The position numbers and the translations under genes were made by a program. From a virus (Duplodnaviria > Caudoviricetes), in the IMG/VR virus record IMGVR_UViG_3300017987_000091, positions 1 through 63,384 of that record: a stretch of 63,384 nucleotides of DNA; one strand, 5' to 3'. A model generated the notes under the pieces. The model made no database searches. It worked only from the letters and a program-made list of their open reading frames with translations, and was not told where the DNA came from. Of this stretch, positions 1 through 63,384 are shown piece after piece. Positions within the stretch are counted from its first letter, which is position 1. Each line of letters begins with the position of its first letter.

Positions 1-123
1 GGATCGTCCAGGTCGATCGTGGGGGGGGTGTGGTCGATCCCCTTGCCGTTGCCGTTCGCTGGGCCACGGGGGCCCCGTTCACGGGCACGCGAAAGCCACC
101 TGGACAGGAACTGGTCAGCAGAC
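1..123. repeat. Terminal direct repeat, copy 1 (circular-assembly overlap)
   Basis: Bases 1-123 are identical to 63262-63384, and an ORF reads through the junction. Confidence 0.95.
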
Positions 124-503
124 CTTCGGCCGCCGGTGCGGTGCTGGTTGTCTTCCATCCAGTTCAGCGCCTTGATCACTTCGGCCCGCACGTCCATGGC
201 GTCAGGCGTCAGCGCAATCTGGCGCCGACACCAGCCCACCGGATCCGCCATGTTGGCCGCGGTCCAGGGGTGGGCAGCCAGCAGCTGGTCCACGGGCAGC
301 TGCAGCAGCTTCGGCCAGTCCACCCCCTTCTGCGTCGCCTGGGAATAGGTCAGGGGCTTCCTGCGCTTCGCCTTGGCCTTTGGCTTCTTTTCCTTCATGG
401 CTGCGACCACCGCGGCCGTGAACGGCCCCACTGCGCTGTTCCAGTCTTCAGCCGCCATGGCGTCGGCGAAGGCCTGCAGGTGTTCCTTTAGCTTGTCGCC
501 CAT
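1..503 (-). CDS. 5' part of an origin-spanning 179-aa putative replication initiator/helicase-loader-like protein (continues 63261-63225)
   Basis: ATG at 503 overlaps the UvrD stop. Translates MGDKLKEHLQAF...DVRAEVIKALNWMEDNQHRTGGRRSADQFLSRWLSRARER..., resembling the C-terminal domain of phage O-like initiators. Lies directly upstream of DnaB. Missing from the ORF track because it crosses the end. Confidence 0.6.
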   Translation of the reverse strand, partial: MGDKLKEHLQAFADAMAAEDWNSAVGPFTAAVVAAMKEKKPKAKAKRRKPLTYSQATQKGVDWPKLLQLPVDQLLAAHPWTAANMADPVGWCRRQIALTPDAMDVRAEVIKALNWMEDNQHRTGGRRSADQFLSRWLSRARERGPRGPANGNGKGIDHTPPTIDLDD

Positions 504-2269
504 CAGACAACCCCTTCCCAGGATCCCAGCCGGATCCCTGCGTCGGTCAGGTAGGGGGAAGGGTCCACCGCCTTCATCTTGCCCCACGGCATCAGCTGTT
601 CAGTGGGGACGGTCAGCAGCAGGCTGTCCCTGGCCCTGGTCACCCCCACGTAAAACACCCGGCGATCTTCGGCCCTGTCGTCGTCGTCGGCCGTCTTGCG
701 GTTCGTGGGGTAGATCCCGTCGTTGACGCCCACCAGGACGACGGCCGGCCATTCCAGTCCCTTCGCCCCGTGGACGGTGGACAGGGTGACGGCTTCGGCT
801 TCGTCGTCGCTGGCCTTGCGTTCCTGCACGCTGCGATCCGTCCACCATTCAATCCAGTCGGCCAGGGTGCGCACGTCTTCGGGGATCGCGTCGATCGCTT
901 CCTGGACAGCGCCATCAGGGGGACCACGGAAAACTGCAGCCATGGCCCCGGCAATGTCGATCACGTCGTCGCCTTCCATGTGGTGGGCCCGAAGCCCCTG
1001 GAAGTCTGACCAGGTGCCAGTCGGATCCTGTTCGGCCAGCACGTCCACGACGTGGCGCCGGCTGCTGGCGACTTCGATCCGCACGTCCCTGAAGTCACCG
1101 CACCGTGGGTTCCCGCCGTTGCCCCAGGCGTCCAGCCACCGGGCCAGGTTGATATCGCTGTGGTTGTGGTACAGCAGCAGGGCACGGGCCAGGGCACGGC
1201 CTTCGGTGGTTTCCCAGGGATCTTCTTCGGCGCCCAGGTACCGCACCGGGATCCCGGCGTCCTGCAGCAAGTCGCGGATCGGCACCAGGGCCTTCCACTG
1301 TCGCGCCAGGACGGCGACGGCCTGCGGTCCTTCGTGCAGGTCCACCAGGAATTCCACGGCCTTCGCCACCGCCGTGGGTTCGTCGTCCACCAGGTAGGCC
1401 GGCACGGGCCCCGGCATCACCTGTTCACGGTGGGCGCGCATCGGTTCAAAGGGGTGGGCCATGATGCCGTTGGCAGCGTCCACGATCGAAGGCTTCGATC
1501 TGTAGTTGTCCACCAGCTGGACCACCTGGAAGTCGGCGTCAGCCGCAGCTTCCAGGATGATCCCCACGTCGGCGCCCCTGAAGCGGTAGATCGATTGCCT
1601 GGGATCCCCGACCACGAAGAAGCTGATCGGCGTCAGGTGCTGGAAGATGGCCGCCTGGGCGAAGTTCGTGTCCTGGTATTCGTCCACCAGTATGTGCTGA
1701 TATCGCTGCTGCATGTCGTCGCGCACCTGGTCGTTGTCCTGCAGAAGCCCCAGCGCCAGGCCTTCCAGCTGATCGAAGTCCAGGGCGTTGGCTTGGGCCA
1801 GCCTGGCTTCGTATTCCTGCACCACCTGTTCCCGCCGGCGCAGCGTGCTGATCCTGCAGGTGTGGGGGTTGTCCACCGCCTTCAGATCCTGGGCGCACAC
1901 CCGCAGCAGATCGTCGCTGTCGCGCTGGTCGTAGATCGTGAAGGTGCTGGTGCGGTTCACGGCTTCGGGGTAGGCCCGCAGCAGCCTGGCACACCAGCTG
2001 TGTACCGTCCTGATTTCGGGCAAGTACCGCACGCTGGTGGCCTTCGCCACCCGTTCCCGCATTTCGGCGGCCGCGGCACGGGTGAAGGTGACGCACAGCA
2101 TGCGGGCAGCACTGACGCCACGTTCCAGCAACCTGGCCACCCGCGCCGTCAGCACCATGGTTTTGCCGGTGCCGGCGCCGGCGATGGTCAGGATCCTGGG
2201 GTGGTCGCTCATGATGGCCTGCAGCTGCCGTTCGTTGGCCTGCAGCTTCTGTTCGTTGTCCTGCTTCAT
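503..2269 (-). CDS. UvrD/PcrA/Rep-family SF1 DNA helicase
   Basis: Motifs AGAGTGKT, TFTRAAA, LVDEYQD, VGDPRQSIYRFRGA, NYRS, STVHGAKGLEW, FYVGVTRA. ATGA coupling places the start at 2269. Confidence 0.93.
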   Translation of the reverse strand: MKQDNEQKLQANERQLQAIMSDHPRILTIAGAGTGKTMVLTARVARLLERGVSAARMLCVTFTRAAAAEMRERVAKATSVRYLPEIRTVHSWCARLLRAYPEAVNRTSTFTIYDQRDSDDLLRVCAQDLKAVDNPHTCRISTLRRREQVVQEYEARLAQANALDFDQLEGLALGLLQDNDQVRDDMQQRYQHILVDEYQDTNFAQAAIFQHLTPISFFVVGDPRQSIYRFRGADVGIILEAAADADFQVVQLVDNYRSKPSIVDAANGIMAHPFEPMRAHREQVMPGPVPAYLVDDEPTAVAKAVEFLVDLHEGPQAVAVLARQWKALVPIRDLLQDAGIPVRYLGAEEDPWETTEGRALARALLLYHNHSDINLARWLDAWGNGGNPRCGDFRDVRIEVASSRRHVVDVLAEQDPTGTWSDFQGLRAHHMEGDDVIDIAGAMAAVFRGPPDGAVQEAIDAIPEDVRTLADWIEWWTDRSVQERKASDDEAEAVTLSTVHGAKGLEWPAVVLVGVNDGIYPTNRKTADDDDRAEDRRVFYVGVTRARDSLLLTVPTEQLMPWGKMKAVDPSPYLTDAGIRLGSWEGVV

Positions 2270-4284
2270 GGCTGCCCCCCCATCTGGTGCCAGTGCACCC
2301 CTTCGGGTGGTTGCCAGCCGTCGTCCACGCTGGCCAGCCAGCAGTCGTCCAGCAGGCCGTCGTTGCACATGGCCACCAGGGCCAGCACCAGGCCGTCCCT
2401 GCGCGGGGGAAGATCGGGGTGGTTGCTGGTCCTGTCCTTCGACAGCACTTCAAGGCCGTCGATCGCCAGGTGGCGCCAGCCGTCCAGCTTCGACAGGACC
2501 ACGGCCGCCACGATGGTGCTGATCACCACGGCGTGGCTTTCGCTGGCCGTTTCCAGGGGCACCTTCCCTTCTTCGATCGTGGGACGGCTGTACCCCAGGG
2601 ACAGTCCACCGTCAGCATCGAACCAGATCGTGGACCCTGTGATCGGCTTCAGGTAGTGGTTCACCTGGCCCACCAGGGGGCCGAAGGCGTCAGCAAGGAT
2701 CCGGCCCAGCAGGCCCTTGGGCCCCAGATCCCGCAGCAGATCCCTGATTTCGTCGCGCTTGTCCACCGCGTCGTCCAGTTCCTTCTGATGCTTCAGGCGT
2801 TCCGCCACGGCGGCCGCGTTGTCGGTCAGGGTGTCGGCGTTCAGGATGGCCTGGGCCTTTTCGGTGCGCAGTCCTTCCAGCTGCGCGGCGATCCCTTCGT
2901 CGGCCAGGTTGTCGGGAAGGGCCAGCAGTTCGCCCCGCTTCGTGTCCAGTTCGCTCACCAGGCGTTCCACTTCGGCCAGCTTGGCTTCGGCGTCGGCCAG
3001 GGCCTGGGCGTGCTGCTTCGGCAGTTCGTCCAGCTTGGCTTCGGCCCTGGTGGCCTTCGCCTGGACTTCCCGCGCCACCTTCGCCGGGTGCTGCATCAGC
3101 CGGTGGGACGCTTCTTCCTTCGTCTTCGCGGCCTTCACTTCGTCCTGGGCTTTCACCAGGTCGGCCTGCAGGGTGTCGGCCCAGGCGTTCATCTGGTCCA
3201 GCAGCGCCGGATCCTTCAAGGCGTCGCAGGCCTTGTCTGGGATCAGGGGGCACTGGCCACCACCATGCTGCACCCGTTCGATCCGCTGCTGGTGTTCATC
3301 GATCTGGGCCTGGATGGTGTCCACGGCCGCTTCGGCCGCGGTGGTGCGGTCATGCGCCAGGGTGTTGTTCCCCCTGGCTTCCAGCTTCTTGTCGGTGGCT
3401 TCCTTCAGTTCCTTGTCCAGTTCGGCCACGTCGGCCTTCAGCTGCTTCAGTTCGGCCGCCTGGTCCTTCTTCATCGCTTCCAGGTCCACGTCCTGGCCCT
3501 GCTGGATCAGCTGTTCAAGATCGGCGATCCGCGCCTTGATAGCGTCGCGGCCTTGGGCTGCCCCTTCGGCCTGTCCCTGCTGCTGCGCAAGCTGTTCGAT
3601 CTGCTTGTCCAGTTCGTCGCCCTTCGCGCGCCAGCTGGCCACGGTCCCCGGCGGCAGATCCACGGCGGCCGCTTCCTTTTCGTCGTGGGCCACCACCTTG
3701 TGCAGCCTGTTGGCGTCGCGGTTCACCGCCTTGTCTTCGGCCTTCAGGGTGTCCAGGTAGGCCACCAGCCGTTCCCTGGTAATTTCAACATCAGGGGGCA
3801 CGATCTCCGATCCCATGATGTGGTTGATCCTGGCCACGTAGGGGGCCACCTGCTGGCGAAAGTCGCGTCCCTGGCTGTCCAGGATGTTGGCTTCCAGCCA
3901 TTCCAGCCGTGCCGCCGGCGTCATGCCCAGCAGCTGCTGAAACGACCACCCGAAGGCTTCCCCCACCAGGTTGTCCACCAGCGGCTGCACGTTGCGCGGG
4001 GTGCCCCGTTCACCGTTCAGCGCCAGGGTGTGCTTCCCCCGCTTCACCTGGCGGTCCACCAGGGTGCCGTCGTCGTACTTCAGCACCACCTGGAAACGGT
4101 CAGGGGACTGCCCCAGCAGCACGAACTTGCTGACCGGCGCCGGCGTCACCGCCAGCCTGGGAAGGGACAGCAGGCTGGTTTTGCCTGCTTCGTTCGGGCC
4201 GGTGATCACCACCACGGGGCATTCAGGTGCCAGGTGGTAGTTGCGGCCGAAGATCTGGGACGCTTCCACGTTGGCGATCTTCAT
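2266..4284 (-). CDS. Rad50/SbcC/SMC-like coiled-coil ATPase
   Basis: Walker A GPNEAGKT, long coiled coil with a central Cys pair (CPLIPDKAC), degenerate signature (LETASES), Walker B-like HLAIDG. Confidence 0.8.
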   Translation of the reverse strand: MKIANVEASQIFGRNYHLAPECPVVVITGPNEAGKTSLLSLPRLAVTPAPVSKFVLLGQSPDRFQVVLKYDDGTLVDRQVKRGKHTLALNGERGTPRNVQPLVDNLVGEAFGWSFQQLLGMTPAARLEWLEANILDSQGRDFRQQVAPYVARINHIMGSEIVPPDVEITRERLVAYLDTLKAEDKAVNRDANRLHKVVAHDEKEAAAVDLPPGTVASWRAKGDELDKQIEQLAQQQGQAEGAAQGRDAIKARIADLEQLIQQGQDVDLEAMKKDQAAELKQLKADVAELDKELKEATDKKLEARGNNTLAHDRTTAAEAAVDTIQAQIDEHQQRIERVQHGGGQCPLIPDKACDALKDPALLDQMNAWADTLQADLVKAQDEVKAAKTKEEASHRLMQHPAKVAREVQAKATRAEAKLDELPKQHAQALADAEAKLAEVERLVSELDTKRGELLALPDNLADEGIAAQLEGLRTEKAQAILNADTLTDNAAAVAERLKHQKELDDAVDKRDEIRDLLRDLGPKGLLGRILADAFGPLVGQVNHYLKPITGSTIWFDADGGLSLGYSRPTIEEGKVPLETASESHAVVISTIVAAVVLSKLDGWRHLAIDGLEVLSKDRTSNHPDLPPRRDGLVLALVAMCNDGLLDDCWLASVDDGWQPPEGVHWHQMGGQP

Positions 4285-5597
4285 TCCGCACCCCCTTCCA
4301 CCAGGTCGTCCAGGCCCTGTTCCTGCAGATCCTTTTTGATGGTCCACAGTTCTTCCGTGGTGTTGTTCCTGGGGTCGTAGTCCAGGGCGTTGGCCTGGTC
4401 AGCGTTCACGTGCTGCAGCGCCGTGTCGATCCACGCGATCAGGGCGTTGCGTTCCGCCTGGTCGTCGTCCAGTTCGGCGTCTTCGGGCACCGGGCGGCCC
4501 TGCAGATCTTCGGGATCCTGGTCGGCCAGCGGGGCGTCGTGCACGGTGGGATCGTATTCTTCGGCCGCTTCGATCACTTCAAAGCCTTCATCCTTCAATG
4601 GAATCCCGCGTGCGATCTTTTCGCTGATCTGCTGCATCTTGTGCAGCGCACGGGCATCACCGGCCCAGCCGATCACGTCCACGTCGGCCACGCCGTAGGC
4701 GTCTTCCCCTTCCCCCGCCGGCGTCACCACCACCGACTTGAACTGACCGATCGCCGGGTGCTGCAGCAGGGCGTTCCTGCGGGCCACGGTGATCGCCTTC
4801 TTCGGGGCGTTCTGCAGCAGCTGGATAAAGTCGCCGTAGGCGTTCCTGATTTCGGCGTGGCGAAGGTCCACCAGGTACCCCACCCCACCATACAGTTCCA
4901 CGAACTTGCGGCCGGCCTGGATGCCGCCGGCCACTTCGTCCTTGCTGACCAGCTTGCAGTGTTCGAACACCTCGCTGGATTCCATGGGCCGCTTGCCGTC
5001 CTTCTTGCCGCGGTGGCCGCAGCTGGCGATCGTGTGCAGCATGTGCAGGAAGTCCTTGCGGGGGTCGTAGTCCAGTGTGTACTGCACGATCACGGGGTTG
5101 CCGGTGGCCGGGGTGGGGCCCACCACGTCCACGGCGATCACGATCCGTTCGATCCCGCCGTCTTCGGTCCTGGCAATGTAGGGGTTGGTGCGGGGCTTGC
5201 CGTCCACCACGACGCTGGGGGGCTGCCCGATGGCGCAGCCGGCCACGCTGTTGATCTTCTGGATCCCCTGCATGGTCAGGCTGCTGACCGTCTTGCCCAT
5301 TTCCCACAGGTGAAACAGATCCTTGCTTTCTTCGGACAGGTGGATCTTGGCCTTCACCGCCAGCAGATCGCCGGCGGGGGTGTGCCGCACGAAGGCTTCC
5401 CCCCGTCCCAGGATCGCGGTGTTTTCCTTGCGCACCGCGATGGCCATGGACGCGATCACGTCCAGGGCCTGGTCGGTGTCGCCCTTTGCGATGGCCAGGG
5501 CCCGTTCCACCAGGCCCTTGCGGTCACCGGCGAACAGGGCCCGTTCCAGGCTGGTGTCGCCGGGGCTGCGCTTTACAGGTAAGTTCGTGTTTGCCAT
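4281..5597 (-). CDS. Hypothetical protein with acidic C-terminus (possible recombination/annealing protein)
   Basis: Long ORF with GGAG RBS, coupled to the SMC-like gene. Function inferred from position only. Confidence 0.6.
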   Translation of the reverse strand: MANTNLPVKRSPGDTSLERALFAGDRKGLVERALAIAKGDTDQALDVIASMAIAVRKENTAILGRGEAFVRHTPAGDLLAVKAKIHLSEESKDLFHLWEMGKTVSSLTMQGIQKINSVAGCAIGQPPSVVVDGKPRTNPYIARTEDGGIERIVIAVDVVGPTPATGNPVIVQYTLDYDPRKDFLHMLHTIASCGHRGKKDGKRPMESSEVFEHCKLVSKDEVAGGIQAGRKFVELYGGVGYLVDLRHAEIRNAYGDFIQLLQNAPKKAITVARRNALLQHPAIGQFKSVVVTPAGEGEDAYGVADVDVIGWAGDARALHKMQQISEKIARGIPLKDEGFEVIEAAEEYDPTVHDAPLADQDPEDLQGRPVPEDAELDDDQAERNALIAWIDTALQHVNADQANALDYDPRNNTTEELWTIKKDLQEQGLDDLVEGGAE

Positions 5598-5650
5598 GAT
5601 TGTCACTCCAGTGCTGGGCCGTCACCTGGCCCAGTAAGGTCTATTGAAAG

Positions 5651-5688
5651 GCGCCCCCCCGCACCACGCGGGGGGGGCGTCGCTTTTT
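5651..5688. terminator. GC-rich hairpin, likely intrinsic (possibly bidirectional) terminator
   Basis: gcgcccccccgc...gcggggggggcgt stem, with a T-tract on + and TTTC on -. Confidence 0.55.
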
Positions 5689-5965
5689 ATTCCTCAAAAT
5701 ATTCCGCTTCCTTGAAGTTCAAAAACTGGGCGATGGCGTGCACCACCGCGATGTCCAGGGATTCGGCGCCAAGCAGCCGGGAAGCAGCCATGGGGGTGAT
5801 CTGCAGGTGCTGCGCCAGGTCGGTCAGGGTGACCCCTTCCCGTTCCATCTGCTTGTACACCCGCAGCTTGAAGTCCTTGATCGTCCCCATGGCCACGGTT
5901 CTGGTCACGTACACCAGCGGGGGGCCCGCTGTCGGCTTCCTTCCCGTGCGCTTCCCGGTGCCCAT
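5687..5965 (-). CDS. Small HTH (Cro/XRE-like) DNA-binding protein
   Basis: MEREGVTLTDLAQHLQITPMAASRLL HTH-like pattern. Confidence 0.65.
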   Translation of the reverse strand: MGTGKRTGRKPTAGPPLVYVTRTVAMGTIKDFKLRVYKQMEREGVTLTDLAQHLQITPMAASRLLGAESLDIAVVHAIAQFLNFKEAEYFEE

Positions 5966-5983
5966 CGCTTCACCCCTTTCCAG

Positions 5984-7147
5984 TTAGAAGGCCATCTGCA
6001 GCAGCTTGCCGGCGGCCTTGTCCTTCTTCACCCTGTTGTCGGTGTGGTCCACCTGCTGGGACTGTTCCGTCAGGCCGTTGACCATCCCCCACAGGGTGGT
6101 CGGTGCGCCGTACTGATCTTCGCTGCGTTCGGCGATCTGGTAGGCGCCCACCAGTTCCTTCTGCGTCACGTCCACCCGGCGCTTCCTGGCCATGCCCAGC
6201 AGCTGTTCCACCACTTCGTCCTTCGTCCCCCCCAGGGTGTACCGCTGGGCGGCCTGGATCTTGGCCTGCATGTCGCTGGCGCTGCTGTCGGCGTACCGCT
6301 TCAGTTCCACCTGGATCTGCTGGAAGGCCCGTTCGTCGGCGTCGCCCACGTGGCGGATCCGCATTTCGTGGACGCCGTGCGCCCCCCAAACAATGTGGTT
6401 CTGGCACACCGTCTTGAACAGGAACGCCATGATCCCGAAGCTGCTGGCGCCCACTTCGCTGTTCCAGCAGAAGAAGCCCCGGAACAGGCCGCCGTCGCTG
6501 CCGTCTTCGATCCGGCTGTCGCTGATCATGAACACGAACATGTCATGGTCAGAAGCGTAGATCCCCGAAGGCCCGATCAGCTGGCCAGGTCGCACCTGGG
6601 ATCCCTGCATGCAGTCGTCCACCGTGGCGATCCTGGCGTCCTTGGTGCCGTTGGGAACCGGCGACGCCGGCGGCACGCGCCAGCCGTGCAGGTTCATCAG
6701 GCGCTGCCCCACTTCGTAGTTCCAGATCCTGGTGTACTTGCTGGACGTGATGGCCCGCAGCAGGGGGCCGCTGCCGTTCCCGCTGTGAAACAGCAGGCTG
6801 GGCCAGTCGTCGGGGTTGGCGTCATGCTGCGGCCGGTGCTTCAGGCCCCAGTTCAGGTTCTGGGCCGCCAAGGTCGGCGACAGCTTGCGCAGGTACGACG
6901 CCGGCGCCTGGGCCCTGCTGCACAGCTGGCCCATGGACCAGTGCGTAAGGCGCGCGGGCATGCCCAGCCGGCCCAGCAGCTGCAGTTCGTCGCCCACGGG
7001 TTCCACCCGCAGATCGCTGAAGCGGATCCGGGATTCCCTGGCCTGTTCACGGTAGGCCGTGCAGGCCCGTGTCATGTCCTGCAGTGTCCAGAACCGCTCG
7101 TCAGGCGGCCGCGTCGCCCACTGGTTGCTTGCCTTGAATAGTTCCAT
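5984..7147 (-). CDS. DUF932-family protein
   Basis: WATRPPDERF, YASDHDMFVF, FRGFFCWNSEVG and VCQNHIVWG motifs. Confidence 0.75.
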   Translation of the reverse strand: MELFKASNQWATRPPDERFWTLQDMTRACTAYREQARESRIRFSDLRVEPVGDELQLLGRLGMPARLTHWSMGQLCSRAQAPASYLRKLSPTLAAQNLNWGLKHRPQHDANPDDWPSLLFHSGNGSGPLLRAITSSKYTRIWNYEVGQRLMNLHGWRVPPASPVPNGTKDARIATVDDCMQGSQVRPGQLIGPSGIYASDHDMFVFMISDSRIEDGSDGGLFRGFFCWNSEVGASSFGIMAFLFKTVCQNHIVWGAHGVHEMRIRHVGDADERAFQQIQVELKRYADSSASDMQAKIQAAQRYTLGGTKDEVVEQLLGMARKRRVDVTQKELVGAYQIAERSEDQYGAPTTLWGMVNGLTEQSQQVDHTDNRVKKDKAAGKLLQMAF

Positions 7148-7232
7148 GGTTCGTTCCTTCCTTGATCAACCGTGGGAAACGGGCCCAACGGTGATCAGCT
7201 GGTGCCAGGTTCACCCTGGCGCGGTTGCGGTG

Positions 7233-7568
7233 TTAGTACCCCATCATGTCGTTGTAGCCGTCGATCCCGAATTCCATGCCGGCCTGCATGGCCATTTCAC
7301 GCTTCCATTCCCGATCGTCGTCGTTGGTGGTGGTGGGCCGGTGTTCGGGGTTGAGCCGGATCCGGTGCACGTCAGGGCCTTCCAGCATCACGTACATGGT
7401 GTCAGGATCTGGGATCTGGTGGGGGCCCACCCTGACGGGTGCGGCGTAGGCTGCTTCGGCTTCGTCCCTGCTTTCGTATTCGTCGCCGTACCAGCAGTCA
7501 TCGTTCCCGGCTTCGGGGTGCGATCCCCAGTAGGTGACGCTGTAGGGGGGTTCTGTGGTGGTTGCCAT
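7233..7568 (-). CDS. Hypothetical acidic protein
   Basis: ORF from MATTTEPP with AAGGGA RBS. Confidence 0.65.
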   Translation of the reverse strand: MATTTEPPYSVTYWGSHPEAGNDDCWYGDEYESRDEAEAAYAAPVRVGPHQIPDPDTMYVMLEGPDVHRIRLNPEHRPTTTNDDDREWKREMAMQAGMEFGIDGYNDMMGY

Positions 7569-7675
7569 GGTGCTGTCCCTTCGTGGCCGTCCAGGTAGTG
7601 GTCCAGAACCAGCAAGCCGTCCCAGCACCAGGGCCAGGACGACAAGCTGGAAGGTGATGGTGCGCTGGGGGGCCA

Positions 7676-8551
7676 TCAGTGGGCCAGCCCCAGTGCCTTG
7701 GCGGCCGCGTCCATGCGGGCCTTGCTGGTGATGCCGTCAGCCCCAGGCTTCCCCCACATGATCCGGTTCTTGCCGCGGCCCTGGAATTCCAGATCCCACC
7801 TGGCTGCGTCGCTGTGCGGCCGCGCCTTGTCGCCGGTGGCACCCTTGCGGAAATCCGACAGGCTGCAGCTGACCGTCGTGGCGGTGATGGGCCGGGGCAG
7901 CAGCTTCGCGCTGGCGTCGATCACGTCCTGCACGGTGGCCCCTTCGGGGGTGCGGATCATGGCGCCCAGCAAGTCCCTGGCGTTGAACCGCTGGCGCTTG
8001 GCCTTCGGCTTCGTGGGGGTGGTGCCCGTGTCGCCCTTGGTGCCCGTGTCGCCCTTGGTATGGGGTGGCGTCGTGCTTCTGTGGCGCCAACGCTGGATCA
8101 TGTTGAAGCGGTGCCGGTTTTCGGGGGTGTCGTTACGCAGAAGATCGGCCGGGATATCCCCGAAGTGGCGGCCCCCGGCGGTCACCACGCTGAAGGTGTA
8201 CCGGCTGCCCTTGCGAAGTATGTTGTTCACCCGGCCGCTGCCCCTGGCCATCTGGACACCACTGGGCACATGCTTTTCATGCAGCACGATCACGTCCTGG
8301 TACAGAAGGAAAGGCGGGATCTGGTCGGTCATCTTCCCGCGATCGTTGGCCCAGCACAGCAGCATGGTGCCCAGTTCGCTGATGCCGGCCTTGGTGTACC
8401 CCTTGGACTTCTTCTTGAAGTCGGGATCCAGGGTGCGAACCTGGCGCACTTTCCGGCGCAGGATGCGCACCGAAAGCTGACTGTAGGACGACAGCGAAGG
8501 AAGCTGCGCATTGATCTGGGCGATCAGTTCGTTGATCTGACTGGTTGTCAT
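7676..8551 (-). CDS. Hypothetical protein with C-terminal DUF3489-like winged HTH
   Basis: AMIRTPEGATVQDVIDA...TVSCSLS resembles DUF3489. An 18-bp tandem duplication encodes TKGDTG twice. Confidence 0.55.
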   Translation of the reverse strand: MTTSQINELIAQINAQLPSLSSYSQLSVRILRRKVRQVRTLDPDFKKKSKGYTKAGISELGTMLLCWANDRGKMTDQIPPFLLYQDVIVLHEKHVPSGVQMARGSGRVNNILRKGSRYTFSVVTAGGRHFGDIPADLLRNDTPENRHRFNMIQRWRHRSTTPPHTKGDTGTKGDTGTTPTKPKAKRQRFNARDLLGAMIRTPEGATVQDVIDASAKLLPRPITATTVSCSLSDFRKGATGDKARPHSDAARWDLEFQGRGKNRIMWGKPGADGITSKARMDAAAKALGLAH

Positions 8552-8648
8552 GGCTTCGTTCTCCCTTGCCTACCGTGGGTTTCCGGGCCCAACGGTGGCC
8601 GTTGGTGGGGCATGCGCCCCGGTTGGCGATCCTAAAGATCACCCGCAC

Positions 8649-8678
8649 GTTATACCATCCAGCGTTATAACGCAACAG
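8649..8678 (-). promoter_or_regulatory. Candidate early promoter (extended -10 TGnTATAAC) with palindromic operator
   Basis: Minus strand reads tgttgcgttataacgctggatggtataac. Perfect palindrome GCGTTATAACGC at 8662-8673. Intergenic, ahead of the early/replication block. Confidence 0.6.
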
Positions 8679-8710
8679 GTCGGGGGCGTTTTCTGGGGGG
8701 AAGGGTGCGG

Positions 8711-9445
8711 CTACTGGTCGCCGGCGTCGTGGCCCTGGTGGTCCAGCAGCGCCATCAGGGGATCGCCACCGTCCCCCACCAGGTTCGTCCAGGCATCGAA
8801 CCGGCGCCAGAACACCTCGGCAGCTTCGGCCGTCACCTTCACGGATCGGCCGGCCATCTTCAGGATCGTCATCTTCGGGCCGGGGCCCCGGCTGCGCTGG
8901 TGCTTTTCCGGTGGTGGTTGTTCCTTGGTTTCGTTGATCAGGGGATCGACGCCCAGCGCGTTCATGTCGAAGTCCAGGGACGCCACCAGGTCGTCCAGCT
9001 GCTGCTGATCCCAGGGGAACGTCGTGGCCAGATCTTCGGTGGTGAAGGTCGGCGTTAGGTCGTCGCGCAGCAGTTCGGCCACCTTGATCGCGTCGCTGTC
9101 GAAGCGGTTTTCGTTGAGCTCCATTGCACGGCGGATCGCTTCGGCCCTGCTGATCTTCCCGGCATTGATCACCAGCACCTGGTCCCAGCCCAGATCCCGC
9201 AGGCTGTCCACCCTGTGGTTGCCGTCGAAGACTTCCAGCCGGGGGCCGTCGTCGGTGTCCACTTCCCGCACGTTCAGAACCTGCAGCTGGCCGGATCGGC
9301 GCAGGCTGCCGGTCAGCTTCCTGGCCTTCACGGCGTCGTCGGTTTTGTAGTTCCAGGGGGCCTTCACCAGCTGGCTGACGGGCACCACCTGCAGGGTGCC
9401 TTTGATGTCCAGATCCTTCAGGCCGTTGATCTTTTCTTGTTTCAT
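8711..9445 (-). CDS. ParB/Srx N-terminal-domain protein in the DNA-modification operon
   Basis: VPVSQLVKAPWNYK...VFDGNHRV ParB-like motif, immediately downstream of dpdA. Confidence 0.8.
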   Translation of the reverse strand: MKQEKINGLKDLDIKGTLQVVPVSQLVKAPWNYKTDDAVKARKLTGSLRRSGQLQVLNVREVDTDDGPRLEVFDGNHRVDSLRDLGWDQVLVINAGKISRAEAIRRAMELNENRFDSDAIKVAELLRDDLTPTFTTEDLATTFPWDQQQLDDLVASLDFDMNALGVDPLINETKEQPPPEKHQRSRGPGPKMTILKMAGRSVKVTAEAAEVFWRRFDAWTNLVGDGGDPLMALLDHQGHDAGDQ

Positions 9446-9449
9446 TGTT

Positions 9450-10331
9450 TCACCATTCCACCCCACGGGCAGCCCATAGATCCGTCAGGTATTTTTCATA
9501 TTTCAGGATCTGCTTGAAGGTGTACACACGGCGGGCAATGTATCCCCGCATCCTGGTCCCCGGCACCCTTCTGGCGATCTTGTCGGCCAGCCAGGGCATG
9601 CCTTCGGCGATGGCAGCCTGGATCTGGGAAATGCGCGACATGGTGATCAGCCTGACCGGGGGCCCCGGTTCGAACCGCATGGCGTGCCCCCAGGCCGGCC
9701 CCAGCACGGGGAAGGACCAGTCTGCTGAATGGTAGGGGTAGGCCATCAGGCGCGACGGCACAAAGCTGCCGAAGCAGTGCACCTTCACCTGGGGCCAGTC
9801 GCGCAGCACTTCCCAGGCCTTCCCTTCCCACCGCAGCGTTGCTTCAGCTGCTGGCTGAATGGCCATTCCCCCCAGTGCGATCCGTTGGTGCCCAGCGTTC
9901 AGCTGTCGCTTCAGGACGGCCATGGGCGCCCCGACGTGGGCCACCGGCAGCGGGTGCAGTCCTTCGGCTTCCATGGCCTTCTGATTTCGTGCCGTGGCCA
10001 CGTGGTTCCCGATCACGTCCAGGACGGCGTACACCGCGATCCTGGACTTGAACCCGTGAAGGAACCGGCAGTAGCTGGCCAGGTTGATCGTGGCCCCGGT
10101 GGTCGCTGCGGTGAAGGCCCCCGAATCCATGAACAGTTCACCCCGCGGCCGCGGCAGCAGTTCGCTGCTGTATTCCCCAGGGATGCCGGCCCAGAAGCTG
10201 AAGTCCCCGCAGTGCGGGCCGCCGGCGACGCAGTAGGGGAAGGACCGCAGGATCCTGGTGGCGCCCAGGTCGTTGTACAAGTCGCCTTCTATGGCGCAGT
10301 TCAGGCTTCTGCCGGCCAGGTACAGCTTCAC
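9450..10331 (-). CDS. dpdA: DpdA-like (TGT-fold) DNA 7-deazaguanine transglycosylase
   Basis: FMDSGAFT, LDVIG, PVAH, ALGGM, VHCFG and SADWS TGT-like motifs. GTG start coupled to the folE stop; clustered with que genes. Confidence 0.78.
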   Translation of the reverse strand: MKLYLAGRSLNCAIEGDLYNDLGATRILRSFPYCVAGGPHCGDFSFWAGIPGEYSSELLPRPRGELFMDSGAFTAATTGATINLASYCRFLHGFKSRIAVYAVLDVIGNHVATARNQKAMEAEGLHPLPVAHVGAPMAVLKRQLNAGHQRIALGGMAIQPAAEATLRWEGKAWEVLRDWPQVKVHCFGSFVPSRLMAYPYHSADWSFPVLGPAWGHAMRFEPGPPVRLITMSRISQIQAAIAEGMPWLADKIARRVPGTRMRGYIARRVYTFKQILKYEKYLTDLWAARGVEW

Positions 10332-10963
10332 CTGGTGACACCCCCGGCCAGCTGCAGGAATTCGGCCCTGGCTTCTGGCACGTCGCGCAGTGCGCCCAGC
10401 ATGGCGCTGGTGGTCATGGTCACCCCGGCCTTCTTGATCCCCCTGCATTCAATGCAATCGTGGGTTGCCGTCAGGATCACCCCGACGCCCAGCGGTTCCA
10501 GGTGGTTCTGCATCGCGTCGGCCACCTGCTTCGTGATCCGTTCCTGGATCTGCAGCCGCTTGCTGAAGCAGTCCACCAGCCGGGGGATCTTCGACAGGCC
10601 GACGCAGCGGCCGCCGGCGGGAATGTACCCCACGGCAGCGACGCCGGCGAACGGCATCAGGTGGTGTTCACATGTGCTGCTGAAGGGGATGTTGGCGACG
10701 ACGATCAGCTGGTCGTAGCCTTCGGTTTCGCCGAAGGTGCTGGACAGGATCTGCGCGGGATCTTCCCAGTAGCCGGCCGTCCTTTCGTTCCAGGCGCCGG
10801 CGACGCGATCAGGGGTACCCCGCAGGCCTTCCCGGTTCGGATCTTCCCCGGTAGCTTCCAGCAGCAGCCTGGCGGCCCTTGTCATCTTCGTGAACCTGGC
10901 ATGCCCTTCGGCGATGCCCAGGCCGGCGGTGGGGTAGTACGGCACGTTTCGATCTTCGCCCAT
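10328..10963 (-). CDS. folE: GTP cyclohydrolase I
   Basis: REGLRGTPDRVA, STCEHHLMPF, GLSKIPRLV, RLQIQERIT, HDCIECRG. Confidence 0.96.
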   Translation of the reverse strand: MGEDRNVPYYPTAGLGIAEGHARFTKMTRAARLLLEATGEDPNREGLRGTPDRVAGAWNERTAGYWEDPAQILSSTFGETEGYDQLIVVANIPFSSTCEHHLMPFAGVAAVGYIPAGGRCVGLSKIPRLVDCFSKRLQIQERITKQVADAMQNHLEPLGVGVILTATHDCIECRGIKKAGVTMTTSAMLGALRDVPEARAEFLQLAGGVTR

Positions 10964-11619
10964 CACTTCCACCCCAGCAGCTTCTGCAGCTGCACCGACA
11001 GCGACCAGCCGGGGTTCCTTTCCAGCCAGTCCTGCAGTTCCCGCAGCATTTCCTTGCTGCAGATCGCGGCACCGCTGCACAGCATAGGCTGGATCGACAG
11101 GTCGCCCACGTCGGCAGCCCACGGCCCCAGCACGTCGGTGGGATCGCCACCCCAGGGCGTCGGCCACAGCACCTTGATTTCGTTGATCGGCAGCTTCGGC
11201 GCTTCCAGCACCTTCGGCGACCAGGTGATCCAGCGCCTGAAGTCTTCGTTGAGCTCCACCAGCAGCCTGTCGTCCTTCGGCGCCACGTGGCCGTTGGTTT
11301 CAATCTGAACCAGGGCCAGTTTGTCCCAGCGGTCCAGGGCGTCCAGCAGTTCGGCGTCCACCTGCAGCATCGGTTCCCCGCTGGTCAGGACCAGGTGGCG
11401 CACCTGGCGATCGTTCAGGTGGGCTTCGTAGTCGATCCGCTCCACCAGGGCGTCGTTGTCCAGCACAAGGTGCGCGTCTTCGTGCTGTGGGGTGTCGCAG
11501 AAGCTGCAGTCCTGATCGCACCCGCTGAACCGAACGAACACCGCCGGCGTGCCGGCGAACGTCCCTTCCCCCTGCAGGCTGGTGAAGACTTCGTGCACGT
11601 CGTACATGGGCCCCGTCAT
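10963..11619 (-). CDS. queE: 7-carboxy-7-deazaguanine synthase (radical SAM)
   Basis: EVFTSLQGEG, FVRFSGCDQDCSFCDT (CxxxCxxC), SGEPML, IETNG, SPK, LSVQLQK. Confidence 0.95.
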   Translation of the reverse strand: MTGPMYDVHEVFTSLQGEGTFAGTPAVFVRFSGCDQDCSFCDTPQHEDAHLVLDNDALVERIDYEAHLNDRQVRHLVLTSGEPMLQVDAELLDALDRWDKLALVQIETNGHVAPKDDRLLVELNEDFRRWITWSPKVLEAPKLPINEIKVLWPTPWGGDPTDVLGPWAADVGDLSIQPMLCSGAAICSKEMLRELQDWLERNPGWSLSVQLQKLLGWK

Positions 11620-11966
11620 GGCTGCCACCTGACCACCGATCCGGCGCTTTCTTCCACTTCCACCATGGTCACCCGGTTCCCGGTTCCTTCCAGCCAGGCG
11701 CCCACCGTTTCGACTGCCACGAATTCGGCCAGCCGTTCGGCCGTGGGCTTCTTCAGGATCTTGTTCAGGTCGGTGTGGTCCAGGCCCATCAGCTCCCCCT
11801 TGATCGCGGTGAAGTCCACCAGCATGTCCTTCACCAGCTGGCTGCCCTGGACTTCCACCGTGATGCGCCAGCGGTGCCCGTGGGGGTGTCGGCATGGTCC
11901 AGGGTGATCAGGTAGGTGGTGGGCCGCTTCAATCTCCACCGTCTTGCGAATCGTCCAGGTCGGCAT
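11616..11966 (-). CDS. queD: 6-carboxytetrahydropterin synthase
   Basis: AAHHL...CRHPHGH, LDHTDLN, PTAERLA, VEVEES. Confidence 0.95.
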   Translation of the reverse strand: MPTWTIRKTVEIEAAHHLPDHPGPCRHPHGHRWRITVEVQGSQLVKDMLVDFTAIKGELMGLDHTDLNKILKKPTAERLAEFVAVETVGAWLEGTGNRVTMVEVEESAGSVVRWQP

Positions 11967-12103
11967 CGTTCACCAAAAGGCGGCCCCGAACCGGCCCCCG
12001 GTGGCCGGCTGGGGCCTGGAAGCGGGGGGTGCGAAGTAGGACGCGAACCCCCGCTGTCCTGCTTGAAAAGTGGATCGGTGTGGACCGGGGCACCGTTCCG
12101 CTC

Positions 12104-12142
12104 ATTGTAGGGCAAGCCTTGCCAGGTGGGAAGTGGATCCAC
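12104..12142 (-). promoter_or_regulatory. Candidate que/dpd operon promoter with palindromic operator
   Basis: Minus strand GTGGATCCAC-TTCCCA-N17-TACAAT. Confidence 0.55.
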
Positions 12143-12149
12143 CATAATG

Positions 12150-12460
12150 AATCCGGCCCCAGCGATCCAGGTGGACCGAAGGGGCCGGAAACAGCTGTCA
12201 AACTGTTGGCCTCAATCTAGCCTACCTGGGCCGATCCGGTCAACTTTCCTAGCTGTTTCAATGACATATGCCCACCAGTTACAGGGCCTTGCGTTTGGGC
12301 TGTGCTGGCTGGTGGGGTCGCTGTTCCAAGCGATGCGCCATGTGGGCGAAGCTGCTGCAGCCCGGTTCGCCGGGAAGGCCTGCAGCCCTGGTTTGCGCCA
12401 GGTCCACAGCTGGGGAACGCACGAACAAGGCGTGCGGCCTGCAGGCACCTATTCAAGTAC
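12150..12460. ncRNA. Candidate structured non-coding region
   Basis: Part of a ~600-bp gap between divergent genes, with many stems (tccggcccc/ggggccgga, gaaacagct/agctgtttc, gctgcag/ctgcagc, cgcacg/cgtgcg). Confidence 0.3.
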
Positions 12461-12563
12461 ACCATTGCCCGGTGGGACTTGGGAGTCAGGAACAGGGACT
12501 GGTTGCCCTATTCGTGGCCTTGGCCCGGAAAGAATAGACAGGGTAAAGGAACTTGGTGTGCCC

Positions 12564-12992
12564 ATGGGTTGGAAGGTTGACAAGCGCCTGCTGATGTGGC
12601 GTGAACTGGTGGGGAAACGGGATCGCTGGACGTGCGCGATCTGCGGCCGGAAACGTGGCGAAATCACGATCTGCGTTCATCATGTATGGCCGGCCTACAG
12701 GTACCCCGAACTGCGGTACAGGAAAGGGAACGGGATCTGCATGTGCAGGGGGTGCCACGAAGCCTTCCACCGCCAGTTCGGCGCATCCAAGGCCACCCCC
12801 CGACACCTGGAACGGTTCGCCATCGAACAGGGTGCCAGCACCGCGTTCCTTCTGCGGATCCCGTTGCCGGCCAAGCGCCGGCGAAAACCATGCAAAAAAC
12901 CCCAGAAGCCGAAGCTGACACCAGAACAGCGGTGGTTGCTTGCTGAACAGAAACGAAACGATCGGGAAGCGAAAAAACGCTGGGATATCTGA
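12564..12992 (+). CDS. HNH endonuclease
   Basis: RDRWTCAICG...VHHVWP...NGICMCRGCHEAFH. Confidence 0.88.
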   Translation: MGWKVDKRLLMWRELVGKRDRWTCAICGRKRGEITICVHHVWPAYRYPELRYRKGNGICMCRGCHEAFHRQFGASKATPRHLERFAIEQGASTAFLLRIPLPAKRRRKPCKKPQKPKLTPEQRWLLAEQKRNDREAKKRWDI

Positions 12993-12995
12993 TCT

Positions 12996-13484
12996 TCAGG
13001 GGGAAAGGTCAGCAGGGTCCAGGGCGTCGTCGGCTTCTGCCGGGATCGTCAGTTCGTCGGTGGGCTGGGGTGCTGGCTGCGTTCCGCCTGGCGTCAGGGT
13101 TCCCCACTTGGTGACCACCTGCACCCCCGACAACCCAAGGATCGCGGCCGTCAGCACGAAGATCATGACGATAATCCAGGGGGGGTTCTTCTGGCCCTTG
13201 CTGATCAGACCGCAGATCTTCTTCAGATCCCTGGTGGCTTCCTGCTGTTCATCGATCAGCTTCTGAAGTAGGCGTTGGGTTTCTGCTTCGGCCTTTTCGT
13301 GTTCCTTGCGGTTCTGGTTCAGCCGTTCGCTGATCAGCGTCAGGGCGTTGGCCATTTCCCGATCGGTTTCGTCGCGCAGCCGTTCCCGTTCCAGCAGGGC
13401 CCGCAGCATGTCGTGGAAAGCGTCGGCGCGTTCTTCGGTCGGTTCACCACCATGGCCCGCTGTCGGGGTCGTTGATCCAGGCAT
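12996..13484 (-). CDS. Coiled-coil protein with C-terminal transmembrane helix (lysis region; possibly 3' part of a frameshifted gene starting at 13635)
   Basis: TM segment WIIVMIFVLTAAILGLSGV after a coiled coil; lies downstream of the endolysin. Confidence 0.6.
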   Translation of the reverse strand: MPGSTTPTAGHGGEPTEERADAFHDMLRALLERERLRDETDREMANALTLISERLNQNRKEHEKAEAETQRLLQKLIDEQQEATRDLKKICGLISKGQKNPPWIIVMIFVLTAAILGLSGVQVVTKWGTLTPGGTQPAPQPTDELTIPAEADDALDPADLSP

Positions 13485-13635
13485 CTGCCGCTTTTTCTTC
13501 TTTCTCGCCGTCCAGGCTAAGTTCTTGTTCCATTCTTCCGCGTAGCTTCTGCAGAAAGTCCAGCCGGCCCCGGCGTTTACCGTTGCGCCTTTCTATTTCC
13601 TTCGTCGCACGTCGCACGTGGTCGCGCTTCGTCAC
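13444..13635 (-). CDS. Small charged ORF (possibly 5' part of the 12996-13484 gene)
   Basis: GTG start with a GGGGG RBS; overlaps the next ORF by 41 bp, one base out of frame. Confidence 0.45.
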   Translation of the reverse strand: MTKRDHVRRATKEIERRNGKRRGRLDFLQKLRGRMEQELSLDGEKEEKAADAWINDPDSGPWW

Positions 13636-13651
13636 GGCTACCCCCTACCAC

Positions 13652-14026
13652 TCATTTTCCACCAATTCGCCGGCGAATTCCACCGATCAGGCTGTCCACG
13701 AACCCCTTGGCCAGTGGCTTCGCCACGTGTTCCCCCAGCCAGGCCGCGCCTTCCCGTGCGACAGCGGCAGCACGGGCACGACGACCAGGCCCAAGGACAT
13801 GGCGCCGGATCCCCCGCACGCTGCGCCTGGCTTCCTGGATCGTGATGCCCAGGTGAAGTTCAGGCTGCCCTGACTTGCAGAAGGGATCCGGGGCCCCGCG
13901 CATCCAGAAGCCACGGGGCTGCGGCCGCCAGTACACGTCCACGTTGTACCAGTCCCCACCAAGTCCGCGCAGCTTCCTGCGCAGCTGGTGGGCCTGGGAC
14001 TTCAGCAGCGGGGGGGCGTCAGGCAT
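13652..14026 (-). CDS. Hypothetical basic protein
   Basis: ATG (MPDAPP) coupled to the lipoprotein stop. Confidence 0.55.
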   Translation of the reverse strand: MPDAPPLLKSQAHQLRRKLRGLGGDWYNVDVYWRPQPRGFWMRGAPDPFCKSGQPELHLGITIQEARRSVRGIRRHVLGPGRRARAAAVAREGAAWLGEHVAKPLAKGFVDSLIGGIRRRIGGK

Positions 14027-14670
14027 CAGCACCCCGACAGCTTCACCGTGAACAGCGGGGTGGTGAAGGGTTCCCCTGGTGCTTCCACGATCTTCAGGAT
14101 TTCCTTCACCTGTTCGCTGCCGGGGGAAATGGTGGCCGCCAGGACGGTCAGGATCTTGCAAGCCAGTTCGTTGCCGGCCATCTTCGCCACCACCTTGCCG
14201 ATATCGCAGCCCATGCCGGCGCGTTCCAGCCACGGCATGATCTTGGCTTCGTATTCCTTCAGCTTCGCGTCCACCTTGTCGGGGGTGTCAGGCACGCCAG
14301 GAAGCCCCAGGCACGGGGTGGGGTCGATCGTGATGCCGCCGGCCTGGAAGTCTTCCACGCCGTCCACGATGGCCTGCTTGATCGGGGTGCCCAGCTTCAT
14401 GGTGTAGTCGTGGATCGCCACGTACACGGTGCCTTCAGCGCACTGATCGAAGGTGGCGGGGTTCGTCAGCAGCTTGTCGCCCTGGTCCTTGAAGGACTGC
14501 GCGATATCAGCCACCAGCTGGTCGGTGTCTTCGGAACTGATCGCCGGCGTGCTGGTGCTGCTGCTGGTGCCGGCGCTGTCGTCGTCGTCGGCCGGGGCCT
14601 TGCAGCCCTTGTTCCCCAGGGACATGGTGGCGACCACCGCCACCAAGGTGATCAAAAAGATCCGTCGCAT
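14026..14670 (-). CDS. Putative lipoprotein (lysis accessory or exclusion candidate)
   Basis: MRRIFLITLVAVVATMSLGNKGC signal peptide ending in Cys, then an Asp/Ser linker; directly after the endolysin. Confidence 0.65.
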   Translation of the reverse strand: MRRIFLITLVAVVATMSLGNKGCKAPADDDDSAGTSSSTSTPAISSEDTDQLVADIAQSFKDQGDKLLTNPATFDQCAEGTVYVAIHDYTMKLGTPIKQAIVDGVEDFQAGGITIDPTPCLGLPGVPDTPDKVDAKLKEYEAKIMPWLERAGMGCDIGKVVAKMAGNELACKILTVLAATISPGSEQVKEILKIVEAPGEPFTTPLFTVKLSGC

Positions 14671-14773
14671 GGTGTATCCTTTCGCTGGCGACGGGAAGCC
14701 GGGGCTGACTGCATCAGCTGGGGGGAGACAGCCATTTCAGCCCCGGCCCCCGTCATAAAAACGACCCTTCCCC

Positions 14774-15557
14774 CTATTGCATGAATTCCAGGGCAGCCGC
14801 TTCAGTGCGGGGGCCCCAGATCCCATCTGGCACCAGTCCAGCAGTGCGCTGGAAATCGATCAGGGCCTGCTTGCTGCGGTGGCCCCAGATCCCATCTATC
14901 TGGCCCCTGTAGTGGCCAGCATCTGCAAGGAACCGCTGGCGCCCCTTGGTGGTATTCAGATCCACCCCAGGCACGGCAGCGGCCGGCTGGTTGGCCCGAA
15001 GGGCACGGATCAGGGTTTCCAGCGTCGTGCCGGGGCACGCCGGCTTTCCAAGATCGAAGTGGCCCATGATGGCCGGCCCGGTGCGCCACGTGGTCCACAC
15101 GTCCCTGCAGGCGTCCCACAGGTTCAGGACGGTGCGCAGCTGGGCCAGCGTCGGTTCGCCTTCGTGGGGGTAGGTGGGGGACTTAAAGAAGCCCATGATC
15201 AGAACGCCAAGGTAGTCGGCGTTTTCATCGCCCGGCCGCCGGCGCCAGCCCTGCGACCAGGTGGCCACGTCCAGGTCGTGCAGCTGGTGGATCACGCCGT
15301 CGCCGGTGATCGCCCTGGGATAGCAGATACCGGGGCAGCCGGTGGAGCTAATGTGGTTCGGCCCCACGTGGTACCTGGCGATCCCGAAGATCCCTTCACG
15401 GTCCACCTGGTGGCTGGCCGCATGGTGCAGCACCAGGCCCTTCAATGCCGGGATCCCGGTGGGCGAATTCCTTGGCGCTGTGCTTCGGCAGCAGGCCACG
15501 AAGATCCTGCACCTGCACACCACGTCCTTGCAGCGCCTGGTTCAGCTGTGCGTCCAT
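14774..15557 (-). CDS. Endolysin: Amidase_2-type N-acetylmuramoyl-L-alanine amidase plus peptidoglycan-binding domain; one-base frameshift near 15451
   Basis: LVLHH, ICYP, GHFDL...CPG amidase motifs; IDGIWG...FQRTAGLVPDGIWGPRT PG-binding domain. The ATG at 15557 with RBS is one base out of frame with the catalytic ORF. Confidence 0.85.
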
Positions 15558-15574
15558 TGGTTCCCCCTGTGGTC

Positions 15575-15943
15575 CTACCTGGTCACGTCGCCCAGGATGT
15601 TGAACACACCGCGCACCACTGTCTTTTCCTTGCTGCTGATGGTGATCTGCACGTCGTACCTATAATCGTTGTAGTCCAGATCTTCGGTGTCGGCGGGCAC
15701 GAACTTCGCTTTGAACTTCCCCAGCGTCGGGGCATGGATTTCGATTTCACCGGGGCCCACGTCGCTGTCCTTGCTGATCAGGGCCGTGGTGTCGTCGTAC
15801 CGCTTGCGCACCTGCATGCGCACCCTGGCGCCGGTCAGGTTCACCGCCACGCCGGCGCTGTCGGTGACGGTGCCCAGCCATGTTTTGTTATCACCGCGCA
15901 CCACGTTGATATCCTGCGTCGGTGGGGATGTTGCCACAGTCAT
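15575..15943 (-). CDS. BppU-like Ig-fold virion/tail accessory protein
   Basis: RGDNKTW...VNLTGARVRMQVR...YRYDVQI...TVVRG pattern. Confidence 0.6.
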   Translation of the reverse strand: MTVATSPPTQDINVVRGDNKTWLGTVTDSAGVAVNLTGARVRMQVRKRYDDTTALISKDSDVGPGEIEIHAPTLGKFKAKFVPADTEDLDYNDYRYDVQITISSKEKTVVRGVFNILGDVTR

Positions 15944-15946
15944 CGG

Positions 15947-16111
15947 TCAAACCTCCTCATTGCATTCCAGGACGCAGTACAGCGGTTCTTCTTCGTCCAG
16001 GGTGCAGCCCAGGGGTTCTTCGTACACCACGATCGTGGCGTCTTCCACGTCCAGGATCTGGAAGTCGTGGTTGTCGGCCGGAACGGGGAAGATCCGCTGG
16101 TGGTTGGACAT
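15947..16111 (-). CDS. 54-aa acidic protein (below the ORF-track cutoff)
   Basis: MSNHQRIFPVPADNHDFQILDVEDATIVVYEEPLGCTLDEEEPLYCVLECNEEV; AAGGAAGG RBS; fills the intergenic gap. Confidence 0.6.
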   Translation of the reverse strand: MSNHQRIFPVPADNHDFQILDVEDATIVVYEEPLGCTLDEEEPLYCVLECNEEV

Positions 16112-16126
16112 TGTGCCCTTCCTTTT

Positions 16127-16804
16127 CTACGACAGCTGGGCCGTCATCTTCGGGGTGGTGATCGTGCCGTTCGGCCCGGTGATGCTGGCCTTGTACCAGA
16201 TCGCACGGCCGGCAGTGTAGCCGGGGTTCACCTTCGTGGCCCTGAACACCCCTTCGGCGTCGGCGGCCGCGTCGGCCATCGTGAACAGCACGTTGTCGTC
16301 GGCGTCGTAGGCCGACAGCGCGAAGCTGGAAACACCGCTGGCCACAACCACGCCGTTCCTTTCCAGGTAGGCGTTGGTGTACACGGTGTCGGTGCTGCGA
16401 TCGTAGGCGAAGGCCACCCGCACCCGTTCGTCGTCCACCGATCCACCAACCTTGATTTCGTCCTCACGGATCGGGTTCAGGATCGTGGTGCCGGGGGACT
16501 GGCGCGTGCTGTACCTGTACACGTCACCACCGGCCGCCGGGTTCGTGATCGCGCTGGTGTCAAAGTCCCAGTAGTAGATCCCTTCTTTCGCCGTTTCGGT
16601 GCCGTCCAGTTCGCCCAGGGCTTCTTCCTTGGTGGTGTGCCCCGCGGCCTTGAAGGTGGCGTCATTGAAGTCATAGAACTGGCCGTCCGATTCCCGCCAC
16701 AGGGACAGCAGCCAGTCGGTCACCCCGGTCAGCGGGGTGCGGCCGTCCAGCGCGAAGGCACGGGCCCAGATCCGTTCCGTGTCACCTGTTTGAATTCTGA
16801 TCAT
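16127..16804 (-). CDS. Hypothetical virion-associated protein
   Basis: Beta-rich 225-aa ORF in the tail fibre region. Confidence 0.6.
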   Translation of the reverse strand: MIRIQTGDTERIWARAFALDGRTPLTGVTDWLLSLWRESDGQFYDFNDATFKAAGHTTKEEALGELDGTETAKEGIYYWDFDTSAITNPAAGGDVYRYSTRQSPGTTILNPIREDEIKVGGSVDDERVRVAFAYDRSTDTVYTNAYLERNGVVVASGVSSFALSAYDADDNVLFTMADAAADAEGVFRATKVNPGYTAGRAIWYKASITGPNGTITTPKMTAQLS

Positions 16805-16813
16805 TGTCTTCCC

Positions 16814-18007
16814 CTACGCATAGAAGTTGGCCCGCTTCCTGGTTTTGTAGTCCCCACCGGCTTGGTAGTACAGCCGTGGGTTGTGGACCACCCTGGCGGT
16901 GGTGCTTGGATCTGCTGTCGTACCTGCTGCGCCAGCATTTCCCGAAACGCCGTTATTTCCATCACCACCACCACCAGCACCCCCTGAACCACCGACACCA
17001 CCGGCGCCGGCAGATTGCGTCCCTACTGCTGTGGTTGAAGGCGCGTTATACCAGTTCGATCCGGGGTGCGCCGTTTTCGCTTTGTACCGGCCGCCGCCGC
17101 CGGATCCTGCACCGCTGCCACCGTCGCCCCCGTCCCCGCCGGCGCCGTCGCCCCCGTCCCCGCCATTGCCACCGTTCCCCCCTTTTCCACCCCTTGCATA
17201 GATCCCCGTCCCACTATTGCAGTACAGCTTCACGGCTTCCAGGAAAACGCAACCACCTGAACCACCGCCGGCGCCTTTTCCAGCACCACCGCCACCGCCA
17301 CCGCCGTGCAGTACGTTGCCGTTTGCCCCGTTTCCAGCGTCCCCACCGTCACCACCGTCACCACCGTCAGCCTTCAGATCTACACCGTCAACGATCCCAT
17401 ACCGTTTCCCGATGATCGCGATCATCGCACCGCCAAGGCCACCCTTCCCACCGCTCAGGCCGTGCTGACCGGCCACGATAGCCGTGGCACCACCACCACC
17501 GGCGCCAGCAGCACCGCCACCACCGAAGCCCTGGGATCGATCGTCGCCACTTTGCGTTCCGCTGGTGGTGCCGTGTGATCCGGCGCCGTCGCCACCGCTG
17601 CCCCCGTCGCCACCAGTAGAAAAAGATCCGACACCACCGCTCCCCCCGCGGCCTATTTCGCCAGCTTTCCCACCACCAAGGCCACCATACGATCCGCCAC
17701 CGCTTCCTTGTCCCCCACCAGTGCCAGATGCTGCCGCGCCGTCGCCACCGTCGCCACCGTCGCCGCTTGGAGTTGTTCCACCCGTGCCGCCGGATCCTGA
17801 TGAACCACTGGCCCCACCGCGTGCGTTTCCGTCAATATCTGACTTTATTTCATAGTCAACACATTGGACTTCCAGTGGATCCAGCTTCGTGGTGGTAACT
17901 GTCGCGCCTGAAGCTACCGTGAAGATCCCGACGTTGGTGTGGGTTCCACCGATTTCCGTCACCCCGCTGACGGTCCAGTCACGGCCTTCGTGGTCGGTGG
18001 TGCTCAA
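16814..18007 (-). CDS. Glycine-rich tail fibre/adhesin
   Basis: Extensive GGxGG repeats; TTG start with GGAGG RBS. Confidence 0.7.
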   Translation of the reverse strand: MSTTDHEGRDWTVSGVTEIGGTHTNVGIFTVASGATVTTTKLDPLEVQCVDYEIKSDIDGNARGGASGSSGSGGTGGTTPSGDGGDGGDGAAASGTGGGQGSGGGSYGGLGGGKAGEIGRGGSGGVGSFSTGGDGGSGGDGAGSHGTTSGTQSGDDRSQGFGGGGAAGAGGGGATAIVAGQHGLSGGKGGLGGAMIAIIGKRYGIVDGVDLKADGGDGGDGGDAGNGANGNVLHGGGGGGGAGKGAGGGSGGCVFLEAVKLYCNSGTGIYARGGKGGNGGNGGDGGDGAGGDGGDGGSGAGSGGGGRYKAKTAHPGSNWYNAPSTTAVGTQSAGAGGVGGSGGAGGGGDGNNGVSGNAGAAGTTADPSTTARVVHNPRLYYQAGGDYKTRKRANFYA

Positions 18008-19483
18008 CTACACCTCCCGAACGGCCCACATGTCGAAGTATTGGTAGGCCACGGTGGTGCTGCCCCCCACCTGCTTGATTTCGACCTTGCCCACCCTGAA
18101 GGTGTCGGCGCTTTCCCCTGACACGTCGATCGTGCCCGTCTTGATCGTTTCGCTGGCGTCGGTGATCCCGGTCAGTTCCCAGTAGGCTGCGCCCACCGAC
18201 ACCTTGATCGACATGCTGCCGGTGCCGGAAACACGTTTACAGCCGACCTTCACCCGCATGTCGTCAGGCTTGAAGTCACCAGAATCCAACACGATCCTGG
18301 TGTCGGCCGTTTTGTCGTAGCTGGAATCTGTGGTGCTGAAATAGTGATCATCGTTCCACACCAGCGCCAGGCCGTCCTGACCACCACCCCCGCCCACGTT
18401 CTGCTTCTGCACCTTCTTCAGTTCGCCGGTGGCGTTGTCTTCCAGCAGCAGCCAGTCGTTGTCTGCTGGGCTGCTTTCTTCCGTCAGCCTGGACAGGATG
18501 CCGGTGCGGCCGGTGTGGATCGCTTCGTTCAGCGTGCCGGCCGAAGCGGTGATCGTGCCGGCGACGTTCGGGCAGTCCACCGCCACGTCGGTGCCGGCGC
18601 TGGTGTAGATCGCTGTGCCGCTGCTTCCTTCGATTTCAGCGGCCCGCATGTACAGTTCAGCGCCTGAAGCGTCAGCCCTGACGCACGTGCCGGTGGAACC
18701 GCAGGCCACGTCCCCGTCCACCGTCAGCCAGATCTGGGACGTTGACCGGGCCGAATAGATACCGTACCCCCCGTTGCACTTCACACGGCCGACGCGGCCG
18801 GTGATCAGGCCGTAGGTGTCTGAACCACCGATCGCCGTCCCACTGTCCACTGAAACATATTCGACATTTATACTCAGCTGGCCGGTGGTGGCGCACGTCA
18901 GGCCGTGGGCGCCTGTCGATCCGATCACCTGCTGGCCCTGCACGTAGGCGCGACCACCGCCTGACTTGTGAATGCAGGTTCCCGTGGACCGTTCCACGTT
19001 GTTGAACCTGAAGGTGCTGTCCCCTTCGACGGTCACCGCACCGCTGAACATATTGTTGGGGCATTCCCACCTCGTCCAGCTGGCCACGGTGAACCCTTCG
19101 GTGTGCGTCGCACCGTCCAGGCTGATCACCGCCACCCGGTTCCCCGTCGCCGGCGACAGCCCCGCGGCCTTCGTCTGGGCCGTGTCAGGGGACGCCACGG
19201 CCGTCCCTGGGCTCAACCCGTCGTTGGTGTTGTCGCCGTGTTCGGCCAGGAACACCGCCTGCGACCATGGGAAGCCTGCTTCGTTGTAGTAGTACCAGTC
19301 GCCGTTCAGGTAAATCCGTGGCTTGTGCGCCGCGGTGTTTACATACCACTGGCCTTCTATCGGGGTTCCAAGGCCGTCTCCGGTGCTGTCCCAGTGCCTT
19401 GCCTGGATTTCCGCTAGGGCCCCGGCGTCGTTGGTATAACGGCCCTGGTAGGCGTCAGGACCGAAGGGATTATCCCAAGCCAT
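18008..19483 (-). CDS. Tail fibre/spike with probable beta-helix region
   Basis: GDNTNDGLSPGTA motif and repetitive beta segments; N-terminus paralogous to 19499-20677. Confidence 0.65.
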   Translation of the reverse strand: MAWDNPFGPDAYQGRYTNDAGALAEIQARHWDSTGDGLGTPIEGQWYVNTAAHKPRIYLNGDWYYYNEAGFPWSQAVFLAEHGDNTNDGLSPGTAVASPDTAQTKAAGLSPATGNRVAVISLDGATHTEGFTVASWTRWECPNNMFSGAVTVEGDSTFRFNNVERSTGTCIHKSGGGRAYVQGQQVIGSTGAHGLTCATTGQLSINVEYVSVDSGTAIGGSDTYGLITGRVGRVKCNGGYGIYSARSTSQIWLTVDGDVACGSTGTCVRADASGAELYMRAAEIEGSSGTAIYTSAGTDVAVDCPNVAGTITASAGTLNEAIHTGRTGILSRLTEESSPADNDWLLLEDNATGELKKVQKQNVGGGGGQDGLALVWNDDHYFSTTDSSYDKTADTRIVLDSGDFKPDDMRVKVGCKRVSGTGSMSIKVSVGAAYWELTGITDASETIKTGTIDVSGESADTFRVGKVEIKQVGGSTTVAYQYFDMWAVREV

Positions 19484-19498
19484 AGGGCTGCCCCTTCG

Positions 19499-20677
19499 CT
19501 AGTAGGTTCGCCAGTCGGTGTTCAGCGTGCCGTGTGCGAAATAGGTGATCTTGTTCGTGGTGTCGAAGCACCTTGCACCCTGCTGGTTCGGCGTTACCAC
19601 ACCGTTGGGGTTGCCGGCGTTTTCCTGGTAGCCGCGTGGCTTCTGATCGTTTAGGAACACCAGCGCCGTGTTCACGTCGGTGGCGCCGTTCAGGTCGGTC
19701 AACGCTGCGCCGGTATCACCGCACCCGATCAGGCTGGCACCTTCGGTGCCGCTGGCGGTGTCGCCCAGTTCGGTTTCGGTGAAATACCGGCCGTCATGGT
19801 GGTGGATCGTGCAGTCCCCGGAGTCGGTCAGATCCGTGTGCTGCGTCAGCGTCAGGTGATAATACTGCGCCGGCGAAGCCTGACCACCCTGAAGCCCCAG
19901 CGTGCTATTGTGGCTGATGGACTTCGCGAATTCCTTGAAGATCAGGGCGTCGGTGTTGACGACGGCCGATCCTTCGTCGTTGCTGCACCTGAAGGACAGT
20001 TCCCCGTAATTGGTGCCCTGGTCGATCGTCATGACCCTGCTGTGCGCGCTGTCGTTGTTGGACATTTCCGCCACGCGCGTCAGGATCCAGGGGTTCGATC
20101 CGTCGCCCACCTGCGTCAGCGTATAGACGCCATTGTCCACGTGGCCGGTGTCGTCGGTGTGGGCCACCAAATACCTGGCATCCAGCAGCGGCCCAACGCC
20201 GTCCTGACTTGGAAAGGCGCCGTTGCCGCTGGCCGTCATAACGTCCACCACCCTGGCATAAGCTGGAAGGCCGGTGCGATCCGCCAGGGCCCGCACGTCG
20301 TCAAGCCAAAAAAGCCCCTGCGTTGCGGCCGCAATGGCGTCTTCCATTTGCTTCACGGTGCAGCTGTCCTGCGATCCAGCGGCACCGTTCACCAGGCCGG
20401 TCAGCTTGAAGCTGCCCACGGCCCAGTTTGCCGTCAGCGGGGTGGTGCCGTCCGTCTTCACGTAGGGACCATTGATCGCGATGGTTTGCCAGGCGCTGCC
20501 GTCGTAGTACCGCGGAACGTTGTCGGTGGTGTTTGCGTACCACTGGCCTTCAATCGGATTTCCCAGGCCATCGCCGGAACTGTCCCACTTGCGGGCCCTG
20601 ATTTCAGCCCAGGCCGCGGCATCGTTGGCGAATTCCCCTTGGTAGTTGTCAGGGCCGTACTGCGTTGCATATGCCAT
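19499..20677 (-). CDS. Tail fibre protein
   Basis: YVKTDGTTPLT...KLTGL, DNGVY...WILTR and HHHDGRYFTETE fibre-type motifs. Confidence 0.7.
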   Translation of the reverse strand: MAYATQYGPDNYQGEFANDAAAWAEIRARKWDSSGDGLGNPIEGQWYANTTDNVPRYYDGSAWQTIAINGPYVKTDGTTPLTANWAVGSFKLTGLVNGAAGSQDSCTVKQMEDAIAAATQGLFWLDDVRALADRTGLPAYARVVDVMTASGNGAFPSQDGVGPLLDARYLVAHTDDTGHVDNGVYTLTQVGDGSNPWILTRVAEMSNNDSAHSRVMTIDQGTNYGELSFRCSNDEGSAVVNTDALIFKEFAKSISHNSTLGLQGGQASPAQYYHLTLTQHTDLTDSGDCTIHHHDGRYFTETELGDTASGTEGASLIGCGDTGAALTDLNGATDVNTALVFLNDQKPRGYQENAGNPNGVVTPNQQGARCFDTTNKITYFAHGTLNTDWRTY

Positions 20678-20694
20678 TTTTCAAGCTCCTAAAT

Positions 20695-21405
20695 TCAGAA
20701 GGTGGTCCACACCTGCGATCCGTCTGCTGTGCAGCGGTATTCGATCCCGTTGTCGGTGTCGGTGTACCGCTGGCCCCTGAAGCCAGTGCGCACGCCGTTG
20801 GGGTTCCCCGCCCCGCTGATCCTGGGGATCTGCCCGAATTCGTTGCGGTCAGCGTTCAACAGGGCCGCATAGTCGGCATCGTTGCCCAGGATCAAGATCG
20901 GGAAGTTCACCACGTAGGTGCCAGCCGGCAGCTGGTGGTTGGTGTACCCCGTGGGGTTGCCCAGCGGGTGGTACACAAAGGAAACCTGCAGGTTATAGCC
21001 GCCGGGGTTGTCGTTGATATCGTCCCCGTCGCTGCTGCCGTTGGCGGCCTGCAGCAACCCGAACACCACTTCACCGTTCGGGCCACCGCACAGTTCCCCG
21101 TTGTCGTCCTTCCTGATCTGCAGGTGGTTGATCAGGATCCCGCGTTCCTTCGCTTCAGCGGTTCCCATGGACGGCGATCCCGCCGTGAAGATGGATTCCA
21201 CCGCGCACACCACCCCCCGGTGCGTCGTGCTGGCCGAACCACCGATCGCCAGCTTGGCGGCCGCGCCAGGCGGCAGCATGGTGGACACCAGCTGCGTCAC
21301 GTAGGACGCACCAGCCAGGACGATCTTGGCCGTCCCTGGGATTGCCCCACACTGCTGGCCGATCGGGCCCAGCGGTGGAATGGGGGCTGGTAGCAGTTCG
21401 GCCAT
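20695..21405 (-). CDS. Tail-associated protein
   Basis: C-terminal GAGNPNG...G.RY.DT module shared with 19499-20677. Confidence 0.6.
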   Translation of the reverse strand: MAELLPAPIPPLGPIGQQCGAIPGTAKIVLAGASYVTQLVSTMLPPGAAAKLAIGGSASTTHRGVVCAVESIFTAGSPSMGTAEAKERGILINHLQIRKDDNGELCGGPNGEVVFGLLQAANGSSDGDDINDNPGGYNLQVSFVYHPLGNPTGYTNHQLPAGTYVVNFPILILGNDADYAALLNADRNEFGQIPRISGAGNPNGVRTGFRGQRYTDTDNGIEYRCTADGSQVWTTF

Positions 21406-21408
21406 GGT

Positions 21409-21813
21409 CTATTCCTTCAGGTTGTCGTTGATCTGTTCCAGCCGTTCCTTCAGGGCAGCGATGGCGCTTTTCCGCGTCTTGCCGCCGTGTTCAGCCTGGA
21501 TCAGCGCCTGGACGTGGCCGGGATCGTTGATCTCCACCAGGGCCTTCTTCAAGGCCGCCACGCTTTGATCCAGCAGCCCCAGGTCGTATTCCACAGGCGC
21601 CGGCGCCTTGGTGTGCCCCATGGGTTCCTTGTCCACAAGCTGCCCTTCAGGCGTCAGGTACACCAGCCGGTGTTCGGCCTGGGCTTGCCTGAATTCGGCG
21701 TACAGCTGATCTTCCACGTCTTCCCGAAGGAACCGGGTGATATCCACCCCGATCGGGGCTTCGTGCCCAAACACCACCTGGCGCGTGTTGCGGTCCAAAA
21801 ATAGGGTGATCAT
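21409..21813 (-). CDS. Hypothetical protein with C-terminal helical AE..GK.RK motif
   Basis: AGGAG RBS; ...ALIQAEHGGKTRKSAIAALKERL. Confidence 0.6.
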   Translation of the reverse strand: MITLFLDRNTRQVVFGHEAPIGVDITRFLREDVEDQLYAEFRQAQAEHRLVYLTPEGQLVDKEPMGHTKAPAPVEYDLGLLDQSVAALKKALVEINDPGHVQALIQAEHGGKTRKSAIAALKERLEQINDNLKE

Positions 21814-21823
21814 GGTTTCGCTC

Positions 21824-22636
21824 CTATGCTGTTTCACGTAGTCCGAAAAGGGTCATATAAAGGGTTTCAATGTCCAACGACCAGCGCCTGCTGCTGCTGC
21901 TGTCGCAGTTCATATCGATCACGATCGATCCATTTCCTGGGACGGTATAGTGCGACCAGATCCGCGTTGGGCTGCCGGCATATTCGTGGCGTTCCGTCAC
22001 GTCGGCCGCTGCCACAGCGTTGTCGCACAGCAACATCCCCCGCGGTTCCATGTCACCCCACAGGGTGAAGGTTTTATCCGGCCAGTTGTTATGGGTGGAT
22101 TTCGTGTATTGATCAAATACTCCATTCAGGTCGTACCAAAAACCGGCTTCCTTGGTGCTGTCGTTGCGCCTGTATTTTATCCCCCATACGTCGGGATAGT
22201 TATTAAGCAGTATCCTGAACCCGGCTTCACCTGCGCCACTTATAAAGGCGTTGGTGATTTTCGACACCATCATGGTGCGGGTGGATATCAGGCACGGGTG
22301 GTGAAGGGGATAATCCTTGTAAATACTAATGCCATTGTAGCTTCCACTACCTGGTCCAGTTATTTCACCTTCAAACTTTCCGCCGTTGAACCGCGCCACG
22401 TGCACCGTGGGGCTGCCGCTTGTGTTGTACCCCCACCCGTTTGGGCTGGGCGATCCTTCAGTCAGGAAGTCCCAGTTCTGATCGAAGTCTTCATGGATAG
22501 GAACCAGCCCCGCACCGAAGCGTTCCCGCGCCAGTCCTTCCAGTATTTGCTGCACGTTGAACCTGCTGGGATCCAGCCCTGGCACAGCGTTACACCGAAC
22601 TGAAGAAGCACGCCCTGTTCGTTGTCCAATTCCCAT
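21824..22636 (-). CDS. Hypothetical tail/receptor-binding-like protein, lower GC
   Basis: Beta-rich 270-aa ORF, visibly more AT-rich than its flanks. Confidence 0.55.
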   Translation of the reverse strand: MGIGQRTGRASSVRCNAVPGLDPSRFNVQQILEGLARERFGAGLVPIHEDFDQNWDFLTEGSPSPNGWGYNTSGSPTVHVARFNGGKFEGEITGPGSGSYNGISIYKDYPLHHPCLISTRTMMVSKITNAFISGAGEAGFRILLNNYPDVWGIKYRRNDSTKEAGFWYDLNGVFDQYTKSTHNNWPDKTFTLWGDMEPRGMLLCDNAVAAADVTERHEYAGSPTRIWSHYTVPGNGSIVIDMNCDSSSSRRWSLDIETLYMTLFGLRETA

Positions 22637-22638
22637 TG

Positions 22639-23373
22639 TTAACTCCCTGACGTTTCTTCCTGCACCGCTGGCGCAACATTGACCAGCGGGGCATAGGTGA
22701 TCGTTGAACCGTCGCTGGTACCGTCCACGCTGGCCAATTCCACATAAAGGCGATCCAGGCCGGCGGTCTCGAAGCGTTCCATGAATCCCCGATAGTCCAG
22801 CACGAATTCCTGATCCAGCACCATGCGCCAGTTCGGTGGTTTATTGGCGGTGACGGTGGCCCTGTACGTACCGAACAGCCGCATGGTGGCTTGATCGGGA
22901 TCTGCCACCACCGCCAGGTCGGCGGTGCCCGTCGTCGCTTCGCTGATGTAATAGTGTGTTTCCGTGTCGCCGGTGATCGTCACCTGGTTGTATGTGGCGC
23001 TTCCACCGATCTTCACGGCGGTGGCCGTTACCACCCCACCGGCCCCAGTGTTCACCGCGTCGCGGATCCCTTCGATCACGTCTTCTTCGTCAACGGCCCC
23101 GCCGGCGCCGGCGTCATAGGCGCACACCACCCCGTTGATATAGATCGTGTAAGTGGCCGTAAGGTCCAGCGTGGCGATGGTAACCAAGGCGGTGCGCCGG
23201 TGTATTTCCGTGCGCATCTGAACGTCCACCAACGTCTTCGGGCAGTTTTCCAGATCCACCCCGTCGTCGGCCGTGTCAGGCGCCCCGGTGAACGTGGCCT
23301 GGTTAGTCCACTTGGGATCGCGGCCCACCATCAGGGTGGCCAGCAGGTTCGCCAATTCGTACATGGTCGCCAT
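22639..23373 (-). CDS. Hypothetical structural protein
   Basis: 244-aa ORF with GGAGG RBS in the tail module. Confidence 0.6.
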   Translation of the reverse strand: MATMYELANLLATLMVGRDPKWTNQATFTGAPDTADDGVDLENCPKTLVDVQMRTEIHRRTALVTIATLDLTATYTIYINGVVCAYDAGAGGAVDEEDVIEGIRDAVNTGAGGVVTATAVKIGGSATYNQVTITGDTETHYYISEATTGTADLAVVADPDQATMRLFGTYRATVTANKPPNWRMVLDQEFVLDYRGFMERFETAGLDRLYVELASVDGTSDGSTITYAPLVNVAPAVQEETSGS

Positions 23374-23376
23374 GGT

Positions 23377-24699
23377 CTATTCCTCCGGTATCGCCAGCTG
23401 ACGATAGGGCAAGAACTGTTCAGTTGAAGCATGCCGGCGCCACAGCTTCGGACGTTGCCCCCCATACAAGGAAACGATGTCCTGATCGGGCGTGTTTTTT
23501 ATTGCACAGAAAACGCGCGCCCCGTCAGAAGCTGCAGCAAAGATGTCGTAGTTGGTTGAACCGTCCCTGTTGTACCAGTTCCAAACTTCCACCAGGTCGG
23601 CCTTGGTGAACGCCCGAACGGTTCCCACCGTTGCCGAACTGGTGACGGCATACACAAACCGATCATCACAGGAAACCCACGACACGGCGGTGGTGGATCG
23701 CGCCACTGAAATTTCCCCCTGAATACAGCCGCGAACTTCCAGTTCGTTGGTGGTGGCGGGGTACCCCACAAACAGCCGGCTGCCATCTGTGGCCAGCTGG
23801 CCCGTCTGATCACATTCAGTGGACTGGACCCGATCCCATGACAAATAGGCGGTGTCTATTCCGTTGCCGCCTTCGTTGGCGAAGTCCTTGCCGTTTTCTG
23901 CATTGATCCCCCTGATGGTGGCGCCACTTCCCCCCACCCTGGCGTCCCCGGCAAGGAACAGCTGGGCGCCGTTGGTTGCGCAACAGTACAGCACTTCGGT
24001 GGCGGTGCCATGGGCATAGGACCACACCGGCGTCGGTGTGCCGGTGTCGCTCAACGTGATGGCCCTGGCCCACATGTTGCCGGTGCCCTTGGCCCCAACG
24101 AAGTAGGCGTTGACGCCATCCAGGCAAACGTCGTGAACGGCGGCCCCGTGGTCGTACAGCCACCGCTGCGTCCCGTCCATGTCCCAGCATTCCACGTAGT
24201 CGCCATAGCAGGCCACCACGTAGGTGCCATCGGTCACGGCCCGCTTGATCGCGCCGGTGTTCGTTTTCGTGTAGTTCGCCACCAGGGTGACCATGTTGCG
24301 TTCATAGGCAAGCAAGTTCCCAGGTGATGGCACCCCACCGAAGGCAACCAGCACCCCTTTGCCCCACACGTCCACCGAAACCGGATCAACTGACCAGGAC
24401 TTGTCCCATTCGCCGTACACCTTGCCGGGGTACATTACCGCGCTGTATTCGTCCAGGATGAACGTTTCCCCCGCCGCTGTACCGTCGATCGCGTCTTCCA
24501 GGTCGGTGTACTTCGTCACCCCGGCCTTGAAGTGGGCCAGCCAGTCGTATAAGTTTTTCCAGATCCAGTTCGTCCAGGCGTTGGGCGGGATCATGCCCCC
24601 CAGCCAGCCACTGTCTTCCACCTGCGTCGTGGGCTGTTCCACGTCGCTGGGATCGGCGCTGTTCGCCCAGTCCAGGATCGTCGTCGGTGGTGTCGTCAT
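23377..24699 (-). CDS. Baseplate-anchored tail fibre with beta-propeller-like repeats
   Basis: N-terminal W...SGW..G..PP..W.NW fibre anchor; repeated ATDG/ATNG..F/Y blades; ATGA coupling. Confidence 0.7.
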   Translation of the reverse strand: MTTPPTTILDWANSADPSDVEQPTTQVEDSGWLGGMIPPNAWTNWIWKNLYDWLAHFKAGVTKYTDLEDAIDGTAAGETFILDEYSAVMYPGKVYGEWDKSWSVDPVSVDVWGKGVLVAFGGVPSPGNLLAYERNMVTLVANYTKTNTGAIKRAVTDGTYVVACYGDYVECWDMDGTQRWLYDHGAAVHDVCLDGVNAYFVGAKGTGNMWARAITLSDTGTPTPVWSYAHGTATEVLYCCATNGAQLFLAGDARVGGSGATIRGINAENGKDFANEGGNGIDTAYLSWDRVQSTECDQTGQLATDGSRLFVGYPATTNELEVRGCIQGEISVARSTTAVSWVSCDDRFVYAVTSSATVGTVRAFTKADLVEVWNWYNRDGSTNYDIFAAASDGARVFCAIKNTPDQDIVSLYGGQRPKLWRRHASTEQFLPYRQLAIPEE

Positions 24700-25283
24700 A
24701 TCAACCTCGCCCATGTGCCGACGCTGTAGCCGAAGGCGCCGGGGGTTTCTGCGAACCCGAAGAAGCCTTCAAGGGCTTCCACCAGCACCATCTTCACGCC
24801 CTGCGGTTTGATGTTTTCGGCGAACCTGCGCACCCTGTCGCGCAGGGGGTCGCCCATGAATTCCTTGCGGATCACCATGCAGTAAAAGCCGGCCGGGAAC
24901 ATGTCCACGGTGCGCACTTCCACCGCTTCGGTGATGATCTCCAATATGTGGATAAAGGCGTCTTCTGGCGCTTCGTCGCCGGGGAACCTGTTGGCCAGCA
25001 GCCGCGCCTGAATGAAGGGCCTGTATTCGTCGTCGGTCAGCCCACCACGCGGTTCCCCCACCAGGATCCCCCACTGATCCAGCAGGGCCCCAACAGCGGC
25101 CGAAGGGGACCGTGAAACGATCATGCTGAAGGTGTCTTCTTCCTGCACCTGGCACGCTTCGGCGATGGCTTCCACCAGCGCGACGATCCGCGGCCTGTTC
25201 TGGAACTGGCGCAGCAAATCCCGCACGGCGTCCTTCTTGTGGTCGGGGTTCATCACGAACTGAGTCTGGGACTGGCTGGCCAC
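24696..25283 (-). CDS. Baseplate wedge protein (DUF2612-like)
   Basis: AVGALLDQWGILVGEPR...LTDDEYR; follows baseplate J. Confidence 0.8.
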   Translation of the reverse strand: MASQSQTQFVMNPDHKKDAVRDLLRQFQNRPRIVALVEAIAEACQVQEEDTFSMIVSRSPSAAVGALLDQWGILVGEPRGGLTDDEYRPFIQARLLANRFPGDEAPEDAFIHILEIITEAVEVRTVDMFPAGFYCMVIRKEFMGDPLRDRVRRFAENIKPQGVKMVLVEALEGFFGFAETPGAFGYSVGTWARLI

Positions 25284-25293
25284 TGCGTTCCCC

Positions 25294-26472
25294 CTACAAG
25301 TGCACCGTGGTGCTGGTCAGGTTCAGGATTTCGTTGAAGTCAGGTTCGGCGCTGGTCACCGCGCCGGCGCCGATGTTGAAGGTCACCGTGGCCCGCTTCA
25401 GCCCCGCGACGCTGGCGATCTGCCCCTGCAGGTCAAGATCCTGGATCGATTCCCCCACCGTCAGCAGCGCAAACAGGGCTTCGTTTGCTTCTTCGATCGG
25501 GGTGTCCACGTCGGTCAGCACGTACCCCGGTTCCAGCTCCACCGTCACGTCGGTGGTGCAGCCCAGCTGCGACGCCCAGCTGAAGCTAATGGACTTGGAA
25601 AGGCCGTCGCGCTTGGTTACCGTGCGCGTCACGTCGGCCCCGTTGGCCTTGATCCCCTGCGGCAGCTGCATGTAAATCGTTTCGGCCACTTCGTCCTTTT
25701 GCGCGTCGGTCAGGCTGTTGGGCCAAATGATCGACGTGCTGCTGTTCGGGGGTACCGTCACCCCACCGATCACCTGCTGCGTCGGTTCGTCGTTGTCGAT
25801 CACCAGCGCGGCCGCCACGTAGTCCAGGGCCGACAGGTTGGCCAGCAGGCTGTTGCTGTTTCCGCTGCCGTAGATCGATCCCCCTTCAGACTGGCGCAGC
25901 TTGTATTCGTCGTCGGTTTCCCTGTCCTGGCCGTCAGTGCTTTCGGCTGCGTTCGTCACACTGTCCCAGCCGCTGACCGGGGTGACGATCTTGTCAATGT
26001 CGCCGATGTCAGCATGGATCGATCCGGCTTCTTCGGCCTGCACCTGCACGTCCACCGTGCCACCACCCCCGATCGTGGCGTCGGTCAACGTCTTCCACCT
26101 GGCGCGGCCGTCGTCGCCCCCACCTTCCACCACGTTGCTGGACGGGATCACCGTGCCGGCTGTCCCCGACAGGGTGACCGTGGCCAGGCTGTAGGTGGCT
26201 TCGTTGCGGAAAACACCGATCAGCCCACCGATATCGTCCAGCTGGGCCCCGGTGGCGCCGTTCCGGTTGAAGGCGTCGTAAACGGCCTGCAGGCCTTCAC
26301 TAAGCTCCCCCAGCCGGATCGAAGCGTTGGCGGTGATATTCCCCAGGAAAGTATCATCTGACCAGTCATTCACCAGGCCGGTGGCTGCGTCGTAGTAGTC
26401 GCGCATGATCTGGCGAAAGTCGGCGGCCCTGCGGGCCAGGAACCCCGTGCTGGAAAGGCCGTAGGTGGTCAT
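25294..26472 (-). CDS. Baseplate J/gp47-family protein
   Basis: ATGAQLDDIG, GTAGTVIP, IVTPVSGW, GQDRETDDEYKLR. Confidence 0.9.
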   Translation of the reverse strand: MTTYGLSSTGFLARRAADFRQIMRDYYDAATGLVNDWSDDTFLGNITANASIRLGELSEGLQAVYDAFNRNGATGAQLDDIGGLIGVFRNEATYSLATVTLSGTAGTVIPSSNVVEGGGDDGRARWKTLTDATIGGGGTVDVQVQAEEAGSIHADIGDIDKIVTPVSGWDSVTNAAESTDGQDRETDDEYKLRQSEGGSIYGSGNSNSLLANLSALDYVAAALVIDNDEPTQQVIGGVTVPPNSSTSIIWPNSLTDAQKDEVAETIYMQLPQGIKANGADVTRTVTKRDGLSKSISFSWASQLGCTTDVTVELEPGYVLTDVDTPIEEANEALFALLTVGESIQDLDLQGQIASVAGLKRATVTFNIGAGAVTSAEPDFNEILNLTSTTVHL

Positions 26473-26900
26473 GATCCGATCCTTCCTGAACCCTGCGTCA
26501 CGATCCCGATGGTCACCGCGGGGTTCCTATTGCCAGGACCATCCCCGATCGGTGACACGGCCACCGACAGTTCCCCCTGTTCGGTGGAAACCGTGGCCGT
26601 GAAGCTGACCGTGCGGGTGGCCTGGTCCCAGGTCGCTGTTCCCCCGCTGACGATCCGATCCACTTCGGGGGCCGTTTCGATTTCCCGGCGAAGGTCGGCG
26701 CCGATATCGTCCAGGGGCACCGGCTTCGTGGTGGTCCATTCCATGTAGTTCAGGCCCTTGGTTTCGTCCAGGATCCATTCCCCCAGGAACCGGCGTAGCC
26801 GGATCATCAGCCGCTGCCGGATCACTTCGATCCCGGTGCCTTGCGCCGGCTTCGTCGGCAGATCCCAGGTGACGGGATCCAGTAGCACGTCGATCGCCAT
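26469..26900 (-). CDS. Baseplate wedge subunit (gp46/gp25-like)
   Basis: QRLMIRLRRFLGEWILDETKG motif; synteny. Confidence 0.8.
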   Translation of the reverse strand: MAIDVLLDPVTWDLPTKPAQGTGIEVIRQRLMIRLRRFLGEWILDETKGLNYMEWTTTKPVPLDDIGADLRREIETAPEVDRIVSGGTATWDQATRTVSFTATVSTEQGELSVAVSPIGDGPGNRNPAVTIGIVTQGSGRIGS

Positions 26901-27037
26901 TCAACACCCCCAGCCAACCAGCGGCCGCCTGACGGCCGTGGACGTGCTGCGGCTACCACCACAGGGGTGACGCCAGGAACGCCCAGGACGCGCCAGGCTG
27001 GCCCTGCTGCTGTTGAAATTTCGCGCCTGGTCGCCCA

Positions 27038-27715
27038 TCACTTCGCCTTCACCTTCGTGGCGCTGGTATCTGACGGCCAGCCACCAGCGATCAAGGTCGT
27101 CAACAGCGCCTTCAACGCGGCCCCCCCGTCGTTGGCCACTGGCGTCCATGCCGTGAACTGTGCCGCCAGCTGCGTCCAGTTCTGATCGTTCACTGACGAC
27201 AGGGCCACGAAGTCGGTGGCCGTGCTGTCGCCCAGCAGCACCGGGTTCCCGCGAAGCACCGGCGAACCGCTGCTGAACGCTTCGCTGGCCAGCTTGTCAG
27301 GCTTCGCCCTGGTGCCGGGGTAGAACCAGGCGTCGGTCAGGTCGTGCCGCCGTGGATCCTGCGGTTCGTTGCTGTCCTTCCCGGTGGTGAACCATTCGTC
27401 AATGCTGCGTTCACAGAACACCAGCATGCCGTGATCCCCACTTGCCAGCGGCATCGTCAGGGAACCGCTGCCCCCCACCATCCAGGCCACCGGCACGTTG
27501 GCGATGGCCGGCGGATCGTGGAAGACGAAGGCTTCTTCATCTTCGTCCCAGTGTTTGAAACGGATCGCCGGCCTGGCCGTCACCGTCTGCAGCGCACTGT
27601 CGTAGCTTTCCACCACCGCCGGGATCGCAGTGTGGACCATGGCCAGGGCAGCACGGATCGCTTCCTTCACCACGTCGGCGAAGCTGGGGATCGCTGACTG
27701 GTCCTTGTCGGTCAT
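27038..27715 (-). CDS. Baseplate spike (Gp138 N-terminal-like)
   Basis: HTAIPAVVESYD...NVPV...GDHGMLVFCERSIDEW...RRHDLTDA. Confidence 0.85.
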   Translation of the reverse strand: MTDKDQSAIPSFADVVKEAIRAALAMVHTAIPAVVESYDSALQTVTARPAIRFKHWDEDEEAFVFHDPPAIANVPVAWMVGGSGSLTMPLASGDHGMLVFCERSIDEWFTTGKDSNEPQDPRRHDLTDAWFYPGTRAKPDKLASEAFSSGSPVLRGNPVLLGDSTATDFVALSSVNDQNWTQLAAQFTAWTPVANDGGAALKALLTTLIAGGWPSDTSATKVKAK

Positions 27716-28536
27716 GCCGCTGCACCCCGTAGCTTTCCGCTGGCGATCACATAGAAGGGATTGTCAAAACCAGAATCCCCCTGGAACTGCACGTCCTTGG
27801 CGGTGTAGGCGCCGGCTTCGTAGTCACCTTCCACCACGTAGTTGCGCCCCGGCCTGATGTTCGGCGCGATCAGGCCGGTGACTTCCACCAGGTCGTCGTC
27901 CTTGCGCTTCGGCCGGCCGATCAGGTTCCCGGTCACGGGGCTGAATACCACCACGTTGGGTTCCCCGGTGTCGCCGTCCTTCGGCACGATCTGCAGCGTG
28001 CCATCACTGATCCACCAGCCGGCTTCGTTCATCAGCGCGATCCGATCCAGCAGTACGTGCGCCGGCCCGCTGTAGGCGAAGCCCTTGGAAAGTCGCTGAT
28101 CGTCGTCCACCTGGATGGTGCCAGGCACCAGGCCAAGCTGCGCCTGGGCTTCGGCCAGGATCTGGGCCACGCTGGTTTCGGTGCTGAAGCTGATGTTGAC
28201 GTGCGCGGCCTGGTATTCCCGGCCGCCGTCCTGGGCTTCGATCGTCAGGATCCGATCCACGGTGTCCTTGGCTTCGTCCACGCCCTTCTTCACGGGGTTG
28301 CCCCTGAAGATCAGCTGGGGCACTTCGTGGCCGGCGAACAGCTGGACGATCGCCCCCTTTTCCTGGGCCAGCGATGCCGTGTCTTCTGGGGGGTTGTACA
28401 CCGTGATCTTGGCCTTGTTCGGCGTTCCTGTCGGGGTGTGCTTCACGTCGAAGACGGTGCGCAGGTTGGACCAGGACTGGCCGGCTTCGCCGACCTTGCC
28501 GATCTGGACCGTCACCTGGCGCTGCCACAGCGTCAT
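27712..28536 (-). CDS. Baseplate hub protein
   Basis: PNKAKITVYN, LFAGH...IFRG, WWISDGTLQI, GNLIGRP; ATGA coupling. Confidence 0.8.
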   Translation of the reverse strand: MTLWQRQVTVQIGKVGEAGQSWSNLRTVFDVKHTPTGTPNKAKITVYNPPEDTASLAQEKGAIVQLFAGHEVPQLIFRGNPVKKGVDEAKDTVDRILTIEAQDGGREYQAAHVNISFSTETSVAQILAEAQAQLGLVPGTIQVDDDQRLSKGFAYSGPAHVLLDRIALMNEAGWWISDGTLQIVPKDGDTGEPNVVVFSPVTGNLIGRPKRKDDDLVEVTGLIAPNIRPGRNYVVEGDYEAGAYTAKDVQFQGDSGFDNPFYVIASGKLRGAAA

Positions 28537-28886
28537 GCTGACACCCTCAGCGGGAATTCGGGGGTTTCCGCTGCCGGCAGTTCGTCTTCTTCGTAGTACA
28601 CCAGCCGCACCGAATCCCCGAAGTCTTCCCGCCGGTAGGGATCCTTTCCGCTGGCGATGATCATGCCTTCGGGCCCCGTGGGCAGCGACAGGTCCAACAG
28701 CGGCCCGTAGCCAGGGGAAACCCTGCGCCCCAGCGCCACGGCGACGCCGGCGGCCGTGTACACGTCCAGGTACCAGGCGCGGCACCGTTCCCGCCAGGTC
28801 AGCGTGATCCTGAACTTGCCGTCCCCCAGTGGGACCGTTTGCCAGTCGTGGGGCTTCACCGGGAACGCTTTGATCGCTTGGCCCAT
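28533..28886 (-). CDS. Small baseplate protein
   Basis: LTWRERCRAWYLDV...LVYY pattern; position between tube initiator and hub. Confidence 0.7.
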   Translation of the reverse strand: MGQAIKAFPVKPHDWQTVPLGDGKFRITLTWRERCRAWYLDVYTAAGVAVALGRRVSPGYGPLLDLSLPTGPEGMIIASGKDPYRREDFGDSVRLVYYEEDELPAAETPEFPLRVSA

Positions 28887-29431
28887 TATTTGCGCCCCCC
28901 CGTCAGGTTGAACAGCTTGCTGGTCAGGTTGCTGTCGGTTTCGCTGTCGGTGGTTTCGGTGGCCTGTTCCCCGCTGTCGCTGCTGTTGTCGCTACCACCT
29001 TCCACCCTGGCCAGCGGTGCCAGGATCACGGTGCCGATGGACGCGATCTGCACCTGCTGGAATTCCAGATCGTACACGTGGCGATCCACCAGGTCGTCGG
29101 TGAACGGGGCCCGCAGCAGGACGCAGTTCGTAAACGTCCCCCGCTTCGTGGTCGTCACCGTCAGCCGGTGCCCCAGGCAATCCCGCAGGAATTCCACCGC
29201 CTTCTGCATGCGCTGGGGGCTGATTTCGCCGGGGGTGTTCAGGTAGGGGCTGCGGCCCAGCAGGGCCCGAACGAAGATCATCTGGTTGCCCACCTGGACG
29301 TGATCGCTGACTTCGTTGCCATCGGCGATCGGGTGCTGCGTCGGCGCGGCCGGCTGATCAAACCGTTCATCCAGCACCGTGTCGAAGATCAGCTGCTGGC
29401 CGGTTTCCGTGTCCAGGATGGTGAACGGCAT
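28886..29431 (-). CDS. Dit-like tail tube initiator
   Basis: PTQHPIADGNEVSDHV motif; follows the tape measure gene. Confidence 0.75.
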   Translation of the reverse strand: MPFTILDTETGQQLIFDTVLDERFDQPAAPTQHPIADGNEVSDHVQVGNQMIFVRALLGRSPYLNTPGEISPQRMQKAVEFLRDCLGHRLTVTTTKRGTFTNCVLLRAPFTDDLVDRHVYDLEFQQVQIASIGTVILAPLARVEGGSDNSSDSGEQATETTDSETDSNLTSKLFNLTGGRK

Positions 29432-29434
29432 CTG

Positions 29435-31135
29435 CTACCCTTCCCCCCCGCCCAGCGTGGCCATGGCGTCGCGCTTTTCGCGTTCCTGGGCGTTGCGCAC
29501 CAGGGATTCGGCCCCCTGCTGATCGATCCCGGTGTTGTGGAAGTGGTAGGTGCCGCCAACGTAGGACATGCCCCCCATGGGGCCGCCGGCGGCAGCTGGT
29601 GCCGGCCCTATGTTGACGCCCATCTGTTCAGGGAAGAACACGGGGGCCAGGAAGTCGAAGGCCTTGGAAAGCCAGGGCACCGCGTCCATGCCTTCCCTGA
29701 ATTCCCTGAAGAATTTTTTGATCGCTTTCCCGATCCTGGTCCACTGCGTCTTGAAGTTCGCCAGTCCCAGCATGATCGCGTCGATCGTCCAGGCTATGGC
29801 TTCCAAGGTCCACAGCAGGCCCTGTTCAGCCAGATAGTTCATTTCTTTGAAGCCGGCGCCCCAGTTATCCCTGAACCGTTCGAAGTGGAAGATCGCTTCG
29901 TCCACCCCTTCGGCCCAGCCTATTTGTTTGAAGGTTTCCCCGATCTGTTCGGTGGTGCGGGCCAGGGCCCCCAGGGCCCCGTCAGCTTCCCGGTTTTTTT
30001 CAATGAACCGGCCCATGGCCGATTCCCCACCCTTCAGGTACACGTACAGATCTTCGAAGATCAGATAGATCCCGCCCAGCACCAGGCCTATGCCCAGGAT
30101 CCCCTTCAAGAAGGCCGCAACCCACAGCAGGGAAACACCCCTGGCGGCCGCGAAGGTCACCACCAGGGCCCGCATGGCCTTGATCGTCTTCCACAGGTTG
30201 TAGATCACCTGCGCCATCTTCGCGCCGGCCAGGAACACCAGCAGCTTGAACACGCGGTCCATGGCCTTGCCCCAGCCACCTGTTGCCTGCACCACGCTGT
30301 CAATGGTGCGCGCTGTAGCGATCAGCCTGCGCAGGTTTTTGTCCACCCGCTTCAGCCACACGTCCAGCCGTTCCTGCACGATTTCCCGGTTGATCTTCCA
30401 CCATTCCCTGAAGCGTCGGATCGCGTCGATCAGCACCGGCATCAGGGCCACCCCCACGGTGTTGCGCACCCCGATCATGACGGCCTTCAGCGTCAGCAGT
30501 TCGTTCCTGAATTCGGCCGTGGTTTCCAGGGCTTCCCTATCCATCACGATGCCTGTGGCCCTGGCTTCTTCCCGCAGCCGTTCCATTTCTTCGCTGCCGT
30601 GCTTCAGCATCGTGACCATCTGCACCCCTTCGCTATCGAATAGCTTGAAGGCGATTCGCAGCAGCTGGCCTTCGTCCTTCACGTTCTTCATGGCGTCGGC
30701 CACCTGGTTCAGCAGGTCGTCGGCTTCGCGAAGCTTTCCGCTGCTGTCGGTCAGCTGGATCCCCAGTTCGGCCAGTGTGTCCTTGGCTTCCCCCGTGCCG
30801 GCGCTGGCTTCTGCAGCGCGACGCAGGAACCGCTGAAGGCCCATTGTCAGGGTGCGCTGTTCGATCCCCACCATGGCGCCGGCGTAGCGGTATTCTTGCA
30901 GGGCGTCGGTGGCAATGTTCAGCTTGTCGGCGGCCTGCAGGATTTCAAAACCATATTCCCCGGTTTTATAAACCAGGTACCCCATGGCCCCGCTGACGGC
31001 GGTGATACCAAGGACCAGCTGGCCGGCCGACTTCTTCAGGGCTTCGAAGTTCCGATCAAACCGCGCCAGCGCCTTGTCGTCGGCGTCCACGCCCAGCTTG
31101 ACAAGCAGTTCCCTGATGGTGGTGGGCGCAGGCAT
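29435..31135 (-). CDS. Tape measure protein
   Basis: IRELLVKLG N-terminus, helical with hydrophobic segments; follows the chaperone genes. Confidence 0.85.
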   Translation of the reverse strand: MPAPTTIRELLVKLGVDADDKALARFDRNFEALKKSAGQLVLGITAVSGAMGYLVYKTGEYGFEILQAADKLNIATDALQEYRYAGAMVGIEQRTLTMGLQRFLRRAAEASAGTGEAKDTLAELGIQLTDSSGKLREADDLLNQVADAMKNVKDEGQLLRIAFKLFDSEGVQMVTMLKHGSEEMERLREEARATGIVMDREALETTAEFRNELLTLKAVMIGVRNTVGVALMPVLIDAIRRFREWWKINREIVQERLDVWLKRVDKNLRRLIATARTIDSVVQATGGWGKAMDRVFKLLVFLAGAKMAQVIYNLWKTIKAMRALVVTFAAARGVSLLWVAAFLKGILGIGLVLGGIYLIFEDLYVYLKGGESAMGRFIEKNREADGALGALARTTEQIGETFKQIGWAEGVDEAIFHFERFRDNWGAGFKEMNYLAEQGLLWTLEAIAWTIDAIMLGLANFKTQWTRIGKAIKKFFREFREGMDAVPWLSKAFDFLAPVFFPEQMGVNIGPAPAAAGGPMGGMSYVGGTYHFHNTGIDQQGAESLVRNAQEREKRDAMATLGGGEG

Positions 31136-31138
31136 CAG

Positions 31139-31480
31139 CTACCCCTTCCAGTGCTTTCGCATGCGGGGGCCCCTGCTGCTGCCCTTCGGGCGTGGCCGCG
31201 GTGGCGTGTTGCCTGGGATGTTGTCAGACGGTCCCAGTTCGTTCAAAAGGTCCAGGACATGCTGCGCTTCCACCAGGTCGGCGAAGGTCCACCTGTGGCG
31301 AATTTCCCAAAGGCCATCTGGGATCGCTTGGCTGATCACTACCCTCCACTCCCACAGGTTTACCCCTTCAAGGACTGCCGTTCTGATCGCCGTTTCCTGG
31401 CGCTGGCGTTCGATGCTTCGGCCTTCAGCATCTGCATCCCCAGATCCAGCCCCTTGGATATACCTGAAAGCGGAAAAAAA
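31139..31480 (-). CDS. Tail assembly chaperone -1 frameshift extension (gpGT-like)
   Basis: T-TTT-TTT slippery heptamer at 31474-31480; the -1 frame gives FFSAF...WTFADLVEAQHVLD. Confidence 0.7.
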   Translation of the reverse strand, partial: FFSAFRYIQGAGSGDADAEGRSIERQRQETAIRTAVLEGVNLWEWRVVISQAIPDGLWEIRHRWTFADLVEAQHVLDLLNELGPSDNIPGNTPPRPRPKGSSRGPRMRKHWKG

Positions 31481-31965
31481 CCGTTCAGATCTATCCCCTT
31501 CCATACCGCCTTCACCAGCTCCCAATAGTTGCCGGTGTAGGCCGCATTGAATTCCAGTTCCACGGCCAGCTTCTTGCCGTCGCGCGTCGTGCGCTTCAGC
31601 AGATCGGTGGTCAGTTCGGCCATGGCCAGGTCCAGGATCGCGTTCTTCAGATCGCGGCCCACCCGGCCCACGTCGATCTTCCCCTGCACCTTCTGCAGCG
31701 TCGGCGCCAGGCCGCCGTCCATGTCCAGGTCGGCGAATATGTCCTTGGTGTTGAAGGCCGCGTCAGCCAGGCCAGCCAGGGGTTCAGCAGCAGCAGCGTA
31801 CAGCTTCCACATGATCCGCTGTCCTTCTGCTGCTGGATGCAGCACCATGCTGTATTCGTGCGGGTTTCCGTCCTTGTCGGTCAGCTGGAACCGTTCCAGG
31901 TTCGGGATCTTGTCCAGGGCCTGGTCATGTTCCGGCATGGCATCGGTTCCCATGTTCTCCCCCAT
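31360..31965 (-). CDS. Tail assembly chaperone (gpG-like)
   Basis: Between tube and tape measure genes; FNAAYTGNY...NGFF. Confidence 0.75.
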   Translation of the reverse strand: MGENMGTDAMPEHDQALDKIPNLERFQLTDKDGNPHEYSMVLHPAAEGQRIMWKLYAAAAEPLAGLADAAFNTKDIFADLDMDGGLAPTLQKVQGKIDVGRVGRDLKNAILDLAMAELTTDLLKRTTRDGKKLAVELEFNAAYTGNYWELVKAVWKGIDLNGFFPLSGISKGLDLGMQMLKAEASNASARKRRSERQSLKG

Positions 31966-32040
31966 GGGGTACCTCCCTGCGTTGGGGTTCGGCTGGGATG
32001 CAGTCCCAGCAAGTTGTCAACGCTGCCACCACGGCAGCGA

Positions 32041-32499
32041 CTAAACCACGTTCAGCAACCCGTAGGTGCGTTTCGGCTTGTTCAGCTTCAGCCTGAAGAC
32101 ACGTTCCCCGGCGGTGCGCCCCTTCGTCTGGGGGGGCCGCGCCATGAAGGTGGTGTACAGGGAAAGGCAGCTGTCGCCGGTGCTGCTGCATTTCATGGCG
32201 AACGGCAGCGGTGTGATCGGCGTGCCGGCCGCCACGGCCAGCAGCTGGGCTTCCAGCAGCAAGATCAGATCCCGGTAGGCCTTGGAGGTTTCCATCAGGC
32301 TGATATTGCAGTACACGTCGTGGTTGTTCACCCGGCTGCTGACGCTTTCGCCGTCGCTGCCAACCTGATCTTCAAACAGGTCGCCACCTTCTTCGTATTC
32401 GATCCCGCCGTCTTCGCTGTAGCCGCTGACGACAACGGGGCCCACCGACACGAAGCACGTGGCCAGGTTGTAGGTTTTATTGACTTCGGGGCTTGTCAT
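32041..32499 (-). CDS. Tail tube protein (DUF3277-like)
   Basis: KTYN...VGSDGE...ISLMETS; follows the sheath. Confidence 0.8.
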   Translation of the reverse strand: MTSPEVNKTYNLATCFVSVGPVVVSGYSEDGGIEYEEGGDLFEDQVGSDGESVSSRVNNHDVYCNISLMETSKAYRDLILLLEAQLLAVAAGTPITPLPFAMKCSSTGDSCLSLYTTFMARPPQTKGRTAGERVFRLKLNKPKRTYGLLNVV

Positions 32500-32516
32500 C
32501 GGTCAGTACCTCCCTG

Positions 32517-33599
32517 TTAGGCCGCTTCGGGCAGTGCGGTGGTGCCCAGGTACACGTTCACCTGGAAGACACGTGCGTTGGTGGTCAGCTGTCCTTCAAC
32601 CGTGAACCGCAGCCGCTTGGCCGCGATATCGGTGGCGTCGGGGGTGATCGGCGTCACCCGTGTCTGGTCCTTCACGAAGTGGTTGGCCGCTTCCCCCTGG
32701 GACAGCAGGCCGCTGATGATCCCCGCGGTTTCGTTGCTGCCGCTGGGATCCACGTTGATCTTTTCGTGCTTCGCGGCCTTTTCCGCCACCCTGGCGATCA
32801 GCCGTTCCCGCAGCCGCGTCTTGAACCAGTCGGCCGTCACAATGTGATCGATCGGCCTGGCCGCGCAGTTCCAGCCACCGGAAACCCAGCTGTTTGACGT
32901 GCCGAATTCGCACAGCACGTTCACTTCGTTGCCTTCGGCGAAGGCCAGCTGGCCGGCGGTCAGGGCCGTGGTGTAGGCCGCCACTTCGTTGACGTTGCCT
33001 TCAAAGGCCCCAGACAAGTAGTCAGGATCGACGTTCAGCCGGTCCACCATCCAGCACAGCGCCATATTCTCGGCCGCGATGTCGTGGTAGGCGACGCAGC
33101 TGCGTTCCCTGTTTTCCAGGGCCGTCAGCGTCGCGGGGTAGTCCACGGTCAGCCAGTCGGCATCTGCTGACTGCAGGCCGCTGATGTAGAAGTCATAGCC
33201 TTCCAGGGCTGCGCTGACTTCCAGGATTTCGGTGGCCGTGCGCTTGTCCAGCGCCACGCCGTAGAATTCGGCACCGGCCGCGATGCAGGCCGCCAGGCCG
33301 TCGTCGTAGCCTTCGGCGCCCCCGGTGTCCACCCGGCCCACCAGGATTTCCTGCGGGATCGGCCGCTGGGCAAAACCATCGGTGAGCGCCTGGGCGACTT
33401 CGGCGGTGATATAGCCGGCCGTTTCGTCGTCGTCCACGTCGGTGGTGCTGTTGTAGGTTCTGAAGCGGTCACCGTTCAGGGCGTTGCCCGTCCCCTGCGC
33501 TTCGTCCACCAGGTACAGCACTGTGCTGAAGGTCGCACCCTGGCCCACGACTGGGGCAAGGTACACGTTGATCACGATGTTGCTTTCGCCGTATGCCAT
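32517..33599 (-). CDS. Tail sheath protein (DUF3383-like)
   Basis: FAQRPIPQEILVGR, IDHIVTADWF, DIAAKRLR; synteny. Confidence 0.8.
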   Translation of the reverse strand: MAYGESNIVINVYLAPVVGQGATFSTVLYLVDEAQGTGNALNGDRFRTYNSTTDVDDDETAGYITAEVAQALTDGFAQRPIPQEILVGRVDTGGAEGYDDGLAACIAAGAEFYGVALDKRTATEILEVSAALEGYDFYISGLQSADADWLTVDYPATLTALENRERSCVAYHDIAAENMALCWMVDRLNVDPDYLSGAFEGNVNEVAAYTTALTAGQLAFAEGNEVNVLCEFGTSNSWVSGGWNCAARPIDHIVTADWFKTRLRERLIARVAEKAAKHEKINVDPSGSNETAGIISGLLSQGEAANHFVKDQTRVTPITPDATDIAAKRLRFTVEGQLTTNARVFQVNVYLGTTALPEAA

Positions 33600-33612
33600 G
33601 GCTCACTCCCTG

Positions 33613-34182
33613 TTAGACATTAAAGTCCCACGTTCCGGTCAGGTCGCTGGGGGTGCTGGCGAAGTCAAACTGCACCTGCACCAGTTCCATCGCGGTGGCC
33701 GCCTGCTGTGCGGTCAGCACCGCGTAAAAGATTTCGAATTCCTGCAAGTACCGCGGCATGATCCTGGTGGAGCTCGGCCCATGCAGCAGGCTGGACAAGT
33801 CCTGCAGCCCACCGAAGGGTTCCAACCACACCAGGCCCGTTTCCATCAGGGCGATCGTCGCTGGAAGACGCAGCTGCGACTTCATGCGGGTGATCCATTC
33901 AGCGGCCGCACTGCCCCAGGCGTTCATTGACAAGGTGCCCCGGCGCTGGCCCCGCTGCCGCAGTTTGCTTTCGTCGGTCGGTGGGGTGCCCACCACCTGG
34001 TTGATCACTTCGTCGTGGCCCACAACCACGTCGGCCAGCGGCACCCTGACGGAAATGCAAGGGGGGGACGGCCTCGGGGCCTTCTGATCTTCGGCGTACA
34101 CCTGGGCGGCCGTCAGGCCGGCGTTGGTGCCCATCAGCACGTTGCGCGCGACGGTGTAGATCAGGGTGCGGATTTCGTCCAT
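33613..34182 (-). CDS. Neck/tail terminator protein
   Basis: DQKAPRP motif; position before the sheath. Confidence 0.65.
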   Translation of the reverse strand: MDEIRTLIYTVARNVLMGTNAGLTAAQVYAEDQKAPRPSPPCISVRVPLADVVVGHDEVINQVVGTPPTDESKLRQRGQRRGTLSMNAWGSAAAEWITRMKSQLRLPATIALMETGLVWLEPFGGLQDLSSLLHGPSSTRIMPRYLQEFEIFYAVLTAQQAATAMELVQVQFDFASTPSDLTGTWDFNV

Positions 34183-34541
34183 CACGCCACCACTTCGTCC
34201 AGGCGCACCAGCTTGTATTTGCCGTGCGGGATCAGCTTTCGCTGCCCTTGCCACTGGCGCACTTCGTACCAGATCCCGTCCACTTCCACGTTGTCGGGAA
34301 CCACCTGCGGGGTGGCCCGTTCGTCCAGGGTGCGGATCGCGGCCTTCGTGTACAGCTTCTTCACGTCGGTGTGCCGTTCGCCTTCGGGCAAGGTCAGCAT
34401 TTCCCGATCGTTCAGGGGCTGGACGCTGCCGAAGAAGTAGGCGTCAGCCGGCAGCTGGTCGCCGGTGTACAGGCCGTCAGCGTCCCAGCTCCCGACGCTG
34501 AAGCGACGCCGGCGCAGCCGTTCCTGTCCCAGCACCGTCAT
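34182..34541 (-). CDS. Head closure/head-tail adaptor
   Basis: SVQPL...LPEGER...KLYT...DGIWYEV. Confidence 0.75.
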   Translation of the reverse strand: MTVLGQERLRRRRFSVGSWDADGLYTGDQLPADAYFFGSVQPLNDREMLTLPEGERHTDVKKLYTKAAIRTLDERATPQVVPDNVEVDGIWYEVRQWQGQRKLIPHGKYKLVRLDEVVA

Positions 34542-35056
34542 GACGCCACCCCCTTGCTGCTGGGCTTGAATTCGTAGTGGATCGATTCGATCAGGGGCCC
34601 CTTGTCCACCAGGGGGTTGCTGCTGCCCTTGCGCTCTATCGTCGCCGGCGCGTTGGGGGGTTCCCGCAGCGTCCTGATCTTCCGTCGCACGTCAGCGGCC
34701 GCACGTTCCCCCACCTTGCTGAACCCGAAGCGGATCGTGTGCTTCCCCATGATTTCGTCGTCGATCGCCTTCAGCAGCAGCTTGAAGTACCTTTCCCGCC
34801 GTTCGTCCACTGTGCTGCGAAGGAAGGACCGTTCAGGAACCCGGATCGTGATCGCCCCGCTGCGGCCGTGCACGATGCCGGTGCCGAATTCGTTATAGGT
34901 GCCGTATTCGGCCACGGTGGCCTTGGAACCGTCAGGCTTCTTCGATCCCTTTTCGCGGGTGATCCCGACCAGGATATAGGGATCCTTCGACAGCTGGGCC
35001 ATGGCCTTCATCAGCTGCTTGTATCCCTTGTCCTTGTCCAGCACCCTGTTCGTCAT
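34538..35056 (-). CDS. Neck/tail completion protein
   Basis: YNEFGT...PERSFLR...PPNAPATIERKGSSNPLVDKG. Confidence 0.8.
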   Translation of the reverse strand: MTNRVLDKDKGYKQLMKAMAQLSKDPYILVGITREKGSKKPDGSKATVAEYGTYNEFGTGIVHGRSGAITIRVPERSFLRSTVDERRERYFKLLLKAIDDEIMGKHTIRFGFSKVGERAAADVRRKIRTLREPPNAPATIERKGSSNPLVDKGPLIESIHYEFKPSSKGVAS

Positions 35057-35066
35057 GGTCCCTTTC

Positions 35067-35474
35067 CTACGTGATCGGGATCGTTATGTGCTGGGCCGAT
35101 CGGCTGGACCGTCCCTTGCGCAGCTGCAGGTACCTGCGGCCGTACACCGTTTCCATCAGTTCGCCATCGGCCACCGACGCCAGCGAACGGCCGCCGGCGC
35201 CGTACCCTTCGGCCAGGTCGCCGGCCTTGCGATTGATCACCGGGCCGGCCTTCCCGGTTTCACCGGCGATCAGTTCGTCAGCCAGCCCCACCCCCATCTG
35301 CTTCATAACGTGCGCGGCGTAGTAGCACATGGCCTGCACGTACACCGAAGATCCCCAGCCGTTGGGGTCGTGCGCCTGGGCGGCCGCGGTCAGCTGGATG
35401 GTGACCACCGGATCTTCCACGTGCTCAAATTCGGGGCACAGCGCGCGGAACGTTTCCAGGCTGGTCGCTGTCAC
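35067..35474 (-). CDS. Head-tail connector (DUF4054-like)
   Basis: FRALCPEF...YYAAH...TVYGRRYLQL. Confidence 0.8.
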   Translation of the reverse strand: MTATSLETFRALCPEFEHVEDPVVTIQLTAAAQAHDPNGWGSSVYVQAMCYYAAHVMKQMGVGLADELIAGETGKAGPVINRKAGDLAEGYGAGGRSLASVADGELMETVYGRRYLQLRKGRSSRSAQHITIPIT

Positions 35475-35477
35475 CTG

Positions 35478-35795
35478 CTACCCCCGCTGGACCGTGATCA
35501 CGTTCAGGTCGTTGACCAGGCCCTGCACCCGCAGATCCTGTTCAAAGTGCCACCACTTCTCGGCGTCCACGTCCACCACCGGGGGACGCACGCCGGGGTT
35601 GTCGTTGCCCCTGTCGTCGTCCGATCCCAGGATGATCCGAAGCACGCTGGGCTTTCCGTCATCCAGGATCACGGGGTCGCCAGCCTTGATCCCCTTGTCG
35701 GGATCCGCCTTGCGGTGCAGTTCCGTACATTCCAGTGTGATTTCGCCGCGGTCGCGGCTGGTCAGCCTTACCTTCCCACGTGGTACTTCTGACAT
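35478..35795 (-). CDS. Hypothetical protein
   Basis: 105-aa ORF with AAGGA RBS after the capsid gene. Confidence 0.6.
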   Translation of the reverse strand: MSEVPRGKVRLTSRDRGEITLECTELHRKADPDKGIKAGDPVILDDGKPSVLRIILGSDDDRGNDNPGVRPPVVDVDAEKWWHFEQDLRVQGLVNDLNVITVQRG

Positions 35796-35799
35796 GTCG

Positions 35800-36025
35800 C
35801 TGTCCTTTCCTTCCCCCGACAGCTACCGGGGTTTGATGGCCAGCCGGGTGATGCTGCACCGGCCAGCCTGGTGTTGGCCCTTGCGGGCCGTGGGTTGCGG
35901 GGGACTGGGGCCACCATGACGCCACCCCCGCGGTATCGTCCAACCCGTGTGGTGGGGGAACCGCCGGCGGTCACGTCGCTGCCGGCGGCCCCCCCGCCTT
36001 CACGGGGAAGGGTTCAGACCGCTAC
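35800..36025 (-). ncRNA. Candidate structured RNA downstream of the major capsid gene
   Basis: About five consecutive GC stems, including GGCCC-GCAA-GGGCC (GNRA loop); no U-tract. Confidence 0.35.
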
Positions 36026-36027
36026 CC

Positions 36028-37122
36028 CTACAGCGGGGGCGGGGTGATGATCCCCAGCAGGTTATTCCCGGCCTGGCGCATCTTCACGCCACCGATCGAC
36101 ATGTAGCAGTACGTGACCTTTTCGAAGCCCATCGCCTGCTGCGGCAGCATGGTGAAGCCCTGGGGCACGATGATCGTGCAGCCCAGCCGGTCCTTGCGGT
36201 AGAAGAACATGTAGTCGGTGCCGCCGGGGCCGGTGCCCTGGAATTCGTGCACTTCTTCCATGTCCTGGATCATCTTCTGGTTCTCCACGAAGGCCTTGCC
36301 GATCGTGGTGTCGGTCCCGGTGGACCGCATGCGGCTGAACAGGTAGTTGCGCAGCCGGGGGCTGGTGGCGCAGGCGTTGGGCCGCATGACGTTCTTCGTC
36401 ACGTTGGCCGGGTGGTTCGCCATGCTGTTCAGTTCGCCCAGGATGGTGTCGGCCGCGGTGGCGTCCACGAAGGAACTGGCCACCGTCTTCTTGCCCAGCC
36501 AGGGGTAGTCCAGCACCCCGAACACTTTGGCCGGCTTGTAGCCGTACATCAGGATCTGGTTGGCCCGTTCCATGATCACGTCGCGACACGTGCGCATGTC
36601 TTCGGCGGCCTGGGCGAAGCCGGCGAAGTTCGCCGACTGTTCTTCGAAGATGGTGGTGCTGAAACCGGCCACGATGTGGATCACCGGGGTGGTTTCCTCG
36701 GCCTGGCTGTTGCCGACCATGGGCACCTTCACGCCGGCGCGGTACACCGACGCTTCACCCTGCTGGTAAAGCCGCCGCTGCGTCACCGTCTTCGCGCCAG
36801 GGGGCACGCTGGTGTCCATCGGGAACAGCTCAAACGCGTTCTGCGCGGGGTATTGCTCCCGCAGAACTTCGTTCATCACGTGTTCCAGATCCCTGGCCAT
36901 GAACAGGCCCTGCGACGTGCTGAAGCTGTCCAGGCGCCCATCGGCGCGCATCTGCTGCAGCTGGCTGTCGAAGTGCCTGGCGTTGGCCTGCTGGCGGAAT
37001 TCGTGGGGCTTCACGCGGGCCTGGCTTGCGCCAGCTTGGAAACCGTCATGGGCCGCCAGAAAGCGGTCGCCCAGCTGGTGGGCTTCGCCGGTGTGGGCAT
37101 CGATCACGATCGAAGTTGTCAC
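36028..37122 (-). CDS. Major capsid protein (DUF2184-like, HK97 fold)
   Basis: ARDLEHV...YP, FGVLDYP, YRKD, GGVKMR; follows the protease and decoration genes. Confidence 0.88.
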   Translation of the reverse strand: MTTSIVIDAHTGEAHQLGDRFLAAHDGFQAGASQARVKPHEFRQQANARHFDSQLQQMRADGRLDSFSTSQGLFMARDLEHVMNEVLREQYPAQNAFELFPMDTSVPPGAKTVTQRRLYQQGEASVYRAGVKVPMVGNSQAEETTPVIHIVAGFSTTIFEEQSANFAGFAQAAEDMRTCRDVIMERANQILMYGYKPAKVFGVLDYPWLGKKTVASSFVDATAADTILGELNSMANHPANVTKNVMRPNACATSPRLRNYLFSRMRSTGTDTTIGKAFVENQKMIQDMEEVHEFQGTGPGGTDYMFFYRKDRLGCTIIVPQGFTMLPQQAMGFEKVTYCYMSIGGVKMRQAGNNLLGIITPPPL

Positions 37123-37140
37123 GGTATTGCTCCTTTCGGC

Positions 37141-38301
37141 CTAAGCCACGTTCAGCCGGATCACGGCCAGGTTGTCGCCATCAGCCGCACGGCCATCCCG
37201 TTCCCACACGGCCATGCTGGCGGGCAGCGAAAGCCGGGTGGAGCTGTTGGTGTTGTAGAACATGCCCGTGTTCGTGGTTCCCAGCTCCACATACACGGTC
37301 TGTTTGTGGGTGATGGTCTGCTCGCTGTGCACCCACACTTCCCCCTTCTTCACCACCTTCATGGGGACGTTGGCCGCGTAGGCCGGATCGTCGGTGGCGA
37401 TGGTCAGATCTTCATCGTTGGACGACCACTTGCTGATCCCCGCAAAGGCCTTCAGCAGCGACGTGCTGGGGCTGGGGCCGGTGGTGTAGGCCACGGTGAA
37501 GGTGGGGACGCTGGCGCCCTGGTCGCCGACCAGCACGTAGGCGTCAAATTCCAGGCCGGCCACTTCGGCCGTCAGGGTGACTTCGGTGCCGCTGGAACCA
37601 TCGGCGATCACGCTGTTGTTGGGCAGCTGGGTATTCAGCCCGGCCGCCAGTTCGGCGCACAGGTCGGCCAGGTCGGTGTCGCTGACAGCCGCGAAGCTGG
37701 CGATCACCAGGCCGGTGTGCTTGTTGATCACCGTGATGGCCACTTCTGCGCTGGCCACGTAGGTGGGGGTGATGGTCATCACCTGGGGGGTGAACAGTGC
37801 GCTGGCGGCCTTGGCCCCCAGTTCGTCATCTTCACCCGCCTGGTACCCCAGGGACATGATCGCCAGGCCGAACCCCACACTGGACGCCGTGGCGTTGGCG
37901 GTGGTGTTCGTCAACGTGCACTTGCTGTCCACGTTGGTGATGGTCCACCCGATCCCCGGATAGATCGCGGTGATCGTGATGTTGTCCACGCCGTCGCTGA
38001 CGCAGGTGGCATAGCCGCGCGCCAGGGGGGTGGTGATGAACGCGGCCGCCAGGCCGTCGCAGATTTCCGCCTTGGTGGCGGTGGCGTCGGCCTGGTACTG
38101 GACCAGTTCACCGTTGATCAGGAAGGTGTACAGGTGATCGTTGGTGGCGGTGTCCACCTTGATGTCGTCCACCTGGGCAACCACCCCGCTGTTGTTCTGC
38201 AGGGTGATTTCCTGCACCGATCCTTCGTATCGTTCCGCCAGCTTCCCGATGAGACCCTGGGGACGCCGGCTTCTGACCGAATTCTGATCGATTGCTGTCA
38301 T
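37141..38301 (-). CDS. Capsid decoration/cement protein with Ig-like inserts
   Basis: VGFGLA...VVKKGEVWV cement motifs with two inserted similar beta domains. Confidence 0.7.
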   Translation of the reverse strand: MTAIDQNSVRSRRPQGLIGKLAERYEGSVQEITLQNNSGVVAQVDDIKVDTATNDHLYTFLINGELVQYQADATATKAEICDGLAAAFITTPLARGYATCVSDGVDNITITAIYPGIGWTITNVDSKCTLTNTTANATASSVGFGLAIMSLGYQAGEDDELGAKAASALFTPQVMTITPTYVASAEVAITVINKHTGLVIASFAAVSDTDLADLCAELAAGLNTQLPNNSVIADGSSGTEVTLTAEVAGLEFDAYVLVGDQGASVPTFTVAYTTGPSPSTSLLKAFAGISKWSSNDEDLTIATDDPAYAANVPMKVVKKGEVWVHSEQTITHKQTVYVELGTTNTGMFYNTNSSTRLSLPASMAVWERDGRAADGDNLAVIRLNVA

Positions 38302-38364
38302 CGTTTCAGTCTCCTAGTTCGTGGTTGATCCTTGCGCCTGCAGCTGTGCCGCCGGCGTCAGCTG

Positions 38365-40278
38365 CTAGTTCATGCGCGCCTTGTGCTGCGCGTCGATCCG
38401 ATTCCGCCACAGCAGATCGGGGTCGTTGTCCTTGTCGCTGTCCTGGCGCTGCTGCTGGTCCTGCGGTGCGGCCTGCAGGCTGGACTGGAAGCCCTGGCTG
38501 ATGCCGTCGTAGCGGTCACCACCGGCCGGCCGTCCGTCCTGGCGCGGGGCGCCCTGGTCCGGGGCCTGGGACTTCATCACCGCGAAGGCGGCCTTGAAGA
38601 ACCCGGCGTCGGCGTTTTCGGGCACGTCCTTGCTGTCCAGCTTCTTGCGCACCACCTGTTCCCGGATCTGGTCGTTGTCCAGCTTGTCCAGGTCGTCGGC
38701 CTTCAGGCCGCTGTCGGTGGCAACCTTCACCAGTTCGGTGCGGTCCTTGAACCAGTCCAGCCGATCGGCCTTGGCCTGGGCCTGGGCGTCGTCGCTTTCG
38801 CTGTCGGCCTTGGCCTGCTTCAGCTGTTCCAGTTCTTCCTTGGTGCCGGTCAGTTCGTCTTCCTTGGCCTTCAGGTCGGCCTGCGCCTTGGCCAGATCGT
38901 CTTCGGCCTTCTTGTATGCGCTGGTCATGTCGTCCACCAGGCGCATCAGGCCGGATCGGGCGTCGGCCGAATCCAGACGGGCCGCGGCATCCCGCAAGGC
39001 CGCCAGCATCTGCTTGAAGTTCATAGCGAAACCTCCAAAAAGGGAAAAAGGTTGCGGGCCTGATCCGACCCTTGTGGTTGAAATCGCACTGTCGGCGCGC
39101 AGCCTGATGTCCTTGCCGCCGCGTGCCGCTTCGGTCAGCGCGAGGTGGTTGTACCTTCGATCCCGCTGGATCGCGTCGTAGTCCCCGAATTCGGGGTGAT
39201 GGCCGGGGGTGCGGTCCAGGCGGCAGCGGTAGCCGGGGGACAGTTCCACGATCCGCTTGGCGCGCACTTCGTTCACGGCATCCCGGCGCCTGATGCAGCC
39301 CTTGATCCGCACGTAGCCGCCTTCGGTCACCAGTTCAATGTCCCCGTCCACGTCCCCCACCTGCAGATCCTTCACGTTGTCAGGGTCCACGAACACGCCA
39401 CCGGGGGGGTGTTCCAGGGTGATGGGCTTGCGGCCGATGGTGGCCACGCTGGCGTCCTTGTGCAGTTCTTCGGGTGGCACCAGCTCCCTGGTGATCCCGC
39501 CGTTCGCGTCGCGGTATTCCAGGATCCCCGGCTTCGCGATGTCCCCCACGAACAACATGAAGCCTTCGTCAGTCATGCGGGGCTGCAGCATCGTGCCACG
39601 GTCGATCCGGTATACCCAGTCCCCGGCGTTGTCGCCGTCGCCGGCGGTGTCTTCCCGGTTGGCGTCCAGGTGTTTGCGCAGGTGGGACTGAAGCCGATCC
39701 CGCTGTGGGTTCGGCACAGGGTCACCACTGCGGCCCCCGCCTGATGCCGACAGGGCAGCGCGCACGCCGGCCAGGTTCACCACCATGCGGTTGGCGTCGT
39801 CCACGTCGTGGTGAATGTACTTGTAGGAATCCAGGTTTGTGGGGTCGCCGTCCACCAGGCCGAAGAATGGACGGTAGGCTGCACGGTGGCCGGCGTCGGT
39901 CAGGTCCAGTTCGCCACCGCCGGCGGCCTTCTTCCTGGCCCTGCTGGTGGCCTGGTCGGCGTCCCAGCTGCGATCGTCGGGAAGGGCCGGGGTGGCCTTG
40001 TAGGGCACCACCACCAGGTCGTCGGCGTCCTGGTTGTCGTCGGCTTCTTCAAACTGGATCGGCTTCAGGCCCTGGTCGGCCAGCCATGCCTTGGCGCCGG
40101 CGACGGTCCACACGTCCTTCGCAAACCGCACCGCCTGGCGTTCCTTCGCGCCCCCCGTCTTCAGCTCCCCCACCAGGATGGTGACGCCCTTGGGCATGCC
40201 CCTGGACAGCGTGGTGAACCCTTCCCTGAACAGGGCCGGATCCTTCAGTCGTGCGCTGTGGAAATTGGGGAAAGGCAA
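38365..40278 (-). CDS. Capsid maturation protease/scaffold (DUF2213) with N-terminal extensions
   Basis: IAKPGILEY, PITLEHP, ELSPGYRC, YDAIQR...NHLAL...ARGG; coiled-coil C-terminus; TTG start. Confidence 0.88.
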   Translation of the reverse strand: MPFPNFHSARLKDPALFREGFTTLSRGMPKGVTILVGELKTGGAKERQAVRFAKDVWTVAGAKAWLADQGLKPIQFEEADDNQDADDLVVVPYKATPALPDDRSWDADQATSRARKKAAGGGELDLTDAGHRAAYRPFFGLVDGDPTNLDSYKYIHHDVDDANRMVVNLAGVRAALSASGGGRSGDPVPNPQRDRLQSHLRKHLDANREDTAGDGDNAGDWVYRIDRGTMLQPRMTDEGFMLFVGDIAKPGILEYRDANGGITRELVPPEELHKDASVATIGRKPITLEHPPGGVFVDPDNVKDLQVGDVDGDIELVTEGGYVRIKGCIRRRDAVNEVRAKRIVELSPGYRCRLDRTPGHHPEFGDYDAIQRDRRYNHLALTEAARGGKDIRLRADSAISTTRVGSGPQPFSLFGGFAMNFKQMLAALRDAAARLDSADARSGLMRLVDDMTSAYKKAEDDLAKAQADLKAKEDELTGTKEELEQLKQAKADSESDDAQAQAKADRLDWFKDRTELVKVATDSGLKADDLDKLDNDQIREQVVRKKLDSKDVPENADAGFFKAAFAVMKSQAPDQGAPRQDGRPAGGDRYDGISQGFQSSLQAAPQDQQQRQDSDKDNDPDLLWRNRIDAQHKARMN

Positions 40279-40346
40279 TGGGCCCCCGTGTGGTCGCGTG
40301 TTTTTCTAGGGTGGGACCAGGTGGGCCGGATCCGTCAACGATCGAC

Positions 40347-40386
40347 GTGGATCCACTTGGAAAAACCGCTCATTCGCCTGTACAAT
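40347..40386 (+). promoter_or_regulatory. Candidate promoter with palindromic operator
   Basis: GTGGATCCAC-TTGGAA-N18-TACAAT; same layout as 12104-12142. Confidence 0.6.
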
Positions 40387-40432
40387 CTGCGCAGCCTTGT
40401 ACAACCCAGCACCAACAGGAAGGGATCCAGCC

Positions 40433-40903
40433 GTGCCCAGGACACAAGTGAACGTCAGCGAATTTCGGCAGCACTATGCCGACTACATGAACCAGGTGGA
40501 ACACAAGGGGAAGCCCCTGGCCATCATGCGGAACAAGACGCCGGCGGTGCTGATGATCCCCGCCCACGTGATGCAGAAGAAGCCTGCGGTGGCCATGGCC
40601 CTGGTGGCCGAACTGCTGGAACCCTTCGCCCAGGACCGGGAAGCCTTCCAGTGGATTGCCAAGCGCCTGCTGGCCGAAGCCAGCGAAACCCCCGACGCTG
40701 ACGCCTACATTGTCCAGCTGGAAGGGCTGTCCTTCAAGGGGGACAACCTGCACGCGGTGGCGGAAATGATCAACCAGTCAGCCCACAACCACCGGGCCCG
40801 CATGACCAGCGACGGCACCAGGATGGTGGTGATGAACCGGGCCGGCCATATCGTGCAGACGGTGCCGAAGAAGAAGGGCGCCGGCGGCAGCGCCAGCAAG
40901 TAG
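40433..40903 (+). CDS. Phd/YefM-like DNA-binding domain protein
   Basis: QVNVSEFRQHYADYMNQVEHKGKPLAIMRNKTPAVLMIP; AGGAAGG RBS; antisense to the head operon. Confidence 0.72.
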   Translation: MPRTQVNVSEFRQHYADYMNQVEHKGKPLAIMRNKTPAVLMIPAHVMQKKPAVAMALVAELLEPFAQDREAFQWIAKRLLAEASETPDADAYIVQLEGLSFKGDNLHAVAEMINQSAHNHRARMTSDGTRMVVMNRAGHIVQTVPKKKGAGGSASK

Positions 40904-40905
40904 GA

Positions 40906-41178
40906 TCAGGCCAGCTTCGCTTCCCCGGTTTCTGGATCGATCTTGATCCCGCGGCCTTCAGGGTATCCTTGGGCGCGCTTCGTGCCTTCCTTCAGCCAGC
41001 CTTCAGGGGTGAAGAAGTAGCCGGCCCGTTTCACGGCCATCAGCGCCAGGTCGTGCCTGTCCTTGGCATCGAAGTCGGGATCAGCGTCAGCTACCAGCTG
41101 GGCCAGCTCCCTTTCGTAGATCCGGCGTGCTGCCTTGGGCAGTTCAGCCAGGGGGTCGCCATGACCGTCAGAATTCAT
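40906..41178 (-). CDS. Small protein, candidate MuF-toxin immunity/partner
   Basis: 90 aa, start overlaps the MuF stop; function inferred from position. Confidence 0.5.
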   Translation of the reverse strand: MNSDGHGDPLAELPKAARRIYERELAQLVADADPDFDAKDRHDLALMAVKRAGYFFTPEGWLKEGTKRAQGYPEGRGIKIDPETGEAKLA

Positions 41179-43789
41179 CGGGATCACCGAATCGCTTTTT
41201 GAAGTAGGCCGCTTCGCGGGGGTACATTTCTTCATAGGTATCAGGCGACATGTTCCAGATGCTGAAGTTCTCAGCGAAGTCTTCCCCTTCATTATACCGC
41301 GAATAGTCGGTGATCCACCCCTGATCAAGCAATTCCTTTTCCTTCACCTTGTCAATAAACAGGCCGCGGGTTCCTTCAGATTCTTCCAGATCCATGCGGT
41401 TCAGCAGGCGCTTGTAAGACTTCTTATAGCGGGGGTTCTGCATCCCTTCTATGGCCTTGGCTGTTATGTCCAGTTCGAACTTCGCCTGGTGCAGTTCGTC
41501 AGGCGTCAGCTTCACCCCGGCAGCCTTGGCAGCCCGCTGCACTTCCTTCACCTGTCGATCATCACCCCAGGGCAGCCGTTCGAACTTCAGGCGCTTGCCC
41601 GTCAGCCGTTCCACGTTGTCGGCCGCGGCTTTCCTGGCCCGTTCGTTGAATTCCTTGAAGTCAACCCATGGCCGCAAATTGGCCCAGTCTGGATCGCTGG
41701 TCCAATACTTCCCGCTGATCTTCCTTTCATAGTCCACATGGTGGCCCACTTCGTGCCTGATATACCGCTGGGCGTTCCACCGCACTGTCCTGTCCTTCGA
41801 TTGCAGTTCCTTGAACCTGTCGCTGCCGATCACGATCGTTCTGTTGTCGTGGGAATAGCTGGCCATGACACGTTGATCCGCATGGCGACCCTTCACGAAC
41901 CGCACAGTGGAAAGATCCTGGGCAAAGGTGTCGCCCATGCCCCGCACCACGTCCCTGACTTGCTTCTGTTCCTTGTCCTGCAGTTGATAGGTGCGTTGAT
42001 ATCCCTGGTACCTTGCGCCCTTCACGGGTTCGAACCGCTGGGGTTCCTGCATCACCCGTTCCACCGGCGCCAGTTCTTCCAGATCGAAATCTGAAACCGG
42101 GGGCGTGGCCACGTCTTCGGGTTCCACGATCTTCATGGGCTTCTTCGGCGGCGTCGGCGGTGGTGGCTTCGCGCTGGGCTTCCTTGGCTTCGGCACCTTC
42201 GTCGGTGGGGCCTTTGGCTTCGTCGGGGCCTTCTTTTTCGGTTTCGGCTTCGGTGCTGGCTTCGGCTTCGCCTTCGGCTTGCTGGGGGCCTTCTTCGGCT
42301 TCTTCGGCACGGGGCCCGCTTCGGTCGCCGGCGACGGCACCCGGTACGGCTTGCGCGGTTCCACGCCCTTGATCACCTTCTTGAAGGGCACTTCGGTGCT
42401 GAAGTCGTAGTCCTTCCCGCGGTGCTTCATCTGGCCGGTGATCACCAGGCTGTTCTTGCCTTCCTGGTGCGTCATGGTCACCGCGTTGCCCTTCTGCGGG
42501 CCCACCCGGCCCTGCAGTTCCCACCGTTCGGGGAAGTCCTTGGCCGTCTGACCAGGGATCAGGGTGTCGTTTTCCTTGGCTTCCTTCAGCTGTTCGCTGG
42601 GGGACTGGTGGGCCTTCACGGTGTAGCTGTTGTTCCCCAGCCTGACCAGCTGCCCCGGCCGCATGCGGGGGACGGGCAGCGGGATCGGATCCGGCTTCGG
42701 CTGGCCCATGATCACCGCTTCGGTGGCCTGGTACCGTTCGGCTTCCTTTATGAGCTCCACCACGTCTTCGTCGTCCCAGACGGGGGCAGCGGTGCACCTG
42801 CACTGATAGTCCTGGCCAGGGTGCAGGCTGCGCCCACCCACGTCGGGGGGCTTGTCCCAGTCGAAGATCTTGCCGTCAACGGCCCGGTGGGATTCCCGCA
42901 CCCGTTCGTCCCCCACGGTCATCCATTGGTACCTGTGGGCGTCCAGGGCCACCTGACGTTCCCCCCGCACCTGACCGTTGAACTTCCCCACCTGGTCCCT
43001 GGCGATCAGCCTGGCGCGGGATTCGGCCACGTTGTAGCGGCCTTCGATTTCCTTGGCCAGATCTTCCACGTTGCGGCCCAGGCGCAGGGCTTCTTCCAGG
43101 TGTTCGGCCACCTGGTCGTGATACTGCTGATCGATGCTGCTGATCAGGCTGACGTTCTCCCGAATGAACTGGCGCGCGGCGTCGGTGTCCTTCCCCGGCT
43201 TGAAGATGCTGATCTGGGCCACCCGCTGCACGTCGCGGTCCAGATCCTGGTTGGCGTTCTTGTCGATCCCCCTGGCCACAGCCCCGATCTTCCCCTTGCT
43301 GGGGGGGTTGCCCTTGCTGAAGGCCCGCTTGCTGCGCTCCACCACCCGCAGCACTTCGTGGGTATCGCCTTCCACGCTGTCCAGGTGGCGCACTTCGTCC
43401 AGCAGCTGCCCCAGGCCCATGGCCATGATTTCGTCCACTGTGAAGGCGTCGGCCCGCTTGGCCCGTTCGTTGATCCCCGGCCCCAGCTTCTTCAGCACCG
43501 GCTTCAGCTGTTCCATCAGAAACAGGTGGGCAGCCCTGGCACGGGCCACCAGCTGCTTGGTGTAGTCCTGTTCCACCTTGGCGGGGTAGGTGGGGGGGCT
43601 GTGCTTCCTGTTCTTGTACAGGGCCCTGGCCCGCTTCTGGGCGGCCTTGACAGCACGGCCGAACAGCTGGGCCTTCTGCTTGGCCCTGGCTTCGTCTTCG
43701 GCGTCGTTGGGGTCGTATACGAAGGCGGTGCCGTTCGGCCCCCACTGGAACGCCGGCTGCCCCCCCAGCTTGATCCGGCGCACGGCCAT
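41168..43789 (-). CDS. MuF (SPP1 gp7-like) minor head protein with C-terminal HExxH metallopeptidase-like domain
   Basis: RARLIARDQ, W.TVGDERVRESH, PGQDYQCRC; Pro/Lys linker; HEVGH...DYSRYNEGEDFAE...YPREAAYF. Confidence 0.85.
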   Translation of the reverse strand: MAVRRIKLGGQPAFQWGPNGTAFVYDPNDAEDEARAKQKAQLFGRAVKAAQKRARALYKNRKHSPPTYPAKVEQDYTKQLVARARAAHLFLMEQLKPVLKKLGPGINERAKRADAFTVDEIMAMGLGQLLDEVRHLDSVEGDTHEVLRVVERSKRAFSKGNPPSKGKIGAVARGIDKNANQDLDRDVQRVAQISIFKPGKDTDAARQFIRENVSLISSIDQQYHDQVAEHLEEALRLGRNVEDLAKEIEGRYNVAESRARLIARDQVGKFNGQVRGERQVALDAHRYQWMTVGDERVRESHRAVDGKIFDWDKPPDVGGRSLHPGQDYQCRCTAAPVWDDEDVVELIKEAERYQATEAVIMGQPKPDPIPLPVPRMRPGQLVRLGNNSYTVKAHQSPSEQLKEAKENDTLIPGQTAKDFPERWELQGRVGPQKGNAVTMTHQEGKNSLVITGQMKHRGKDYDFSTEVPFKKVIKGVEPRKPYRVPSPATEAGPVPKKPKKAPSKPKAKPKPAPKPKPKKKAPTKPKAPPTKVPKPRKPSAKPPPPTPPKKPMKIVEPEDVATPPVSDFDLEELAPVERVMQEPQRFEPVKGARYQGYQRTYQLQDKEQKQVRDVVRGMGDTFAQDLSTVRFVKGRHADQRVMASYSHDNRTIVIGSDRFKELQSKDRTVRWNAQRYIRHEVGHHVDYERKISGKYWTSDPDWANLRPWVDFKEFNERARKAAADNVERLTGKRLKFERLPWGDDRQVKEVQRAAKAAGVKLTPDELHQAKFELDITAKAIEGMQNPRYKKSYKRLLNRMDLEESEGTRGLFIDKVKEKELLDQGWITDYSRYNEGEDFAENFSIWNMSPDTYEEMYPREAAYFKKRFGDPDEF

Positions 43790-44106
43790 CAGTTCGCCCC
43801 GGCGTCTTCCAGTTCCAGATCCTGGTGCTGCTGCAGTACGTGATCGATGTGGGACACGATCGCGGGATAGACGCAGTTTGGCAAGTGCCCGAAGCTGACC
43901 ACCATGCGGCACCAGGGGCACAGGAAGCCGTCGTTGACGCGGATCGCTTCGGCGGTGACCAGGGCGTCCTTGGCAAATTCCAGGGCTTCCCTGCTGGCCG
44001 TCAGGGTGTCGTGCTGCTTCTGGATCCTGTCGCCCATGCCTTCCACCACTGTCCTGGCTGCGGGAAGGTCCAGAAAGCTGATCCCTATGGCGGCCGCGTC
44101 GGTCAC
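43789..44106 (-). CDS. Hypothetical protein with CxxC/HxxxC motif
   Basis: GTG start coupled to the upstream stop; CPWC...HLPNC. Confidence 0.55.
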   Translation of the reverse strand: MTDAAAIGISFLDLPAARTVVEGMGDRIQKQHDTLTASREALEFAKDALVTAEAIRVNDGFLCPWCRMVVSFGHLPNCVYPAIVSHIDHVLQQHQDLELEDAGAN

Positions 44107-44465
44107 TACTTCCCGGCGTCCTTGTCCTTCGGTTCGGCCTTCGGCTTGCTGTCCAGCTTCACGTCGCCCAGGTCGGCCTTCTGCCGCGCGGTCAGGGCCT
44201 TGTAGCACTGCTGTGCGTTCAGCAGGGCAGCCTTGAAGGCGGGGTTGGCCTTGGGCCCCAGCTTGCCCACTTCGGTGATCTTGAAGTCGCCCTGGTCCTT
44301 CTGCTGCTTGCTGGTCAGCTTCTTGAACTTCGCGTGCGCCAGCGCCAGGGCGTCCCAGAACCGGGCCAGCTTGTGGGCCGGCATGTTCCGGGCCTTGTAC
44401 TTGGCGGCCCTGGCTTTTTCCTTGGCTTCGCTTCCCATCTGGATCGTCAGGTTACCGGGGGGCAT
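44106..44465 (-). CDS. Hypothetical basic protein
   Basis: 119-aa Lys-rich ORF after the portal. Confidence 0.6.
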   Translation of the reverse strand: MPPGNLTIQMGSEAKEKARAAKYKARNMPAHKLARFWDALALAHAKFKKLTSKQQKDQGDFKITEVGKLGPKANPAFKAALLNAQQCYKALTARQKADLGDVKLDSKPKAEPKDKDAGK

Positions 44466-44468
44466 CGT

Positions 44469-46034
44469 TCATTCCTCCAAGGGTTCGGGTTCGTTGGTGT
44501 CGTCGTCGTCAGCTTCAGCCGCCTGTTCGGCCTTCAGGGCCGCACGGGCAGCCTGCAGGGCTTCTTCGTCCAGGTCGCCCACCGTCACCACCGGCTTGAT
44601 TTCGCTGCTGTAGCCGGCCGCGGTGAACATGGATTCGGCGACGTGCTGGGCGTTCAGCACCCCGGCCATGACCAGCTTGGCCACGAATTCGGCGTGAAGG
44701 TTCCTGATTTCGGCCAGTTCCTTTTCGCTGGGCTGGTCCAGTGGGTTGTAGATCACTTCCCAGGATTCGGGCACCAGGCCATTGGTGGGGCCTTCCTTGG
44801 CGCAGAACATGACGGTGCCAAGGATTTCCATGGGTTCGTCGTAGTTGTCGCCCTGTTCTTCGCTGATCCCTTCGGTCCAGGCGCTGCGGCCGGCCTGGTC
44901 GTCGGTGGACAGGCCGCCGGGGGAATTCCCCGTCAGGCGCACCAGCGGCACGTCGGCCGACATGGCCATGCCTTCCAAGGCCCCCCCGCGCAGTTCCTTG
45001 TAGCCGGTGGTGTTCGCCGGGATGGACTGGAAGTCTTCCCCCCCGCCTATGATGTTGATCCCCAGCAGGGACTTGGACTTGGCCATTTCCTGGATCCGCA
45101 TTTCGAACAGTTCCCGCTGGTCGCTGACTTCCAGATCTTCCAGGCCTTCGATCTTCAGCACGTCGCTGCGCAAGTCCTGGGCCAAGATCGCCCCGGCCTG
45201 GTCCACGCTGATGGTGTCCCTGATGTTGTCCCACCAGGCTTGCAGCATGCTGTCGTCCCAGCCCCCGTTCCCCATGTACGTCTTCACGTCGGTTTCGGCC
45301 CCACCGAAGTACAGCATGCGGCTGGCGTGGACCACTTCGCTGATGGACGTGTTCATGGGGGTGACGTTGTAGGTGGCCGCCGTCCTGAACCGCCTGTTGC
45401 GCACGTTGGCTTCGTAGGTATTGACGCTGGCTTCTTCCTTCGTCAGCACGATCAGGTTGCACAGCCTGGTAACCTTCTTGAAGTCCAAGGGTTCCTTCAG
45501 GGGGGGATCGCCTTCTTCGTCCACCACCATCCAGATCAGGGCCCCACCGTCCTTGCGCGCCATGGTGTGCGCCTTCTTGAAATGCTTGAACACCCCCAGG
45601 GCCTTCATGTCGTCCTTCAGGGGTTCGCTTTCTTCGACTTCGCTGCTTCCTTCCACTTCTTCGGTCACCACCACCTTCCAGCCCTTGCGGGTGGCGTGCT
45701 TCGGCACCATCTGGATCAGGCGCCTGGCGTAGCCGCAGAACCGCCAAAGTACGTCTATTTCGGATTCTGTCAGGGCTGCCCTGCTGGTGTTGGGCCTGGC
45801 TGACTGGCCCTTGTCGTAGGTGGTCCCTAGGCCGGTGATCGCGTTCTTGATACTGTCCACCCGCTGCAGCACCTGGTCGTACAGCTGCAGCTTGTTCAGC
45901 TCCAGATCCTGGGCCACCCCATGGGCCGCGGTGGCCATCCCCTGCGCGGCGTCCATGGCCGCGTCCACCCGCGTGGCCACGGCGGTGTCCACCCGCTGCA
46001 CCACTGCACCAGCAACACGATCGATCAGTCCCAT
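44469..46034 (-). CDS. Portal protein (DUF1073-like)
   Basis: NAITGLGT, ARKDGGA, VHASR, ADVPLVRLTGNSPGGL; follows terL. Confidence 0.88.
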   Translation of the reverse strand: MGLIDRVAGAVVQRVDTAVATRVDAAMDAAQGMATAAHGVAQDLELNKLQLYDQVLQRVDSIKNAITGLGTTYDKGQSARPNTSRAALTESEIDVLWRFCGYARRLIQMVPKHATRKGWKVVVTEEVEGSSEVEESEPLKDDMKALGVFKHFKKAHTMARKDGGALIWMVVDEEGDPPLKEPLDFKKVTRLCNLIVLTKEEASVNTYEANVRNRRFRTAATYNVTPMNTSISEVVHASRMLYFGGAETDVKTYMGNGGWDDSMLQAWWDNIRDTISVDQAGAILAQDLRSDVLKIEGLEDLEVSDQRELFEMRIQEMAKSKSLLGINIIGGGEDFQSIPANTTGYKELRGGALEGMAMSADVPLVRLTGNSPGGLSTDDQAGRSAWTEGISEEQGDNYDEPMEILGTVMFCAKEGPTNGLVPESWEVIYNPLDQPSEKELAEIRNLHAEFVAKLVMAGVLNAQHVAESMFTAAGYSSEIKPVVTVGDLDEEALQAARAALKAEQAAEADDDDTNEPEPLEE

Positions 46035-46064
46035 GGTGGTTCTCCTCGGTGGGAAGTGTCTCAC

Positions 46065-47615
46065 TTACAAGTCGCGCAGTCCAGCACCCCGCTTCTTCGC
46101 GCGTTCCAGCGCGTTCATGTTCTTCTCTTCGTCGCGGTGGGCGAACAGCTGGGCCATGGTGTCGGCCCTGTCGTTGGGCTTCGCAGGGAACCGGCACACT
46201 TCCCGGCGCCAGTCTTCGATCCACGGTGCGAACTGGGGAAGGGGTAGGAACACTTCCCCGGCTGCGCACGGCGGCACGCCGTTCAGCTGGTTGAAGGTCA
46301 CCTTGTCCTTCACCCCGCGGGGGTACAGCTTCACGCCCTTGATCTTCCCCTTGCAGTCGTTGTAAAGGGCGTGCCCGTTGGCCTTGTCTTCGATCAGCTT
46401 CAGCTTCACCTGTGGCCACTTCTTGGCCATCGTCTTGAAGGCGAACTTTCCTTCATCGTAGGGGCACTGTTCACGCCATTCGTCCAGCAGGAACCGATAA
46501 GCCCCCCGCCAGCCCCACACCTGGATTACCCAGTAGCTGTTCCCCTTGCCCCCCACCAGGTTCGGATCGCAGCTGATGTCCCACATGTCGCACTTCAGGC
46601 GCCAGGGTTCGCCCTGGTAGAACTGTTTGAACCAGTCCATGCGGTACACCGCGAATTCCCCAAGCTGGGGCAGCTGTCTGAACTGCGCGTCTTCCTGGCT
46701 GCCCAGCTTGGCCTTCGTCTTTTCCACCTTGTCAGGCTTGATCAGGTCGGGGCACAGCAGTTCCCCGGCGGTGGTCCTGGGATCGTCGGGGGACTTGTGG
46801 GGGTGGTCGGGGTCGTACTCCATTGGAAGGCACAGGTGCACCACGTCTTCTTCGGCCAGGCGGTGGGCGAACAGGTCATTGGGGTGCACCCGCTGACCGA
46901 TCAGGATCCGGCCGGCCTTGCGTTCCCCGATATCGTCCACGCGGGTGGAAAGCACCTGGTCGTCGGTGTCGCACACGGCCTTCATGCGATCTTCGATCTG
47001 GTCGGGGGTGCCCAGTGCTGCGTCCTTCACGTCGTGGGGATCGTCCACGCTTTGCCGGTGGGCATGGGCCCCGGTCACCCCGCTGCCGATGGTCAGGGAC
47101 TGGCGCTGCCCCGTGGCCGTGTTGGCGTACAGCTGGATTTCGTTCTGGTCGCTGGCTAGTTCCCAGACGGGGGGGCCGCCGTTGGCCGCCACCTGTTCCT
47201 TCACGGCCTTGTACCACCCCGACGTGATGATCGATCGGGCCTTGATCGCGTCGCGCTTCACCAGGCTGTGGTCGTGGGACAGGCACTGCAGCCGAAACCA
47301 GGGCATGTCCAGCCATTCCCAGGCCGGGTGAAGCACGCTGCAGGACAGGGACTTGCAGCAGCCGGGTGGGATGTTGATCACCAGGTTGGTGATTTCCCCC
47401 CGCGTCACCCGCTGCATGTACTCAAAGATCAGGTCAATGTGCCAGGTGGACACGTAGGGGGTGGCCGGTTCCACGATGGGCCACGCGCCCCGCGCGAAGT
47501 CGTGCAGGTTCATGCTGGCGCTGGTGTGCAGCTTGGCAAGTTCGATCTGGGCGTCCAGGGCCTGGATGTACCGCTGCAGTTCGTCCACCGGGGGCAGCTG
47601 CAGGGGTTCGTTCAC
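46065..47615 (-). CDS. terL: Terminase large subunit
   Basis: INIPPGCCKS, VDDPH, QRVHPNDL, IEDKANG, FPAKPNDRADTM. Confidence 0.93.
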   Translation of the reverse strand: MNEPLQLPPVDELQRYIQALDAQIELAKLHTSASMNLHDFARGAWPIVEPATPYVSTWHIDLIFEYMQRVTRGEITNLVINIPPGCCKSLSCSVLHPAWEWLDMPWFRLQCLSHDHSLVKRDAIKARSIITSGWYKAVKEQVAANGGPPVWELASDQNEIQLYANTATGQRQSLTIGSGVTGAHAHRQSVDDPHDVKDAALGTPDQIEDRMKAVCDTDDQVLSTRVDDIGERKAGRILIGQRVHPNDLFAHRLAEEDVVHLCLPMEYDPDHPHKSPDDPRTTAGELLCPDLIKPDKVEKTKAKLGSQEDAQFRQLPQLGEFAVYRMDWFKQFYQGEPWRLKCDMWDISCDPNLVGGKGNSYWVIQVWGWRGAYRFLLDEWREQCPYDEGKFAFKTMAKKWPQVKLKLIEDKANGHALYNDCKGKIKGVKLYPRGVKDKVTFNQLNGVPPCAAGEVFLPLPQFAPWIEDWRREVCRFPAKPNDRADTMAQLFAHRDEEKNMNALERAKKRGAGLRDL

Positions 47616-47625
47616 CGTCGCCGTC

Positions 47626-48810
47626 CTATTCGTTCACGGGCTCGGTGTCGTCGTCGCCCTGGTCGTCGCCGGCGACCACCACCCGGCCTTCCCCGTTGGC
47701 TTCCAGCAGCAGCCCTTCGTCCTGCATCCTGCGCAGTTCCAGGGCTTCCATGGCTTCTTCACGCTTGCGCTGCAGGGCTTCCAGGGACAGGCCACCGAAG
47801 TCGAAGGTGTGGACCGTCTGCACCGGCTGATCGCCACCCTGGACCACGTGGTGCACCTTGTCGCTGTAGTCCTGGCTGAAGCGGGATTCCATGAACCGCA
47901 GGGCCAGCTTCCCGTCGCCCAGCTTCGTGATCTGCCGGATCGGTTCCCCGGTTTCGGGATCCACCACGGGGGCCCCGGTGCGGTCCACCCCAGCCACCTG
48001 GTGGGGCCTGGTGTTTTCCAGCACGGCCTTCAGGTACAGCCTGGCGCAGAAGGCTTCTGCTTCCTGGAAGGCCAGCAGGAAGTCCAGGTAGGCCTGTTCG
48101 TGGGGCGTCACCCGTTCCCCCGGCGTCGTTTCGTCCAGGTACCGCTGACGCTGCTGGGCCTTGCGTCCCTTGTCCAGCCAGTTCGTCAGGCCCTGACGGG
48201 TGATCCGTGCACCCTGTGCAGCCAGGCGGTGCGTACACCCCAGGCGGATCGCTTCCAGCACGGCTTCCTTCCTGGCGTCGGTGAACTTCCAGGCGGGGTG
48301 TTGTGGATCCCCACCGTTGCCCCCCCTGGGGTTGTCGGGGGTGTCAGGCGGCAGCGTCACCGGGGGTTCAGTCGGCTGGGGTGCAGGGGGTGGGGTGCAG
48401 CTGGCGCGGGTGCGTGTGCCTGCTAGGCCAGCCACGACGCCAGGCCTACCGCCTGACTGGTGTGCCGAAGTTGTACCTTTCCCCCGACCATTGCCCCGGC
48501 CGTTTCCCTTGCTGGAAGGGCTGGTGCCCTTGCCATTGCCCCGACCATTGCCACCCCCTGGATCCTTACTAGATCCCAAGGTAGGGGATCCCAAAGAAAC
48601 AGGAGAAGAAGGGGAAAGGGATCTGGATCTTGATCTAGAACTTGATCCTGATCCGTTGCTTGTGGATCCGCCGTTGGATCCGTTGGACTTGGTGCGTCGT
48701 GCCCATGACTTGATCGTGTTTGGGGACAGGTCGAAACGCCGGGCCGCTGTGCGGTATCCCACACCGTGTTCCTGCATCCAGGCCAGCACTGTTTCTTTGT
48801 CGTTTCGCAT
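47626..48810 (-). CDS. terS: Terminase small subunit-like protein (N-terminal HTH, long Ser/Gly/Pro linker)
   Basis: AARRFDLSPNTIKSW HTH; KFT...AIRLG...AAQGARITRQGLTNW; directly upstream of terL. Confidence 0.72.
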   Translation of the reverse strand: MRNDKETVLAWMQEHGVGYRTAARRFDLSPNTIKSWARRTKSNGSNGGSTSNGSGSSSRSRSRSLSPSSPVSLGSPTLGSSKDPGGGNGRGNGKGTSPSSKGNGRGNGRGKGTTSAHQSGGRPGVVAGLAGTRTRASCTPPPAPQPTEPPVTLPPDTPDNPRGGNGGDPQHPAWKFTDARKEAVLEAIRLGCTHRLAAQGARITRQGLTNWLDKGRKAQQRQRYLDETTPGERVTPHEQAYLDFLLAFQEAEAFCARLYLKAVLENTRPHQVAGVDRTGAPVVDPETGEPIRQITKLGDGKLALRFMESRFSQDYSDKVHHVVQGGDQPVQTVHTFDFGGLSLEALQRKREEAMEALELRRMQDEGLLLEANGEGRVVVAGDDQGDDDTEPVNE

Positions 48811-48908
48811 GCTGTGGTAGTGGGGTGCGCTGGGGTGCACCTTGTGGGGAGGATACCAGGGTGGGGTGCGCTTGAGAAGTGGGATCCCGGCTGGTGGGGT
48901 GCACCAGG

Positions 48909-48986
48909 TGGTGACCCTAACGGGATTTGAACCCGTGTTGCCGGGATGAAAACCCGGTGTCCTGGACCTGGCTGGACGATAGGGTC
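48909..48986 (-). tRNA. tRNA-Glu (anticodon TTC)
   Basis: Acceptor GACCCTA/TAGGGTC + A + CCA; anticodon stem CCGGG/CCCGG with loop TTTTCAT; T-arm ACGGG-TTCAAAT-CCCGT. Confidence 0.93.
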
Positions 48987-49119
48987 AGCAGCTGGTGGCG
49001 ATGGTAGCACAGGGGTGGGGTGCAGTGTGCCGGCCCCTGGGCTGCATGGACTGAGGGGGGAGGGGGGGCGCCCATGCAGTGGTTCCAGGCGCCGGCGGTG
49101 TCATGGTACCATGGCCGGC

Positions 49120-49500
49120 ATGGGGAAGCAGTACAGCCAGCAGGAAGTCCACGAAGCCCTGACGGTGCTGGGCCTGGTGGACGAAATCCAGCGCACCCGG
49201 CGGATCACCACCGACCAGGCGCACCAGGCTTTCAAGCAGCTGGCGAAGACGCTGCACCCAGACGTGGGGGGCACCGAAGAAGGGTTCAGGCGCCTGAACT
49301 GGGCCTGTGGGGTGGTTCGTGACTTGCGGGGCGTGAAGCTGGCACCGATGCCGGCGCCGGTGGTTCAGCAGGTGCGGGTGGTGCACGTGCACCAGCAGGG
49401 CTTCAGCATGTGGTCAGATCCCTTTGACACCACCGCCACGAACAGCGCCACAGGTTCCACCTTTAACTGCAGGTGCTGGCCCTTCCCAGACACCGTTTGA
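49120..49500 (+). CDS. J-domain (DnaJ-like) protein
   Basis: ALTVLGL...AFKQLAKTLHPDVGGTEEGFRRLN (HPD motif). Candidate promoter TTCCAG-N18-TACCAT ends 7 nt before the ATG. Confidence 0.75.
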   Translation: MGKQYSQQEVHEALTVLGLVDEIQRTRRITTDQAHQAFKQLAKTLHPDVGGTEEGFRRLNWACGVVRDLRGVKLAPMPAPVVQQVRVVHVHQQGFSMWSDPFDTTATNSATGSTFNCRCWPFPDTV

Positions 49501-49848
49501 TCGCTGCTGCCGGCGGATCGCTTCGCGCAGTTCCTTGTACAGCTGGGCCAGCTTCTTGTCGCTGTGGCGGCCGGTCATGATCTGCCGGCTGATCTGGGCT
49601 GGGGATCGGTCCATGGTGTTGGCCGTGGTGGGGGTGGTGCCTGGTCGTTGACCGTGCTGCAGCGGCTTCCAGCCCCCTGCGCGGTATGGGCCGCCGGTGG
49701 CCCACGGTGCCACCTGTTACGTGTGGGCCATGGTACCACATGGGGAACCACCTGGTGGGGTGGCAGTTACCAGCAGTTAAGTGCCCCAGGTGGGGCTTCG
49801 CCGATATTTTTGCCGAAAAAATCAGCGAAGGGGTGGTGGCCTATTCCT

Positions 49849-50012
49849 GACGACTGCGACGGGAACTAGTCCACTGGCCCATACTGCGACGGCAGCGACG
49901 ATACCAGGACAGGCTGCCTGTCCAGCTACTTCCTGAAGGTTTACGGGCAGTTAGCAACGACAGCGACGACTGCGACGGGTGCGACGGCAAGCTGGACAAC
50001 GACTGCGACGGG
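49849..50012. repeat. Iteron-like direct repeats (CTGCGACGG), candidate replication origin
   Basis: CTGCGACGG at 49854, 49884, 49970 and 50003, plus partial copies, in a non-coding gap next to an AT-rich patch at ~49803-49823. Confidence 0.55.
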
Positions 50013-50013
50013 C

Positions 50014-50265
50014 CTACTTCTGCAGCACCTTCAGCACTTCGTCGGCGAACTGGTCCAGGTAGGGCCCCAGGTAGTCCCGATCGCAGGACGCTTCAAACAC
50101 GTTCAGGGTGAAGTAGGTTTCCCGTTCCCCGTCCGAAACGGTGATCCTGTAGTCGTAGGCTTCGCAGGACACGGCGACCACGTAGCCGGTGGACAGTGCG
50201 CTGGCCATGCGGTCAGCAATGAACCGGCGAAAGGCCACGATCCTGGGCTGGTCGTGCAGCTTCAT
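50014..50265 (-). CDS. Hypothetical protein
   Basis: 83 aa, ATGA coupled. Confidence 0.6.
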   Translation of the reverse strand: MKLHDQPRIVAFRRFIADRMASALSTGYVVAVSCEAYDYRITVSDGERETYFTLNVFEASCDRDYLGPYLDQFADEVLKVLQK

Positions 50266-50480
50266 ACGATGATCAGCCGCTGTTCGTCGCCATCTGGTTC
50301 CTTGAACACCAGCTGCCCACCATCGATCACGTGGAAGGTGGCAAGGTCCAGTAGCTTCAATGCGCGCCTGAACACTTCGGCACGGCTGCCGGCGCCCAGG
50401 CGTCCCTGCAGGTCGTCCATCAGTTCCCGGTAGGCTGGATCGACTTCAAACTGCAGCCGGATCGGTGGTTGGCTTCCCAT
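50262..50480 (-). CDS. Ribbon-helix-helix (CopG-like) regulator
   Basis: IRLQFEV...LMDDL...SRAEVFRRALKLL. Confidence 0.7.
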   Translation of the reverse strand: MGSQPPIRLQFEVDPAYRELMDDLQGRLGAGSRAEVFRRALKLLDLATFHVIDGGQLVFKEPDGDEQRLIIV

Positions 50481-50481
50481 G

Positions 50482-51009
50482 CTATTCACCCCCACAGGGC
50501 CCCGGCACGTGGACCAGGCCGCAGGTGTCGCAGATCGCGGCCGCGCCGGTGTAGTCCTTGCCTGGAATGCCGTAGCGTCCAGGCTTCACCATGGCCACGC
50601 GGTCCTTCTTGCGGCTGCGTTCCTGTGCCAGCACGGCCGACACGGTGCCACTGGTCACCTGGCGGTTCTTGCAGGACTTCTTCACCAGGGGGACCAGTTC
50701 CTGGACGGTCAGCAGTCGGCCTTCAGCTTCCAGCACCTTGGCAATGTGGTCGATCAGTGGTGGGCCGTCCGTCTGGATCTTGCGCTTCTTGCCCTTGTCG
50801 GCCCTGGGGGCCTTCTTCGCCGGCCGTTGGCCTGGTGGGATCGTGACCTTCGGCGGGGTGGTGGTGGTGCCCTTCTGTTCCCAGGTGGGCTTCAGTGGCA
50901 TCGTGGGCCGGGGCTTCGGCTTGCTGGCGGTGGTCGCCGGCGGCCGCGTCGGTGGGGGTTCGTCGTCAGGGTCCAGCAGGTCGTCCACGTCCACCATGGG
51001 GGTGGGCAT
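50482..51009 (-). CDS. Winged-HTH (HARE-HTH-like) protein; possibly 3' part of the DUF3310 gene
   Basis: LIDHIAKVLEAEGRLLTVQEL...TVSAVL...VKPGRYG. Confidence 0.6.
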   Translation of the reverse strand: MPTPMVDVDDLLDPDDEPPPTRPPATTASKPKPRPTMPLKPTWEQKGTTTTPPKVTIPPGQRPAKKAPRADKGKKRKIQTDGPPLIDHIAKVLEAEGRLLTVQELVPLVKKSCKNRQVTSGTVSAVLAQERSRKKDRVAMVKPGRYGIPGKDYTGAAAICDTCGLVHVPGPCGGE

Positions 51010-51395
51010 CGGGGGCCCTGTGCGCTGCTGGTCATGGCCGTCGTCGTCGTCGTCGCAGTCGTCGCCGGCGGCGCGTCGTCATCGTCGCCCAGGTCGTCGC
51101 CGGCGCTGAAGTCGGCGCGGTCCCCGCCGTTGTCGCCGGGGTCGCTGGCCACCTGCAGGTTCACCTGGAACCGTAGCCGGCCAGCCTGGACTTCCTGCTG
51201 CTGGATCCACCTGTCCAGGTACCATCTGGCCTTCTTCGCGTCTTCCAGCGGATCACCCTTGCGGCCGATCCTGGCCAGGTACTTGATCACATTGCCAAGG
51301 TGGAACCCCAGATCCCAGGCTTCGATCACGTTGATCGCTTCGTAGGTTCCCGGCCTGTAGTGGTCGGGGTGGTTCACTTGTTCCTTGGTTGTCAC
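50892..51395 (-). CDS. DUF3310-domain protein
   Basis: VNHPDHY...EAINVI...GFHLGNVIKYLARIGRKG...EDAKKARWYL. The C-terminus looks off-frame after ~51073. Confidence 0.8.
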   Translation of the reverse strand: MTTKEQVNHPDHYRPGTYEAINVIEAWDLGFHLGNVIKYLARIGRKGDPLEDAKKARWYLDRWIQQQEVQAGRLRFQVNLQVASDPGDNGGDRADFSAGDDLGDDDDAPPATTATTTTTAMTSSAQGPRCPPPWWTWTTCWTLTTNPHRRGRRRPPPASRSPGPRCH

Positions 51396-51652
51396 CCTTC
51401 CAGCTCCCCCCCGGCCACGCGCTTGGCCAGCTTCGCCTTGGCCCAGACAATGGCGTCCCCCTTGTCCTTCGGGGGCACGAACATGTTGGTGGCTTCGACG
51501 GTGGCAAGTTCACACTGGCCGACTTCTTCCTGGTAGGTGGCGATCACGTCGTCCTTGCTGGGGCCCTGGACGATCCCGCCGTCGTGGGCGACCAGGATCC
51601 AGGTGTGTTCTTCGGGGGTGCCGATCTTCAGCAGGTGGATCAGCTTTCGCAT
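51392..51652 (-). CDS. Hypothetical protein
   Basis: MRKLIHLL with GAGG RBS; coupled to the next gene. Confidence 0.55.
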   Translation of the reverse strand: MRKLIHLLKIGTPEEHTWILVAHDGGIVQGPSKDDVIATYQEEVGQCELATVEATNMFVPPKDKGDAIVWAKAKLAKRVAGGELEG

Positions 51653-53556
51653 GGTGGTTCCTCGCTTTCTTCGGCGTCGTCGCCGTTGGTTGGTGTGCAG
51701 TCCTTGTTTGGACAGCATGGTGGTTTCACGGTGCAGAAGTCCAGGAAGTAGGGGCAGCTGACGCAGCCGCGCATGGGGGGAACCGTCAGGCCGATGATTT
51801 CCAGGGCTTCGGCCAGCCGGTCCACCGACTTGCGGCCGAAGTTCTCGACCTTCAGCAGTTCCCGGCGCCCATAGTCCAGCAGCTGGCCCACCGTTTCGAT
51901 CTTCTGGTTTATGAACATGTTTTCGATCCTGGTGGCGATCCCGTCGTCCCCGATTTCCAGCTGGGCCACGGGGATCTTCATGCGCCGATCCCGCGTCATG
52001 TCGTAGCCTGCAAACCGTGGGGGCGTTTCCTGCTTGTCCAGTCGCCCTTCCAGTTCGTTCATGCGTTCAGTCAGGTGCAGGTGCTGCTTGCCGTCGTGGC
52101 GTTCCAGGTTGCGCAGCCTGGCGCTGTACCTGTCAACGTCTTCCAGGGCGCGTTCCAGCTTGTTCAGCCTGGTGTTGGTGCGCTTCTTGTAGCCTTCCAG
52201 CTGCTGTTCGGCTTTCTGCAGGTGCGCTTCCTGCACCATGCGCAGATCATGGAACTGGGCTGCTTCTGCTTGCTGGGCTTGCAGCTGCCGCACCTGTTTT
52301 TCCAGGTCGTCCACCGCCTGGAAGATGGCACGATCCCGGCCGATGTCCCCGATCCGGTCAAACAGGGAAGGCCCCCCGTCTTCCTGGACATGGTAGCCGC
52401 ACAGCTGGCACCGTTCCCCATGGACAGGCACGCCAGGGCCCCCACAGTAGGGGCAGCGGCCGGCCGCGTCCTTCTTCATATTCGGGGGCACCCCGGCCCA
52501 GCTGTGGACCTGGGCGTGGATCGTCGTGCTGGCTTCCACGTCGGCGTCGTCGCCGATTTCGTGGACTTTCCAGTCAGGTGGTTCACCTTGATATCCACAG
52601 TCAGGGCATGGGATCAGCGGTCCAGGGCAGCCGAAGATCGGCCCGGTGCCCCCGCACTTGGAACATGTGGCCTTCGGCTTGTCGCCGTCGTCGTTGGCTT
52701 CCAGCTTCTGCAGCCGCTGTTCCATGGAATGAACCAAGGCGCGCAGCTGGATCAGCTGCTGGTCCAGGGTACGCTTCTGCAGCTTGATAAAGTACCTTCT
52801 GGCGCCGTCGCCTTCACAGCGGTCACAGGTGACTTCCCCACCTTGGAAACCGATCCGGCCCGAACCGTTGCACATTTCGCACAGGGGATCGCTGGTGGCC
52901 GTGTCGTCGCCGGCGTCCTTCGCTTCCAGCTGGGCTTCCAGCGTGTCGGCGATACTGTCAAGCCGTGGGGACGGGATGCTGATGCCGCAGGCAACCAAGG
53001 CGCGCAGTTCCTGCACGACGCCCTGGACAACGGCGATCAGGTCGCCGTACCTGTCGCCCAGCCTGTCGGCGTGTTCCTGGTGGCGCCTGGCTGTGCCACG
53101 CCATTGATCCCGTTCCACCCGCAGCTGACCTGCTTCGTGTTCCCAGTTGTCGCGCTGCCGGCGCAGGTGGCCGGCTTCGGCCTTCAGCTGATCACGTGCT
53201 TCACCCTTGCAGGCGTGCAGCCCTACTTCCCCGCAGGCTGCGCACCGTCCCAGCTGTTCATTCCCTTCCCCTTCTATGGGGGTGAACAGCTTGTCGAGCG
53301 GTGCGGGCCCTTCTGGGGTGTTGTCGGGGTTCCAGCCAGGCTTCAGGCGCCCACCGGCCGGCATTAGCTGTTCAGCCATGAACTGCTTGGCCAGCTGGTC
53401 CAGGTCCAGGGGGCCCAGGAAGTCGCCGTCTTCCAGGCTGAAGTCGTAGGCTTCAGACAACCAGCCGATCCCGCCGTCCCCCCCGACAACGATCACGGTC
53501 CACGATCCTGGCTTGCCGGCCAGGTAGTAGCCTGGTTTCGTTGGTGTTTCAGCCAT
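51640..53556 (-). CDS. Multidomain protein: coiled coils, CxxCxGxG zinc fingers and a C-terminal RNA polymerase alpha-CTD-like domain
   Basis: CEMCNGSG, CDRCEGDG, CSKCGGTG; ...RIENMF...IETVGQLL...ELLKVENFGRKSVDRLAEAL. Confidence 0.72.
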   Translation of the reverse strand: MAETPTKPGYYLAGKPGSWTVIVVGGDGGIGWLSEAYDFSLEDGDFLGPLDLDQLAKQFMAEQLMPAGGRLKPGWNPDNTPEGPAPLDKLFTPIEGEGNEQLGRCAACGEVGLHACKGEARDQLKAEAGHLRRQRDNWEHEAGQLRVERDQWRGTARRHQEHADRLGDRYGDLIAVVQGVVQELRALVACGISIPSPRLDSIADTLEAQLEAKDAGDDTATSDPLCEMCNGSGRIGFQGGEVTCDRCEGDGARRYFIKLQKRTLDQQLIQLRALVHSMEQRLQKLEANDDGDKPKATCSKCGGTGPIFGCPGPLIPCPDCGYQGEPPDWKVHEIGDDADVEASTTIHAQVHSWAGVPPNMKKDAAGRCPYCGGPGVPVHGERCQLCGYHVQEDGGPSLFDRIGDIGRDRAIFQAVDDLEKQVRQLQAQQAEAAQFHDLRMVQEAHLQKAEQQLEGYKKRTNTRLNKLERALEDVDRYSARLRNLERHDGKQHLHLTERMNELEGRLDKQETPPRFAGYDMTRDRRMKIPVAQLEIGDDGIATRIENMFINQKIETVGQLLDYGRRELLKVENFGRKSVDRLAEALEIIGLTVPPMRGCVSCPYFLDFCTVKPPCCPNKDCTPTNGDDAEESEEPPCES

Positions 53557-53755
53557 TGGACACCCCCTTGATCCTGGCGTTGGGGTACAGCTCCTGTATT
53601 TCTTCCACGGTATGGCCGGCCCTTCGCATCTGCTTCGCGTTCCATGTTCCGTCGCAGCAGTCTTCCCAGCTTACTGACTTGTGACAGCACCGGCACACAC
53701 CATCAGGGCACAGTTCAGCCGTTTCCTTGTCGCAGATATTGCAGCGTTCAGCCAT
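53549..53755 (-). CDS. Small Cys-rich protein
   Basis: MAERCNICD...CPDGVCRCC...CC. Confidence 0.55.
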   Translation of the reverse strand: MAERCNICDKETAELCPDGVCRCCHKSVSWEDCCDGTWNAKQMRRAGHTVEEIQELYPNARIKGVSNG

Positions 53756-54272
53756 TGCCGTCCCCCTTCCCGTCCACCACCACCCCCTTGGGCCGCAGTT
53801 CAGGCACCAGGCGGTCCTTGCCCAGCCGTTCCCACAGGTGCAGCACCCCGTCGAAGGGGGTGACTTCTGACGCCGGCGGGAACACCTGCACCACGACGCT
53901 GCTGCGCCTGAACATGGCTTCCCGCACCAGTTCCATGTCGTGGTGCGTCGGCATGCCGTAGGGCCGATCGGGGTTGGACAGGCTGACATGGAACCACGGG
54001 GGCCCGTCGTCGGGGCGTTCCACGCTGGCCATGATCCTGTTGTCGCGGATCATGAAGTAGGCCCCCGCGAAGTTCGGCATGAACAGGGGGCCCTTCAGTT
54101 CGGGGTTCACGATCGTGGGCATGGCCCGCTTGATCTGGTGGTACTGTTCGATCTGGGCGTCGCTGGTGGGGACGGGGCTGCGCCCATCGGCCGCGGCCTG
54201 GGCCGCCTTTTCGGCTTCGGCGTCGTCCATGGCCTTCGCCACGTCGCTTTTCAGTTCGGTGTTGTCTTGCAT
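53748..54272 (-). CDS. Conserved phage hypothetical protein
   Basis: WFHVSLS..DR...PT...M...F...QVFPP...LHLW pattern. Confidence 0.65.
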   Translation of the reverse strand: MQDNTELKSDVAKAMDDAEAEKAAQAAADGRSPVPTSDAQIEQYHQIKRAMPTIVNPELKGPLFMPNFAGAYFMIRDNRIMASVERPDDGPPWFHVSLSNPDRPYGMPTHHDMELVREAMFRRSSVVVQVFPPASEVTPFDGVLHLWERLGKDRLVPELRPKGVVVDGKGDGNG

Positions 54273-54277
54273 CGGGT

Positions 54278-54658
54278 TCACTCCGTTGGTGTTCCCTGCG
54301 CCAGTCTGAACAGCACAGGGGTGTGGTTTGTGTGTTCCACCAGGCCTTCGGCCACCAGCTGCCACAGGGCACGATCTGGGGGCTTCCTGAAGGCCACGTC
54401 AGCGGTGTAGTCCATCAGCTGCACCATGGCAGCGTTGAAGGTGCAGGGGCCGTGCTGGGCCAGGTGGTCCAGCAGGAAGCACCGCCAGGCTTCGACGCTG
54501 TGCCGCGCCATGTCCTTGCGCCAGGCGGTTGCGCTTTTCTTGCGGGCACCCCGTGGGGTTCGGCGTGGATCGTCGGGGTGGCGCACCAGGTGGACGTATT
54601 CGTGAAGCCCCTGGCGTTCCAGGGGCCCCGTGTGCCAGGTGGTCGCCGGCGCCGTCAT
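54278..54658 (-). CDS. Hypothetical protein
   Basis: 126 aa, ATGA coupled. Confidence 0.55.
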   Translation of the reverse strand: MTAPATTWHTGPLERQGLHEYVHLVRHPDDPRRTPRGARKKSATAWRKDMARHSVEAWRCFLLDHLAQHGPCTFNAAMVQLMDYTADVAFRKPPDRALWQLVAEGLVEHTNHTPVLFRLAQGTPTE

Positions 54659-54746
54659 GGCTTCACCTGGTCAACCTGGAAGGCGATCACCTTCACGGTG
54701 GGGTTGTCTTCCCAGCGGTACCCCCGGCGGCCGTTGATCTGGTGGG

Positions 54747-55277
54747 TTATTTGGTTCGGCAGATTGTGGAAACAGTGGACTGGGACAAGCCTAGAACACG
54801 CGCAGCATGCCGACGACTGCACAAGCCGTTGGAAACAGCCCAACGAAGATGATCCCGTTGAGCGTCGGTCAGCTTTGCTGCATGGTGTTTTTCCCCTTCG
54901 CAGCTTCTGCCATGCGCTTTTCGATCCAGCCAGTTTTCTTGCTGCGTTCCCCACCGCAGATTTTCCGGCCTGTTGTTCGATCGGTCGCCGTCTAAATGCC
55001 TTGTTTGTAGCGTGCTCGGTTCTGGCATCCCATGAAAAGCCATGCAGACCAAACGGTGCACGTTCTTGGTGATCTTCTTTCCTTCGTGGCAAAGCGACAC
55101 CGATTGATATCCATTTTTTGCCTTGAATCCGACAAGTGGATACCAGTCTACATAGTGTTTGTGCCCAAAACCTGCGTACTTGGTTCGTGAATAGATCTGC
55201 CCATCGTTCCCGGCCATGTAATCGTCGTTGGGAGCTATTGGAATAGGCTTCAGGATTACACCATTTGATAGTTCCAT
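54747..55277 (-). CDS. HNH homing endonuclease (NUMOD4/HNH_3-like)
   Basis: VHRLVCMAFHG...RHLDGDRSNNRPENLRWGT..EN; lower GC than flanks. Confidence 0.88.
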   Translation of the reverse strand: MELSNGVILKPIPIAPNDDYMAGNDGQIYSRTKYAGFGHKHYVDWYPLVGFKAKNGYQSVSLCHEGKKITKNVHRLVCMAFHGMPEPSTLQTRHLDGDRSNNRPENLRWGTQQENWLDRKAHGRSCEGEKHHAAKLTDAQRDHLRWAVSNGLCSRRHAARVLGLSQSTVSTICRTK

Positions 55278-55322
55278 AGGCCCTATGGTTATCCCGTTCC
55301 CGAACCCCTGTCAAGCGCCAGG

Positions 55323-55595
55323 TCATCGGCGATCCAGCATTTCGTCCACGTCGGCCTTCGTCGTGGCTTCGTTGGTGGGCCGCGCCAGGCGCCCCGACTT
55401 GTAGGTGGCCACGTCCACCGGCTTCGCCAGCCGATCGAAGGCTTCCACTGGTTCCATCACCCTGAAAAACTCGTCTCCCAAAGTGCTCAACGTGGTGTTG
55501 TACGGCTTTCCTTGTCGGCTTTTCGCGTAGGTGATCACCTTATCAAAGTCGATCCTGCTTTTTGTTCCGTCGTCATTAGTAACGATGATCCACAT
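55323..55595 (-). CDS. Hypothetical protein
   Basis: MWIIVTND with GAAGGA RBS. Confidence 0.6.
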   Translation of the reverse strand: MWIIVTNDDGTKSRIDFDKVITYAKSRQGKPYNTTLSTLGDEFFRVMEPVEAFDRLAKPVDVATYKSGRLARPTNEATTKADVDEMLDRR

Positions 55596-55783
55596 GGTTC
55601 CTTCCCTTCCCGTGGTTGTTAAAGCCCACCAGGTGGCACCGTGCAGCCATTTTGGTAGCGGCGCGGCGTACACGGTGCCCCTGGTCCTGCGGGCCGCAGG
55701 CTGCGGTCCTGGCTTGCCCTACTGCCCAACACACCCTTCAGCTGTTGGTTGTTAAAAAACGCCAGGCCGCTGGGGTTCCTTGT

Positions 55784-56545
55784 CTATCCTTCCCGGCGCA
55801 CCACCCGCAGGGTGGCGCCCCTGTGCTTCTTGATCACCTGCTGCACGTCAGCGGCCGGCACAGGGCTGTCCATGGGCCAGCGGTGCAGCACGGTAGTGGG
55901 CGCGACGAACGGCGGGGGGGTGCCGTTGTCGAAGCCTTGCCGCGCGAAGTAGGACCGCACCTTCTTCGGGGGTGCTGCGTCCACCTTCTTGCAGGCTTCC
56001 AGGGCGTCGCGCATGCGGCCCCAGGTTTCCCGATCCGGGGCCTTCACCAGTTCCAGGATGGTGTTGGCCGTCACCACCGGCAGTTCGGTTTGTGCTGGTG
56101 GCGCCTTGGGCACCGCTGGCGCCTTGGGCACCGCTGGCGCCTTGTCGTCGGCGTCCTGTGGTACCAACGGCGAAGCCAGCCAGGCGTCTATGATTTCTCC
56201 GATCAGCTTATAGCCGGCTTGCCGGTTGAAGCAGCGCCTGAACACGGTGTTGATATCGGCGGCCTTCGGCCTGTCCTTCCCGGCTTCCACCGCCTGGTTG
56301 ATCAGGTAGTACCCCAGGCCCCGCATTAGGGGGGTGGGGTCCAGGAAGTCTTCGTGCTTCCGCGGCAGCGACCACCTGGCCCTGAAGCCTTCCAGCACGT
56401 CAGCAACGATCTGCGGTGCGTCAGCTGGTTCCAGGAACAGCCGGCGCACGGCGTCGTCCACCAGCTTGCTGCTGTCCAGCAGGTATTCGGGGTAAGCCAT
56501 CAGGCGGTTCCCCACGAACTTTTCCAGTTTTTCCTTGGTGACCAT
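55784..56545 (-). CDS. Hypothetical protein with APAVPK tandem repeat
   Basis: 253 aa; 18-bp duplication near 56100-56140. Confidence 0.6.
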   Translation of the reverse strand: MVTKEKLEKFVGNRLMAYPEYLLDSSKLVDDAVRRLFLEPADAPQIVADVLEGFRARWSLPRKHEDFLDPTPLMRGLGYYLINQAVEAGKDRPKAADINTVFRRCFNRQAGYKLIGEIIDAWLASPLVPQDADDKAPAVPKAPAVPKAPPAQTELPVVTANTILELVKAPDRETWGRMRDALEACKKVDAAPPKKVRSYFARQGFDNGTPPPFVAPTTVLHRWPMDSPVPAADVQQVIKKHRGATLRVVRREG

Positions 56546-56838
56546 CAGAACCCCCTTCGTGTGCGCTTCATGATCCGGCGGATCCGGCCGTACTGGTGCG
56601 GGTGCTGCCCCGCGGGGTACTTGTTCGCCAGGTACTGGGCCCGCTTCTTGCCGGCCTTCTTGCGGGCCAGCGCCTGTTCCTTGCGCTTGGCGGCCTTGTT
56701 CGGGCCGTCGTGGCGCACCAGGTACTTCCCCTGTGGCTTTCCGGCTTTACTGATGCGCCGGCGCCACAGCGACACAAGGGCCCCCAGCAGGCCATGCGCT
56801 TCTTCCTGGCTGACTGGTTGATCGTTACCCTTCCCCAT
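56545..56838 (-). CDS. Hypothetical basic protein
   Basis: 97 aa, coupled to the next gene. Confidence 0.55.
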   Translation of the reverse strand: MGKGNDQPVSQEEAHGLLGALVSLWRRRISKAGKPQGKYLVRHDGPNKAAKRKEQALARKKAGKKRAQYLANKYPAGQHPHQYGRIRRIMKRTRRGF

Positions 56839-56851
56839 GGTTCCTTCCCTT

Positions 56852-57127
56852 CTACCACCGGATCACGGCGGTGTTGATCTGTTTCTTGTTCCCGTCGCCG
56901 GCGTCCACCAGGCGCTTCCCGATCTCCACCGTGTGCTTCGGGATCACGGCCACGATATCCCGCACAGTCTGGGGATCGGTCGGCCTGACTAGCATCAGTT
57001 CGATCTGGCGGTCCTTGCGGGCCCTGGCTTCGTCCAGCATGGTGTGCACCAGCTGGACCAGGCTGGCGTCCCAGATCCGTTCCATGGGCCCCGGCTTCGC
57101 CCTGCTGAAGCGTGGCAGCTTATCCAT
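56852..57127 (-). CDS. Hypothetical protein
   Basis: MDKLPRF start overlapping the upstream stop. Confidence 0.55.
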   Translation of the reverse strand: MDKLPRFSRAKPGPMERIWDASLVQLVHTMLDEARARKDRQIELMLVRPTDPQTVRDIVAVIPKHTVEIGKRLVDAGDGNKKQINTAVIRW

Positions 57128-57611
57128 GGCCCTGTCCCTTCTGGCCGATCTGCAGGCCCTTGGCGCTGAACAGGGGGGACGTGGCCAGCAAACGCGCCAG
57201 GGACGCAACCTTCTGCCACCTGGGCCACTGGCTGGACGCCATGGGCTTCTTCAGCTTCTTCAGCTTCTTGTCCATGTCGATCATGACGTGGATCATGTTG
57301 CGGATCATGGCGAACAGTTCAGGCGTCAGGGTGGCGTCGGCCGACGTGAACGGCACCAGGAACCACCCCATGCTGACAATGTAGATCACGGCCGTGGGTT
57401 CCCCCGGCTTCTGCAGTTCCCCCACCACGATGGTGTCCTGGTGCTGGGGATGCAGTGGTAGGGCTGCCATCTTCGCCACGGGTTCCAGCATGCGGGGGTT
57501 GTAGTCGGCCCCCAGGAACAGTTCGTAGGGACCGACCAGCACCCGTTCGGCTGGACTGTCCCCCCATTGGTGCAGCGCATGAACATCAATTTCCTTCATT
57601 CTTTCGGCCAT
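57120..57611 (-). CDS. Hypothetical protein
   Basis: 163-aa ORF in a tightly packed operon. Confidence 0.55.
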   Translation of the reverse strand: MAERMKEIDVHALHQWGDSPAERVLVGPYELFLGADYNPRMLEPVAKMAALPLHPQHQDTIVVGELQKPGEPTAVIYIVSMGWFLVPFTSADATLTPELFAMIRNMIHVMIDMDKKLKKLKKPMASSQWPRWQKVASLARLLATSPLFSAKGLQIGQKGQGHG

Positions 57612-57856
57612 ATGCTTTCCCCTTTCAACCAGGGGTTGTCTTCCCTGGCGCGGTTCACCTTGCGGGCCACGTCTTCCAGGTGGTCCTTCAGGTCGTTGCT
57701 GTGGTGCAGGATCCCCAGTTCGATCCCTTCATTGATCGCTTCCAGGTATCTGCGGTGCCACTTGCCCAGCTGCACGAACTGCGACAGCGGGCCCTGTTTC
57801 TGCGTCAGCTTCATGGCGATCCCTGCGGGCATGTCCTTGTCCTTTCGCTTCGTCAT
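57596..57856 (-). CDS. Hypothetical protein
   Basis: ATGA coupled to the MTase stop. Confidence 0.55.
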   Translation of the reverse strand: MTKRKDKDMPAGIAMKLTQKQGPLSQFVQLGKWHRRYLEAINEGIELGILHHSNDLKDHLEDVARKVNRAREDNPWLKGESIWPKE

Positions 57857-58521
57857 TGGTTGTTCAGGCGCACGATCGACGCGCGCACTTCTTCCCCTGC
57901 GGTGCTGGGGCATTCCAGGCCGCAGCAGTCCCAGCCAGGCCGATCGCGCCTGGCGAATAGCTCGAGGTATGGCCCCGGCAGCATGCGTTCCAGCTTGTCC
58001 TGCAGGGCTTCAGGCTTCACGCTGTGCTTCGTCGCCGGCGCGAACACCAGATCCCGTTCGGACTTGGTGCGCAGGTGCTGGTATATCGATCCCCGTGTGC
58101 CCACCAGCAGCAGTTCCTTGCAGGAACGGGCCAGCCGGCCCATGCCGAAGGCCATGCCGTCAGGCATCCAAAGATCGGGAAACCGCGCGGTTCCTGGGGT
58201 GTCGGCCACCTTGTCGGCCATCTGCCCCAGCCAGTCCCCCAGGCCCTTCGGTTTCCGCGTTTTTGCCCAGATCCACACCTGCTTGAAGTCGAAGCCCCAG
58301 CCGGCCAGGACGTGCAGGCCATCGGGGATCAGCGTCGCAGGGCACCACAGGGCTATCAGGGCGTCGTCCTGGGCCAAGGTGCCAACCTGCAGGGCAGCCA
58401 GTTCGGCGGTGGTCAGGGTGGCGTACTGAGCGGCCGCGCCACGCTTCACGCTGGTGGGGCTGTGGGCCAGCAAGTCGCCGAAGGCCCACGGCGGATCAGC
58501 TACGATCACGCGGTACTTCAT
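57853..58521 (-). CDS. MT-A70-family N6-adenine methyltransferase
   Basis: YRVIVADPPW, ALIALW, WGF...WIWAK, ELLLVGTRG, HSVKPE, YLELFARR. Confidence 0.9.
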   Translation of the reverse strand: MKYRVIVADPPWAFGDLLAHSPTSVKRGAAAQYATLTTAELAALQVGTLAQDDALIALWCPATLIPDGLHVLAGWGFDFKQVWIWAKTRKPKGLGDWLGQMADKVADTPGTARFPDLWMPDGMAFGMGRLARSCKELLLVGTRGSIYQHLRTKSERDLVFAPATKHSVKPEALQDKLERMLPGPYLELFARRDRPGWDCCGLECPSTAGEEVRASIVRLNNQ

Positions 58522-59213
58522 GACACCCCCCCCGGCCACTGTCGTGGACCGTCCAGGCCGGTGTTGGCCTTCACGAAGATCGGGCGTTCCAGGCGTTCCG
58601 CCACCTTCACCATCTTGTTCACCAGCTGCTGGTCAGGCTTCGGCGCCCCGGCCCCCGTCTGGGAACCGACGATCAGCCAGTCCAGGCCGGTCAGGTATTC
58701 ACGATCCACGGGCCCCCGGATCGGTTCCAGGGATACGAACCGCACCCCAGTCCCCGGCACCGACCACAGGACGCTGATGCGCCAGGCTTCGTCCATGGTG
58801 GTGACCGAAACCCCCAGCCAAACGTTGTCTGGGATCCGGCCGCCGGCGTCGTGCCAGTCCTGGATCTTGCTGGGGTTCTTCGTCAGTACAGCGAAGACGT
58901 GCTGGGGGCACTGTTCCGCCACGCTGAACACGTCGTTGATCCAGGTGAAGGGAACCCAGTGGCCGAACATGTCCCCCATGGAAACCGTGAACACGAACCC
59001 CGGCTGCTTCACCGTCGTGGGTTCCAGGATCCTGGTGGGGTGGAAGGTCGGTTCAAAGCCGGCTTCGTACCCCGGCACCCCCATGCCCTGCAGGCGCTTC
59101 GCGAAGGGCCTGGCGTAGCAGTAGCCGCACCCGTGCCGGCACCCTGTGATCGGGTTCCAGGTGTACCCCGTGCGGCCGGGGGCGTGCGTCCATTCGATCT
59201 TTGTGCGGTTCAC
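58518..59213 (-). CDS. DUF5131 (phage Gp37/Gp68) radical-SAM-like protein
   Basis: TKIEWT...WNPITGCRHGCGYCYA, SMGDMF, LTKNP, NVWLGVSV, FVSLEP, DWLIVG. Confidence 0.88.
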   Translation of the reverse strand: MNRTKIEWTHAPGRTGYTWNPITGCRHGCGYCYARPFAKRLQGMGVPGYEAGFEPTFHPTRILEPTTVKQPGFVFTVSMGDMFGHWVPFTWINDVFSVAEQCPQHVFAVLTKNPSKIQDWHDAGGRIPDNVWLGVSVTTMDEAWRISVLWSVPGTGVRFVSLEPIRGPVDREYLTGLDWLIVGSQTGAGAPKPDQQLVNKMVKVAERLERPIFVKANTGLDGPRQWPGGVS

Positions 59214-59488
59214 CCTTCACCCCCTTCCTTCCAGCCTGGTGGTGCCCAGGGGGCGCCTGGGCCGGCAACCAGGGCAGCTTCGTCAGTGGGCCATGGATCT
59301 GTAATCACGTCGTTGCCTTGGGCTGATGGGACGATCGGGTGCTTTCCCAACAGCCCCACGATCATGACTTCCATGCCGTTGGGCATCGCCCATACCTGGC
59401 CCACCGCCGGCGGGGGTGGATCCTTGCGCTGCTGCCGTTCGTATCCCCACTTTTCGTTCCACCCGTATCGTTCCCAGATCGTCGTCAC
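59210..59488 (-). CDS. Hypothetical protein
   Basis: GTGA-coupled ORF. Confidence 0.5.
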   Translation of the reverse strand: MTTIWERYGWNEKWGYERQQRKDPPPPAVGQVWAMPNGMEVMIVGLLGKHPIVPSAQGNDVITDPWPTDEAALVAGPGAPWAPPGWKEGGEG

Positions 59489-59829
59489 GGTGCCCCCCCT
59501 TCGGCCTTGTGCAGCAGCATCCAGCGCCAGGACTTCGGGCCGTTGCCGATCAGAACCCACACGGTGCCGTTCTTCGTGTCCACCAGCAGGGGCCAGTCCC
59601 AGCCGGTGCGCACCTGGTAGCGGCCGCCGGGGTCGCTGTAGTCGGCCAGGTCGTCGGGGCCGGTCAGGTCCAGCTGGATCGGTTCAGCGGCAGCCAGGCC
59701 CCGTTCCAGGGCCTTGGCGCGCATCGTACCCCCCAGCACCTGGACGCCCACCATGACGGCCGCCAGCATCAGCAGCACAATGGCGAAACCCCGCAGATCA
59801 CTCACTTCCTTTTTGTCCATCTTCTTCAC
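59485..59829 (-). CDS. Hypothetical membrane-anchored protein
   Basis: N-terminal TM segment FAIVLLMLAAVMVGV. Confidence 0.55.
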   Translation of the reverse strand: MKKMDKKEVSDLRGFAIVLLMLAAVMVGVQVLGGTMRAKALERGLAAAEPIQLDLTGPDDLADYSDPGGRYQVRTGWDWPLLVDTKNGTVWVLIGNGPKSWRWMLLHKAEGGAP

Positions 59830-60100
59830 CTTTCGCGCCTATGAAGGCGGCATATTCGTCGGGGTGGCACAGGTGGCACGGGCCCACCGTGAACCCCCCT
59901 TTGGGCAGTGGGACCACGGCGTGGTCGGGGTTGCCGTCGCACACGGTGCACGGGCCTTCCATGGCTTCCCGCACGTCCAGCCACTGATCCCGGTGTTCCT
60001 TGAAGTACCGCACCAGCTGGTCCACGGTGGGGGTGTCCCCACCGCGGCCCCCGTGCAGCGGTATCACTTCGGACATGTTGCGCTTCACCTTTCGCTTCAT
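59798..60100 (-). CDS. Small zinc-finger protein
   Basis: CTVC...CHLC; ATGA coupled. Confidence 0.55.
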   Translation of the reverse strand: MKRKVKRNMSEVIPLHGGRGGDTPTVDQLVRYFKEHRDQWLDVREAMEGPCTVCDGNPDHAVVPLPKGGFTVGPCHLCHPDEYAAFIGAKGEEDGQKGSE

Positions 60101-60864
60101 CTGGCCACCGGGGGGATCCCCAGCAGGTTGGTTTTGTGCAGGCTGCTGACCGTCAGGAACACTTCGCGTTCTGCGTCGATCTGCAGCTGTTCCATGCGCA
60201 GGTTGCCACCGCGCAGCATGGCTTCCACGCCGGCGGTGACGCCGGCCGCGAAGGCATCGATCAGATCTTCGGTGGTGGTGGGGTAGGTGTCGAAGCGGTA
60301 CCGATCGAACTGCCCCACCGCTGGCCACCTGTCCAGGATCCGGCCGTGTGCCTTGGGCTTCGCCAGGTTCCCGTGATGGCAGCACAGCTTCCTGATCTGG
60401 CCCACGGCGTAGGCCCTGAAGGGGATCCCCGTGTTGTACAGGATGAACCGCACCAGGTCGCCGCTGCCCCCCATGTCGTGGGCGTGCGACATGCTGGGGG
60501 CTGCGTCTTCCAGCTTGCCGTCCTTCCCCTTGCGCTTCGGCCGTCGCTGCCCGAAGTGGTACCCTTCGACGCCCACCAGCGGCACGCTGACGCCGTGATC
60601 CGCCAGGTGGCGACGGATCCGGCGCAGCATGTCGCGCAGGGCTTCCAGTCGGCGCATGCGCAGCACTTCAGGGTCCAGGCCCTTCTTCAGTGGCTGAAGG
60701 TACACCCCCCGGCCCTGGGCCTTTTTGGCGACCCTTGCCTGGCCGGTGATGAACCAGTGGTCAACGGGTTCGGCCGTGGGCACCGGATCGTCCACCGCGG
60801 TGTTGAAGTGCACCAGAACAGCAGCTGAATGCGTCGGCGCGATGTCCAGCCCCAGGGTGAACAT
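60097..60864 (-). CDS. RuvC-like Holliday junction resolvase
   Basis: LGLDIA, VGVEGY, G...K, DLIDAF RNase H-fold acidic residues. Confidence 0.75.
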   Translation of the reverse strand: MFTLGLDIAPTHSAAVLVHFNTAVDDPVPTAEPVDHWFITGQARVAKKAQGRGVYLQPLKKGLDPEVLRMRRLEALRDMLRRIRRHLADHGVSVPLVGVEGYHFGQRRPKRKGKDGKLEDAAPSMSHAHDMGGSGDLVRFILYNTGIPFRAYAVGQIRKLCCHHGNLAKPKAHGRILDRWPAVGQFDRYRFDTYPTTTEDLIDAFAAGVTAGVEAMLRGGNLRMEQLQIDAEREVFLTVSSLHKTNLLGIPPVAR

Positions 60865-61100
60865 CAGCGCAACCCGTAGGCCTGGCGCTTCCTGTTCTGC
60901 GTCAGGGCTGCGTCGGCCGCCTTCTGGATCCCTTCTTGTTCTTCCACCTTCGGGGACGTGTTGCCGGTGTCGTCGGCGTACTTGGCAAGCAGATCAGCCT
61001 TGCTTTTCTTGCCCACCATCATGGTGCCGTCGTTGCCCAGCAACCACCATTCACGCCGTGCTGGGGTGGCCTGCACCCGCTGAATGAATACCTTTGCCAT
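60864..61100 (-). CDS. Hypothetical protein
   Basis: 78 aa, coupled. Confidence 0.55.
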   Translation of the reverse strand: MAKVFIQRVQATPARREWWLLGNDGTMMVGKKSKADLLAKYADDTGNTSPKVEEQEGIQKAADAALTQNRKRQAYGLR

Positions 61101-61110
61101 GGTGCACCCC

Positions 61111-61626
61111 CTATTCCAGTCCGTCGTCGTCAGTGTTCAACAGTTCGCCCTGCGCCCCGCTGTCGTCGGCCTGGGCCGGATCGGTGTCCCCGCCGGCCTG
61201 GTCGTCGTCGTCGTCGTCCTGGGACGACTGGGCCCCGTTGTCGGCCAGGTTCAGCTGCTGCTGGCGTTCGGCGTCGGTCATGATCCGGCGGTGCGCCGTG
61301 ATCGGTTCCCCGGTGTCCAGCCGGTAGGGCATAACGGTGCCGGTGTTGAAGTCGCCGATCAGCTGGCACTTCACCGGCCGGTATTCCTCCCCCGACTTGG
61401 CCGCGTCCAGGGCCTTGTCGGCGTTGGCCTTCAGGTCGGCCTTCTGCTTGTCGTGGTCGGCCTTCTGCGTCTTGAAGGCGGTGTCCAGGTTCTTGATCAG
61501 CCCTTGGGCCTGGTCCCACTTGGCCAGGCGTTCCAGCCGTTCGTCGGCGTCCAGCTTGACAGCCAGGTCCAGTTCGGTGTCGCCCAGGGCCTGTTCGTGT
61601 TCCTGCAGATCTTCCATGTTCGTCAT
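61111..61626 (-). CDS. Conserved phage hypothetical protein
   Basis: SGEEYRPVKC...RLDTGE...RIMTDAERQ; acidic tail. Confidence 0.65.
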   Translation of the reverse strand: MTNMEDLQEHEQALGDTELDLAVKLDADERLERLAKWDQAQGLIKNLDTAFKTQKADHDKQKADLKANADKALDAAKSGEEYRPVKCQLIGDFNTGTVMPYRLDTGEPITAHRRIMTDAERQQQLNLADNGAQSSQDDDDDDQAGGDTDPAQADDSGAQGELLNTDDDGLE

Positions 61627-61630
61627 GTTC

Positions 61631-61936
61631 CTAGTTCCTTTCCGTGTTGGTTTCGCCGAGCAACCACGCCCGGATCTTCGTCCATGCTTCGGATCTGGCG
61701 CGTGCCAGGTCCACGATATCGTCCACGCCGGCGCCGGCTTCCAGCGCCTGGTCGATCGCGTTGTAGGCCTGCAGCAGCGCCGTTTCCATCTGCGCCCAGG
61801 TGCAGGGTTCAAAGTGGGGTAGCTGTGCCGCCACGGCTTCCAGCTTCGTCCAGGCTGTATTCTTCAGGCCCACAGCCCCGTGAAGGTGCGCCTGGTGGTA
61901 GGCCGCGATCGTGGCGTCGATCTGCTGTGCTTTCAT
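61631..61936 (-). CDS. Hypothetical protein
   Basis: 101 aa, coupled to the DnaB stop. Confidence 0.55.
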   Translation of the reverse strand: MKAQQIDATIAAYHQAHLHGAVGLKNTAWTKLEAVAAQLPHFEPCTWAQMETALLQAYNAIDQALEAGAGVDDIVDLARARSEAWTKIRAWLLGETNTERN

Positions 61937-63228
61937 TATTCCGGCCCTTCTGCTGTGGTGAAGTTCCCGAAGGCCAGGTGCTGGCGCAGGAACGCATACC
62001 TGAACCCCATGTCAGCACGGCCGTCCCTGTTCTTGCGCACGGTGAACTTCCCCCAGTCGGTGTCCATGGTTTCCCTGGCCATCATCACCACCAGGTCGGC
62101 GTCGTTTTCCAGGTCGCCGGCCATGCGCAGGTGAGCCAGCGTCGGTTCCAGTACCCCCTGCGCCTGTCGGTTCAGGTGTGCCATCAGGATGGTGGCCACG
62201 TTGCATTCCACCGCGATCCTGCTGAATTCGTAGCTGGCCCGGTGGATCGTTTCCCGCTGCTGGTTTTCCCCGCGCACGCTGCGGTCCTTAACCTTGCCCA
62301 CCAGGTCCAGGAAGATGCCCTGCACCCCGTGTGTGTGTGTGATCGCCCTGGCCTTGCTGACCAGCCGGGGCAAGCTGGTGACGCGATCTTCCACGTAGAT
62401 CGGCAGCTTCGCGATGTCCCTGGACCAGATACACACTTCATCAGGATCGGCTTCCCGGCTGCGCAGATCGTCGGCCTTGATCGCCAGGCCGTCGTACCAC
62501 CGGCCCTGCAGCCAGGACAGCATGACGATCAGCCGCTGGTGGATCTGTTCCCAGGGGGATTCAAGGCTGAAATACGCCACGGGGATCCCGGCCAGCGCCA
62601 GCGTCAGCCCCAGGAACAGCCCCAGCGCAGTCTTGCCCATGCTGGGCCTGGCGCCGATCACCGTCTGGGCACCAAGGGGGATCCCCCCGATCCATTCTTC
62701 CCACCGCTGCAGCGGCACAGGTAGGAACTGGGGGCTTTTCCTGGTGTACTTTTCCCGCCACCGCTTGGCCCGCTGCTGCTGGTCGATCATGTCGGTGGTG
62801 GTCGGTTCCATGGAACGCTGCACAGCGCGCTGGGCGTCGGTCCATTCGTCGGGGTCGTCGCCGTCCATGCCCAGCAGTTCGCTGCAGGCCACCTTCACCC
62901 GTCGCTGGGCGGCCTTGCGCTGCACGATTTCCGAATAGTGCCGCGCCGAAATGGACGTGGCAGCAGCGCCGGCGACTTCGGCCAGGTACTGCAGGCCGCC
63001 GGCTTCGTCGATCTGCTTTTCGCCGATGGAGTCCAGCAGCAGTTCCAGTTCCACCGGCTTGCCGTTGGCCACCAGCCGGTTCATGGCCTTGAAGATCACC
63101 CGGTGCGCCGGCCTGTAGAAGTCTTCGGCTTCCAGGCCCAGGATGCGCACCAGGGTGGGATCGATGAAGAAGGCCCCCAGCACGCTGCGTTCAGCGTCCA
63201 GGGAATAGGGCAGCTTCAGTTCAGTCAT
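61936..63228 (-). CDS. dnaB: DnaB-like replicative helicase
   Basis: PYSLDAERSVLG, DFYRPAHRVIF, GARPSMGKT, FSLE, HLNR, LRMAGDLENDAD, KNRDG. Confidence 0.93.
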   Translation of the reverse strand: MTELKLPYSLDAERSVLGAFFIDPTLVRILGLEAEDFYRPAHRVIFKAMNRLVANGKPVELELLLDSIGEKQIDEAGGLQYLAEVAGAAATSISARHYSEIVQRKAAQRRVKVACSELLGMDGDDPDEWTDAQRAVQRSMEPTTTDMIDQQQRAKRWREKYTRKSPQFLPVPLQRWEEWIGGIPLGAQTVIGARPSMGKTALGLFLGLTLALAGIPVAYFSLESPWEQIHQRLIVMLSWLQGRWYDGLAIKADDLRSREADPDEVCIWSRDIAKLPIYVEDRVTSLPRLVSKARAITHTHGVQGIFLDLVGKVKDRSVRGENQQRETIHRASYEFSRIAVECNVATILMAHLNRQAQGVLEPTLAHLRMAGDLENDADLVVMMARETMDTDWGKFTVRKNRDGRADMGFRYAFLRQHLAFGNFTTAEGPE

Positions 63229-63384
63229 CTGCCACCGCCTTCCAGCTTCGCAGCCGCGTCAGGATCGTCCAGGTCGATCGTGGGGGGGGTGTGGTCGATC
63301 CCCTTGCCGTTGCCGTTCGCTGGGCCACGGGGGCCCCGTTCACGGGCACGCGAAAGCCACCTGGACAGGAACTGGTCAGCAGAC
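63225..63384 (-). CDS. 3' end of the origin-spanning initiator-like gene
   Basis: ...DLDDPDAAAKLEGGGR*; its TGA overlaps the DnaB ATG. Confidence 0.6.
   Translation of the reverse strand, partial: SADQFLSRWLSRARERGPRGPANGNGKGIDHTPPTIDLDDPDAAAKLEGGGR
63262..63384. repeat. Terminal direct repeat, copy 2
   Basis: Identical to 1-123. Confidence 0.95.

Follow-up and report, generated by a model that had tools for sequence, protein, structure and literature searches.

Bacteroides salyersiae carries a BREX type 4 system that phosphorothioates CTC preceded by A, C or T, not G-CTC (PMC12914056, available text). In phosphorothioate systems, as far as this account goes, a minority of the host motifs is modified and the sensing of non-self DNA is poorly understood; Type I BREX, according to the accessible part of PMC11842806, has to recognise sites on phage DNA that lack the modification. 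In marine bacteria, M.MspCM1200mP10I is an m4C methyltransferase with the motif CTCC (excerpts of PMC8919816). Enzymes reading 3-nt non-palindromic sites are encoded by chloroviruses, namely Nt.CviQII (R^AG, of which GAG is a subset) and Nt.CviPII (^CCD), both paired with methyltransferases in the available sections of PMC3017599. Loss of short words from phage genomes has been published for classical restriction sites, 4-6-bp palindromes (PMC12707154, in part), and for CRISPR PAMs (parts of PMC4246573 and PMC12174588).

The window analysed here, a record of 63.4 kb taken in full, is a complete tailed-phage genome (IMG/VR class direct terminal repeats; CheckV completeness 100) from sediment and seawater metagenomes, and the nearest TerL is 46% identical to its own. 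GAG/CTC has been purged from it. The closest published match to this purge is BREX type 4 phosphorothioation at HCTC, a defence-linked, strand-specific mark whose core is CTC and whose 5' neighbour may be any base but G. The published host of that system is a gut Bacteroides, whereas this uncultured phage stems from sediment and seawater. The features discussed below are collected in Table 1.

Table 1. Features of the phage genome, with positions in the window.
Feature	Position	Strand	Basis
Complete phage genome, GAG/CTC purged	1..63384	.	126 sites vs ~2010 expected; uniform, both strands, all frames
Direct terminal repeat, exact, 123 bp	1..123, other copy 63262-63384	+	two identical copies
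ParB-like protein adjoining DpdA	8711..9466	-	PHROG 723 ParB-like, E 4.8e-22
GAGCTC palindrome, one of four	9116..9121, also 11251, 33770, 42752	.	4 vs ~0.6 expected
DpdA-like DNA transglycosylase (7-deazaguanine insertion)	9450..10448	-	PHROG 887 queuine tRNA-ribosyltransferase, E 3.4e-26
GTP cyclohydrolase I (FolE)	10328..11167	-	PF01227, 216 bits
QueE-like radical SAM enzyme	10963..11895	-	PF04055; TIGR04508 queE 78.7 bits, under curated cut-off 240
HNH endonuclease, opposite strand	12126..12992	+	PHROG 119; PF13391
GGAG Shine-Dalgarno kept 7 nt upstream of major capsid gene	37130..37132	-	
Similar retained GGAG Shine-Dalgarnos	38311, 33606, 32510, 31973, 20686, 44475, 23383, 22643, 18014, 15953/15956, 8561		
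tRNA-Glu, anticodon UUC, reads GAA	48909..48986	-	ARAGORN; Rfam tRNA 64.3 bits at 48912-48986
MT-A70 family DNA adenine methyltransferase	57853..58539	-	PF05063, 87 bits; PADLOC MTase_II, E 8e-42
DUF5131, radical-SAM-like partner adjoining MT-A70	58518..59213	-	PF07505, 165 bits; TIGR04471 85.9 bits, under cut-off; PADLOC PDC-M41B

Extent and minimal motif of the depletion

With both strands pooled, GAG/CTC occurs 126 times against 2010.4 expected under a first-order Markov model (O/E 0.063, z -42), and is thus about sixteen times rarer than expected. On the + strand, 29 GAG and 97 CTC were observed, with 772 and 1210 expected under the same model. The second-lowest trinucleotide, TAA/TTA, has an O/E of 0.41. 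As the preliminary description had stated, the first site is the CTC at 2208; about 70 sites would be expected in the empty positions 1-2207. Its further claims, of a genome-wide, strand-symmetric depletion, of Glu written nearly always as GAA and Leu shunning CTC, of selection on the DNA word rather than on codons, and of a 3-mer as the motif, were supported. The depletion is seen in both orientations, in all frames and also outside coding sequence. Its distribution over the genome is even, with a mean of 5.95 sites per 3 kb (variance 6.35) and at most 5 sites in any 500 bp, where 15.9 would be expected without the purge.

All 16 NGAGN contexts are at least 7-fold depleted (O/E 0.000-0.139), and the purge is therefore not explicable by a small set of 4-6-mers. 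Sorted by the 5' neighbour, the observed and expected counts are 2/321 for AGAG, 24/573 for CGAG, 35/463 for TGAG and 65/653 for GGAG, making GGAG/CTCC the least depleted NGAG context; by the 3' neighbour they are 28/653 for GAGG, 17/371 for GAGT, 26/360 for GAGA and 55/627 for GAGC. GCTC is the least affected 5' context of CTC (O/E 0.088 vs 0.051 for HCTC, p 0.004), but is still depleted 11-fold. These data support a minimal purged motif of 3 nt that is non-palindromic. Avoided restriction sites are typically 4-8-bp, often palindromic words removed to about zero, whereas 126 copies of this word are left. Inverted GAG/CTC pairs are not specially avoided, contrary to the prediction for a 3-nt nicking system: GAGCTC is present four times, with ~0.6 copies expected under a maximal-order Markov model, and CTCGAG once. 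GAA/TTC (O/E 1.79), GAT (1.62) and AAG/CTT (1.51) are enriched.

In agreement with a genuine sequence, 100% of the sampled words of a 10-kb stretch (36001-46000) are present in four metagenome runs from three studies, two of which are same-year sediment runs and possibly one campaign. Parts of this stretch are present in four further runs, and identical metagenome pieces match 30001-50000. Since all sampled words of the stretch were found in four runs, an assembly artefact is excluded for the purge.

Synonymous recoding, ribosome-binding sites and the tRNA gene

GAG/CTC was removed via synonymous recoding of nearly all genes, including the use of codon pairs that avoid junction-spanning sites. 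Glu is encoded by 995 GAA and 50 GAG codons (GAA 95%), and CTC accounts for 11 of the 1544 Leu codons, of which CTG makes up 83% and CTT 8%. G-ending codons are retained for Lys (AAG 88%) and Gln (CAG 91%). Compared with 200 synonymous-codon shuffles that used the genome's own codon usage, off-frame GAG was found 7 times vs 106 in frame 1 and 20 times vs 282 in frame 2, and off-frame CTC 7 times vs 88 and 8 times vs 187, respectively. Hence the word is under-represented on both strands against Markov and codon-preserving expectations alike, as is characteristic of motif avoidance. Across codon junctions, Ser is encoded by 405 AGY and 8 TCN codons after a C-ending codon, and by 194 TCN and 13 AGY codons after a G-ending one. 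Arg AGR is used in 7/432 cases after a G-ending codon vs 223/567 after a C-ending codon, and xGA codons before a G-starting codon amount to 7/1047.

Most ribosome-binding sites are purine-rich yet GAG-free. GGAG is retained mainly ahead of highly expressed structural genes, and 13 of the 97 sense-strand GAG sites are situated 3-14 nt upstream of a called start. The sole tRNA gene of the genome, tRNA-Glu(UUC), probably compensates for what GAA-only Glu costs in translation in a host otherwise favouring G-ending codons.

Modification genes and comparison contigs

The DpdA-like protein, for which the longest ORF was used as its start codon is uncertain, is ~30% identical to annotated phage DpdA; its ORF gave no NCBIfam or PADLOC match. 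The adjoining ParB-like protein is a possible analogue of DpdB, with the role of DpdB taken from the accessible part of PMC10164549. Of the preQ0 pathway genes (FolE, QueD, QueE and QueC), FolE is clear and QueE weak, and neither QueC nor QueD was recognisable among the neighbouring ORFs scanned. The window resembles described DpdA systems in its DpdA homologue, its FolE and its QueE-like enzyme, but these are modification systems and not composition effects; the literature searched, in its available text, yielded no report of a trinucleotide purge in any deazaguanine phage. The purge extends to the HNH gene as to all other parts of the genome; 2 sites are left there (12211 and 12483).

Among ~270 comparison contigs, a similar purge was found only in L194, an unrelated phage contig (47% GC; TerL 23-25% identical) with 29 sites vs 243 expected (O/E 0.12). 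L194 has lost GAGC as well (6 observed, 65 expected), with no difference between GCTC and HCTC. This contig encodes a PAPS-reductase domain, which is absent from the window; its 9.7 kb, a genome only 28% complete, gave no match to the TGT family. The nearest head-module relative, L024/L025, is syntenic with the window in that module (TerL 39%, portal 37%, capsid 40% identical) and is the only case with a clear preference for losing HCTC over GCTC: in L025, GAGD (=HCTC) has an O/E of ~0.2 and GAGC (=GCTC) of 0.79 (binomial p 7e-21). L023, which carries an MT-A70 homologue, is unpurged (O/E 0.89 over 4.6 kb), and so are 102 of the 103 DUF5131-bearing contigs. DpdA, MT-A70 and DUF5131 thus do not track the purge among the comparators, and the connection with dpdA/MT-A70 modification by the phage itself, suggested in the preliminary description, found no support there.

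Explanations for the purge

The purge is real, and selection acting directly on the DNA word maintains it. An origin without selection on the motif, through context-specific mutation (for instance by a deaminase that prefers CTC), through copying of the host composition or through a sequencing or assembly artefact, is most improbable. The transition products of CTC are indeed enriched, as the values for TTC/GAA and CTT/AAG show; selection nevertheless fits the pattern better than mutation bias does, because CTC has mostly become CTG, a transversion, and not CTT or TTC, and because the switch between the AGY and TCN families of Ser takes two or three base changes per codon. Also, GGAG is kept precisely where it is functional in ribosome binding, the encoded proteins are intact and match their families strongly (UvrD 214, FolE 216, portal 180 bits), and the same sequence was recovered in several runs and studies. 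The G-ending Lys and Gln codons together with the phage's own tRNA-Glu(UUC) would argue for a host without the bias, and hence against mimicry. In comparison with diverged contigs (~90-96% identical), the 37 substitutions counted (the 40 rows listed, with 274 beyond them, minus 3 in the tRNA gene; clustered on few contigs) created 0 new GAG/CTC sites vs 4.4 expected if 12% of random substitutions would create one. Counted among the listed rows in this way, they speak in favour of an ongoing constraint against new sites.

Several agents could exert such selection. A host CRISPR system (type I, type II or type V) with a GAG/CTC PAM is an unlikely one, although repeated escape by PAM mutation could ratchet the motif out and block both interference and spacer acquisition. 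The type I-E system of E. coli tolerates GAG as a PAM. PAMs comprise 2-5 nt, are non-palindromic and are read on either strand, which would lead to the strand-symmetric, nearly context-free depletion of a short motif that is observed, and the gains from single sites naturally add up. The published PAM depletions in phages are small, however: the largest median log-ratio in the accessible part of PMC4246573 is ~-0.59 (Streptococcus phages, type I-C), at most ~2-fold compared with 16-fold here, and neither GAG nor CTC is among the PAMs discussed in the available text of PMC4246573 and PMC12174588. The type I-C and I-E PAMs named in the former, GAA/TTC and AAG/CTT, are enriched in the window, and the HCTC/GCTC split in L024/L025 fits a 4-nt marking motif equally well or better. 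Similarly doubtful is a clash with the phage's own modification, in which the DpdA system or MT-A70/DUF5131 would act at or beside GAG with a harmful product (a type IV nuclease target, a lesion or a stalled intermediate), so that the enzymes were kept and the sites lost. The phage does encode DpdA with its ParB-like neighbour, FolE, a QueE-like enzyme and MT-A70 with DUF5131, and phage DpdA reportedly targets the G in GA, a context within GAG (parts of PMC10484667 and PMC7544227). Yet GAA and GAT share the GA step and are enriched, L023 with its MT-A70 homologue and 102 of the 103 DUF5131-bearing contigs are unpurged, L194 is purged without a TGT-family match in its incomplete sequence, and discarding a modification gene would be a far shorter route than ~1900 substitutions.

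A phage-encoded nuclease that shreds host DNA by frequent cutting or nicking at GAG/CTC, with the phage protected by site absence, appears quite improbable. Virus-encoded enzymes nicking at 3 nt exist in the chlorovirus examples, CCD and RAG (PMC3017599, available sections), their individually repairable nicks would give an additive hazard, and the phage encodes the HNH endonuclease and many proteins without assigned function. Against this, cutting would continue at the 126 leftover sites (roughly one every 500 bp), and GAGCTC, in which a nick on each strand would amount to a double-strand break, is in excess; none of the ~60 ORFs scanned was recognisable as a restriction-type nuclease. In the same available sections the chlorovirus enzymes are accompanied by a protecting methyltransferase and not by site loss, and AAG, part of RAG, is enriched here. 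Many Type I restriction enzymes sharing a GAG half-site and differing in the second one are hardly credible as the cause. Such half-sites occur in GAG(N6)RTAYG, GAG(N7)GTCA and GAG(N7)ATGC (PMC12707154, in part), but GAG is a target only with a matching partner, so that a near-complete, context-free purge would call for extreme diversity among the partners; a change in the longer half-site would work equally, and most GAGs would survive.

With moderate confidence, we regard the purge as avoidance of a host-defence system in general; that the agent is specifically phosphorothioate- or BREX-4-like is a tentative proposal. The host would carry a DNA-targeting or self/non-self marking system with a non-palindromic CTC/GAG recognition core, and the risk from unmarked sites on entering DNA would be small for each and roughly additive, so that the loss of any single site would pay. 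For a BREX type 4 or other phosphorothioate agent, the host would be predicted to have brxP/pglZ/brxL (or dnd/ssp) genes, with phosphorothioate in HCTC. This low per-site hazard is an assumption of the host-defence reading, needed since a 16-fold cut would be useless against a system killing at a single unmodified site; with 126 sites left, one-hit killing cannot be the selective regime. The purge of the same word in the unrelated L194 and the nature of the sole tRNA are counted in favour of host-defence avoidance, as is the variation among relatives, partial in L025 and none in L023, which a host-specific agent would predict.

Regarding the type of system, L024/L025 avoids HCTC and spares GCTC, as would fit avoidance of a BREX type 4 mark, and the window leans weakly in the same direction; at odds with such a mark, the window and L194 have lost most of their GCTC too. 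The earlier suggestion that a 3-mer lies beyond typical restriction avoidance holds for the length of 3 nt, but such a motif is not outside known systems, given BREX type 4 (PMC12914056) and 3-nt nicking (PMC3017599), both in their available text. M.MspCM1200mP10I resembles the putative agent as a short, non-palindromic, CTC-containing mark in uncultured marine bacteria, but it has a 4-nt specificity and is, in the excerpts of its report, an orphan methyltransferase for which no restriction partner is given; its motif CTCC is the least depleted context in the window. Classical restriction-site avoidance likewise gives strand-symmetric under-representation beyond codon and Markov expectation (PMC12707154, in part), although it removes a handful of palindromic sites compared with ~1900 here. 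ACCGGT, AGCGCT, CCCGGG, GACGTC and GTCGAC have 0 copies each in the window vs 16-40 expected, and CCTGCC 0 vs 46. As classical restriction sites are missing too, site avoidance appears to be a general strategy of this phage.

Depletion of GAG/CTC across the genome

The preliminary description, made from the sequence alone, had reported a genome-wide purge of the trinucleotide GAG/CTC, and the counts show it to be stronger than stated there. With both strands pooled, 126 sites remain in the window where 2010 are expected (observed/expected ratio, O/E, 0.063; z -42); on the plus strand these are 29 GAG (772 expected) and 97 CTC (1210 expected). The next-lowest trinucleotide has an O/E of 0.41. 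The first site is indeed the CTC at position 2208, before which ~70 sites would be expected. Since none of the 16 NGAGN contexts escapes depletion (O/E 0.000-0.139), the purge is not reducible to a few 4-6-mers and the minimal motif is the trinucleotide itself. AGAG/CTCT is almost extinct (2 vs 321 expected), and GGAG is the 5' context of GAG depleted least, with an O/E of 0.10.

In agreement with the preliminary description, the purge acts on DNA and not on codons: the word and its reverse complement are equally purged, and all frames as well as noncoding DNA are affected. The HNH endonuclease gene on the opposite strand is likewise purged, with two sites, and the ~5.5 kb outside called genes hold ~25 sites, many of them Shine-Dalgarno sequences. 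The residual sites are spread in a Poisson-like manner (mean 5.95, variance 6.35 per 3 kb), and no 500-bp window holds more than 5 (15.9 expected), hence there are no recently imported, unpurged islands. A spacing or orientation rule, as for a Type III-like system or cooperative binding, was dropped, as the gaps between sites are near-exponential, adjacent pairs excepted, and neighbour orientations are at expectation (84 vs 80.7). Overall, 77% of the residual sites are oriented as CTC against 61% expected (p 1.7e-4), for which the Shine-Dalgarno sites are part of the reason.

Four GAGCTC palindromes survive (9116, 11251, 33770 and 42752), with ~0.6 expected given the purge, and two of them lie in one and the same in-frame string, GAG-CTC-AAC-GAA. 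Alongside the trinucleotide purge, the window avoids restriction sites of the classical kind, and several non-palindromic words are rare as well. The palindromes ACCGGT, AGCGCT, CCCGGG, GACGTC and GTCGAC are absent (16-40 expected for each), AAGCTT and ACGCGT are low (2/31 and 2/16, observed/expected), as are the non-palindromes CCTGCC/GGCAGG (0/46), CGGGAC (3/41), CGGAC (14/71) and CGGA/TCCG (230/610).

Recoding of the genes

Glutamate is encoded by 995 GAA and 50 GAG codons, and the other purine-ending two-fold families are G-ending (AAG for 88% of Lys, CAG for 91% of Gln). CTC makes up 11 of 1544 leucine codons, 83% of which are CTG. Off-frame, GAG was seen 7 and 20 times and CTC 7 and 8 times, compared with 106 and 282, and 88 and 187, predicted from synonymous shuffles that keep the genome's own codon usage. 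The mechanism of this off-frame purge is codon-pair choice: serine after a C-ending codon is AGY in 405 cases and TCN in 8, while after a G-ending codon it is TCN in 194 and AGY in 13. Similarly, AGR accounts for 7 of 432 arginines after a G-ending codon, 7 of 1047 xGA codons are followed by a G-starting codon, and 7 of 1030 NCT codons by a C-starting one.

Ribosome-binding sites are mostly purine-rich without GAG (AGGG in 23, AAGG in 20 and GGAA in 20 of 69 upstream regions), and GGAG is retained in 12 of the 69, including those of the capsid, cement, sheath and tube genes. The idea that all residual sites are Shine-Dalgarno sequences was dropped, as 13 of 97 sense GAGs precede called starts; that residual GAG is kept to dodge GAAC/GTTC was also rejected, given a GAAC O/E of 0.96 and 84 GAA-CTG compared with 7 GAG-CTG. 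The sole tRNA gene encodes a tRNA-Glu with the anticodon UUC, which may compensate for GAA-only glutamate in a host preferring G-ending codons. Phage tRNAs can alternatively counter anticodon nucleases. In total, ~1900 sites, or ~3% of all bases, were removed with the proteins untouched, and codon-pair choice, ribosome-binding sites and what may be a dedicated tRNA are all bent toward the purge.

The AGR share of arginine depends on the preceding base (39% after C, 223 of 567; 2% after G; 7% after T), and its rise after C-ending codons is not explained by GAG/CTC avoidance. A thermophilic host had been considered because AGG makes up 19% of arginine codons and some depleted words resemble sites of Thermus enzymes. 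It was dropped, since the proteome looks mesophilic (IVYWREL 0.355, (E+K)/(Q+H) 1.48) and AGR is tied to the last base of the preceding codon.

The form of the recoding argues for selection rather than mutation bias: leucine CTC is swapped for the preferred synonym CTG and not for the transition product CTT, and the switch between serine families requires two to three changes per codon. The persistence of functional GGAGs further supports selection on the DNA. Host mimicry is disfavoured too, and an artefact is argued against by intact proteins with strong family scores and by the recurrence of the sequence in independent runs.

Comparison phages and possible causes of the purge

The comparator survey covered ~270 contigs picked via TerL and DUF5131, rather than all phages. 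Among the TerL-related loci of at least 3 kb (164 of 182), the median O/E of GAG/CTC is 0.92 and the minimum 0.40. Of 5140 locus-by-trinucleotide pairs for which 40 or more occurrences are expected, CAG/CTG in the comparison phage L135 has the lowest value, 0.18. Over the whole L135 record (= L183-L185; 44,660 bp, 64% G+C) this depletion is context-dependent, ranging from 0.016 to 0.96; CAG/CTG in L135/G001 was therefore rejected as a sister case, being a sum of ordinary 4-5-mer sites. L135 avoids multiple motifs, with further low values for AGCT (0.10), GGCC (0.15), GATG (0.16), GGAG (0.17) and GGA/TCC (0.35), and no CTCGAG where 116 are expected.

Of the 103 DUF5131-bearing IMG/VR contigs (28, plus 75 new in a second batch), 102 have an O/E of 0.67-1.15. 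The remaining one, the unrelated phage fragment L194 (9.7 kb, 47% G+C), is purged in nearly all contexts, with 29 GAG/CTC sites vs 243 expected (O/E 0.12), and its TerL is just 23-25% identical to that of the window. L194:1-9702 encodes DUF5131, a peptide deformylase and, adjoining TerL, a protein with a PAPS-reductase domain; it is also low in CCGG (0/76), GATC (0/101) and CATG (2/61). A link of the purge to DUF5131 was dropped, as one of 103 contigs is purged, and so was one to the PAPS reductase, whose domain is absent from the window and whose nearest relative (64% identity) lies on an unpurged contig.

A narrower form of the purge is present in the nearest head-module relative, sampled by L024 and L025, which are one phage (99.98% identical across 5.3 kb). 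Its identities to the window are 39% for TerL, 37% for portal, 32% for Mu F, 48% for DUF2213, 36% for cement and 40% for capsid. In L025, GAGA, GAGG and GAGT (TCTC, CCTC, ACTC) have an O/E of ~0.2, compared with 0.79 for GAGC (GCTC; binomial p 7e-21). GATG/CATC is strongly depleted in both L024:1-9747 and L025:1-12291 (0.14-0.19). In the window, GCTC is the 5' context of CTC depleted least, with an O/E of 0.088 vs 0.051 for HCTC, i.e. A/C/T-CTC (p 0.004). A further relative, L023 (TerL 42% identical, with an MT-A70 homologue nearby), has an O/E of 0.89 across 4.6 kb. Hence, within one lineage the pressure is absent in one phage, limited to HCTC in another and directed at every NCTC in the window, and together with L194 the HCTC-only relative suggests that it recurs in nature.

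Motif avoidance, described for 4-8-bp sites where few changes are needed, is the anti-restriction strategy that has been known longest. No GAG/CTC or other trinucleotide purge in phages was found reported in the open-access literature searched, and as far as that literature goes, the purge, which is genuine and extreme, is a kind of motif avoidance not described before. It indicates that selection comes from an agent that recognises 3 nt and whose per-site cost is graded, a regime that classical restriction does not offer. As 126 sites remain, the per-site hazard would have to be low and close to additive; killing triggered by a single unmodified site could not have brought the number down from ~2000 to 126. 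A second constraint on the cause is the form of the word, which is not a palindrome and has a degenerate flank.

The preliminary description had proposed a host defence or a clash with the phage's own base modification. Selection on a short DNA word stands. The link to the phage's own dpdA and MT-A70 gains no support: MT-A70 and DUF5131 occur without the purge in comparison contigs, and GAA and GAT, which contain the same GA step, are enriched. In the complete record of L135, whose depletion is of a different kind, no TGT-family gene was found. A purge of CRISPR PAMs would fit in geometry and would give an additive benefit; against it, the published PAM depletions reach ~2-fold at most (PMC4246573), and GAA and AAG, the PAMs that this paper deals with, are enriched in the window. 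Neither the 126 residual sites nor the four GAGCTC fit a phage-encoded nuclease sparing its own site-free genome. Many Type I enzymes with a common GAG half-site, of the kind treated in passages of PMC12707154, could together select against the word, but their second half-sites would have to be implausibly diverse.

A host-system cause is plausible, and it is about as likely as not that the phage avoids a host system with CTC as its core. The best published fit is the phosphorothioate marking by BREX type 4 of Bacteroides salyersiae, with its non-palindromic CTC core and degenerate flank; according to passages of PMC12914056, the mark is found at 0.2% of A-CTC, 17% of C-CTC and 4% of T-CTC sites while G-CTC is left unmodified, a Dnd system acts at GAGC/GCTC, and Ssp systems mark CCA. 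For type I BREX, defence requires recognition of unmodified sites in phage DNA, as stated in part of PMC11842806. That the agent is itself phosphorothioate/BREX-4-like is nevertheless rather unlikely. The fuller scenario is tentative: a recurrent, as yet uncharacterised bacterial immunity or self-marking system reading only the 3-nt CTC/GAG, at a small additive per-site cost and perhaps phosphorothioate-based like BREX type 4, would have forced whole-genome synonymous recoding on two or more unrelated lineages of phages (63% and 47% GC), one of which would have gained tRNA-Glu(UUC) to meet the translational cost. If so, trinucleotide O/E profiles of uncultured phages would be a readout of the specificity of undiscovered host defences. 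Simple trinucleotide statistics of metagenomic phages can expose the specificities of host defences, and the purge is a testable handle on short-motif systems, e.g. phosphorothioate BREX type 4 and its self/non-self discrimination.

Gene content, relatives and source runs

The 63,384-bp window is the entire record and carries a 123-bp direct terminal repeat in exact copies (IMG/VR class direct terminal repeats, CheckV completeness 100%). Its G+C content is 63.5%, and the minus strand carries nearly all genes, the HNH endonuclease gene being among the exceptions. The phage is contractile-tailed, with recognised genes for tail sheath, baseplate hub and baseplate J, and for large terminase, portal, Mu F-like, DUF2213, cement and major capsid proteins. 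Replication and repair genes encode DnaB and UvrD helicases, an SbcC-like protein and a RuvC-like resolvase. A DpdA-like transglycosylase, next to which a ParB-like protein is encoded, belongs to the deazaguanine-type genes along with FolE and a QueE-like radical SAM enzyme; among the ORFs around this cluster, none was recognisable as QueC or QueD. The MT-A70 methyltransferase gene adjoins that of the DUF5131 radical-SAM-like protein. Gene starts are longest-ORF guesses, hence some neighbouring coordinates overlap.

Further ORFs of the window, with positions and strand
Feature	Position	Strand	Remark
ORF flanking the DpdA/FolE/QueE cluster	7233-8551	-	without family match
ORF flanking the DpdA/FolE/QueE cluster	12996-14670	-	without family match
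Phd/YefM antitoxin-like ORF	40397-40903	+	PF02604, 30.5 bits; within head module, opposite strand
638-aa protein	51640-53556	-	PF03118 (RNA polymerase alpha C-terminal-domain-like helix-hairpin-helix); weak LmuB-like matches

Judged by sequence comparison, the phage is without a close relative. The best TerL homologue is 46% identical among 5.8 billion proteins, and 32% in isolate phages. Neither megablast with 20 kb of the window nor tblastn with the endolysin matched isolate phages, tblastn with TerL, DpdA, MT-A70 and capsid gave distant matches only (at most 33% identity), and scanning IMG/VR with the single proteins TerL, portal, DpdA and MT-A70 gave no match.

All sampled words of the 10 kb at 36001-46000 are present in four metagenome runs (sediment 2018 and seawater 2021) from three studies, two of which are same-year sediment runs and possibly one campaign. 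Parts of this stretch are present in four additional runs, and no RNA run was among those found to carry its words. Compared with 30001-50000, the four partial runs hold many pieces identical to the window together with relatives' fragments of ~90-96% identity. At 48677-49343, the tRNA-Glu region, the summed contig depth in four runs is 53-124x, with ~1-5x elsewhere; the many different flanks of these contigs point to similar tRNA-Glu genes from other organisms in the same samples.

The purge appears to be maintained in diverged contigs. Among the 40 differences listed, with 274 more existing, three fall in the tRNA gene, where the depth comes from other organisms; none of the other 37 substitutions gives rise to a GAG or CTC. 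As 12% of the possible substitutions in that stretch would create one, 4.4 are expected, and the chance of no new site in 37 is 0.88^37, ~0.009. With the differences clustered on few contigs, this is a supporting hint for continued maintenance of the purge.

Follow-up and report, generated by a model that had tools for sequence, protein, structure and literature searches.

A single tRNA-Glu(UUC) gene beside the late genes of a GC-rich phage purged of GAG and CTC

Why phages carry tRNA genes has been debated for about 50 years, with GC-driven codon compensation set against counter-defence against tRNA-cleaving nucleases. The model of Bailly-Bechet et al. 2007, in which phage tRNAs compensate for codon usage, is summarised in PMC10264068, and a cyanophage example of such codon-compensating tRNAs is given in PMC3152331. 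In the relevant passages of PMC10264068 and PMC13015707, the codon mismatch in known cases is ascribed to a difference in GC content between phage and host. The evasion of anticodon nucleases is treated by van den Berg et al. 2023 (PMC10264068), who propose an altered anticodon loop as its signature. A separate body of work concerns the avoidance of short DNA words: the avoidance of restriction sites and PAMs by phages is reviewed in PMC8410138, where the targets cited are PAMs or sites of 4-8 bp; the depletion or under-representation of PAMs in phages is described in passages of PMC4246573 and PMC12174588. None of the papers recovered in our searches on phage tRNAs and motif avoidance connects the loss of a motif with the carriage of tRNAs.

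The window analyzed here is the whole of a virus record, complete at 63,384 bp with terminal repeats (123-bp repeat), with a GC content of 58-66% in 2-kb windows and almost all of its genes on the minus strand. ARAGORN identified exactly one tRNA in this genome, a tRNA-Glu with anticodon UUC. A scan of the whole genome with Rfam placed the same gene in the tRNA family RF00005 (48912-48986, minus strand; 64.3 bits against a gathering score of 29, E=1.2e-11; alignment spanning model positions 1-71 of 71) and identified no second Rfam family. The RNA is 78 nt long, comprising 75 nt and an encoded CCA. It folds as a cloverleaf with a minimum free energy of −31.1 kcal/mol (z=−4.36), and none of 200 shuffled sequences folded equally well. 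The sequence and structure have an 11-nt D-loop, a 4-nt variable loop (CAAC) and the features of a GluRS substrate, namely UUC followed by A37, U11-A24 and G1-C72. We take the identity elements of Escherichia coli GluRS to be U34, U35, C36 and A37, the lack of residue 47, U11-A24 and G1-C72, and by this list the phage tRNA would be classed as a bacterial tRNA-Glu. Its pair 13-22 is C-G and its pair 2-71 is A-U, which is G.U in the Planctomycetota genes discussed below and presumably U-A in E. coli. The gene is free of GAG and CTC, the two words that are nearly absent from the rest of the genome. This is not significant alone (p about 0.24-0.29), given that both words are likewise absent from 20 of the 84 unique tRNA-Glu(UUC) genes of bacteria and from 18 of the 63 of viruses.

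Genes were called with a GC3-based ORF picker made for this analysis, not a gene finder, and 72 ORFs were scanned with PHROGs and/or Pfam (Table 1). An initial annotation of the sequence had named this Glu(TTC) gene as the only tRNA and had placed it just upstream of the late operon. Both statements stand, with the strand (minus) added here: the two tRNA searches agree, and the next genes on the minus strand encode a terS-like protein, terL, the portal, the MuF-like protein, the protease and the major head protein. Translation of the terS-like ORF probably begins at an internal ATG near 48810. The head module is followed by genes for neck, sheath, tape measure and baseplate, and by this predicted gene content the phage is a myovirus. 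A plus-strand ORF with a weak J-domain-like motif lies directly upstream of the tRNA, which therefore seems to be the first element of the late minus-strand block; this divergent ORF also suggests a transcription-unit boundary at that point. A promoter and terminator scan around the tRNA gave no sigma-70-like sites and one plus-strand terminator-like site, which is within chance. Since neither kind of signal was recognised around the gene, we infer, rather than observe, that the tRNA and the late genes are co-transcribed.

Table 1. Positions of the tRNA gene, the neighbouring genes and other features in the 63,384-bp window.
Feature	Position	Strand	Evidence or remark
tRNA-Glu, anticodon UUC	48909..48986	-	ARAGORN; Rfam 64.3 bits; cloverleaf MFE
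terS-like ORF, first protein gene after the tRNA	47626..48840	-	phrog_4102 terminase small subunit, E=5.4e-10 (weak); HTH_28 below cut-off
Terminase large subunit (terL)	46065..47615	-	phrog_38, E=1.8e-49; homologues with PF17289
Head module, whole span	36028..46064	-	Profile matches
Portal	44469-46064	-	Head module
MuF-like	41168-43921	-	Head module
Protease/scaffold	38365-40278	-	Head module
ORF in head module	37141-38301	-	
Major head protein	36028-37122	-	Head module
Small ORF divergent from the tRNA, HPD J-domain-like motif	49111..49500	+	Pfam DnaJ, E=0.0029, 18.1 bits, below cut-off of 27.8
Small ORF inside head module, Phd/YefM antitoxin-like N-terminus	40397-40903	+	E=3e-7
GTGGGGTGCRC repeat cluster (coding strand GYGCACCCCAC)	48820..49025	+	Repeats on both sides of the tRNA and in the spacer between tRNA and terS-like ORF
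DpdA-like transglycosylase	9450-10448	-	7-deazaguanine set
GTP cyclohydrolase I	10328-11167	-	7-deazaguanine set
QueE-like radical SAM	10963-11895	-	7-deazaguanine set
QueD/PTPS	11616-11966	-	7-deazaguanine set
ParB-like gene	8711-9466		Adjoins 7-deazaguanine set
GAG/CTC trinucleotide depletion	1..63384	.	Glu forced onto GAA, Leu off CTC

Several other features of the layout were recorded. The short repeat GTGGGGTGCRC is clustered around the tRNA: all three of its exact copies, and seven of the 11 copies with at most one mismatch, lie within 48390-49274, while its genome-wide count is at chance level (11 against 9.5). These repeats may be putative binding sites of a late regulator or of a packaging protein. 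The two small plus-strand ORFs, one with the J-domain-like motif and one inside the head module with the antitoxin-like N-terminus, stand out in this minus-strand genome. In the early region, a 638-aa protein (51640-53556, minus strand) has a C-terminal match to PF03118, the C-terminal domain of the RNA polymerase alpha subunit (E=1.2e-8), and matches nothing in PHROGs; this protein is a possible factor for the takeover of host transcription. An MT-A70-family DNA adenine methyltransferase (57853-58539, minus strand) overlaps the gene of a DUF5131 protein (58518-59213). A set of 7-deazaguanine DNA-modification genes occupies 9450-11966 on the minus strand, and QueC was not found among the scanned ORFs.

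The codon usage of the phage departs from its base composition in one two-fold family. Across 61 called genes, GAA and GAG were counted 879 and 44 times, respectively (95% GAA), and gene by gene, GAG never outnumbered GAA and was absent from 34 of the 61. In the same genes, AAG makes up 91% of Lys and CAG 92% of Gln, all two-fold families other than Glu are G/C-ending, and GC3 is high; CTC accounts for 1% of Leu. The effect extends beyond codons. On the plus strand, the trinucleotide GAG was observed 29 times against 772 expected and CTC 97 times against 1210, with observed-to-expected ratios (O/E) of about 0.04 and 0.08, respectively, in all frames and on both strands. Counted per frame on the coding strand, GAG occurred 51, 7 and 19 times and CTC 11, 6 and 9 times, where comparable words occurred in the hundreds. 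Because the two words are depleted in every frame and on both strands, the change in codon usage follows secondarily from selection at the level of DNA, and the forced switch to GAA described in the initial annotation is borne out. Together with the 7-deazaguanine genes, the purge means that this phage combines base modification with motif avoidance.

The GAG words that survive were also investigated. Among 97 survivors on the coding strand, 50 are Glu codons and eight are located 5-13 nt before a start codon, the latter mostly in GGAG-like Shine-Dalgarno contexts. Residual GAG codons were more frequent in six head and packaging genes (terL, portal, MuF-like, protease/scaffold, the ORF at 37141-38301 and major head protein), where they make up 17 of 211 Glu codons, than in the remaining genes, where they make up 32 of 828 (p=0.017, post hoc and uncorrected); their share was highest in the gene of the major capsid protein, at 4 of 19. 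Weakly, and only after the fact, this points to a host in which GAG is translated well. Further words are scarce in the genome, namely TCCG/CGGA (O/E 0.36/0.43), GATG/CATC (about 0.53) and GACC (0.54), and the Val codon GTC occurs at 12.4 per 1000, compared with 33-40 per 1000 in bacteria of matched GC.

An artefact of assembly or basecalling was considered as a cause of the depletion and rejected, as the long reading frames are uninterrupted, Shine-Dalgarno-like GGAG sites remain and the Logan contigs of two runs agree with the window. A sediment run (X1) and a seawater run (X3) each contain one contig of ~63.3 kb, at about 100x and 90x, respectively, which differ from the window by three substitutions and one one-base insertion over positions 44000-54000; either run may be the source sample. 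This agreement and the intact ORFs rule out an artefact of one assembly. Both contigs break inside the tRNA, where tRNA-Glu genes of the community pile up. As to the biological cause, the avoidance of GAG and CTC may be a form of anti-defence. A strand-symmetric target of 3 nt would, in our own suggestion, fit the PAM of a type I CRISPR system as well as a short-motif nuclease.

The demand for GAA was compared with that of bacterial proxies, which stand in for the true host. All 61 sense codons were ranked by phage-minus-bacteria frequency; the proxies were loci of 1.6-8 kb beside tRNA genes, with ORFs from a crude picker. The excess of GAA ranked second of 61, after CTG, against 18 Planctomycetota loci (GC 0.60-0.67), and first of 61 against 17 loci from all phyla (GC 0.60-0.68), and the two largest deficits against these proxies were those of GAG and CTC. 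Per 1000 codons, GAA occurs 52.6 times in the phage, compared with 26.9 in the Planctomycetota loci and 21.4 in the GC-matched loci of all phyla. On this basis, the cognate codon of the tRNA is commoner in the phage than in the proxies, which would be the classical mark of compensation if it extends to the true host. Total demand for Glu is not raised, at 55 per 1000 codons in the phage and 57-67 in the proxies. In 29 GC-rich bacterial loci, GAA makes up 7-71% of Glu, and at most 52% at a GC of 0.60 or above; none of them approaches the 95% of the phage. Planctomycetota loci with a GC of at least 0.60 use GAA for 5-62% of Glu, usually above the AAA share of Lys. The excess of CTG, the replacement for CTC, is equal to or above that of GAA, yet no tRNA-Leu(CAG) is carried. 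The chance that a single tRNA matches by amino acid or by anticodon is about 1 in 20 to 1 in 45.

The origin of the tRNA was investigated by comparison with bacterial and viral tRNA-Glu genes. Its 22-nt anticodon arm is common to tRNA-Glu genes of many phyla in a scan of species genomes and is not diagnostic; the stem-loop CCGGG-UUUUCAU-CCCGG is identical in several Planctomycetota genes (among them L407, L408, L411 and L412) and recurs in 120 stretches of bacterial DNA spread over many phyla. The long D-loop type is rarer, occurring in 17 of 117 pattern-bearing loci, of which 12 belong to PVC bacteria (Planctomycetota or Verrucomicrobiota) by record title. One Bdellovibrionota MAG has an identical D-loop, and the long-loop type is not exclusive to PVC. 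Across the D-arm and anticodon arm, several tRNA-Glu(UUC) genes in the 81 Planctomycetota genomes sampled differ from that of the phage at one of 32 positions. Over the core positions 8-66, there are two to three differences in 59 from two of the Planctomycetota genes (L407 and L412), and full-length identity to the best Planctomycetota tRNA-Glu(UUC) is 66-69 of 75 (about 90%). By comparison, the best tRNA-Glu of a deposited phage is 82% identical, and an exact 37-nt pattern of the tRNA had no matches in IMG/VR. In the acceptor stem, two double changes keep pairing (C6-G67 to U-A and G7-C66 to A-U) and a third change turns G2.U71 into A-U. Such pairing-preserving changes indicate selection for a working tRNA.

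From these comparisons, the tRNA was probably captured from a PVC-type, Planctomycetota-like host. The long D-loop type and the near-identity to Planctomycetota tRNA-Glu(UUC) make a PVC-type host a reasonable lead, not proof, and one that fits the labels, sediment and seawater, of the runs that contain the phage. Other approaches were less specific to a lineage. Correlation of codon usage gave r=0.93-0.955, with the top eight loci coming from at least three phyla, and did not separate phyla, and matches in the ESM Atlas were limited to 'Viruses' and clusters of generic terminases. When the whole phage was compared by BLAST with five Planctomycetota genomes, no spacer-like and no prophage-like matches appeared; the only matches were the tRNA, a weak FolE similarity and a repeat-like match of 71% identity (G044, part of the MuF-like gene). 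A Thermus-like host, an idea based on AGG/GGG/CCC usage, had no supporting result and was dropped. In the 81 Planctomycetota genomes, a pattern for the CUC isoacceptor was present in 11 and that for UUC in 36. As no genome can do without a tRNA-Glu, the sensitivity of the pattern is only about 44%.

The best-supported explanation, which we put forward tentatively and at slightly less than an even chance, is that a working tRNA-Glu(UUC), if expressed and charged, supplies GAA decoding for the late genes. A host tRNA-Glu(UUC) gene would have been captured, probably from a PVC-type bacterium, and as the first element of the late block, the tRNA would most likely be made with the packaging and head mRNAs. 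The purge of GAG and CTC leaves GAA at about 95% of roughly 1,000 Glu codons, and the phage tRNA, which pairs with GAA by Watson-Crick rules, would make more Glu-tRNA that decodes GAA available when late proteins are synthesized in bulk. Its retention would be favoured because GAA is among the two codons most over-used relative to GC-matched bacteria. The gene of the alternative Glu isoacceptor (CUC) would necessarily carry the avoided word itself. This account presumes expression, charging, a benefit to the phage and a causal tie to motif avoidance.

The initial annotation had gone further and proposed that the tRNA compensates for motif avoidance in a GC-rich host tuned to GAG. The part of this that concerns the phage is supported, as the tRNA is intact, unique and cognate to GAA, a codon ranking first or second of 61 against the proxies. 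The part that concerns the host agrees less well with the data: GC-rich Planctomycetota already use GAA for 5-62% of Glu, the CUC pattern was present in 11 of 81 genomes and the demand for Glu is not raised. Were the host to contain only tRNA-Glu(UUC), which reads both codons, a shift from GAG to GAA would add no load. The match between the tRNA and GAA is real; the causal link between the tRNA and the avoidance rests on one genome and is plausible but unproven. A longer sequence of events can be envisaged, in which the phage erased a bare 3-mer and so evaded a host system with a recognition site of only about 3 bp, for instance the PAM of a type I CRISPR system or the target of a short-motif nuclease; the decoding of glutamate was thereby narrowed to one codon, and a host-derived tRNA-Glu(UUC) was then fixed at the head of the late operon to meet this demand. 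We regard this sequence as possible, though doubtful.

In another reading, which we consider unlikely, the phage tRNA-Glu stands in for its host counterpart, which an anticodon nuclease or another tRNA-targeting defence cleaves or depletes upon infection, and the match to GAA is incidental. Such counter-defence is a general published hypothesis for phage tRNAs, set out in the relevant part of PMC10264068, and it suits a single, well-conserved tRNA ahead of the late genes, whose acceptor stem and D-stem differ from those of candidate-host tRNAs. The anticodon stem-loop is nevertheless identical to that of Planctomycetota and many other phyla (proxies, not the true host), and with the same anticodon loop as bacterial tRNA-Glu, the phage gene lacks the signature proposed for evasion. 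RNA ligase and polynucleotide kinase, moreover, were not found among the 72 ORFs scanned, and 'tRNA-Glu', 'tRNAGlu' and 'Glu' occur 0 times in the main text of PMC10264068.

The relatives of the phage bear on whether the tRNA and the purge occur together. No deposited phage matched a 12-kb stretch by megablast, and a single-sequence terL scan of IMG/VR gave no relative. By tblastn against deposited phages, terL reached at most 32% identity, and in a search of 5.8 billion proteins its best match was 46% identical, on contigs of 2-16 kb. Alignment-based terL scans recovered at least 80 IMG/VR loci (29-37% identity) and at least 80 metagenome loci (30-40%, best segment). Among the 160 terL relatives listed (29-39% identical), none was depleted in GAG/CTC (O/E 0.61-1.35 in IMG/VR and 0.43-1.04 in metagenomes) and none carried tRNA-Glu. 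The best full-length terL match among those listed, at 39%, was a 9.7-kb metagenome contig with a GC of 68% (L082), which also had the lowest GAG/CTC O/E of the 160 (0.43), with 63 GAA to 102 GAG and CTC at 11% of Leu. The shift in L082 is mild and possibly just host codon usage. Sediment runs X5 and X6 hold contig fragments at about 3x over 44000-54000, some identical to the window and others about 85-90% alike (e.g., 47973-48261, 48471-48774 and 49366-49590), and diverged relatives therefore exist in those runs. A panel was also compiled of 117 viral contigs that bear a signature of tRNA-Glu(UUC), and GAG/CTC depletion was seen in none of them (O/E 0.60-1.24). Of these, 99 were below 45% GC, and those inspected carry several tRNAs. 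Carriage of tRNA-Glu(UUC) thus does not in general need GAG depletion.

That all 117 of these contigs are undepleted, and that neither trait was seen in the 160 listed terL relatives and so gives no evidence of co-occurrence, is what would be expected of a passenger, a host tRNA-Glu picked up by chance with little or no selective value and a coincidental match to GAA. The roughly 90% identity to chromosomal Planctomycetota tRNA-Glu(UUC) points the same way. We nonetheless give this reading a low probability. The pairing-preserving stem changes and the perfect cloverleaf argue for maintained function rather than decay, the gene is free of GAG and CTC like the rest of the genome, it is the sole tRNA and cognate to one of the top two codons of 61, and its place at the head of the late block does not look random. 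Many temperate phages integrate into tRNA genes, but a role of this tRNA as the integration site of a temperate phage, or as its remnant, is very improbable because the tRNA is full length rather than a 3' fragment and the 72 ORFs scanned gave no match to an integrase, excisionase or recombinase family; the sole regulator-like match is a weak 'transcriptional repressor' (5687-5965), and the five candidate-lineage genomes gave no prophage-like DNA match.

The locus is an unusually clean natural case, in which a GC-rich phage has a single A-ending outlier with a cause at the level of DNA and a single matching tRNA. If the longer sequence of events set out above is true, anti-defence sequence editing, and not GC mismatch, can drive the acquisition of tRNAs by phages, and the tRNA content of a phage could serve as a readout of the DNA words recognised by host defences. 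The evasion of sequence recognition and the supply of translation would then be joined in the arms race between phage and host, and other motif-purged phages would be predicted to carry the tRNAs that their purge requires. Even if the link fails, that a phage with a 7-deazaguanine DNA-modification pathway has lost a 3-mer almost completely merits study in itself.

Compared with described systems, the locus shares some features with each and departs from each in others. Like the tRNAs held to evade anticodon nucleases, the phage gene is a copy of a host-like tRNA that could sustain translation during infection; unlike them, its anticodon loop is unchanged relative to the bacterial tRNA-Glu proxies, and the main text of PMC10264068 names no defence that targets tRNA-Glu. 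With the chromosomal tRNA-Glu(UUC) of PVC bacteria, it shares the 11-nt D-loop type, the 4-nt variable loop and discriminator A, whereas its acceptor stem reads GACCCUA/UAGGGUC in place of GGCCCCG/CGGGGUC and its position 13 is C in place of U. As in the avoidance of restriction sites and PAMs, a short word has been removed from both strands via synonymous choices; unlike the targets covered in the consulted sections of that literature, the word is a bare 3-mer, with an O/E of 0.04-0.08 in every frame. PAM depletion would be one candidate cause of such a strand-symmetric purge. Finally, as with codon-compensating tRNAs, the phage tRNA is cognate to a codon over-used relative to GC-matched bacteria (GAA, first or second of 61). 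Here, unlike in those cases, the codon is a lone A-ending outlier that arises from the avoidance of a DNA word and not from a difference in GC content.
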